Shown piece by piece: positions 1 through 64,000 of a DNA stretch of 64,000 nt. Within the stretch, counting starts at the first letter, position 1. Every line of letters starts with the position of its first letter. Origin of the DNA: Neocallimastix sp. 'constans' (Eukaryota); contig JBODTK010000100.1 in NCBI GenBank assembly GCA_050613775.1, forward strand, positions 496,001 to 560,000. Direction: 5' to 3'. The position numbers were made by a program, and so were the translations under genes. The notes beneath the pieces are model-generated. The model ran no database searches, was not told where the DNA came from, and saw only the letters and a list, made by a program, of their open reading frames with translations.

Positions 1-2194
1 ATCATCAAATTTTGATGGATGAGGAAAGCGTAGAAATTACCACCTTCACCACGAAATTTGGTAACTACCAATTCAAGGTTATGCCTTTTGGTTTAACCGG
101 AGCCCCAGCTACATTTCAAAGGGAAATGAATAGGATTCTTTTCCCATTTATAGGAAAGTTTGTTTTTAACTTTATAGATGATATTTTAATATACTCTAAG
201 AGTATAAAAGAACACATAAGCCACATTAGGCAAGTGTTGGAAGTATTTCGCCAACACAAATTGAAAATTAACATTGAAAAATGTGCCTTTATGCAGACTG
301 AAGTAGAAGTCTTAGGTCATAAGGCATCAGTGAAATGTTTAAGTCCCCAGGATAGCAAAATTAAGGCTATCAAGGAGTGAGTAGCACCTGTTGATGTTCA
401 TGAATTACGATCTTTTCTTGGAGCAGTAGGATATTATAGAAACTTTATTGATAAATATGCTCAAATCTCTGCTCCTTTATGTAAATTATTAAGAAAGAAT
501 GTTAATTATAAATGGAATACTGAACATCAACAAAGTTTTGATCTGTTAAAAGAAAAATTAATAAATGCTCCAATTTTAAAATATCCAAGTTTTAATCAAA
601 GGTTTATAATTAGAACGGATGCTTCCTATGAAGGTATTGGAGGAGTATTACTCAAGAAGATTTAGAAACCAAAAAGGAACATCCAGTTCATTATATAAGT
701 AGAAGTTTAAGTAAAGCCGAGAAAAATTATGGCATTACTGACTTGGAAGGAGCTGCATTAATTTATTGTATTACTAAGTTGAAATCTTATATATTAGGAA
801 ATCCTAATAAAACAGTAGTAATAACAGATCATAAACCTTTAATCAGTTTCTTTAAAAATAAGGAACCTAATAATGCTAGGCAAGCAAGGTGGTGCTTAAC
901 TGTTAGTACCCTTGGTGTTGAAATTCAATATCAAATGGGTAAGAAAAATGTGTTAGCCGATGCATTATCTAGGATGAAGAAAAGAGATGATTCCATGGTA
1001 TTGGCAACTAAGTTAACTTCAAAGGAAGAAGAAGAGTTGCTTTCTAAAACTATTAAAGACTTTATAAATGAAAAATTTGTTACGATAGATGGTAAAGATT
1101 ATTTTGTTGATGGTAATGACTATCGTAAATTAATTACGGATCAAACGGAAAGAGTAAAACTTATTTTAGAAGCCCATAAGATAGGTCATGAGGGATATTA
1201 TAAGACTTATCAAAGGCTTCGTAAAAGTTTTTATTGGAATAATATGGTGATGGATATTAAAAGAGTGGTGCAAAGTTGTGACAAGTGTCAGTTGAATAGG
1301 TCACAACCATATCCAGAACCTACAGAAAATATTCCAACTAAAGTAGAAGGTCCTTTTATACATTTGGGTTTAGATATTATTGGACCTTTGATTAAAACGA
1401 AGAATAATAATCAATACATTATGGTTGTGGTGGATTACTTCACCAAATGGGTTGAAGCAGAACCCACGGAAAATATAACATCACAGGATGTGATTAAGTT
1501 CTTAATTAATGTGTTTGCTCGTCATGGTGTTCCACAGGTAATAACAACTGACAATGGTGTTCAGTTCACCTCGGACATGACGAAAATATTTTTAGATCTC
1601 TATGATGTATATGTGAAGTTTATTTCCACATATCATCCTGAAAGTAATGGACTTACGGAAAACCGTAATAAAGAGATCGGCAAGTTATTGAGGTTGTTGG
1701 GTTCTAAGAATAAGGATTGGGATGAAGTTTTACCATCCGCCTTATGGGCTCTTAGAACTACCAAAAATAAGGTAACAAAACATTCAAGTTTTGAGTTGGT
1801 TTATGGTAGGGAGGATCAGCAGCCTTTTGATATTGCTGCTAGACCTACCAAGGATATTAATAAGTCATCGGATGAAGTGTTGTTAGAAAAATTTATAAAT
1901 CATTACCGATGGACTTTAGAAGCAGCCGAAAATGTTAAAAATGCAAATAAGTATTGGGCTGCTAGAAGAGAGGAAAAGAATAGTTTGAATGAGGGAAAAA
2001 GAATTAGGGAAGGTGATTTAGTTCTAGTTAGAAATTTTTCAAGAACTAAACTAGAACCTTATTTTGTTGGTCCTCTTAAAGTTATAAAAAAACAGTTTAA
2101 TACGGTTACCTTGGCTGATCCAAATTCTGGAATTCAAATGAATAGGAATGTTCATTTGAAGAATATAGTCAAGTATAACTCAGCTTCGATGTAG
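1..2194 (+). pseudogene. pol: Ty3/Gypsy pol (RT-RNaseH-integrase), family A, 5'-truncated by window edge, disrupted
   Basis: MPFGLTGAPATFQ and NFIDD (RT), TDHKPL and NVLADALSR (RNase H), H-H-C-C zinc finger, DIIGP, TDNGVQF and GPLKV (integrase). In-frame TGA at 378-380 where family E has Trp, and a frameshift near 652. Close homologue of pol at 24425-27334. Confidence 0.95.
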
Positions 2195-2217
2195 CTTGAG
2201 TTTTAGAGGGGGCATCA

Positions 2218-3226
2218 TGGTAAAGAATGAATTAATAACCTTTATTTTATTATTAATAATTCTTTACTAAATTGTACTTTCCTATATTCTTGATAACCTA
2301 AACTTAATAATAAAATTTAATTTATTTTGATATAAATTAATTTTAACTTGTAAATAATGTAAATAAATTTTAATTAATTATTTTATTGTTATATTATTAA
2401 AAATATGTATATTAAAATACAATTGTAAATATTAAAATTATACTTTTAAGATACTAAACTATTAAAACTATTAATTAAATATTATTATAAAAATTATTAT
2501 AAAATTATTAAAATTATTAATTAAATATTATTCTAAAAATTATTATAAATTATTAATATTATAAAATTATTAAAATTATTAAATATTATTATAAAAATTT
2601 ATATATTATAACTATTAAATATTATTATAAAATTATTAAGATTATTAATTAAATTTATTATTAAAAATTATTATTAAAAATTTTTACTTATTATAAAAAT
2701 TATTATTTAAATATTATCAAATTTATTAATTAAATATTATAAAAATTTTATTTTATTTTGAAAATAATTACAAGTATTATTTAAAATAATTAAAGATTAT
2801 TAAATTTATTATATTAATCTTTAAAAACAATTTATTTAACTTAAAAATATCAAAGAAAATAGTAAAAACTATTTTCTATATATTTATTTTATAATTATTT
2901 TTAATTAAATTATATTTGAATATTATATTATTATATTTATAAAAATTAAAACAAAAATGAATTATTGATATAAAATTAATTCAATAATTCTATAAAATTA
3001 CTTAAATTATAAACAATTAATTATACTTTAAATTTATAAAAAAATATAAATATTGTAACAATTTCTTAAAAATTAAATATGTGTACTTTAAATAATAAAC
3101 TTTTATATTAATAAAAAAAATAAATAACTTTTAATAAAGAATTATTTTTTTTAAAATCAAAGCAGGGTAATACCCGTCCCCCCCTGCTTGATTTTAAATA
3201 TCTAAGTGTCAACCCCGAGTCTACCA
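2218..3226 (+). mobile_element. 3' LTR of family A (TGGTA...TACCA)
   Basis: Preceded by polypurine tract TAGAGGGGGCATCA; near-identical solo copy at 54590-55557; internal hairpin AAATCAAAGCAGGG...CCCTGCTTGATTT. Confidence 0.92.
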
Positions 3227-3231
3227 ATATT

Positions 3232-4140
3232 TGTAATAATTCTATTAAGAACTAACTCAAAATAGAATTATTAACTACAACTTAACGACTAATTCATTAA
3301 GGTGAGAAAATGAAATAAAATAAATTTTTTACCTTTAATGTAGAGTTTATTATAAAATTAATTATAATAATAACACAACATGTAAGAGAAGAATTGTTTG
3401 TATAAATTGATCTTAAAAATATGTTTTTGAATAAAATATTTTTATTAATTTATTAAAGTTAAAAATATAAAAATGTTACTATTATAACTATGTTTTTTAT
3501 AATAATAACTCTTGATTTCTCAAAGAGAACTCAAGAGCCTTATTTATATTTTTTTATGAAAATAAGGTTAAATAAGAAAGGGTTTTCTAATCTTAACAAA
3601 TCTCTTATCTAGGAAAAGATTAGATAGAAAAACCTAGATAAGTTTTCGATCGATATTCTATCCATATCGATCATCGCATTAATTAAGTAAAATCGATTAC
3701 TTCTAAAAAGTAATTGGAAAAAATCTTAATTAACCGATTTTCCAATCTAATGATCGAAAATAAAAGAATAAAATAATAAAAGATATTTCGATCATATAAT
3801 TTATCCTTATATTAAAAATATAAAATTAAATAGTTAATAAAATACAGAATACATTATAAAATACAGAATACATTATAAAATACAGAATACATTATAAAAT
3901 ACAGAATACATTATAAAATACAGAATACAATACAAAATACATTAGTTACAATAGAGAATTTAGCATATTTTAAATATATTATTTAAAATTAATTAAATAA
4001 ATTTTGTTAAATTAATGAATATTTAAAATTAAAATAAATAAATTTAATAAATATTATATGTAATTAAATAAAGTTATAGTTATAATAACTTAACTAAGAA
4101 AATATAATTATTTGCTAACAAATAATTATAGATTCTTACA
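3232..4140 (-). mobile_element. Solo LTR family B (self-priming class)
   Basis: Matches the LTRs of the full element 28198-35294; TSD ATATT/ATATT. Confidence 0.93.
3838..3930. repeat. 19-bp minisatellite (TAAAATACAGAATACATTA)n inside family B LTRs
   Basis: Tandem copies here and in every family B LTR, with variable copy number. Confidence 0.9.
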
Positions 4141-4144
4141 ATAT

Positions 4145-4714
4145 TGGTACGGTGCCGAATTAAAAATATAATTTTAATATAAATAGTAAAGTTAAATAGG
4201 AAATAATTATAAAATAATTATATATAATAATATTAATTAAATTTAAAATAATATAAAAAAAATATTAGTAAAGATAGTAAAGATAATATATAAATTGAAC
4301 CAATAGGATTTAATAAAAATAAATATATAAATATGAAAGAAAAATGATTTTTTTAGACAGACTTAGTTTAATTAGTTTAGAATTAGGAATTTATAAATCT
4401 AAGTCAGAGATACTTAGAAAATAATTATTTTAGTTAAATTTAAAATAAATACTTATTAAAGTTAAGGTTTAATTATTCAAGGGAATAGATTAAAATAACT
4501 AATAAGTATTTAAAAATAATTAATGTAAAAAAAAATATATATATATATTTTAATAAAACAAAACGACAACAAATATTCTTTTATCTTTTTCTTATTATTT
4601 TTATTTAATCTTTTTGTGTGATAATTATTATAATTCTTTTATTAGAATATATAATTTTATAATAAAACTTGCATTCACGAACCACCCGATACAATATAAA
4701 AATTATTCGTATCA
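4145..4714 (+). mobile_element. Solo LTR family C (class 1 type, TGGTAC...CGTATCA)
   Basis: TG..CA termini, ATAT/ATAT 4-bp TSD, related to 40639-41185. Confidence 0.8.
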
Positions 4715-4719
4715 ATATT

Positions 4720-4961
4720 TGTAATAATTTAATTAAAAAATTATAATTAAATTATTAATCATTAATATTAGCTCTAACTGCTAATATTAAAGGTTTAGAA
4801 AAGAATCATACTTACCTATGGTTCTTTCTAATTATCGAGTTTATTATAACGAATTATAATAGACGAAACACTAAAATTGATAAGGAAAAGTTTTAATTAT
4901 AAAATTTGTTTTATTAAAATAATTTGTTTTATTATTTATTAGAAACTTTAAATATTAAAAC

Positions 4962-5015
<54 letters not shown>

Positions 5016-5752
5016 TATAATTGTTATAATAATAACTCTTGATTTCTCAAAGAGAACTCAAGAGCCTTATTTATACTTTTTTTGTCAAAATAAGGTTAAA
5101 ATCAAAAGGAGTTCTAATCTTAACAAATCTCTTATCTAGGAAAAGACTAGAAGAAAAACCTAGATAAGTTTTTTGATCGATATTCTATCCATATCGATCA
5201 TCGCGTTAATTAAGTAAAACCGATTACTTTTAAGAAGTAATTGGAAAAACCTTAATTAACCGATTACTTAATCTAATATAATGATCGAAAATAAAAGAAT
5301 AAAATAATGAAAATTATTTCGATCATAAAATTTAAAATTTAATCTATTTAGTTCTATTTTATAGAACTTTACATAAAAAATATAAAACAATACATTAATA
5401 ATAAAATACATGATTAATACAATACAGAATACATGATAGAATACAGAATACATGATAAAATACAGAATAGTGTTTTAGTTTATGATTTAATAAGTGAGAG
5501 AAAACTAAAACTAATAAATTTAATAATTAAGTGAATAATTAAATAAATTTAATATTATTTTAAATGTATAAAAATTATTTGATTAAATAAATTTTTAATA
5601 TTAAACTAAATAAAATTTTAATATATAATTAAATAAATTATTAATTATAATTAATTGTATAAATGAAATATGAGTTAAATAAAAGTTATATTAATTATAA
5701 CCTAACTAAGAAAATATAATTATTTTGTTAAAAATAATTATAGATTCTTACA
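4720..5752 (-). mobile_element. Solo LTR family D (self-priming class)
   Basis: Near-identical inverted copy at 18192-19190; flanks ATATT/CAAAT do not match. Confidence 0.9.
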
Positions 5753-5758
5753 CAAATA

Positions 5759-6222
5759 TGATACGATATTTTACTTATGTATCTAAATTAATATTTATTT
5801 ATGGGCAATGACAATAAGGAATTATGACAAAATAATATATTCTAATATTAAATAGAAATAACACATACAATAATACAAAATAAAGTAATAAATATATCTT
5901 TTTAATGTACTCTTTATTTATTATTAATTATTAATTATTACATCAATTATTATTATTACTTTCTTATATAAATATTATAATTAATTATCTCAAATATATA
6001 TAATATCTCTTTTTAACTATACTAATATAAAATATAAAAATAGCTATTTATGTGAATTAATTTTTCATAAGTATATACTTATAAATAAAAGAATTCTCCG
6101 TTTAATAATTATTATTATAAAATTATATATTGTTATAAAATTATTGCTGACCAATAATATTTAAGTATTTCTTTAACCTAAAGAATCTACCTAAATATCA
6201 TATTTATAGTGGTTACGTATCA
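5759..6222 (-). mobile_element. 3' LTR of a truncated family J element
   Basis: Reverse complement of solo LTR 54122-54584; on the - strand it is preceded by GACTTCAGGGGACGAAGTC...AAGTGGGGGCGTCT (PPT). Confidence 0.9.
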
Positions 6223-6335
6223 AGACGCCCCCACTTAAATTAGACTTCGTCCCCTGAAGTCTCTATATAACAATATAATAAATTTTTTTTTTTTTTTTTT
6301 TAATTTGTTTATTAAAATTTATTATTAGATTTATT

Positions 6336-6378
<43 letters not shown>

Positions 6379-6508
6379 TTAAATTTTTGAATTAATGATT
6401 ATTTTAATTTTTGAAATTCGAAATCTTGAAATTTCGAATTAATTTAATTTAAATTATTGTTATATATATATATAATTATTTATTTATTAATACTTCATCA
6501 TAATTAAA

Positions 6509-7503
6509 TTATTTATTTATTTTTTTTTTTTTATTTCTATTATTTTTATTATTTTTATTATTATTATTATTATTGTTATTATTATTTCTGTTTTTATTAT
6601 AATTCATTTCGTTAATATTAATAACATTTTTATTTTCGTTATTTGTATAATTATCATTGTTATTAGTATTGTTATTATTAAAACCACTATTATTTCCTAC
6701 TGAATTTATATTTCTATTATATTCATTATTGTTTTTATTTATATTATTTCCAATTATATTATCTTGAGTATTATCTATATTTGAATTAAACGTATTTTCT
6801 ACACAATTGTTATTTAAATTATTGTTGAAATTAATTTCATTTCCAATATTTACATCTTTATTTCTTTGTATATTATAATTTATACCATGATTATTGTATA
6901 TTCTATTTTTTTTTGTATTCATATTCTCATTTAAACTACTGTTATTGTTATTGGTACTAAAATTTTTATTTAAATCATAATTACTTTTATTTAGATAATT
7001 ATTTAAATTATTAGAATTATTATTACCAAAATTATTATTTAAATTATAATTATTTCTATAAATTTCTTTATTTCCATTATGCTTTTTACTAAAACTAATC
7101 ATATTATGATGATTTTCAGCAATATTACTATTTAAATTATAATTTCTACGATAATAATTATTATAGCTTTTATTTCTATCATATGAATTAAATTTATAAT
7201 TATAATTATTATGGTTTCCAGGTATAAATTTTCTTCTTTTATTTATTTCCAAAATTCCAGTTCTTTCTAATTCCGCTAATTCTTTAAATGTGTGTCTACA
7301 ATTAACAGCTTTATGACCTAACTCATAACATCTAAAGCACATAATTTTATTATTCTTATTGAAATAGTCGTCTAAGATAGTGATGAAGTATTTATTATTG
7401 TTAATGGAGTTGATGACAGGTCCAACAAGATCCATATGAATAAGATCTAAAATTTGACTTGTTTTATTTGTTGAAACTTTATAAGGTTTATTTTTTAGTT
7501 TTG
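6509..7503 (-). pseudogene. Chimeric remnant: Ty1/Copia-like integrase fragment joined to a Gypsy gag zinc knuckle and Asn-rich tail
   Basis: Reading frame KNKPYKVSTNKTSQILDLIHMDLVGPVINSINNNKYFITILDDY (Copia IN core start), then CFRCYELGHKAVNC (CCHC). Confidence 0.7.
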
Positions 7504-7572
7504 GAGTTGATGTATGTTGGGCATTTAATTTTTATATTAATATTTTTATATTAATACTTTATTATTGAATTG

Positions 7573-7604
<32 letters not shown>

Positions 7605-7724
7605 AGTAAAGAAAGAAAAAAAAATTTTTTTTTTTTTTTGTTTTTTTATTAATTATTTTTTTTTTCATTAATAAATTTTTTTTTTCAGTAATTATTTTTT
7701 TTTCAGAAATTATTATTATTATTA

Positions 7725-7756
<32 letters not shown>

Positions 7757-7815
7757 AATAAAAATGCTTCTACTTTTTGATGCAATAAATAAATCGAAAA
7801 AAAAGGAAAATATAT

Positions 7816-7897
7816 CGTCACCTGCAGGACTCGAACCTGCGCTCCCAAAGGGAAATGGCTTAGCAGGCCACCGCGTTAACCACTCCGCCAAAATGAC
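7816..7897 (-). tRNA. tRNA-Ser (anticodon GCT), intronless
   Basis: GTCATTTTGGCGGAGTGGTTAACGCGGTGGCCTGCTAAGCCATTTCCCTTTGGGAGCGCAGGTTCGAGTCCTGCAGGTGACG: 82 nt, A box, long variable arm, GGTTCGAGTCC B box, oligo-T terminator downstream. Confidence 0.97.
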
Positions 7898-8530
7898 TTC
7901 TTGTTTTTTCTTTGATGCATGTCCAGTAAAAATAATAGAAAATAATAGAAAAATTATTTAGAAAAATTATTAATATAAATATTTATTAAAAATTAATTTT
8001 ATATAATGAATCTTAAAATATATTATTAATATATTATTAAAGATAATTTATTATTATTAATTATTAAAATATTAAATTAAATAATAATATTAAAAATATT
8101 AAAAGAATTGTTGATAATATAGTAAAATTAGTTATATTAATTATAACGGAGATTGAATGTTTAATTAAATTGATGTTAATATTAAAATAATTTTTAAATA
8201 ATGTTAAACAAGATGAATTAATAGTTATAAGTAAAAAGTTATGAATATTTATATTTATTAATTAATTTTAGTGTTTCGATAAATAAAATTTATAAAATTA
8301 GTAAAAAATATAATTATGAAAATAATTTATAAATAAATATTTTCTTTTTTTTTAAGGAATAATAATAAAACATGTATTTTTTTATGATAAAATATAATAA
8401 ATAAAATAATAAAAGATAAATAAATAAAAAGTAAATATAATTATTGTAATATAATATTCTTGGAGTAATTCCCTTTTGCACAAACGCCCAACTAACATAT
8501 ACGGTATTTAATAAAATATCGTATCAAAAA

Positions 8531-8547
8531 TGGTGGAGAATCCGGGC
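8531..8547 (+). promoter_or_regulatory. Primer binding site, tRNA-Ala type
   Basis: TGGTGGAGAATCCGGGC is complementary to ...GCCCGGATTCTCCACCA, typical of eukaryotic tRNA-Ala 3' ends. Confidence 0.8.
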
Positions 8548-8676
8548 GTGCAAACCAAGAATATTATGAAATTTATATTTATATTGATATTTACTTTTTA
8601 AAAAATAAAGACAATTAAATAATTAATATTAAATTAAAATTAAATAATTAATTTTTTTATAATAGTAATATATAAA

Positions 8677-8739
<63 letters not shown>

Positions 8740-9366
8740 GCCTAAAATTATTATGATTATTATTAAATAATAATTAAAGGTAACTGGGAGTTCGAACCAG
8801 AATAAAAACGAATAAGTCTTTAATTATTATTATTAGTATAGTTAATTTTTTTTTATTATCATCTTTATTAGTAATTAAAGACAACTGGGAATTCGGACCA
8901 GTATAAAAACGAATAAACCTTTAATTAAGAAATGATATTATAATAAAAAGTAGTAATAGTTTAGTATAAAAATTAATATTAAATAATATTTTATTAATAG
9001 TATATGTGATAATATTTAGAAAAAAAAAAAATAATAGATAATATTTTAATAATAATAATAAATAATATTTTAGTAATGGTGAATTAAGTAATAATTAATA
9101 ATAATAAATGATATTTTAGTAATAGTGAATTAAGTAATAATTAATAATAATAAATAATATTTTAGTAATAGTAATATTTTAGTAATAGTGTATAAAATAA
9201 GAATTAATAATAATAATAATAATAATTAAATGATATTTTAGTAATAGTGAATTAAGTAATAATTAATAATAATAAATAATATTTTAGTAATAGTGAATTA
9301 ATAATTAATAATAATAAATAATATTTTAATAATAGTAATATTTTAGTAATAGTATATAAAATAAGA

Positions 9367-9397
<31 letters not shown>

Positions 9398-9499
9398 GTA
9401 ATAATAATAACAATAATAATAACAATAATAAAAATAACATTATTATACTCGTAAAAGTATATAAGAATATAATTTCAAATTAAAATAATAATTAGATAA

Positions 9500-10804
9500 A
9501 TGGCGGACGCTTCGAAAATTAGAAGAGACTTACCATACTTAGCAAATTATGGTAAGGACATAGATTCTTGGATAGAAGATTTCAAAAATGTTATGGAAAT
9601 TTACAACATCGAGGAACCAAACAAAATTTTTATTTGGGTAAAGAACGCAGTAGAGGCTGACATAAAAAACCTTTTAAAATCTTTATGTACTACAAGAAAT
9701 AATGTTAAAAGGTTTCCCTCATATAAAGAAATCCAGAGAGCCATTGAAGATTATTTAGAAATTACTCAAAATGATAAGTGTTCAATTTTAAAGGCCTTAA
9801 AAATAAAAAGAAATGAAACAATTAAAGGATTTAATTATAATTATTTAACTCTTTATCATCGACTTGACTTGGAATATAAAAAATTAATATGTGTCGATGA
9901 TTATTTAAATGCTATACATGATAGGGTATATGTACATTCTCAAGTAATTTTGGCCAACTGTAAAACATTAACAGAAGCGTTCGAAGTAGCAGAACGTGCA
10001 GAAAAAGCTGAAGTACGAACTATAACAAACAAAAATTCTCAGAATGTTATGGTATATCAAAACAACATAAATAAAAATAATAACAATTTATTAAATCATC
10101 CAATTTATAGGAGCTTAAGAGAACATGGAAATAATTTAGATAATTCATATCAAGCGTCATCATATGTTATGGGTTATATAAATGAAAACTCCACCAATAA
10201 TAGAATGTTTACACCAGGTAGATATAGTAACAATAAAAATAAAAGTTTTAATAATAATAATAATTATTATCACGGAGTAGAACAAATTCAACAAAATAAT
10301 ACTTATGATACAAGAAGATTCTATAATAACTACGAACCAAAAGCTAGAAAATCAGTTATGTGTTACTCATGTAAACAAGTAGGACATAAAGCTTATGAAT
10401 GTCCTAATAATAAAAATAATGGTAGTAATAGAAATAATAATCTTTATAATATGAATAATAATGATATGGGTAATAATTATAATAATAATTTTGATTATAA
10501 TAATAATAGTAATAAATATAACAATTATTATAATAATAGTAATAAAAATGGCTACAATAATTCTTTTAATGGTAGTAATTATTACTTTAATAAAAATAAT
10601 AAATTTACTGGAAATAATATTGCTAATAGAAATAATCATAATTTTAATGAGAATAATATTCCCACTGGAAATAATAATTTTAATAGAAATTCTAATGGAA
10701 TAAATCAGGATATTAATACTACTAGTTCAAATATTAATAGTAATTTCAAAGCTAATGTAAATAATAATAATAATAATGGAGATAGCTTTAATAATTTAAA
10801 CTAA
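9500..10804 (+). CDS. gag: Gag, family I
   Basis: 434 aa; CCHC knuckle CYSCKQVGHKAYEC; Asn-rich C-terminus; ends at slippery site TTTAAAC. Confidence 0.92.
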   Translation: MADASKIRRDLPYLANYGKDIDSWIEDFKNVMEIYNIEEPNKIFIWVKNAVEADIKNLLKSLCTTRNNVKRFPSYKEIQRAIEDYLEITQNDKCSILKALKIKRNETIKGFNYNYLTLYHRLDLEYKKLICVDDYLNAIHDRVYVHSQVILANCKTLTEAFEVAERAEKAEVRTITNKNSQNVMVYQNNINKNNNNLLNHPIYRSLREHGNNLDNSYQASSYVMGYINENSTNNRMFTPGRYSNNKNKSFNNNNNYYHGVEQIQQNNTYDTRRFYNNYEPKARKSVMCYSCKQVGHKAYECPNNKNNGSNRNNNLYNMNNNDMGNNYNNNFDYNNNSNKYNNYYNNSNKNGYNNSFNGSNYYFNKNNKFTGNNIANRNNHNFNENNIPTGNNNFNRNSNGINQDINTTSSNINSNFKANVNNNNNNGDSFNNLN

Positions 10805-10966
10805 ATAATGGGAGAAGGACAACTCCCGTTAACCAAACCAAACTTCAAACTTATAATAAAAATAATAGTATTAATGAAGAATATGTAAATTTAACATACT
10901 CTCCCAAGTTAAATAATAATACTATGAAAATAAAAAATAATTATAATAATACTAATGATAATAATT

Positions 10967-10997
<31 letters not shown>

Positions 10998-13900
10998 ACA
11001 TAATAATAATAATAATAATAATAATTCATATAATGCTAGTGCAACTTCAAATAATGATGTAATAAATAATGGATATCCTTATAATGATAATTCACATAAT
11101 TATGATATAAACAATAATTATTTAAATAAGAATAATAAAATAAATTATACAAACAGTTTATTTGATGATAATCATACAAGTATTGATAATATTTATTCCA
11201 ATAATAATAATAATAATAACTTAAATAATATAGAATATCTTAGTAAGAATACTAGTAACGGTTATAAATTAAATAATAGTAATCATAACAACATCTATGA
11301 AAATGACACTATTAATAAACAAGTTAACAATGATGTTAATATAAATAATACTTATAAAAATAATAATGATGATCAAAGTAACAATGAAATTGATTTAAAT
11401 AGAATTTCTATAAATGATAATGAAAAGAAAATTAATAATGAACCTAATTCAAATAATATTTATAATAATTTTGATAATTACCATAATGAGGAAATTATCG
11501 CTGTTGCCCAAAAGAAAGGTAAAAATAATTCAATAAAAATCTCCCCATATACCAAAGAAATAAAGAAAAAGCTTATAGATAATCCAGTTCCAATTATTAC
11601 AAATGCTATGAAGAAAAATACTATTATGAAAAGAAAATTAAACGTTAATAAATTAGCAACTACAGGAACACCTGATATGATAATAGATGAGGGAGGAACG
11701 AATGTCAAACTATCAACAGAAAAAGAAGAAGGTAAAGAATTTAAAGAAAATAAAGATCATAAAAATGTTACTTTCAATGAATCTATTGAAATTTTTGAGG
11801 ATTCACAACCACCAACTAATCAAACAATAACTAATAATAATACAAATAAATTAGAATATTTGGATCTTTCTTATATCAATCAACCAAATATTAGAAATGT
11901 AAAAAAAGCGAATAAATTGAATAAAATAAATGAAATACTGAGCAGTAACAAAGATGATATACCCATCAATGTTAAAAGTTATTCCAAGCCAGAGAAACAC
12001 ATAAAAATGATGGAAGATTTTAATGAATTTAAAATTAAGGACTTTATCAAGGAAGTAGCATCAACCGAAGTCATAACGAAGTTAGTATATTTGTTAGACC
12101 TGTTTCCAAAGTTCAGGTCAGAATTTACAAAAGCATTAAAATTAACCGAAGGAAAAGAGAAAATAAAGAAAAATTTGAATACATCTTTAATAAATGTAAT
12201 GACAATTATAAGCCAACATAAAGTGATTAAAGTTAAAGGCACTGTGGATAAGAAACCAGCTGAAATTTTCTTGGACTCGTGTGCTAGCGTTAATTTGATT
12301 ACCACTACGGCTTTAAAAAAATTTAAAATTAATAAAAATCCTATTGGGAGAATATCCGAAAAAATTTTTCAGGTATATTCCAACAATTCAACTTGTTCAG
12401 ATATTTATGAACTAAAAATATCTATTGGAAATTACACTTTTATCGATTACTTTAGGAAAATTGATAAGGATGATATCTTTGATATATTAATAGGTATTGA
12501 CACACTTAAACGAAATAGATTTGATATAAATTTAGTTAATGATACCTTATATCATATTGATGAAAATAATAATCCTATAGAATTAGCTTCTTTATTTTAT
12601 GATGTTAGCTTGAGTCCTTCTGAAAGTACAAATAGAATTAATGACGAAGAAAATAATATGAATAAGGAGAATAATATAAATAATAATTCTTCTGAAGAGA
12701 ATGATGAGGATTCTGAAACTAGTTGGAGTGACAATGATAATAATAATGATAATAATAATATACTTTTTACATATGCTAAATCAGAGTTACCTAATATTAA
12801 CATAAATAATTTTAATGTAAAATTACCTTTCTTTAATAGTGTCGACATCGATAAAGAAAATAATATCAAAATAAAAACGAATAATAATAAGAATGATGAT
12901 AAAATTGACAATTATAAAATAAATGATCATAAAATTAATTCTAAAGTTACAAACAATATAAATCCCATACTACATTCTAAACTTCCATCAAAAATCGATT
13001 CTGATCAAAACGGCAATAACAAATTAAATAGTAATTATAAATTAGTAGATAGAAATATTGAAAGGAAAGAATATAAGAATAAAACGGTTGATATTACAAC
13101 ACAATTGATTCCATCTCTTTTATTAATAACTAATGAAGTACTACATAATGAAAACGAGGTTTGCACAGACGACACAATATCTAAACTGGAAATGATTCAC
13201 TCTATTGTAAAAAAATTACCAGAAAATTTGAAAGCTGATGTAGAAAAATTATTTTTAAATTATATTAGTGTTCTTGCACTGAAAACTGACGATTTGGGTT
13301 CGTCAAAGCTATATCCTCATAGAATTAATTTAATACCAGGAACAACACCTATTAAACAGAGGGCCTACCGTATTTCAAAAGTGCAAGCTGATGCACTTAA
13401 AAAGGAATTAATTAAACTTATAAATAATAACTTAATTGTCCCTTCTAGTTCTCCTTGGTCTTCTCCTGTAGTACTGGTACCGAAAAAGAATGGTCAAGTG
13501 AGAATGTGTGTTGACTACAGGAAGATTAATAATTGTACATTAAAGGACGCTTATGCACTTCCTTTAATAGATGATATACTTTACTATGTTAGCGGTGATA
13601 TTTCTATTTTGTCTACTATTGATCTCTTCTCAGGGTACCATCAGATTCCTATGCATTCTGATGATAAAGATATCACTTGCTTTACGACCATTTACGGAAA
13701 CTTTAATTTTGAAGTTATGCCTTTTGGACTATGCAACGCTCCCGCTACTTTTCAAAGGGAGATGAACAGAATATTTTTTGATTTAATCGGAGTATGTGTT
13801 TTTATTTACATAGATGACTTAGTTATTTATTCTCCTTCATTAGATCAACACATCAAAGACCTAGAAAAAGTATTCCTCATTCTTGCTAATAATGGATTAA

Positions 13901-16279
13901 AAGTGAATTTTGAAAAATGTGATTTCTTTAAAGAAGAAGTTGAGCTCCTTGGTCATACTCTTTCTACTAAGGGTATAAAACCTATGAATTCTAAAATAAA
14001 AGTTATTGCTAATTGGTTACCTCCTTCTAATTTAAAACAGTTACGTTCTTTCTTAGGGGCAATTGGATATTACCGGAAATTCATTAGCCATTTTGCCCAA
14101 ATTGCTAAACCTTTATATGATTTAACAAAAAAGAATGTTCCTTTTGTTTGGTCTACCGAATCTAATAATGCATTTGAATTTTTAAAAATTCGTCTTATTA
14201 ATGCACCTATATTGTCACCTCCAAATTTTGATAAACCATTTATTGTTCGTTCAGATGCATCTAAATCAGGAATTGGCGGGGTACTACTTCAGTTAGACGA
14301 TGACAACATTGAGAAGCCATTATATTATGAAAGTAGGACACTTTCCAATTCTGAAATCAATTATAGCATTACAGAACTTGAGGGGCTTGCCGCATTTTAC
14401 TGTGTCATGAAATTTAAACCTTTTCTCACTGGTAATAGTTTTGAGACAATTCTTTATACCGATCATAAGCCTTTAGTTTACATATTTAAAAATAAAGAAC
14501 CTTCTTCAGCAAGGCATGTCAAATGGATAACTGAGTTCAGTATTTTAAAAATTAAAGTGTTATATGAAGAGGGGAGGAGGAATGTAGTTGCTGATGCACT
14601 ATCTAGATTACATTCTAACAATGAAAAATATATAATCAAAAATATAAAAAATGATGATAAACATATAAAAAATAAAAATAAAAGAAATAATATAAAAAAT
14701 TATAATAAAGATGTATTCAACCAAGTTATAAATAATGAAATTCAAAATTGTGAAATTAAAAATAATGAAGAAATTAGAAATAAGAAAAATACTAAAATTA
14801 ATAAAATAAAAGAGTTAGTGGATGAAATTAAGATCAATAGTAATAATGAAAATTACAAAATGGAATATGAGGAAATTAAAAATAATGTAAATAACATTAA
14901 TAAGTTTAATAAGTTTAATAATAAATTACATAATAATAATAGTGAAAATAATGGAGTGGAAAATAAATTGAATGTGAATTATATGGTATTTCAAACTGAA
15001 GAAAATAATAAACATAGTTTTAATAATAATGATAATAATAATAATAATATTAATCATGTTAATACTAATAATAATGATATTGATGATAGTACTGAAATAC
15101 TAAATGATTTCTATAAAAAAATAATAAACCAGAAATTTGTATTAATTGATGGAGTTCAGTATTATAAAGATAATAATGAATTAAGAAAAGTAATATTTAA
15201 TGATAATGAAAAATGGGAACTTATTAGTAAAGCTCATTGTTTAGGACATGAAGGTAACTTTAAAACCTACCATCGTTTGAAAAGGAACTATTATTGGATA
15301 GGAATGAATAAGGATATCAGATTATTTATTAAATCTTGTCATGTATGTCAATTATGTAAACCACAACCACCGAATGTATTTACAGAAGATTTAGCTACAC
15401 CCCCAGGTCTACCTTTTACTCGGGTAGGATTGGATTTAGTTGGACCCTTATACGAATCTTTCAGAGGTAATAAATATATAATAGTACTTGTAGATTATTT
15501 AACAAAATGGGTGGAAGCTGAAGCATTAGCCAAAACAGAATCAGAAGATGTCATTAGATTTTTAAATAATATATTTTCAAGACACGGGATTCCAGAGATA
15601 TTAATTACTGATAATGGCCCGCAATTCATATCTGATAAAACAAAAGCTTTCCTAGATTTAAATGATGTCTATGTACATTATATTAGTACTTATCATCCTG
15701 CTTCTAACGGAGAAGTTGAAAACAGGAATAGAGAAATAGTCAAATATATTAGAATTCTTAAAAGCCAATTTAAAGAATTAAGTAAACAAAATCAAGAATG
15801 GGATGATATTTTACCTAGTGCACTTTGGGCTTTAAGAACAACAAAAAATGAAGTTACTAAATTTAGTAGTTTCGAATTACTCTATGGTAGGAAAGACTTA
15901 CAACCATTTGAATTAGCAATTAATATTGACAAAAGATTTCCTGAAGAATCAGAAGAAGAATATTTTGTTCGAAAATTTATTAATCACCATAATTGGATTT
16001 CTGAAGCAATCAAAAATATTGAAACTGCAAATGAATTATGGAAAGATAGGAGAAGACAGATTAAAAGATTAAGAAGTGAATTCAAACCAGGAGACCTAGT
16101 TTTAGTTAGAAATTTCAATCGAAGGAAACTAGACCCTTATTATATCGGACCATTAAAAATAGTTAAACAGCAATTTAATACTGTCACAGTATGCGATCCT
16201 TATACGAACGAAATTGCAGAGAGAAACATTCATCTAAAAAATGTAATTCCATATATTAGTAATTTCCTAAATTATAATC

Positions 16280-16284
<5 letters not shown>
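10795..16284 (+). CDS. pol: Pol (protease-RT-RNaseH-integrase), family I, reached by -1 frameshift
   Basis: Frame is open from the slippery site through the ORF 10924-16284; FLDSCASVNLI, YIDD, TDHKPL, DLVGP/TDNGPQF, GPLKI; Gypsy domain order. Confidence 0.95.
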
Positions 16285-16347
<63 letters not shown>

Positions 16348-17137
16348 ATGATATATATATAAAAAAAAAAAAAAAAAAAATTTTGATATATATAAAAAAT
16401 ATAAAAAAAAATATATAAAAAAAATATTATAAAATATATAATAGTATTATTAGTTTAATAAATATTTTAATATGCTTATAGACTTCAAGGGACGAAGTCT
16501 AAGCTAAGTGGGGGCATCTTGATGCATGTCCAGTAAAAATAATAGAAAATAATAGAAAAATTATTTAGAAAAATTATTAATATAAATATTTATTAAAAAT
16601 TAATTTTATATAATGAATCTTAAAATATATTATTAATATATTATTAAAGATAATTTATTATTATTAATTATTAAAATATTAAATTAAATAATAATATTAA
16701 AAATATTAAAAGAATTGTTGATAATATAGTAAAATTAGTTATATTAATTATAACGGAGATTGAATGTTTAATTAAATTGATGTTAATATTAAAATAATTT
16801 TTAAATAATGTTAAACAATATGAATTAATAGTTATAAGTAAAAAGTTATGAATATTTATATTTATTAATTAATTTTAGTGTTTCGATAAATAAAATTTAT
16901 AAAATTAGTAAAAAATATAATTATGAAAATAATTTATAAATAAATATTTTCTTTTTTTTTAAGGAATAATAATAAAACATGTATTTTTTTATGATAAAAT
17001 ATAATAAATAAAATAATAAAAGATAAATAAATAAAAAGTAAATATAATTATTGTAATATAATATTCTTGGAGTAATTCCCTTTTGCACAAACGCCCAACT
17101 AACATATACGGTATTTAATAAAATATCGTATCATCTT

Positions 17138-18185
17138 TGATAAAGAATGAAGTAATAAATTGATTCTTATTAAAAACCGTTTAATATAGTCAAGGTGATT
17201 TTTAAAATATTAATAAATTTATGTATTCTTTACATTAATAATTTTACTATATTATTTGATCTGAAAATTTAAGTTTATACATAAAATTTAATTTAAATTT
17301 ATGTTCATTCCTTATAAAGGTAAATTAAATTTATGAGAGTTTAGCAATAACATAGTACTAATTACTTTTAGTATTATTTTTCTAAATAAGGAATAATTCC
17401 TGTATATAAACAACTTAAATAACTTTATCAATATTTCTGTCTTTCGAATTAAGAAATAATTGAAATGAAAGAAATAAATAAAATAAAATTTTCTGTATTT
17501 AAAATTGTAAAAGATTTTTCATATATTAATAAATGTATTTTATTTTCTATTATGTCATTCAAATTAATATATAAGATTACATATTAAATTAGTATCAAAA
17601 TTAAGTTAAAGTATTCAATTTTATTGTAATACTGCTTCTCTTTTTTTTTGTTTAATTCTTATCTATAATGCATCTTTTATATTATAGATTTATTTTGGTT
17701 AATTTGAATATTAGGAAATAATAAAATTTCTATTTATTACAATAAGGAAATAATCAATAAGATTTAAAAATCTATTGTTTTTCCATCTCTTCAACTACTT
17801 CCAGAGGCTTTGCTACTTTTATATCTTCAAAAAGATATAAATTGACTACCTTGGAACCCCTTTTTAGGGGAGAGAAAAAAATAAGAAAATAAAAATAGAA
17901 AAAAAAAATAAATAAATAAAAATAAATAAATAAAAATAAAAATAAATAAAAATAATAATAAAAATAAAATAAAAATAAAATAAATAAAAATAAAATAAAT
18001 AAATAGAAATAAAATAAATAAATAAAAATAAAATAAATAAATAAAAATAATAATAAAAATAAAATAAAAATTAAAATAAAAAAAATATAATAAATAAATA
18101 AAAATTATTGTGAAAGAAATAAAATTTTTTTTTGTGTTTTAATATTATATAATTTTTTTTTTTTTGAATTCCTCGAACCATAACA
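17138..18185 (+). mobile_element. Solo LTR family H (TGATAAAGAATG...GAACCATAACA)
   Basis: TCTT/TCTT flanks; same 3' end as family E LTRs; second (truncated) copy at 59235. Confidence 0.88.
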
Positions 18186-18191
18186 TCTTTG

Positions 18192-19190
18192 TGTAAGAAT
18201 CTATAATTATTTTTAACAAAATAATTATATTTTCTTAGTTAGGTTATAATTAATATAACTTTTATTTAACTCATATTTCATTTATACAATTAATTATAAT
18301 TAATAATTTATTTAATTATATATTAAAATTTTATTTAGTTTAATATTAAAAATTTATTTAATCAAATAATTTTTATACATTTAAAATAATATTAAATTTA
18401 TTTAATTATTCACTTAATTATTAAATTTATTAGTTTTAGTTTTCTCTCACTTATTAAATCATAAACTAAAACACTATTCTGTATTTTATCATGTATTCTG
18501 TATTCTATCATGTATTCTGTATTGTATTAATCATGTATTTTATTATTAATGTATTGTTTTATATTTTTTATGTAAAGTTCTATAAAATAGAACTAAATAG
18601 ATTAAATTTTAAATTTTATGATCGAAATAATTTTCATTATTTTATTCTTTTATTTTCGATCATTATATTAGATTAAGTAATCGGTTAATTAAGGTTTTTC
18701 CAATTACTTCTTAAAAGTAATCGGTTTTACTTAATTAACGCGATGATCGATATGGATAGAATATCGATCAAAAAACTTATCTAGGTTTTTCTTCTAGTCT
18801 TTTCCTAGATAAGAGATTTGTTAAGATTAGAACCCCTTTTGATTTTAACCTTATTTTGACAAAAAAGTATAAATAAGGCTCTTGAGTTCTCTTTGAGAAA
18901 TCAAGAGTTATTATTATAACAATTATAATATAATAATAATGACAATAAGTTTTAACATTTAAAATTTTTAATAAATAATAAAACAAATTATTTTAATAAA
19001 ACAAATTTTATAATTAAAACTTTTCCTTATCAATTTTAGTGTTTCGTCTATTATAATTCGTTATAATAAACTCGATAATTAGAAAGAACCATAGGTAAGT
19101 ATGATTCTTTTCTAAACCTTTAATATTAGCAGTTAGAACTAATATTAATGATTAATAATTTAATTATAATTTTTTAATTAAATTATTACA
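18192..19190 (+). mobile_element. Solo LTR family D
   Basis: Inverted near-copy of 4720-5752; flanks CTTTG/ATTTG. Confidence 0.92.
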
Positions 19191-20334
19191 ATTTGGTAAA
19201 GAACGAACATATAATGGATTATTAATTAGAATTTCAACTTACTTTAGAATCCATTATATTATTCTTTACTTAATATTACTTTACTATATTTTCTATACTA
19301 AAATATTTTCTAAATATATTTTTTTTATATTTTTATTAAAAGTTTCTAAAATATTATCAATAATTTTATATTTTTATTATTAATATCAATATCTATAATT
19401 TAACCTCAAATTTTATTATTTTATTAAAGTGTTTATTATCAATATTAATATTTTATTTTTATTTTCAAATATATTATTATATTATTATTATATTGTATCA
19501 ATATTAAACTTGTATTCTTTTTAGTATTTTATTTTATTTTTAAATTGATTATTTTATTTTTTATTCCCCACAAATAAAATCAAATCTTAATTGATTAATA
19601 ATAAATATTAAATATATTATAGTTTTTAAATTTATTTTATATAAAATATAAGAATATTATATTAACATTCTTGATTAAAATAACTTTATTTTTCTGTAAA
19701 ATCTTTTTAAATTTTGTTTGTTACTTTTCGTATATATTAAATAATTTAGTTTTAGTATATGAAAAATAATATAAAATTATGTAAACAAAATTTATTAAAA
19801 TAAAAATACTTATGAATTAGTTAATTTAAATTAATATAAAATTTTAATTAATTAGTAATAGTAAATATTTTTTTTTTAAATATGATAATAAAATGTAGAA
19901 AAGCTTTACATATTTATTTTTTTTCAAAAAGTATAAATAAGTGAAGTTTTTCAATAATTAAAATGTAGACAGAAAAATATTAAAAATAAATCATTAAATA
20001 AAATTCTAATAAAACCCGAACCATAACATAATTTATGGTGGAGATATCGGGGAATATTAGAAAAATAAAATTTAATATTATTTATTAATTAAATTATTTA
20101 ACAAAGCCTTGGATATAGATTTCCGGGCTAAGCTTAACCTACATAGTAATTGGGCTAGTAGGCTTTGGACTGCTGTATTTTATATTGAATACAGTAGCCG
20201 TGGTACCCTGTGGCATGACGCCGTGAAGAGGCAAGCTGCACGTCAGACAGGGTATACTATCAGATTATCCATAAGTTTTGTTAAATAATTATAATTAATA
20301 ATTTAATATTAATATTAATAATAATAAAAGTTAT

Positions 20335-20372
<38 letters not shown>

Positions 20373-20800
20373 TTGGAAAACTTTAGATTTTGTAGTAACT
20401 TTATTTAATTATAGATTATAGATAAAAAATAATAATAAAAAAAAAATAATAAAAAGTTAACAAATTTACGAAGTTAATATTCGAGTAAGACAGTGTTAGC
20501 TTGCAGGATATTAATTTCATAAACTCTTATTTACAATTTTGCAAGGTTTTGTAGATTGTAAACGCGAGTATTTCAAGGAACAAATCCTTGACAATTAGGC
20601 AAATACGCCCTAGAACTATAAAACCTTCACGCTGAAGGCAACTACACACTTCAACAGGTGATAGTTTGTTCACTCGCGCAGAAAATAAGAGGTGGGTCAG
20701 GTTCGATCCCTGATAAAACCCTGGTCATTCTTGCGAAGTGACGTTAAAATATATAGTTTTTTTTTTATTTTTATTTTAGGCTTTTATAAATTTGTTCGCC

Positions 20801-20831
<31 letters not shown>

Positions 20832-20950
20832 TTTGCAATAAAATAAAAATATATATATTTTTTTTTTCCTTTTATTAAAATAATAAATATTTCATTAATA
20901 AATTTTTTTTTAATAAATAATAAATTAAATTTTTCTTTAGTGTAGAACAA

Positions 20951-20996
<46 letters not shown>

Positions 20997-21038
20997 TTTT
21001 TTTAACCAATAGTATTATCATAGATATAGATTTATATA

Positions 21039-21091
<53 letters not shown>

Positions 21092-22334
21092 TTAATGATA
21101 AATATTAAAATAATAAGCAAAAAAAAAAAAAAATTTTTTTTTTTAGTACAAATTTTTAATTTTTTTTTTAAATAAGAATAAATTTTATAAATAAAAATTT
21201 TTTTTTATTAATAATTCTAAATAATAAATTGTAATTTTTTTTATGTTTATCAGTTTATTTTATTTTTTTTTAATATATACATGTACAATATATATATAGA
21301 ATATATAAAATTAGATTATTATTATTATTTTTATGATTTTATATAATTAAATTTTTTTTTTGAAATTTTTATAATTGAAATTTTTTTTTGTGTGTGTTAA
21401 ATTTTCTATTATTCATTATATAATTAATTAAATTTTAATTAAAAAGAAAAATATAAATAAGCTGTCTTACAACTCTCTACGCGGGATAGTTGAACACCCA
21501 CACATAATACTTTATTGTTTTGATCTTGTTGATACTGGGAAGGATACGTTATTATCTTCTTTATTACTAACAATAAGTTAGCCAAATTAAAAAGAATTTT
21601 ATATTGCTACCTTCTTTTTATTAAGTTTCTTAATAATTAACAATCGACATTATCAACTTATCAATAAAGAGCTAAGGGGACTTATTGTAAGAAGGGTTAA
21701 CAAGCTATATATTTGATGGTTCAACACTATATAGTTTGGCTTGTATTTTAACTTTTTATTTAATATTTCATTAAATGTTATAACAAAGAATTAATAGAAT
21801 AATAAATATATACAAAAAAGAAATAAAAATAAAAATAAATATACATTATTATTATTATTTAAGTATTTATACAATTTGCTTTATGTTATATTAATTATTT
21901 TAATAAAGGAAATAAATATATTAAATAAAATTAAATAAAGAAGTTATTACTACAAATAAATTTAAAAAAAAAGATTAAGATATACATATTTTGTGTATTA
22001 ATGCTTAAAAGAATATAATAAACATTAAAATTCATAATAAAAAGCTTCAGATTTTCAAATTGCGTTTTTGAGTCTGAATTTATTTTTTTTTTAGTTTCAG
22101 ATTTTCGAAGGGTGTTTTCGAGTCTGAATTAATTTATCAGATTTTCAGAGAGAGATTCTGAGTCTGAATTATTATTGGAATAAAGAATTGGATTGTCAGA
22201 GGGTTTTCTGAGTCCATAATTATATTATTATAAAACAAAGATAAATTTATTTTTTTTGTTATTAAATATATTTTTAAAGTAAACATATTTTTAAATTGGA
22301 TATCATAGCATTAATACCATTTTTAAATTTTCAA

Positions 22335-23228
22335 ATGGCTGAAAATAAAATCAATTTTAAAGAATTAAAAAAGGAATTAAAAGATATCGAGAAAATTTCA
22401 AAGGAAAATCTCGATATCAAATCTTGGGAATCAGAAATCCGATTATGGATAAAACTTGAGGAAGTTACTGATCCCAAAAAGATTTTTACCGCCTGCTTAC
22501 TCACGTCTACTGGAGAGCCTCGCGAAGTTATCCAGGATTTAATTGAAAGTTACAGTACCGATTCTGAATCAGAAAGTGAGGACGAAGAAGAAGAAGAATC
22601 TGATTCAGAAGAAAAGAAAAAAGATGAATATCCTTCCTTAAAGGAAATTGTAGAAGCAATAGAAACTTTTTATGGTCTTAAAGAAGACCAGAATATGTTA
22701 CTTCGTGAGCTCCGTGCTTTAAGAATTAAAAGAAATGAGCGAGTAAAAGACTTTAATACTCGTTTCCGATCCATATATTTGAAATTAGATAAGAAAAGAA
22801 AGAAGCGAGTCAGTGTTCTCGATTATATTGATGCTCTTAGGAACAATGAAGAAGCTTGGAAAAAGGTCTCCCTTAAGGATGACATTTCTTTAAATCGGGC
22901 GTTTGACATTGCCGAAAAAGTTGATAGAGTAATGAATTTGAGACCCTCAAAAGAGTACTCAACTGAAATTGTCAACCCAAGAATAAATATCAGGAATAAT
23001 TATCAAAACAACAGAAAGGTAGTAAGAGAGAATTATGAAGTTAGAAGCCCAAAAAGAAATAAAGATTACGAATTGGAGGACTTAACAAAAAAAATGAAAA
23101 ATCTTACCATTAAAGCCTGTTTTTATTGTAGCGATCCAGGACATTTGCAGTATAATTGTCCTAAGTTAAATGCAATTATTCAAGAAAATAAGAAACGGTT
23201 ATATAGTGGAAAATCTTTAAACCACTAA
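22335..23228 (+). CDS. gag: Gag, family E
   Basis: ATG at 22335 (MAENKINF); acidic linker; CCHC knuckle CFYCSDPGHLQYNC; TTTAAAC just before the stop. Confidence 0.9.
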   Translation: MAENKINFKELKKELKDIEKISKENLDIKSWESEIRLWIKLEEVTDPKKIFTACLLTSTGEPREVIQDLIESYSTDSESESEDEEEEESDSEEKKKDEYPSLKEIVEAIETFYGLKEDQNMLLRELRALRIKRNERVKDFNTRFRSIYLKLDKKRKKRVSVLDYIDALRNNEEAWKKVSLKDDISLNRAFDIAEKVDRVMNLRPSKEYSTEIVNPRINIRNNYQNNRKVVRENYEVRSPKRNKDYELEDLTKKMKNLTIKACFYCSDPGHLQYNCPKLNAIIQENKKRLYSGKSLNH

Positions 23229-26200
23229 AAGGGAGAGGAAGCACTCCCTATAAAAATAAAATAGCTTCATTACAATACAAATCCATTCCTAGTAGTACAA
23301 ATGATTATAATAAGGAAGAAAAAGAAGATGCTTCCTATACTAATGAAACTCACAAAGAATCCGATAATGAGAATGATGTAGAATTTATAGTTAGTGCGAC
23401 AAAAAGGAAGTTGACGACTAACGATGAAACTAGTGAAAATAATGAAAAGAGACAACGTAAAAGTCTCATAGATAATCCTACCCCTATAACAACTCCTGCA
23501 ATAAGAAAGATAAAAGAGAAGGAAATAGAAAATAGAATAATTGTTAAAAATAAAAATCAACTACATCCTTCGATAATGGCGCAGCCTAATATAAATATTG
23601 AGAAAGCCAAAGAAAAACAAATTCGGAATAAAGAAAGAGCTAACTTTGGAAATAACAAGGGAAAAAGGAAGGAAAGGGAGGATAATATCACTATAAGAGA
23701 AAAGCAAAGTCTGGATTCTTCAAAACAAAGAAATAGCATCAGTACTACTAGTGATAAAATGCATCAACGATTAAATAAATTAATCGATAATGAAAACGAT
23801 AAAATTATTAAAACAAAACAAATCAATGAAATGGAAGTTATTGAAGTTCCTGAAAAGCTTAATGACGAAGGTCATGAGAATATTACATTACAGAAGCTCA
23901 TAGATTTTCAAGAGCCTAAAGAAAAAGCAACAATTAGTAGAACGCTTAGGAACATCAAGATGTGTAAGGATCAGGAAGAATATGATGTTTTACAAGATTT
24001 GAATGAAACCAAGTGTAATATTAGTTTCGGTCAGCTCCTCAATGTTTCTCCAAAAGTCAGAAGTCAAGTAAGTCAAGGATTAAAATTAGAAAAACCTGAA
24101 AAGAAAATAATAGGTGCATTAAACAATACTATTGCTGCTGCTACTTTGGTAAATAATATTGATCACTCTTATATTAGCAAAAGTAAGGAAACCTCAGAAG
24201 AAGATATTGCCATGGTTGATGTAACAGTAGATGAAATTCCTGGTAAAGCACTTATTGATTCTTGTAGTAACCTCAATGTTATCACAAAAAAATTTTATGA
24301 GAAATTACCTGGAAATTATGAAGAAGTAGGTATTAGTCGTGGAAGGATACGTTTAGCGACTAAGAATGATGAGTATTCGGAAGGAATCATTGTATGAATA
24401 CCTGTTAAGATTAATGATTATAAAATGATAGTAGATTTTCGAATAATTGATGATGATGACCCATTTTATGATTTGTTGATCAATTTTCAAACTCAAGTAG
24501 AACACAATCTTTTTATCCATCCTATAAGATATAGTTTATGTCAATTTAATTCTCAAGGACTAATCGACGTTATAGCTCCTATTAATAATAATTTCCAAGA
24601 AGAAGAAAAATTAGTATGTATAGTAAGGAAAATACTTGAAGATGAAGACACAACTAATGAATTAAAGAAACTTGAAGGTCTATCTCCGCAAGAGTATATC
24701 CATGATGAAAAATTTTTAGCAAGCCTTTGTAAAGATTATAAAGATGTAATAGTAAAATTACTTGAAGAAAACTTGGACATTATAGCGACATCTTCTGAAG
24801 AATTAACACCGTCAGACTTGGCCCCTCATAAAATTAACTTGAAAGCGAACGCAAAACCTGTTAAACAAAGATGTTACAGAGTAACCAAATTTAAATCTGA
24901 TATTATTAAAGAAGAACTAATTAAACTTATTAAGAAAAAGCTAGTTGTACCATCATATTCAGAATGGTCTTCACCTGTTGTTGTGGTCCCAAAGGCTAAT
25001 GGAAAATGGAGATTGTGTGTGGACTACCGCAAGGTGAATGGTCTAACCGAAAAAGACTCTTATGCCCTTCCTTATATTGACGAGATATTTGACAGTCTAG
25101 ATGGTGCCAAAATCTTTACTACTATGGATCTATACTCAGGTTACCATCAAATCCTAATGGACGAAGAAAGTGTTGAAATAACCAGTTTTACAACCAAATT
25201 TGGCAACTACCAATTCAAAGTTATGCCTTTTGGATTAACTGGAGCTCCGGCTACCTTCCAACGGGAAATGAATAGAATTTTATTTCCTTTAATTGGAAAA
25301 TGTGTTTTCAACTTTATTGATGATATACTTATATATTCAAAAACTGTCGAAGAACATATCCAACACATAAAACAAGTATTAGCAATCTTCAAGGAACATA
25401 AATTAAAAATTAATATTGAAAAATGTCACTTTATGCAAACGGAAGTTGAAGTTCTTGGTCACAAGATTTCTACTAAGGGTCTTAGTCCTCAAAATAGTAA
25501 AATTGAAGCAATTAAAGCCTGGAAAGAACCCACGAATATACATGAGTTAAGATCATTCTTAGGTGCTGTAGGATATTATAGGAACTTTATAAATGAATAT
25601 GCTCAAACCTCAGCTCCTCTTTGTAAGCTATTAAGAAAAGGCGTAAAATATAAATGGAATAATGAACAAAAACAAAGTTTTACCAAATTAAAAGAAAAAT
25701 TAATTAATGCTCCTATTTTAAAATATCCTGATTTTTCCAAAGAATTCATTATTCGAACAGATGCATCATATGAAGGTATTGGTGGAGTTTTATTGCAGAA
25801 AGACGAATCGGAAATAGAACACCCGATTCATTTCATTAGCCGTAGCTTAACCAAAGCAGAAAAGAATTATGGAATAACCGATTTGGAAGGAACGGCTTTA
25901 TATTATTGTATTACTAAATTAAAACCTTATATTATGGGAAGCCCCTTTAGAACCATAGTTTTTACAGATCACAAACCTCTACTAGGTTTATTTAATAATA
26001 AGGAACCGAATAATGCACGACAAACAAGATGGTGTTTGACTGCAAGTATGCTAAAAGTGGATATTCGCTATGAGCAAGGTAAAAAGAATGTAGTAGCCGA
26101 CGCTTTATCTAGAATGAAGAACGATAAAGAACAAAAGGTATTAGCTATAAAAACGAATAAAGATGATGAAAATGATTCACTTTCTAAAGTAATTAAAGAA

Positions 26201-27334
26201 TTTATTGAAGAAAAATTTACAAAGATTGATGGTATAGATTATTTTATAGATGGAAATAATTATAGAAAACTTGTTACCGAAACAAATGAAAAACTAAAAT
26301 TAATTCTCGAAGCACATCATGTTGGCCATGAAGGTTATTATAAAACATATCAAAGACTTAGAAAAAGTTACTACTGGAATGATATGGTCAACGATATAAA
26401 ACGGATAATTTCAAAATGCGAAAAATGTCAGTTAAATCGCCCTCAGCCATATCCAGAACCAACCGAAAACATTCCAACAGAAGTTGAAGGCCCTTTTACT
26501 CCTCTTGGACTTGATATTATTGGTCCCTTAATAAAGACTGGTAATAAAAACCAATATATCATTGTTGCGGTGGATTATTTCACAAAGTGGGTGGAGGCTG
26601 AACCTACTGAAAATATTACATCTAAGGACATTATTAAGTTTTTAATAAATGTTTTCGCTAGACATGGAGTTCCTCAAGTCATTACAACGGATAATGGCGT
26701 TCAATTCACATCGGATATGACTAAAATATTCCTGGACTTATATGATGTTTACGTAAAATTTACCACTACCTATCACCCAGAAAGTAATGGATTGGTTGAA
26801 AATAGGAATAAAGAAATTGGTAAATTATTGAGATTACTTGGTGAAGAAAATAAAGACTGGGATGAGGTATTACCTTCAGCCTTGTGGGCCCTTAGAACTA
26901 CAAAGAATTCTGTAACCAAACATTCTAGCTTCGAATTAGTTTATGGTCGTGAGGATCAACAGCCTTTCGACATTGCTGCTAGACCTACACAAGGAGTGAA
27001 TAAATCTTCAGATGAAATTCTTTTAGAAAAATTTATCTCACATTATAGGTGGACCATGGAAGCAGCTGAAAATGTAAAGAACGCAAGTAAATATTGGGCC
27101 AATCGAAGGGAAGAAAAAAATAGCATGAAAAATTCCAAAAACATAAGAATCGGTGATTTAGTTCTTGTTCGAAATTTTAGTCGTTCTAAATTAAAACCTT
27201 ATTTTGTCGGTCCTTTAAAAGTAATAAAAAAACAATTTAATACCGTAACACTTGCGGACCCAAATACTATGATTCAAATGAATCGTAATGTTCATTTGAA
27301 AAATATAGTAAAATATAACTCAGCTATAGATTAG
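23216..27334 (+). pseudogene. pol: Pol, family E, single in-frame TGA at 24395-24397 in the protease region
   Basis: ORFs 23411-24397 and 24425-27334 are in the same frame; ALIDSCSNLNVI, NFIDD, RNase H and integrase motifs otherwise intact. Confidence 0.92.
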
Positions 27335-29110
27335 CTTGAGTCTTAGTGGGGGCATCTTGGTAAAGAACGAACATATAATGGATTATTAATTAGAATTTCA
27401 ACTTACTTTAGAATCCATTATATTATTCTTTACTTAATATTACTTTACTATATTTTCTATACTAAAATATTTTCTAAATATATTTTTTTTATATTTTTAT
27501 TAAAAGTTTCTAAAATATTATCAATAATTTTATATTTTTATTATTAATATCAATATCTATAATTTAACCTCAAATTTTATTATTTTATTAAAGTGTTTAT
27601 TATCAATATTAATATTTTATTTTTATTTTCAAATATATTATTATATTATTATTATATTGTATCAATATTAAACTTGTATTCTTTTTAGTATTTTATTTTA
27701 TTTTTAAATTGATTATTTTATATTTTTATTCCCTACAAATAAAATCAAATCTTAATTGATTAATAATAAATATTAAATATATTATAGTTTTTAAATTTAT
27801 TTTATATAAAATATAAGAATATTATATTAACATTCTTGATTAAAATAACTTTATTTTTCTGTAAAATCTTTTTAAATTTTGTTTGTTACTTTTCGTATAT
27901 ATTAAATAATTTAGTTTTAGTATATGAAAAATAATATAAAATTATGTAAACAAAATTTATTAAAATAAAAATACTTATGAATTAGTTAATTTAAATTAAT
28001 ATAAAATTTTAATTAATTAGTAATAGTAAATATTTTTTTTAAATATGATAATAAAATGTAGAAAGGCTTTACATATTTATTTTTTTTCAAAAAGTATAAA
28101 TAAGTGAAGTTTTTCAATAATTAAAATGTAGACAGAAAAATATTAAAAATAAATCATTAAATAAAATTCTAATAAAACCCGAACCATAACATATTTGTGT
28201 AATAATTCTATTAAGAACTAACTCAAAATAGAATTATTAACTACAACTTAACGACTAATTCATTAAGTTGAGAAAATAAAATAAAATAGATTTTTTTTTT
28301 TACCTTTAGAGTAGAGTTTATTATAAAATTAATTATAATAATAACACAAAAAGTAAGAAAAGAATTGTTTGTATAAATTGATTTTAAAAATATGATTTTT
28401 GAATAAAATATTTTATTAATTTATTAAAGTTAAAAATATAAAAATGTTACTATTATAACTATGTTTTTTATAATAATAACTCTTGATTTCTCAAAGAGAA
28501 CTCAAGAGCCTTATTTATATTTTTTTATTAAAATAAGGTTAAATAAGAAAGGGTTTTCTAATCTTAACAAATCTCTTATCTAGGAAAAGATTAGATAGAA
28601 AAACCTAGATAAGTTTTCGATCGATATTCTATCCATATCGATCATCGCATTAATTAAGTAAAACCGATTACTTCTAAAAAGTAATTGGAAAAAATCTTAA
28701 TTAACCGATTTTCCAATCTAATGATCGAAAATAAAAGAATAAAATAATAAAAGATATTTCGATCATATAATTTATCCTTATATTAAAAATATAAAATTAA
28801 ATAGTTAATAAAATACAGAATACATTATAAAATACAGAATACATTATAAAATACAGAATACATTATAAAATACAGAATAAAATACAATACAAAATACATT
28901 AGTTACAGTAGAGAATTTAGCATATTGTAAATATATTATTTAAAATTAATTAAATAAATTTTGTTAAATTAATGAATATTTAAAATTAAATTAAATAAAT
29001 TTAATAAATATTATATGTAATTAAATAAAGTTATAGTTATAATAACTTAACTAAGAAAATATAATTATTTACTAACAAATAATTATAGATTCTTACATTG
29101 CTCTGTTTAA

Positions 29111-32100
29111 TTATGATGTTTCCATTAAGTCTTCATTTCTTTTAGTATATGGTTCCAATTGTGAGATATGAAATACCGGATGGAGATGTAAGTTCTCTGG
29201 AAGTTCCAAACGGTAATTCATTCTTTCCCTTTTCTCGATGATTTTAAAAGGTCCAAGATATTGAGTGGATAATTTTCTAGAGGGTTCATTCGTAAAGTAG
29301 TATCTTCTAAGCATAACCAAATCATTTACCTTAAAGTCAGGTCCTACAGATTTTTTATTGTCAGCATATTTCTTAAAATCTTCTTTGGCTTTAACTAAAT
29401 GTTGACGAAGGGCATTGATATGTGAAGACCAATCCCTTGTAAGAACAGAAGCACTATCTTTTAGCAGAATCGGTGGTGAATCAATAACACAATTTGGGTC
29501 AAATCCATAGTTAGCATGAAAAGGAGTTTGAGCTATTGATTTGTAAATGGAGTTGTTGTAGGACATTTCACATAAAGGGAGGTAGAAACACCATTCATTT
29601 TGAGCAGAAGAACAATAGCAGCGAAGATATTGTTCTATTACAGCATTAGCCCGTTCAACCTGACCATTTGATTGTTGGTGGTGAGCAGTAGCAAGTCTTG
29701 GTTTAGCACGAATAGTATCGCACAACGAAGTCCAAAATTGAGAAGAGAATTGGGAACCATGATCAGACACAATCACTTTAGGAAAACCATGATACTTAAA
29801 GACTTGGAAAAGTAAGAGCTTGGCAGTTAAGTCGGCAGAGGGAACATCGGAGCAGGGTACTAAATGAATAATTTTGGTTAAATGATCAGAAACAACCATG
29901 ATACAAGTGCAATCTTGTGAAGAAGGCAATGAAACAATAAAATCGACGCCAATAACTTCCCAGGGTTTTGTAGGAGTAAGAAGTGGTATTAGTTTACCAT
30001 AAGGTTTATGACGACGGATTTTATTTCTACAACAAACATCACAAGAAGCCACATAATTTGAAATATCTTTTTTCATATTAGGCCACCAGTAGTTCCTTCT
30101 GAGTTTTTCAAAGGTCCTATCTACCCCCTGATGGCCACTAGTGGGTGCATCATTGAAAGACTTTAAAAGTCTATCCCTGAGACTGGAAGGAATAATAATA
30201 CGCTTTTGAAAGTGAAGTACGCCATCGACGAAGGAAAATAAAGAACTTTTGATGTTGTTTGACTTATCCCTTATTTTTAAGAGGATATTTTTACAATAAT
30301 TATCAGCTTTCTGTGCTTCAATAAGACTACTAATATTGTCATTTATAGCACAACAGAAAGCATTATTGTTAATTACAGGTTGTGATTCAGATGAAGAGTC
30401 AGATTTAAAATCTGGGCGTCTTGAAAGAGCATCTGGTTTGCCACTTTTAGCGCCTGATCTGAATGCAATCCTATAGTCAAACTTTGATAAAAAGAGACTC
30501 CAACGAATTTGTCTTTGATTTAAATGTTGGGGTTTCTTAAAATACAATAAGTTCTTGTGGTCTGTTATTACTTGAACAGGAAATTTAGCGCCTTCTAAAT
30601 GATGCCTCCAAGTTTCAAACGCAGTAATTATAGCAAGAAGTTCTTTATCATATATAGTATAATTGACTTCTGCTTTATTGAGGGATCTAGAATGGAAGGC
30701 TACGGGATGCAATAAGTTATCAATGTCACTAACCTGAGAAAGTATGCAACCGACAGCAAAGTCGCTAGCATCTGTTTCAACGATGAATTCTTTCTCTGGA
30801 TTAGGAAAAATGAGCACTTCATCAGCTTTAAAAGATTCTTTCAATTTATTAAAAGCTTCATTTGCTGATTCATCCCAATTAAATGTAGTATTTTTCCTTA
30901 AAAGTCGATGAAGAGGTTCCATATTTTCGGCAAAATTATTGATAAACTTTCTATAGAAATTACATAAGCCTAGAAAACTTTGTAATTCCTTTTGATTCTT
31001 CGGAATAGGCCAATTCAGAACAGATTTTACCTTATCCTTATCCATAGTGAGACCATCTACAGAAACAGTGAAGCCTAAGAAAGTGGTTTTAGTAACATGG
31101 AAGTCACATTTCTCTAATTTAGCATATAATCCATTGTTGATGAGAAGTTGAAGAACGATCCTAACATGTTTAATATGTTCTTCTTCGTTGTTAGAGTAAA
31201 TAATGATGTCGTCCAGATAGACTTGCACGAAAAAACCAATGATATCACTGAAGATATCTTGTACAAAACGTTGAAAAACCGAGGGAGCATTTCGAAGTCC
31301 AAAAGGCATAACGAGATATTCGAAATGTCCTAAAGGGGTTCTAAAAGCAGTAAGATATTCGTGACCTTCTTTAACTCTGATTAGGTTATAAGCAGATCTA
31401 AGGTCAAGACGAGTAAATATCTTAGCTCCTTGAAAGGATTCAATCAAGTCATTTATTCTTGGAATTGGGTAGCTATTACGGATTGTGATAGCATTTAATC
31501 GGCGATAATCTACACAGAGTCTAAGGGTACCATCGCGTTTCATTACAAATAATATAGGAGCACCTGCTGGTGATTTTGACTTCCTAATGAATTTCTTTTT
31601 TAAGTTTTCCTTAATATAATCCTTTAAAGCTTTCAGTTCTTGTACAGTAAGAGAGTATATTGGACCAAAATAAAGTTGTCCACCAGGAATAAGCTCAATA
31701 GCAATATCATAGTCACGATGAGGTGGTAAGTTCTCAGCTTGTTTCTTTTCAAATACTATTTTAAGATCCGAATAGTATTTATTAATAATCTTTTCTTTTC
31801 CCTGAACGTCAGTGTTTACTTCTTCTGAATTAATCATTGCAGCACATAAATCAGAATCTGAGATATCTGTATCGAAAGCCGAATTTGGTAATACTGAATC
31901 TTCTTCTGAATTCTCCAACATTGAAGCAGTAATATTTTTATTTTGATTAAAAAACTTATTACTTTTGGAGGATGGGCAATGTGAGCCACAGTATCTACCA
32001 AGGAAGTAGATTCTATTATTTTTATAGTCGATGAAAGGATTGTGAACGGATAACCAATCCCTTCCAAGAATACCATTAATGCCTTGAAGAGATAGATTAG

Positions 32101-33154
32101 CAATGCAGAATTCAAAAGTTTCCTTATGATCCATAAATTTTAATTTAAGGGGCTTAGTAGTTTGTCTGATATTCATACTTTTCCCATTAGGAAGTTGGAT
32201 GTTGATTTGGGAATTGAGTCCTAACACAGGTAATTTATTAGAATTTGCGAAGTTTTTACAAATAAAACTTCTGGCAGAACCCGAATCAATTAATAGATTT
32301 GCCTTAATATTTCTTCCATTAATATCAAGGTAGAAGGTAGTTGTGATTGTTGTTTTAATATTCGGGGTGTAATTTGAGGAAAGTATGTCGTTTTTAGACT
32401 TATTTTTTCTGAAATGAGAATGTTTAGAATTCTTTTCTGATTTTAGTAAATCGTTTCTCTTCCTATGAAACGACATTTTTCCATTAAATTTATTTTTTTG
32501 GTTGTGGCGTAGAGGACTTTCCAAAAAACACTTCTTGTCAATTCCAATAATAATGTTGGTAGCTTCAAAAAGAGTAGATGGCTTTTCGAGTTTATCAAAC
32601 TCTTCGCGGACTTTGTCAAGTAGACCCTTACCGATGATATCTATTAAAACTTCGTCGGGCCATCCTAAACGTCCAGCCAATCTCCGAAATTCAATAGTAT
32701 ATTCAGCAACATTTCCTAATTGAAGTTGTTTCAATTTCCACAACTTTTCCATGATGACATATTTTTGCTTCCTTTCATTCCCAATATCAAAGTTATCCAG
32801 TAAGAGCTTCTTAAACTTACTAAATTCAAGGTTCTTTAGAGTACCATCAGTTAAAAGAGAAAGACCCCATTTTCTGGCGGTACCAGTAAGTTTATTAATA
32901 ACAAAAGAACTTTTTAGTTCATCCTTTTGAAAAGAATTTGGATGCTCCTTAAAGAAATCTTCACTTTGAATTAAAATTTCTAAGATATTTAGTTTATTGC
33001 TTTCATTTTCCCTTTGGAGGACACCATTAGGAGAAAAGAAAGCAGGAATGAAGTCAACAATTGCAGTAATAAGTTTGGATGCATTTTCATCATGGAGATA
33101 GGAATTATTAACTTCACTTGAGGAAATTGCTTGTTTATTACTATTGAAATCCAT
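29111..33154 (-). CDS. Single Gag-Pol polyprotein, family B
   Basis: 1347 aa; LIDSGSA protease; LDLRSAYNLIRVKEGHEYLTAFRT and YLDD RT; TDAS RNase H; integrase ending GPFKI...HPVFHISQLEPY; no chromodomain follows. Confidence 0.96.
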   Translation of the reverse strand: MDFNSNKQAISSSEVNNSYLHDENASKLITAIVDFIPAFFSPNGVLQRENESNKLNILEILIQSEDFFKEHPNSFQKDELKSSFVINKLTGTARKWGLSLLTDGTLKNLEFSKFKKLLLDNFDIGNERKQKYVIMEKLWKLKQLQLGNVAEYTIEFRRLAGRLGWPDEVLIDIIGKGLLDKVREEFDKLEKPSTLFEATNIIIGIDKKCFLESPLRHNQKNKFNGKMSFHRKRNDLLKSEKNSKHSHFRKNKSKNDILSSNYTPNIKTTITTTFYLDINGRNIKANLLIDSGSARSFICKNFANSNKLPVLGLNSQINIQLPNGKSMNIRQTTKPLKLKFMDHKETFEFCIANLSLQGINGILGRDWLSVHNPFIDYKNNRIYFLGRYCGSHCPSSKSNKFFNQNKNITASMLENSEEDSVLPNSAFDTDISDSDLCAAMINSEEVNTDVQGKEKIINKYYSDLKIVFEKKQAENLPPHRDYDIAIELIPGGQLYFGPIYSLTVQELKALKDYIKENLKKKFIRKSKSPAGAPILFVMKRDGTLRLCVDYRRLNAITIRNSYPIPRINDLIESFQGAKIFTRLDLRSAYNLIRVKEGHEYLTAFRTPLGHFEYLVMPFGLRNAPSVFQRFVQDIFSDIIGFFVQVYLDDIIIYSNNEEEHIKHVRIVLQLLINNGLYAKLEKCDFHVTKTTFLGFTVSVDGLTMDKDKVKSVLNWPIPKNQKELQSFLGLCNFYRKFINNFAENMEPLHRLLRKNTTFNWDESANEAFNKLKESFKADEVLIFPNPEKEFIVETDASDFAVGCILSQVSDIDNLLHPVAFHSRSLNKAEVNYTIYDKELLAIITAFETWRHHLEGAKFPVQVITDHKNLLYFKKPQHLNQRQIRWSLFLSKFDYRIAFRSGAKSGKPDALSRRPDFKSDSSSESQPVINNNAFCCAINDNISSLIEAQKADNYCKNILLKIRDKSNNIKSSLFSFVDGVLHFQKRIIIPSSLRDRLLKSFNDAPTSGHQGVDRTFEKLRRNYWWPNMKKDISNYVASCDVCCRNKIRRHKPYGKLIPLLTPTKPWEVIGVDFIVSLPSSQDCTCIMVVSDHLTKIIHLVPCSDVPSADLTAKLLLFQVFKYHGFPKVIVSDHGSQFSSQFWTSLCDTIRAKPRLATAHHQQSNGQVERANAVIEQYLRCYCSSAQNEWCFYLPLCEMSYNNSIYKSIAQTPFHANYGFDPNCVIDSPPILLKDSASVLTRDWSSHINALRQHLVKAKEDFKKYADNKKSVGPDFKVNDLVMLRRYYFTNEPSRKLSTQYLGPFKIIEKRERMNYRLELPENLHLHPVFHISQLEPYTKRNEDLMETS

Positions 33155-33965
33155 TTTTATGCCTTTAGTGTAGATAAAAATAGGATAGAGTTAACAAAAT
33201 GGACATTTTTATTACACAAAATTAAGAATTATAATAAGGATTTTGATTAATAAATATTTTATAGAATACACTTTAATTTCTTCCTTCCCGTGTTACCGTC
33301 ATTTGGTTTATCAACCAAAGGGCTGAGGTGTAGGTCTAATGTTACAGCCTACCAGTAACGGTCAACAACGTACTTGGAAATTAAATTAAAATGATTAACA
33401 AAATATTATTATAAACTTATCCTTTATTATAAACTTCTGCATAAATACAATATTTAGTATTATTTTAATTAAAATTCAATATCACTTTCTTATGCCTTAC
33501 AACATTCAAAAACCGGCAAAAGTGATCCATTAAAACATAAAAAAAATATTTTATGTTTTCCATAGCAGTTTTATATAATCAAGCATAAAAAAACATAACT
33601 GCTATAACCTTTTTGTTTGGGATAAACAAACTGTTAAAACCCATTATTAAAATTAAAACTATATAATTTTACTTCAATACATAATATTGAAGAACCTCGA
33701 GGCCTTCGGTGACCAAGAGTTCCTTATTCGCTAGAGCTACATTCGGATAACCTATACTTTCAAGTGAAATACTGCATTTCCGTACAGTACAAACCGCTAC
33801 GGTATAGGAAAAGGAGACCTTTCCTTTATTACTACCTAAAAATGTACTCACCATCCCCAATTAGATGGCTAACTCTATATATGAAGGTATTATTACCTTC
33901 TCAGTTTGTTATTTTTTATTTATTTTTTAAAATTTTTATTTATTTCTTTATTTATTTATTATTAT

Positions 33966-34008
<43 letters not shown>

Positions 34009-34401
34009 ATTTTAAATTATTATTTCTATTCTTAATTATATTATCTAAAATTATTCTATATTATTAATTCTATATTATTAAAATAATTATTATCTATTCT
34101 ATTATTATTCTAAATCTAATATATATTATTATATTTATTAATTATTTTAATTAACTTAAAAATTATTATAATTTAAAACTATTCTAAAATATTAATTTAT
34201 TATTCTATTATTTACTATTAAAAAATTTTTTTTTTTTTTTTTTTTTTAATATAAATTTTTTTTTTTTGCGCCACTCTAGCTATATATTATTATTGTATTC
34301 TAATATATATAATTTCAATAGGCTAATTCACTAATAAAATTTCCAATGTTACACTATTCTAAAAATTTTACACATTTTATCTAACCCTAAGCTAATCTAA
34401 G

Positions 34402-34413
34402 AAGAGTTATTAT
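34402..34413 (-). promoter_or_regulatory. Self-priming PBS (ATAATAACTCTT)
   Basis: Abuts the 5' LTR and is exactly complementary to AAGAGTTATTAT at 34700-34689, downstream of TATAAATA (34735-34728). Confidence 0.85.
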
Positions 34414-35299
34414 TGTAATAATTCTATTAAGAACTAACTCAAAATAGAATTATTAACTACAACTTAACAACTAATTCATTAAGTTGAGAAAATAAAATAA
34501 AATAAATTTTTTTTTTTACCTTTAGAGTAGAGTTTATTATAAAATTAATTATAATAATAACACAAAAAGTAAGAAAAGAATTGTTTGTATAAATTGATTT
34601 TAAAAATATGTTTTTGAATAAAATATTTTTATTAATTTATTAAAGTTAAAAATATAAAAATGTTACTATTATAACTATGTTTTTTATAATAATAACTCTT
34701 GATTTCTCAAAGAGAACTCAAGAGCCTTATTTATATTTTTTTATTAAAATAAGGTTAAATAAGAAAGGGTTTTCTAATCTTAACAAATCTCTTATCTAGG
34801 AAAAGATTAGATAGAAAAACCTAGATAAGTTTTCGATCGATATTCTATCCATATCGATCATCGCATTAATTAAGTAAAACCGATTACTTCTAAAAAGTAA
34901 TTGGAAAAAATCTTAATTAACCGATTTTCCAATCTAATGATCGAAAATAAAAGAATAAAATAATAAAAGATATTTCGATCATATAATTTATCCTTATATT
35001 AAAAATATAAAATTAAATAGTTAATAAAATACAGAATACATTATAAAATACAGAATACATTATAAAATACAGAATAAAATACAATACAAAATACATTAGT
35101 TACAGTAGAGAATTTAGCATATTGTAAATATATTATTTAAAATTAATTAAATAAATTTTGTTAAATTAATGAATATTTAAAATTAAATTAAATAAATTTA
35201 ATAAATATTATATGTAATTAAATAAAGTTATAGTTATAATAACTTAACTAAGAAAATATAATTATTTGCTAACAAATAATTATAGATTCTTACAATTTG

Positions 35300-49100: not shown

Positions 49101-50108
49101 TAAAATGAATTAATTTAATTTAATTATTCCATTATAATTATAATTATTATTTTTTGTTATATTCATTAAATTATTTATAAAAAATATTTTATTCCTAAAA
49201 AGAAGAGTTATTGTAAGAAATTACTTATAAAATTAATTATAAATAATTTCTTAACTACAAATTAACATTAATTATTACTAATTAACATTAATTTGAGAAA
49301 ATAAAATTAAATATAATTAAATAAATATATAATAATATTAATAAATAATTATACTTAACTTAAATATAAGATAGAGTTTATTATAGAAAGTTTATAATAA
49401 ACAATAACACAAAAGGAATAAAAGACACAAATATTTATAAAATATGTTTTATTAAAAAGGGTTTTGTTTATTAATTAATTATTTTATTTGAATTATTATT
49501 TATTATAAAAATTCTAAAATAATAACTCTTGATTTCTCGAAGAGAACTCAAGAGAATCAAATATATATATATTTATAATTAAATATTATTGGTTAAAATA
49601 AATACAAAAATTTAATGTATTAGATTAATGTATTAAATAAGAAAGATAGATAAATTTTATAATAAATTTATCTAAATTTCTTACATTGCTCCCTTTACTT
49701 AATGAATTTATACAAATTCATTATTATAAAGAAAGTAGTAAGTTTAAAATAAAAATTATAATTAACCAAAAAAAATATAAAATTAAATAATTTATTGAAA
49801 GTTTTGCTAACCTTAACTTTTTAACATCTAGAGAAAAGATTAGCGGAAAAACTCTAGATGAATCAATATTAAGTAAAACCAATTAACTTGGGAAAACCTT
49901 AATATTGTTTTCTAACTAATATATAAATATAAGTGAATAAATAATTATAAATTAAATAAGATAAATATAATTATTAAGTGTATAAATAAATATAAAATTA
50001 AATAAAATGACTATATTATTAAATGAAGAAATAAATATTAAATTAAATAAATTATAATAACTAAGAAATGTAAATAAATTATTAATATATTTATTTGTAT
50101 TTCTTACA
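46196..50108. mobile_element. Rearranged family P complex: + LTR (46196 to about 47890), non-coding internal DNA, - LTR (49212-49685), partial LTR (about 49694-50108)
   Basis: Two inverted family P LTRs, each followed by an ATAACTCTT PBS; no coding sequence. Confidence 0.7.
46246..47466. mobile_element. Nested class 3 solo LTR (family Z)
   Basis: TGTCACGAA...TTAACA; TSD TTATT/TTATT; second copy at 55613. Confidence 0.88.
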
Positions 50109-50113
50109 TTTTG

Positions 50114-50948
50114 TGTAAAGAATTATAATTATTTTTCAAAATAATTATTATTTTTTATTAAAAAATTAATATTTAAAGTTTATTATTTTATAAAATTTTA
50201 TGAATAATTTTATTATGTCACATAGTAATTATTAATGAATGTTATTGTTTTAAAATTTATTTGCATTAAATTAAATTATCAATAATTAATATATTAAATT
50301 ATAGTAATGTATTATTGTATTAAAATAATGATAAATTCTATTTAATTAAGAAAAATTAAATTGTATTAAAATGATAATTTTATTTAATCAAGAAATAATT
50401 AAATTATATTATTTCTTGGACTTTTAATTAAGAAAATTAAAAGAATTAATTATTTAATTATACTTGTGATTAAATATTAATAAAATTAATATATAATTAG
50501 TTAATAAGTTTTCTCCCTTATTCGGGTTTTCTTATTAACTAAAGATTGATGTAATTAAACACCAATCGAGATCTATCTAGTTTTTTCTTCTAATCTTTTT
50601 CTAGATAGAGATAATTTTCCAAGATTAGAAATCAAATTAATATAAATAGGACTCTTGATTCTTCTAAAAATTATCAAGAGTTATTATTATAAGAAATTAT
50701 AATAATTAACACAAATATTTTAAAATTACTTTTAATAAAAAATTTTTATAATAAAATAATTTCTAAAATACTCTTAACCTACTTTTAGTGTTGTTTATTA
50801 AAATCTTATAATAAACTCTAAGTTTTAAAATTTTCGTTTTCAAATTTTTATATTATATTTTTTAATTTTATCTCAATTAATAATATTTTCTATTATTAAA
50901 AAGAATTAATTATTAATATAATTAAATATTTTTAATTAATTCTTTACA
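50114..50948 (+). mobile_element. Solo LTR family Q (self-priming class)
   Basis: TGTAAAGAATT...TTCTTTACA; TATAAATA...AAGAGTTATTAT; TTTTG/TTTTG. Confidence 0.85.
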
Positions 50949-51002
50949 TTTTGTGTAATAATTCTATTAAGAACTAACTCAAAATAGAATTATTAACTAC
51001 AT

Positions 51003-51658
51003 TGTTAAGATAATAACTGAATTTCAATTCAATTTCAATTTCGATAATTCAGTTATTTGAATTTCAATATTAATAAATAATAATAATATAATAATTATTA
51101 TTAAATTAACTTTATTAAAATATTTAGGAATTAGTCTAGGCCAACTAATTACTAAATATTATTAACATATTGAAATTAATATATATTAAATAATGTAAAC
51201 ACGTGATTGTCATTAAATTAATTTCTACATATTATATTTTAATTATAAAATATAATATTTAGCTATATTAGATTCTTATATTTTATTTATATTAAATATT
51301 TATATTATTATCTTATTTTATATTATCAATATCAAACTTTTATTAATGCTATTACATATTCATATTAATAATTAATATTTTAATAATTAATTATTTTATA
51401 TAAATACATGTTTAAATCTTTTGATTAATCCTTTGTAGGATTATTGTAATTTAAATTATAGTAATAATTATATAAAATAATAATGTAATAAAATATTATT
51501 ATGATTAAATAAAATTTATATTTTAGATAAAAACTTAATTATAAAATTTACTAATAACAATATGTTTTAAACAAGAGTAAATTTAAATTATTAATTAATT
51601 ACTATAATTTGGCATCTTGACCTAATCGTTAAGACCAAATTATCACAAAACTTTGACA
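51003..51658. mobile_element. Nested class 3 solo LTR (family Y)
   Basis: TGTTAAGATA...TTTGACA; TSD TACAT/TACAT. Confidence 0.88.
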
Positions 51659-51662
51659 TACA

Positions 51663-52372
51663 TATTGAAATTTTAACTGAATTGAAATCTCAATTTCAGT
51701 TATTTACATTTCAATAATTAAAAATATTATTTATTTAGTTATAAATAATATATATATTTAAATAATTAATAATTAATATAAATACTTGTTTAATATTTAA
51801 AGGGTTATATTAGGCCTAATAATTCTGAGAATATTAATAAATAAGGTTTATATTAATAATTAATTTCAATGATACATTTGACATCACTGTATTTTATTTA
51901 TATTATGTTTTTATATATGTTTACAACATATCTATATTAAATTCAATTATTCAAATTAATTATATAATTAAATTTATCCTTATATTTTATTATTATTTAT
52001 ATTACTATATTATTACTATCTTATAATTAAATATTATTATTATGTAACTTACAAAGTATAAAAGAAAGATGTAAAAATCTATCTTTTATGTTCTTTGTAA
52101 GGTTATTGTAAAATTACCTTAATAGTAATATATTATAGATATTTTATTATTAAATAAAATGAACAAATTTAAAATTAAATTAATTTGATAATTCTAATTA
52201 TCAAAGTTTATTATAAATAAATTTTTATTAAACTAAACATTTAAATATTTAATTATTATTATATATCTATATAGTATATTACTATATAGACATATCGACT
52301 TATTGAATATTTTTTAATAGAACATATTATTTTATTTAAATTTAAACTATAAATTATATCAAAATCTTAACA
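51663..52372. mobile_element. Nested class 3 solo LTR (family X)
   Basis: TATTGAAA (TG decayed)...CTTAACA; TSD CTACA/CTACA. Confidence 0.82.
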
Positions 52373-53217
52373 CTACAACTTAACGACTAATTCATTAAGT
52401 TGAGAAAATAAAATAAAATAAATTTTTTTTTTTTTTTTTTTACCAAAGGAGTTTATTATAAAATTAATTATAATAATAACACAAAAAGCAAAAGAATTGT
52501 TTGTATAAATTTGATTTTAAAAATATGATTTTTGAATAAAATATTTTATTAATTTATTAAAGTTAAAAATATAAAATTGTTACTATTATAACTATGTTTT
52601 TATAATAATAACTCTTGATTTCTCAAAGAGAATTCAAGAGCCTTATTTATATTTTTTTATGAAAATAAGGTTAAATAAGAAAGGGTTTTCTAATCTTAAC
52701 AAATCTCTTATCTAGGAAAAGATTAGATAGAAAAATCTAGATAAGTTTTCGATCGATATTCTATCCATATCGGTCATCGCATTAATTAAGTAAAACCGAT
52801 TACTTCTAAAAGTAATTGGGAAAAATCTTAATTAACCGATTTTTCAATCTAATCTAATGATCCAAAATAAAAGAATAAAATAATAAAAGATATTTCGAAC
52901 ATATAATTTATCCTTATATTAAAAATATAAAATTAAATAGTTAATAAAATACAGAATACATTATAAAATACAGAATACATTATAAAATACAGAATACAAT
53001 ACAATACAGAATACATTAGTTACAGTAGAGAATTTAACATATTGTAAATATATTATCTAAAATTAATTAAATATTTTGTTAAATTAATGAATATTTAAAA
53101 TTAAATTAAATAAATTTAATAAATATTATATGTAATTAAATAAAGTTATAGTTATAATAACTTAACTAAGAAAATATAATTATTTGTTAGCAAATAATTA
53201 TAGATTCTTACATTTTG

Positions 53218-54118
53218 TGTAATAATTCTATTAAGAACTAACACAAAATAGAATTATTGACTACAACTTAACGACTAATTCATTAAGTTGAGAAAATAAA
53301 ATAAAATAATTTTTTTTTTTTTTACCTTTAGAGTTTATTATAAAATTAATTATAATAATAACACGAGAAGTAAAAGAAGAATTATTTGTATAAATTTGAT
53401 TTTAAAAATATGTTTTTGAATAAAATATTTTATTAATTTATTAAAGTTAAAAATATAAAATTGTTACTATTATAACTATGTTTTTATAATAATAACTCTT
53501 GATTTCTCAGAGAGAATTCAAGAGCCTTATTTATATTTTTTTATGAAAATAAGGTTAAATAAGAAAGGGTTTTCTAATCTTAACAAATCTCTTATCTAGG
53601 AAAAGATTAGATAGAAAAATCTAGATAAGTTTTCGATCGATATTCTATCCATTTCGATCATCGCATTAATTAAGTAAAACCGATTACTTCTAAAAGTAAT
53701 TGGGAAAAATCTTAACCGATTTTTCAATCTAATCTAATGATCGAAAATAAAAGAATAAAATAATAAAGATATTTCGATCATATAATTTATCCTTATATTA
53801 AAAATATAAAATTAAATAGTTAATAAAATACAGAATACATTATAAAATACAGAATACATTATAAAATACAGAATACATTATAAAATACAGAATGCAATAC
53901 AATACAGAATACATTAGTTACAGTAGAGAATTTAACATATTGTAAATATATTATTTAAAATTAATTAAATAAATTTTGTTAAATTAATGAATATTTAAAA
54001 TTAAATTAAATAAATTTAATAAATATTATATGTAATTAAATAAAGTTATAGTTATAATAACTTAACTAAGAAAATATAATTATTTGTTAGCAAATAATTA
54101 TAATTATAGATTCTTACA
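53218..54118 (-). mobile_element. Solo LTR family B
   Basis: TTTTG/TTTTG flanks. Confidence 0.93.
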
Positions 54119-54121
54119 TTT

Positions 54122-54584
54122 TGATACGTAACCACTATAAATATGATATTTAGGTAGATTCTTTAGGTTAAAGAAATACTTAAATATTATTGGTCAGCAA
54201 TAATTTTATAACAATATATAATTTTATAATAATAATTATTAAACGGAGAATTCTTTTTTTATAAGTTTATACTTATGATAAATTAATTCACATAAATAGC
54301 TATTTTTATATTTTATTTTAGTATAGTTAAAAAGAGATATTATATATATTTGAGATAATTAATTATAATATTTATATAAGAGAGTAATAATAATAATTGA
54401 TGTAATAATTAATAATTAATAATAAATAAAGAGTACATTAAAAAGATATATTTATTACTTTATTTTGTATCATTGTATGTGTTATCTCTATTTAATATTA
54501 GAATATATTATTTTGTCATAATTCCTTATTGTCATTGCCCATAAATAAATATTAATTTAGATACATAAATAAAATATCGTATCA
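54122..54584 (+). mobile_element. Solo LTR family J
   Basis: Reverse complement of 5759-6222. Confidence 0.92.
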
Positions 54585-54589
54585 ATTTT

Positions 54590-55557
54590 TGGTAAAGAAT
54601 GAATTAATAACCTTTATTTTATTATTAATAATTCTTTACTAAATTGTACTTTCCTATATTCTTGATAACCTAAACTTAATAATAAAATTTAATTTATTTT
54701 GATATAAATTAATTTTAACTTGTAAATAATGTAAATCAATTTTAATTAATTACTTTATTGTTATATTATTAAATATATGTATATATTAAAATACAATTGT
54801 AAATATTAAAATTATACTTTTAAGATACTAAATTATTAAAATTATTAATTAAATAATATTATAAAAATTATTATAAACTATTAATATTATAAAATTATTA
54901 AAATTATTAAATATTATTATAAAAATTTATTTATTATAACTATTATATATTATTATAAAATTATTAAGATTATTAATTAAATTTATTATTAAAAATTATT
55001 ATTAAAAATTATTAATTATTATAAAAATTTATTATCTAAATATTATCAAATTTATTAATTAAATATTATAACAATTTTATTTTATTTTTGAAAAAAATTA
55101 CAAGTATTATTTAAAATAATTAAAGATTATTAAATTTATTATATTAATCTTTAAAAATAATTTATTTAACTTAAAAATATCAAAGAAAATAGTAAAAACT
55201 ATTTTCTATATATTTATTTTATAATTATTTTTAATTAAATTATATTTGAATATTATATTATCATATTTATAAAAATTAAAACAAAAATGAATTATTGATA
55301 TAAAATTAATTCAATAATTCTATAAAATTACTTAAATTATAAACAAATAATTATACTTTAAATTTATAAAAAAATATAAATATTGTAAATATTTCTTAAA
55401 AATTAAATGTATGTACTTCAAAAATAAATTTTAATATTAATAAATAATAAATAAATTTTAATAAAAAGAAATTTTTTATTAATTTAAAATCAAAGCAGGG
55501 TAATACCCGCCCCCCTGCTTGATTTTAAATCTATACGTGTTAACCCCGAGTCTACCA
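54590..55557 (+). mobile_element. Solo LTR family A
   Basis: Matches 2218-3226; TTTT/TTTT. Confidence 0.93.
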
Positions 55558-55561
55558 TTTT

Positions 55562-57594
55562 TGATAAAGAATGAACAAATAATCTCATTATTTTAGTTGG
55601 AATTGTATTTTCTGTCACGAAACTAGTGGATTTGAAGTTAAAATTCACTATTAGATCAATTGAAATTTAATTTAGTTATTGACAAAAAATTATTTTAATT
55701 CGATTTTAATTATAAAAATAAATATTAGAAACATTAAAGAATTAGAAACCAAAGGGTTTGGACTTATTTATTAAAGATAATTTAATTTAATTTAACCCTT
55801 AAGAATTTGATAAAAATAACATGAAGATAAAACAACGATAACTCAACAAATAATGGAAATATTATATTGATATTCCCGCTAAAATTATATTCATTGGAAA
55901 GTTACGGTCGAGAACTACAACATATGTTAAAATCAACCTTATTTGACAACTGGATAACGAGATATTGGACTTTAAAGATATTTAAATATAAAAATATAAT
56001 TTAATTATTTAAGATCCTAAATTATTAAGAAATTTATACTAGATAAATCTCTTAACTTGGAAATTATATTATTAATTTTTATTATTAATTAAAAATACAG
56101 AATTAGTTATTAGTAATACTTTTATAATATATTAAATAAGTTTTATAAGTTTTATATATTTTATTATTATATATTTTATTCAATTATTTCTAAAAGATTC
56201 TAAGGAATTCTTTATCATTCTAAAGATTTCCGAAAGAGAATTTTTAATTAGTTTTAATATTTTATTTTATTTTATTTTATATTTTATTATTAAATTAGTT
56301 TTATTATTAAATTGTTTTATGAATAAGTTATATAGTTATTTTATTAAAAGATTCTTATCAATATTATTTTATTATTATATTTTATATAGTTTATATACAT
56401 GTATGAATATATTAAGGTTAAAATGCATTAATTAATTATATTGTTAATTATTATTTTAGTTTAGTATAAAAAGGATTTGAAATTCCATATTTTGAATTCT
56501 TTGCAAGATTACTAACCTTTAACCTTTAATAATTTACTTCAAACTATTAACATAAAGTTAATAAATTAATTATAACAATAAATAAATTTTTATATTAATC
56601 TTAGTTAAAATTTATTATTAAAATATATATTAAATAAAGTTCTAATAAAACATAAATCTTAAATATTGAAATCTTAATTATAAAACTCTGTGTGTGTTAT
56701 TTATTATTTAAATTTAATTAATTGTTATAATTAATAAAAACATCTTGACCTGACCAATTTAACTTAAATTAGGAAAGATATAGCAAGAATCTTACCACCT
56801 ACCTCAAAAACCTTTACATTTTCTTACCTAACCACTCAAATAAATTATTTTATTCTTCAATACTTTGGAACTTTCCTATATTCTATGATTAAATTTTATT
56901 ATTAATATTTTATTATTAAATTTTTATATATTATTAATATCAAATTAAAGATGAAAAATTATTATTAATATTCAATTATTTTATTAATATTAATGTATTA
57001 TCAATATTACTTTATTATTAATATTAATTATATAGTTATATCAATATTATTAATATTTTATATTTTCTAAAATATATTATTTATTATAATTTCTAAAAAT
57101 CAATTCAATTAATTACTAAATTTTATATTGATAATTTAACATATTTTTTTGGTAATTTTTAATTACTAAAAACTTACTAAACCACACTTAAAAATTCTGT
57201 ATAAATTTTATATTTTTCTTTTATATATATTATTAATTTTAAATAATAATAAATATTTTATAATTAAATAATATATAACTATTATTTATTAGAAATAAAT
57301 AATAATTATATTAATAATTTAAAATCAATTTAAAACATTATTTTAGTAATTAGTTAGAAATATTTAGAAAATATTTTAGATAGGCTTAACAAATTTTAAA
57401 TGTAAAAAAAAATATAAATACATGTAATTCTAAAATAACTTTTTAAGAAGATAGGAATTAAAAAAACATTTTTTTTTAATTTTTTAATTTGAAATAATTT
57501 TAATAAAAATTATATAAAGCAAATATTTATTTATTTATTTAATTCATTGAAGTGTTAAAATATTATAATCCAAAAATTGTTACGAACCGTAACA
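55562..57594 (+). mobile_element. Solo LTR family R (TGATAAAGAATG...GAACCGTAACA) with nested insertion
   Basis: TTTT/TTTT flanks; relative at 62844. Confidence 0.85.
55613..56818. mobile_element. Nested class 3 solo LTR (family Z)
   Basis: TGTCACGAA...TTTACA; TSD TTTTC/TTTTC. Confidence 0.88.
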
Positions 57595-57598
57595 TTTT

Positions 57599-58413
57599 TG
57601 ATAAGAATGTACTAAATAATGCATTCTTAATTAAATCTACGATTTATTTTTAATACATTATGCGTACATTATTATTTTTGTACTTTAATAAATTTTTAAA
57701 TTCAAAGATTAAAAATTAAATCAAAAATTATATTAAACTTTATATTTTTATATTAAATCTTATATTAATAGTAATATTTTTATATATTTAAAACTTATAT
57801 TAGCAATATTAATAATAAATCTTACCTTTTTATTTTTATATTAATAATTAAAATTTGTATTAATAATATTTTTATATATTGATAATTAAAATTTTATATA
57901 TTATATTTTAACTTTTATTATAAAATTTTATATCGAAATGTTTTATTTTATATTGAAAAATATTTTATTTTATTAAAAACCATTATATTAGAATAGTATT
58001 TTTATTTTTATTTGAATGTTTTAACAGATTTTAATAATAATTATAGCCAATTAAATAAATTCTTATTAGTAATATTTTAGATAGATTATTAAAAAAAAAA
58101 AAAAAATGTTTTATTAATATAATAAATGTATTTTATCTATATTGTTATAATAAAATTATATATAATTGATTATAAAAATCAATTTAAATTAAATAGTTTT
58201 TATAAAAAAAAAAAAAAAAAAAAATAAAATGTAATTTAGTGGCAAGAACAACTTTTATGCCTTGAAAAAAAGTATAAATAGTTGTAAATTTTGCTACCAA
58301 TTATTAAAAACAATCAATCAATTAATAAAATAAATAAATAAAATAATAAATAAATAAACAAAATCTGTGTTTCTTTTACTTTTATTTTTATTTAATTCTC
58401 TAAAACCTTAACA
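57599..58413 (+). mobile_element. Solo LTR family S (TGATAAGAATG...ACCTTAACA)
   Basis: Class 1-like termini, TTTT/TTTT flanks; single copy in the window. Confidence 0.72.
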
Positions 58414-58419
58414 TTTTTG

Positions 58420-59231
58420 TGTAATAATTTCATTATAGTATTTATTATAACAAAATTATTAACTACAACCTGATACTAACATCAAGTTGAGAAAATAAGA
58501 AAACAATTAGAAAAAATAAAGAAAATTTTAACTTATCTTGACAAAGAAGAGTTTATTATAAACAAATATAATAAACAACACAAAATAAAAGAACACTTAT
58601 TGAAAATGTTGTAGATTTTATTTATTATTATTATATATTTATTTAATATTTGTTATATTTTGTTATATAATAATAACTCTTGATTTCTCAAAAATTTAGA
58701 GAAATCAATAGCTATTTATACGAAAAATTAAATAATAAAATTTTATAAATTTTATATAAAATAATAATTTAAAAGATTTTCTAATCTTAACAATTATCTT
58801 ATCTAGAAAAAGATTAGAAGAAAAAACTAGATAAGTTCTTTAAGGAAAAACCAATTTATTACAATTTATTATTATAATAAATTAGAAAAAACTTTAAAGT
58901 TCGATAAAATTAATTTATATTTTAATAAGAAAATAAAAAACTTTAAAGTCCGTTAATTCAAATTTAATTAAAAATAATAATTAAATAATTAATTCATTAC
59001 TATATAAATTAATAAAATTTATAATTAAATAAATTAAATAAAATAAATGTATATTAAATAAATTTAAAGAAAAAAATTTTTAATTAAATTAAAACTATAA
59101 TTAAATGTACGAATACATGTTAACTTGATAAATAATTACTAATTTAATGAATGAATGTATAAATTATATAATAGATAAATAATCAAATAAAGAAATTATA
59201 ATTATTTAACAAATAATTATAGTTTCTTACA
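58420..59231 (-). mobile_element. Solo LTR family T (self-priming class)
   Basis: ATAATAACTCTTG motif, conserved hairpins, TTTTG/TTTTG. Confidence 0.85.
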
Positions 59232-59234
59232 TTT

Positions 59235-60101
59235 TGATAAAGAATGAAGTAATAAATTGATTCTTATTAAAAACCTTTTAATATATGTTAAGATAATAAT
59301 TGAATTTCCATTTAATTCGATTTCAATTTCAATTTCAATAATTCAGTTATTTGAATTTCAATATTAATAATTAATAATATAATAATTATTATTAAAATAT
59401 TTAGGAAATAGTCTAGGCCAACTAATTACTAAATATTATTAACATATTGAAATTAATATATATTAAATAATGTAAACACGTGATTGTCATTAAATTAATT
59501 TCTACATATTATATTTTAATTATAAAAATATTTAGCAAATATTATATTCTTATATTTTATTTATATTAAATATTTATATTATTATCTTAGTTTATATTAT
59601 CAATATCAAACTTATATTAATACTATTACATATTCATATTAATAATTAGTATTTTGATAATTAATTATTTTATATAAATACATGTTTAAATCTTTTGATT
59701 AATCCTTTGTAGGATTATTGTAATTTAAATTATAGTAATAATTATATAAAATAATAATGTAATAAAATATTATTAAGATTAAATAAAATTTATATTTTAA
59801 ATAAAAACTTGATTATAAAATTTACTAATAACAATATGTTTTAAACAAGAGTAAATTTAAATTATTAAAAAATTACTATAATTTGGCATCTTGACCTAAT
59901 CGTTAAGACCAAATTATCTAAAAACTTTAACAATATAGTCAATGTGATTTTTAAAATATTAATAAATTTATGTATTCTTTACATTAATAATTTTACTATA
60001 TTATTTGATCTGAAAATTTAAGTTTATACATAAAATTTAATTTAAATTTATGTTCATTCCTTATAAAGGTAAATTAAATTTATGAGAGTCTATCAACAAC
60101 A
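59235..60101 (+). mobile_element. Truncated solo LTR family H with nested insertion
   Basis: Matches 17138 to about 17351 once the nested LTR is removed. Confidence 0.85.
59286..59932. mobile_element. Nested class 3 solo LTR (family Y)
   Basis: TGTTAAGATA...TTTAACA; TSD ATATA/ATATA. Confidence 0.88.
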
Positions 60102-60107
60102 TTTTTG

Positions 60108-61578
60108 TGTAATAATTCTATTAAGAACTAACTCAAAATAGAATTATTAACTATATGTCAAAGTTTTAAGATAATTTGGTCTTAACGATTAGGTCAAGAT
60201 GCCAAATTATAGTAATTAATTAATAATTTAATTTTACTCTTATTTTAAACATATTATTATTAGTAAATTTTATAAATAAGTTTTTATTTATAATATAAGT
60301 TTTATTCAATATTAATAATATTTTATTACATTATTATTTTATATAATTATTACTATAATTTAAATTACAATAATCCTACAAAGGATTAATCAAAAGATTT
60401 AAACATGTATTTATATAAAATAATTAATTATTAATATGAATATGTAATAGTATTAATATAAGTTTGATATTGATAATATAAAATAAGATAATAATATAAA
60501 TATTTAATATAAATAAAATATAAGAATATAATATTAGCTAAATATTATATTTTATAATTAAAATATAATATGTAGAAATTAATTTAATGACAATCACGTG
60601 TTTACATTATTTAATATATATTAATTTCAATATGTTAATAATATTTCGTAATTAGTTGGCCTAGACTAATTCCTAAATATTTTAATAAAGTTAATTTAAT
60701 AATAATTATTATATATTATTATTCATTAATATTGAAATTTAAATAACTGAATTATTGAAATTGAAATTGAATTGAAATTCAGTTATTATCTTAACACTAC
60801 AACTTAACGACTAATTCATTAAGTTGAGAAAATAAAATAAGATAAATTTTTTTACCTTTAGAGTTTATTATAAAATTAATTATAATAATAACACGAGAAG
60901 TAAGAGAAGAATTATTTGTATAAATTTGATTTTAAAATATGTTTTTTGAATAAAATATTTTATTAATTTATTAAAGTTAAAAATATAAAATTGTTACTAT
61001 TATAACTATGTTTTTATAATAATAACTCTTGATTTCTCAGAGAGAACTCAAGAGCCTTATTTATATTTTTTTATGAAAATAAGGTTAAATAAGAAAGGGT
61101 TTTCTAATCTTAAAAAATCTCTTATCTAGGAAAAGATTAGATAGAAAAACCTAGATAAGTTTTCGATCGATATTCTATCCATATCGGTCATCGCATTAAT
61201 TAAGTAAAACCGATTACTTCTAAAAGTAATTGGGAAAAATCTTAACCGATTTTTCAATCTAATCTAATGATCGAAAATAAAAGAATAAAATAATAAAGAT
61301 ATTTCGATCATATAATTTATCCTTATATAAAAAATATAAAATTAAATAGTTAATAAAATACAGAATACATTATAAAATACAGAATACATTAGTTACAGTA
61401 GAGAAATTAATATATTGTAAATATATTATTTAAAATTAAATAAATTTTGTTAAATTAATGAATATTTAAAAATAAATTTAATGAATAAATATTATATGTA
61501 ATTAAATAAAGTTATAGTTATAATAACTTAACTAAGAAAATATAATTATTTGTTAGCAAATAATTATAGATTCTTACA
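60108..61578 (-). mobile_element. Solo LTR family B with nested insertion
   Basis: TTTTG/TTTTG flanks. Confidence 0.9.
60156..60796. mobile_element. Nested class 3 solo LTR (family Y, inverted relative to 51003)
   Basis: TGTCAAAG...ATCTTAACA; TSD CTATA/CTACA. Confidence 0.88.
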
Positions 61579-61581
61579 TTT

Positions 61582-62166
61582 TGATACCTGACGTATAAAA
61601 ATATTATACTTTAATGAAATATTATAGTTAAATTTTATATAAAAATATTATTGGTCAATTAATAATTTATAATTATATATATTTTTAAAAAATTATTTAT
61701 TTAATAAGGGGATTCTTTGATTTATAATAAAATAATAAGAGAAATGTAGAATCCAAAAATTAGTTTATTAGAATAGAGATATAATTAATAATAATTAAAT
61801 ATATAAATATACTGGTGAAATGTATATTTAATATGTATATTTAAAAACTAGTTATGAATAGTTTATAATTGTAATAATATTAAATAATAATATTAAGAGT
61901 TTATAATTATATTTAATATAACATAATTTATAATAATTATATAATAATATAACATAATGTATAATAATTATATAATAAAATAAATAAAGAAGGAATAATA
62001 AAACAAATAATAAAATAAAACATTTTAGTATAAAATTATATTATTTTCGTGTCATTATATATTTATCAGAATATATTATTTTGTTATCATTCCCTACTGT
62101 TATACTGTCATTCCTAAATAAAAATAAAATATTTAGATACTGGTATTTTATAAATATCACGTATCA
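61582..62166 (+). mobile_element. Solo LTR family U (TGATACC...CGTATCA)
   Basis: Termini and 3' motifs related to family J. Confidence 0.8.
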
Positions 62167-62171
62167 TTTTT

Positions 62172-62839
62172 TGTAAGAATATAGATTTATTTCTTATAAA
62201 ATAATCTATCTTCTTATTTAATTAATTCATATTTCATTTATATTTCAATATTTATTAACATATAAAAAATATGTTAATTTATCCAAATTAATATATTGAA
62301 AAATAATGAAAACAAATTTGTTGTAATGTATTCATTACTTAAAAATATTATTTATATTTTATTATTTCAATTAGTTGATAATTTATAAGATTTTAGTAAT
62401 CGGTTAATTAATTTTTTCCCCAATATTATTATGATTGGGTTTTTATTAATTAATACGATGATTAATATATTAGAATATTAATCGAAGTTATTCAGGTTTT
62501 TCTACTAATCTTTTCCTGAATATCAATTTGTTAAGATTAGATACCTTTATTTCATTGCTAACTTTATCTTATCTATTTCATTTATTTAATAATTACATCT
62601 ATTTAATAATTTCATCTATTAAAATAATTATAAATAAAAAAGTATAAAACAACTCAAATTTCTTTGATTAAAGAAATTAGAGTTATTATTATATAATAAA
62701 TTAAAAGAAATAAAGTCTTTTTGTTTATATCTATATTTAGTGTTTATAATAAACTCTATATAAAGTTAAGTATAAATTTTTATATTTAAAAATATTAATA
62801 ATCTAGTTATAGTTAGTATATTATAAATAGATTATTACA
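62172..62839 (+). mobile_element. Solo LTR family F
   Basis: Inverted copy of 35300-35977; TTTTT/TTTTT. Confidence 0.9.
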
Positions 62840-62843
62840 TTTT

Positions 62844-63634
62844 TAATACAGAATGAACAAATAATACTAATTGTGCTAGAATAATATAAATTATTCTAAC
62901 CTTATAGATTATTCTATTCTATATAATTGGAACTTTCCAATATTCTTCAAATATTACTAAATAGAAATCTTAAGTTAATAAATCACCAATTAACTTATAA
63001 TTCCTTTTTGAATTATCGATCCGATTCCATTATAATGTATTAAAAATCTTTAGCCAAGAATATTGTCCTTGCCCACTTAATATATTAATATTTTATTTCT
63101 TTTGTAATATGTTATATTGAAAATAATCAAATCTATTTAATTAGTTATTAAAATTTTCATTATCAATTTAAATCTATTTTTAATTACTAAATTTAACTAA
63201 ACCACAATAAAATATTCTGTATAATCTCTTTATTTTTATTTTATATATATTAATATTAAACTATTATTAAATAATTAATAATTCAATAATATATAACTAT
63301 TATTTATAACAATAATATTATTAACTAAAATAATAATTCAATTTCAATTTAAATGTTTCATTTATAAAAATAATTAGTAATTAGTTTATTAAAAAAATAG
63401 TTAGGCTTTACAAATTTTAATTTGATAAAAAAATATAAATACATGTAATCTTTAGTGAAATAAAATATAATCAATAACTTACTTTTATTAAATAAATAAT
63501 TATATTATTATTATTATTTTTCTCTTATTAAATTTAAATAAATATTGATTTTAAAACAAATTATTTTTTTTTATTGTAATTTTATTATTTGTGTTAATTA
63601 TTATTATATTCCTAAAACTATATGAACCATACCA
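62844..63634 (+). mobile_element. Solo LTR, family R-like, decayed 5' TG
   Basis: TAATACAGAATGAACAAAT...GAACCATACCA. Confidence 0.78.
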
Positions 63635-63640
63635 TTTTCT

Positions 63641-64000
63641 TGTAATAATTTAATTATAAGATTAATTATAATTAAATTATTAATTGCAACTTAATAATAA
63701 CTTAATAAAAATTATTATTAAATTGAGACAAATATAAAAAAGTTTTATACTTATCTTAATATTGGGAGTTTATTATAACTAATTATAATAAACAATTAGC
63801 AAAAGTAACACAGATTTGTTGTAAGAAGAATATTTTATTTTTATATTTTATTTTTTATTTTAAAATTTATTTTTATTAATAACTATCTTTATCTAAAAAA
63901 AAATATAAATATTTAATATTGTTATTATGTTTGATATATAATAATTGTTATATTATAATCGTTATAATAATAACTCTTGATTTCTCAAAGAGAACTCAAG
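63641..64000 (-). mobile_element. LTR, family K-like, runs off the window
   Basis: TGTAATAATTTAATT start; ATAATAACTCTTGATTTCTCAAAGAG motif. Confidence 0.85.

What the first reader, a model, noticed from the sequence alone, without database searches (positions are those of the whole stretch)
7816..64000. tRNA-anchored 'conveyor belt': 30 LTR elements stacked end to end from a site 15 nt upstream of a tRNA gene
Seen: the first LTR starts at 7913, 15 nt upstream of the mature 5' end of tRNA-Ser. From there to the window end I count 30 consecutive units from many families. Each ...CA end is separated from the next TG... start by only 3-7 nt (TCTT, TCTTTG, ATT, TATTTG, ATTTG, ATAT, TTTTG, TTTT), and no unique host DNA lies between them for 56 kb. 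Known: yeast Ty3 and Dictyostelium DGLT-A insert close upstream of tRNA genes. Inference: every newcomer lands at the same Pol III-defined position, duplicates 4-5 bp and pushes earlier elements outward. The result is a polarised, time-ordered record of invasions, analogous to CRISPR spacer acquisition. I do not know of a described multi-family stack of this size and precision. Caveat: the distal part may have been built at another tRNA and joined by recombination (see the family D finding).
Basis: partly seen in the sequence, partly recalled or inferred. Interest (0 to 1): 0.93.

Follow-up and report, generated by a model that had tools for sequence, protein, structure and literature searches.

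The report
Ordered retrotransposon stack at tRNA gene
In what is likely an anaerobic gut fungus, about 32 retrotransposon copies of many families sit end to end, a few bases apart, starting 15 bases in front of a tRNA gene, and their junction scars point one way, so the pile likely records in order the repeated landings of at least three kinds of element at tRNA genes.

Summary
The stack is real. From 7913, 15 nt upstream of tRNA-Ser(GCT), to the window end lie 32 LTR units of about 22 families; the 29 scored spacers are 3-7 nt.

Growth is one-sided. Target-site duplications fit for 25 of 29 units (shuffle maximum 18). Eleven spacers end in the copied TG of the next LTR; none begins with CA. 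All 13 units of one lineage point away from the tRNA. Six copies of one LTR family diverge in positional order.

New here: seven nested solo LTRs sit 48-51 nt from the tRNA-side end of six hosts, likely a second slot 63-66 nt upstream. Two Gypsy lineages with 27-33% Pol identity share the first slot; one is self-priming-like and lacks its relatives' chromodomain.

It is not one clean record: five places are recombined, deleted or mismatched, and more stack lies left of the tRNA. Only one tRNA locus could be examined; no genome or spanning reads. The scan noted a two-element case at 16 nt in another genome. Verdict: new variant of Ty3/DGLT-A-like targeting.

The parts
7816..7897 (-). tRNA-Ser(GCT) gene with A box, B box and T-run terminator; the anchor of the stack
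7898..7912 (.). 15-nt gap between mature tRNA 5' end and first LTR; last 4 nt (TCTT) are unit 1's left duplication
7913..17133 (+). Unit 1: full-length lineage-A Ty3/Gypsy element; LTRs 7913-8526 and 16520-17133 (1 substitution in 614), tRNA-type primer site, gag 9500-10804 (CCHC), pol 10795-16284; duplication TCTT
17138..18185 (+). Unit 2: lineage-A solo LTR; duplication TCTT
18192..19190 (+). Unit 3: lineage-B (B2) solo LTR with mismatched flanks CTTTG/ATTTG; likely recombination joint with the inverted copy at 4720-5752
19194..28191 (+). Unit 4: full-length lineage-A element (LTRs 2 substitutions in 833; pol split at 24397/24398); left duplication clipped to ATT, right TATT
28198..35294 (-). 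Unit 5: full-length lineage-B (B1) element; single ORF 29111-33190, leader complementary over 12 nt to its own LTR, no chromodomain; duplication ATTTG
35300..35977 (-). Unit 6: lineage-B (B4) solo LTR; duplication ATTTG
35981..38709 (+). Unit 7: lineage-A non-autonomous element with truncated gag and two different LTRs (20% apart); chimera
38713..39666 (+). Unit 8: B1 solo LTR
39673..40634 (+). Unit 9: B3 solo LTR; shares a 697-nt identical inverted stretch with unit 11
40639..41185 (+). Unit 10: lineage-A solo LTR; duplication ATAT
41192..42153 (-). Unit 11: B3 solo LTR with mismatched flanks TATTG/TTTTG
42157..43943 (+). Unit 12: lineage-A solo LTR carrying a nested LTR
42208..42946 (.). Nested X2-family solo LTR, 51 nt into unit 12, duplication AACTT
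43949..44333 (.). Unit 13: deletion chimera of a B2 start and a B5 end; flanks do not match
44341..45296 (-). Unit 14: lineage-B solo LTR
45304..46191 (+). Unit 15: B1 solo LTR
46196..50108 (.). Units 16-18, rearranged block: B5 LTR 46196-47890, unmatched 47891-49211, inverted B5 LTR 49212-49685 with a B-type leader on one side and a polypurine tract on the other, B remnant 49686-50108
46246..47466 (.). Nested Y-family solo LTR, 50 nt into unit 16, duplication TTATT
50114..50948 (+). Unit 19: lineage-B solo LTR (strand from terminal resemblance); duplication TTTTG
50954..53212 (-). Unit 20: B1 solo LTR carrying two nested LTRs
51003..52372 (.). Two nested solo LTRs in series (X1 51003-51658, duplication TACAT; X2 51663-52372, duplication CTACA), 49 and 48 nt into unit 20
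53218..54118 (-). Unit 21: B1 solo LTR
54122..54584 (+). Unit 22: lineage-A solo LTR, 98% identical to the 3' LTR at 5759-6222
54590..55557 (+). Unit 23: lineage-A solo LTR, same family as the 3' LTR at 2218-3226
55562..57594 (+). Unit 24: lineage-A solo LTR carrying a nested LTR
55613..56818 (.). Nested Y-family solo LTR, 51 nt into unit 24, duplication TTTTC
57599..58413 (+). Unit 25: lineage-A solo LTR, 86% identical to the 3' LTR of the element in L001
58420..59231 (-). Unit 26: lineage-B solo LTR; duplication TTTTG
59235..60101 (+). Unit 27: short LTR of unit 2's family carrying a nested LTR
59286..59932 (.). Nested X1-family solo LTR, 51 nt into unit 27, duplication ATATA
60108..61578 (-). 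Unit 28: B1 solo LTR carrying a nested LTR
60156..60796 (.). Nested X1-family solo LTR in the opposite orientation, 48 nt into unit 28, flanks CTATA/CTACA (4 of 5)
61582..62166 (+). Unit 29: lineage-A solo LTR (strand from terminal resemblance)
62172..62839 (+). Unit 30: B4 solo LTR
62844..63634 (+). Unit 31: lineage-A solo LTR starting TA, 98% identical to the 3' LTR start in L002
63641..64000 (-). Unit 32: lineage-B LTR, cut by the window end
1..5752 (.). Separate stack left of the tRNA: 3' part of a lineage-A element (pol to 2194, LTR 2218-3226, +), B1 3232-4140, A 4145-4714 (+), B2 4720-5752; spacers ATATT, ATAT, ATATT
5753..7360 (-). Reverse-polarity remnant: spacer reading TATTTG on the minus strand, lineage-A 3' LTR 5759-6222, polypurine tract, C-terminal gag; 5' part lost

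Best explanation
This is a one-sided stack of about 32 LTR-retrotransposon units that begins 15 nt upstream of a tRNA gene, likely built by repeated integration at a spot set by the RNA polymerase III factors on a tRNA gene and likely spliced together from more than one such locus. Shown by the sequence: two Ty3/Gypsy lineages share the first slot. Lineage A (tRNA-type primer site, CCHC gag, 4-bp duplication) always points away from the tRNA. Lineage B (self-priming-like leader, no chromodomain, 5-bp duplication) lies in both orientations and usually cuts 1 nt further out, copying the TG of the previous LTR. A third group (X1, X2, Y; solo LTRs only, 5-bp duplication) sits 48-51 nt inside the tRNA-side end of its host. 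Inferred: because the tRNA promoter is internal, TFIIIC/TFIIIB would reassemble after each insertion and present the same site, so each newcomer lands between the gene and the previous element. The third group would land just beyond TFIIIB, 63-66 nt upstream, while its host was the nearest unit. LTR-LTR recombination would reduce most elements to solo LTRs. Recombination between related LTRs and deletions would join stacks from different tRNA loci, likely at unit 3 and possibly at units 7, 11, 13 and 16-18.
For: 15-nt distance to an intact tRNA gene. Exact duplications for 25 of 29 units under tRNA-side growth, 20 of 29 under the reverse; six units fit only the first, one only the second; shuffle maximum 18. 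Eleven of 29 spacers end in TG or TGT, 0 of 29 begin with CA. Spacer length follows the class pair: A|A 4-5, A|B 6 in 6 of 9, B|A 3 in 6 of 8, B|B 5 in 4 of 8. All 13 A units are on +; seven are anchored by primer site, polypurine tract or a homologous element, six by terminal resemblance. The one A unit on the minus strand (5759-6222) has the one reversed spacer. Seven of seven nested LTRs lie at +48 to +51 from the left end of six hosts of 220-1048 nt, six with exact 5-bp duplications. Six B1 copies: distance rises with positional separation, rho 0.69 and 0.81, reached by 10 and 6 of 720 orders. Mosaic: unit 3's right flank ATTTG matches the far flank TATTTG of its inverted sister copy at 4720-5752, not its own left flank. 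A 4-nt A-to-A junction not present in this window appears in two contigs of run X10. Known distances: DGLT-A 13-33 nt, D. lacteum DGLT-A 55-65 nt (PMC5006619), Ty3 via TFIIIB.
Against: Only one tRNA locus was seen. No genome is held, and no fetched locus of this lineage held a tRNA (L001 and L002 scanned; pattern scans 23, 27, 29, 30 empty). Four of 29 units fail the duplication test (3, 11, 13, 15). Both integrases end without the chromodomain that positions Ty3, so the tether is unidentified. The paired-LTR age gradient (1/614, 2/833, 3/880 substitutions) is too small to count, and a multiple alignment gives 11 differing columns for unit 5, eight in one gap-ambiguous patch. Distal spacers are T-rich, which makes matches easier. 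The start of unit 16 was placed by reading CG as a mutated TG. The mismatches at units 3 and 11 are single bases and could be point mutations. No read spans any junction.
Confidence: 0.62

Rival explanations
1. Strict single-locus record: all 32 units were added at this tRNA-Ser, and the change in spacer sequence (TTTT to ATAT/TATT to TCTT) reflects point mutations in the 15-nt upstream gap.
For: Polarity, A-lineage orientation and B1 ordering run unbroken across the suspected joints. The mismatches at units 3 and 11 are single bases at what aligns as the same position of the gap.
Against: The inferred middle-period gap end (TATATT) differs from today's (TTTCTT) at 2 of 6 positions while unit 4's LTRs differ by only 0.24%. 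The inverted B2 copy at 4720-5752 carries the reciprocal flank. Units 7, 13 and 16-18 are recombined or deleted regardless.
Confidence: 0.2
2. The elements target LTR ends or an anchor other than a tRNA gene (for example a factor bound at LTR termini or a chromatin boundary), and the tRNA is adjacent by chance or matters only for units 1-2.
For: One tRNA locus only; the stack at 1-5752 has no tRNA inside the window; distal units cannot be tied to this tRNA.
Against: An LTR-end preference would act on both ends, yet footprints are 11 to 0 and nested insertions are measured from the left end in 7 of 7 cases, in hosts of different family and orientation. The 15-nt distance equals the DGLT-A/Ty3 distance.
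Confidence: 0.12
3. Assembly concatenation or unequal recombination strung repeats together without serial insertion.
For: AT-rich, repeat-dense DNA with very long homopolymers; no spanning reads; local rearrangements exist.
Against: About 22 different families abut exactly at their termini with duplications that interlock from unit to unit. Sister copies differ by 0.7-3%. Recombination gives shared LTRs, not terminus-to-terminus junctions with duplications (bioRxiv 10.1101/158386). A junction of the same kind occurs in an independent run.
Confidence: 0.04

Closest known systems
Ty3 of Saccharomyces cerevisiae
   Same: Ty3/Gypsy order of domains; insertion in a narrow window upstream of a tRNA gene; 5-bp duplication as in lineage B; Ty3 Gag-Pol (7Q5B) is the best solved match of the B integrase (E 2.6e-45).
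   Different: Ty3 has two full-length copies in S288C and uses a C-terminal chromodomain on TFIIIB. Here both integrases stop before that region, lineage A duplicates 4 bp, and about 22 families are stacked over 56 kb.
DGLT-A of dictyostelids
   Same: 13-33 nt upstream of mature tRNA, no chromodomain although relatives (Skipper) have one; D. lacteum DGLT-A.1/.2 sit 55-65 nt upstream, like the second slot here (PMC5006619).
   Different: 7-32 copies per family per genome; no long multi-family stack in the passages read; the two distances occur in different species, whereas here both act on one stack.
Tj1 of Schizosaccharomyces japonicus
   Same: Self-priming Tf1-like element, 5-bp duplication, upstream of tRNA genes, fixed orientation (PMC4600332).
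   Different: Tj1 runs in the same direction as the tRNA gene. Here the self-priming-like lineage B takes both orientations and the fixed lineage A runs opposite to the tRNA gene.
Double-insertion tandems (R1, P-element dimers) and Drosophila telomeric retrotransposon arrays
   Same: Consecutive insertions at one site leave the target duplication between elements; telomeric arrays grow from one end (bioRxiv 10.1101/158386).
   Different: Those are mostly one-family dimers or non-LTR elements; the anchor is a sequence or a chromosome end, not a Pol III gene.
CRISPR arrays and integron cassette arrays (recalled, no call)
   Same: Newest unit at the anchored end, so position encodes order.
   Different: No host-encoded acquisition enzyme, no constant repeat and no shown function; each unit brings its own integrase.

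Membership tests
Ty3/Gypsy LTR retrotransposons | PR-RT-RH-IN order in pol | tested here: met
   Pfam scan of units 1, 4 and 5
Ty3/Gypsy LTR retrotransposons | Direct LTRs, primer site, polypurine tract, target-site duplication | tested here: met
Pol III gene-targeting LTR elements (Ty3, DGLT-A, Tj1 type) | Element end 10-33 nt upstream of a mature tRNA 5' end | tested here: met
   15 nt at the one tRNA in the window
Pol III gene-targeting LTR elements (Ty3, DGLT-A, Tj1 type) | The same distance at many tRNA genes across the genome | not testable with these tools
   No genome held; collection scans gave no tRNA-bearing locus
Pol III gene-targeting LTR elements (Ty3, DGLT-A, Tj1 type) | Integrase tethered by TFIIIB/TFIIIC; targeting lost with a dead promoter | not testable with these tools
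   needs an experiment
Ty3 proper | C-terminal integrase chromodomain contacting TFIIIB | tested here: not met
   B integrase aligns to Ty3 only up to residue 1447 of 1547 and ends 8 residues later; no chromodomain hit in A or B
Tf1/sushi self-priming chromoviruses (lineage B) | Leader complementary to a segment inside the LTR in place of a tRNA primer site | tested here: met
   12-nt complement starting at the first leader base; the transcript start itself was not mapped
Tf1/sushi self-priming chromoviruses (lineage B) | Chromodomain at the integrase C-terminus | tested here: not met
   16 of 16 close relatives reaching the C-terminus have tails of 10 aa or less; 89 of 94 more distant ones have 60 aa or more, most with PF00385
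DGLT-A | Single ORF, no chromodomain, DGLT-A primer-site sequence, dictyostelid clade | tested here: inconclusive
   No chromodomain is shared; lineage A has two ORFs and a different primer site, lineage B a self-priming-like leader; no tree with DGLT-A was built
Ty1/Copia (second-slot X1, X2, Y) | IN before RT in pol | not testable with these tools
   only solo LTRs are present

The most novel reading that the evidence does not exclude
In anaerobic gut fungi, at least three unrelated LTR lineages divide the Pol III initiation site into two fixed slots (15-17 nt and 63-66 nt upstream) without a chromodomain tether. Many tRNA genes then carry their own ordered invasion log tens of kilobases long, readable from junction footprints, and these logs make up a large share of the repeat content of these genomes.
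Probability: 0.45. Interest if true: 0.86.

Novelty: new variant of a known kind. Interest (0 to 1): 0.76.

Why it matters
Insertion order in transposon clusters usually has to be guessed from divergence. Here position, junction footprints and nested insertions give the order directly, so family turnover, solo-LTR formation and LTR substitution rates become testable at single loci. It would add Neocallimastigomycota as another case of Pol III targeting, with two distant Gypsy lineages and a third group at one site, a fixed orientation opposite to Tj1's, and no chromodomain, which points to a different tether from Ty3's. Unit 1 has open gag and pol frames and near-identical LTRs, so it is a candidate site-specific integration tool for fungi that lack genetic tools. 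Nine literature searches listed no paper describing such a stack or tRNA targeting in these fungi; the library lacks most subscription journals.

Tried and rejected
No whole genome is held, so the tRNA-distance histogram could not be made. Exact-pattern scans for the tRNA (viral contigs; metagenome contigs) and for a lineage-B LTR motif (genome contigs; viral contigs) found nothing. The integrase search found nothing in viral contigs, 2 loci in metagenomes from a scan that read 15 of 64 parts, and 19 loci in prokaryote genomes, of which one (L003, 58%) is close. L001 and L002 hold no tRNA; L003-L021 were not scanned for tRNAs. Contigs of 4 of 24 listed runs were laid on 5400-8380 only: no piece spans the stretch, 7600-7699 has no cover and only 24 of over 2000 loose ends are shown, so this neither confirms nor refutes the locus, and junctions beyond 8380 are untested by reads. 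The paired-LTR age gradient is too weak to use. The exact-repeat listing missed unit 1's LTR pair, so it was not used as an assembly check. The B1 tree has one well-supported branch of five; the permutation test was used instead, leaving out the copy at 3232 because it lies outside the array. An inversion of unit 10 between units 9 and 11 was rejected because the flanks would not pair. The idea that the tRNA lies inside a retroelement was rejected: no minus-strand lineage-A primer site lies next to an LTR in the window. The Copia-like look of 7358-7531 is recalled from its motif; Pfam and PDB gave no hit. Look-ups of earlier findings by place and sequence were empty.

Full report
Host and setting. 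The window has 11-34% G+C. The unit-1 integrase has dozens of relatives at 44-100% identity, one named from an Orpinomyces genome, and the DNA is held by faecal metagenome runs and by runs under coded organism labels. The host is therefore inferred to be an anaerobic gut fungus (Neocallimastigomycota). No whole genome is held.

The observation. One tRNA gene is present, Ser(GCT) at 7816-7897 on the minus strand, with A box, B box and terminator. The first LTR begins at 7913, 15 nt upstream. From self-BLAST and junction reading I count 32 first-tier units to the window end: three full-length elements, one non-autonomous element, solo LTRs, and a rearranged block. One search scored 30 rows (units 16-18 merged) and 29 spacers of 3-7 nt; the rows cover 55,952 of 56,088 bases. 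About 22 first-tier LTR families are present, counted by eye from the BLAST matches. Two solo units are confirmed as LTRs from outside: unit 25 matches the 3' LTR in L001 and unit 31 that in L002.

Two lineages in the first slot. Lineage A (13 units) has TGAT/TGGT-type starts, a CCHC gag, a primer site that I read as tRNA-Ala-like (recalled, not tested) and 4-bp duplications. Lineage B has TGTAA...TTACA ends, one ORF, 5-bp duplications and a leader complementary over 12 nt to its own LTR, as in the self-priming Tf1 and Tj1 (PMC4600332, abstract and passages). A and B share 33% identity over RT-RH and 27% over integrase. B's close relatives lack a C-terminal tail (16 of 16 at 10 aa or less), while 89 of 94 more distant ones have 60 aa or more; by my count 77 of the 99 hits P0192-P0290 carry the chromodomain family PF00385 and 0 of the top 18 do. 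B is thus likely a chromovirus branch that lost the domain.

Polarity from junctions. If each newcomer lands on the tRNA side of the previous one, its right flank keeps a whole duplication, its left flank may be clipped, and a cut that reaches into the old LTR copies its TG. With lengths of 4 (A) and 5 (B), chosen after reading the junctions, 25 of 29 units fit exactly; the reverse polarity fits 20. Six units fit only the forward model and one only the reverse. Permuting right flanks gives 7.7-8.6 on average and at most 18 (20,000 shuffles for each of two nulls). Eleven of 29 spacers end in TG or TGT and none begins with CA. All 13 A units lie on +, pointing away from the tRNA; seven are anchored by primer site, polypurine tract or a homologous element, six by terminal resemblance. 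B units take both orientations. The single minus-strand A unit, left of the tRNA, has the single reversed spacer.

A second slot. Seven further solo LTRs of three families (X1, X2, Y) are nested inside units. All start 48-51 nt from the left end of their host, in six hosts of 220-1048 nt from both lineages and both orientations; six have exact 5-bp duplications and one matches at 4 of 5. A rough uniform-placement figure for six hosts sharing one 5-nt window is 5e-11. The target sequences differ, so the position is set from outside, on the left. The simplest reading is that each host was the nearest unit to a tRNA gene when it was hit, 63-66 nt upstream of the mature 5' end. D. lacteum DGLT-A.1 and .2 use 63-64 and 55-65 nt (PMC5006619, passages including Table 1). 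This is the strongest evidence that distal units once stood at the anchored end.

Order in time. Among six B1 copies along the array, sequence distance grows with positional separation (rho 0.69 or 0.81, depending on which unit-5 LTR is used; 10 and 6 of 720 orders reach this). From one unit-5 LTR the distances are 0.75, 3.2, 3.3, 4.5 and 5.7%. Paired LTRs differ by 1/614, 2/833 and 3/880 substitutions for units 1, 4 and 5, in the right order but too few to count.

Where the record is broken. Only units 1-2 carry today's upstream sequence TCTT. Unit 3 has flanks CTTTG and ATTTG; its inverted sister copy at 4720-5752 (0.7% apart) has TATTTG on its far side, the missing partner. An inversion between the two would explain one of their two mismatches, so units 4 onward were likely built at another tRNA gene, since lost. 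Unit 7 has two LTRs 20% apart, unit 11 has a one-base mismatch, unit 13 is a deletion chimera, and 46196-50108 holds two inverted B5 LTRs around 1.3 kb with no good match in the window. The first 6.2 kb is another stack with no tRNA in view. A single locus with point mutations in the gap is not excluded.

Outside evidence is thin. Collection scans gave no locus with a tRNA. Contigs laid on 5400-8380 do not span the locus, but two contigs of run X10 show a unit-4-type LTR end joined through four bases to a unit-1-type LTR start, a junction absent from this window. An earlier AI note (e1-8067551) describes two LTR elements in series 16 nt upstream of tRNA-Leu in another probable gut fungus; I could not check it.

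Mechanism. Shown: anatomy, one-sided footprints, fixed offsets, orientation. Inferred: internal promoter elements let TFIIIC and TFIIIB reassemble after each insertion, as for Ty3, which integrates 1-4 nt upstream of the start site through TFIIIB (PMC5911963, passages; bioRxiv 10.1101/2021.07.27.453949, passages). A and B would cut at the start-site edge of TFIIIB and X/Y beyond its far edge. The tether is unknown because neither integrase has the Ty3 chromodomain. Solo-LTR collapse and inter-LTR recombination would give the present mosaic.

Novelty. Targeting upstream of tRNA genes and double insertion at one site are known (bioRxiv 10.1101/158386, passages). Nine searches (listings only unless named above) showed no description of a long multi-family polarised LTR stack at a Pol III gene, or of such targeting in gut fungi; one gut-fungus genome paper read in passages (PMC6883316) has no occurrence of 'retrotransposon'. 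No supplements were read, and genome papers in subscription journals may mention this. I file it as a new variant of a known kind, interest 0.76.

Noticed in passing
window 7358-7531 (-): A 58-codon stretch with a motif recalling a Ty1/Copia integrase start is fused in frame to the C-terminal part of a Gypsy gag at about 7360, a deletion joint; Pfam and PDB gave no hit.
   Followed up: partly
window 39723-40419 and 41406-42102: Units 9 and 11 share a 697-nt identical inverted stretch while differing near their ends, suggesting gene conversion.
   Followed up: partly
window 49200-49700: A B5 LTR has a B-type leader on one side and a polypurine tract on the other, as in the shared middle LTR of a tandem element.
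   Followed up: partly
L003, last 780 bases: An LTR follows a polypurine tract and is itself followed by a primer site, a three-LTR tandem or circle-derived form; the contig is filed under a bacterial MAG but looks fungal.
   Followed up: no
window 62844 and 51663: Two LTRs start with TA in place of TG; L002 shows the same TA start directly after its polypurine tract.
   Followed up: partly
window 28480-28503 and equivalents in most B LTRs: A conserved inverted repeat sits immediately before the segment that pairs with the leader, possibly part of the self-priming structure or start site.
   Followed up: no
window 20100-20760: The leader of unit 4 holds G+C-richer patches, one conserved at 75% in L001; no Rfam match at gathering scores.
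   Followed up: no
window 7898-7920: Read on the tRNA strand, the LTR's terminal CA followed by the A-rich duplication gives a CAA context about 15 nt upstream, which each new insertion would re-create; its role as a start site is a guess.
   Followed up: no
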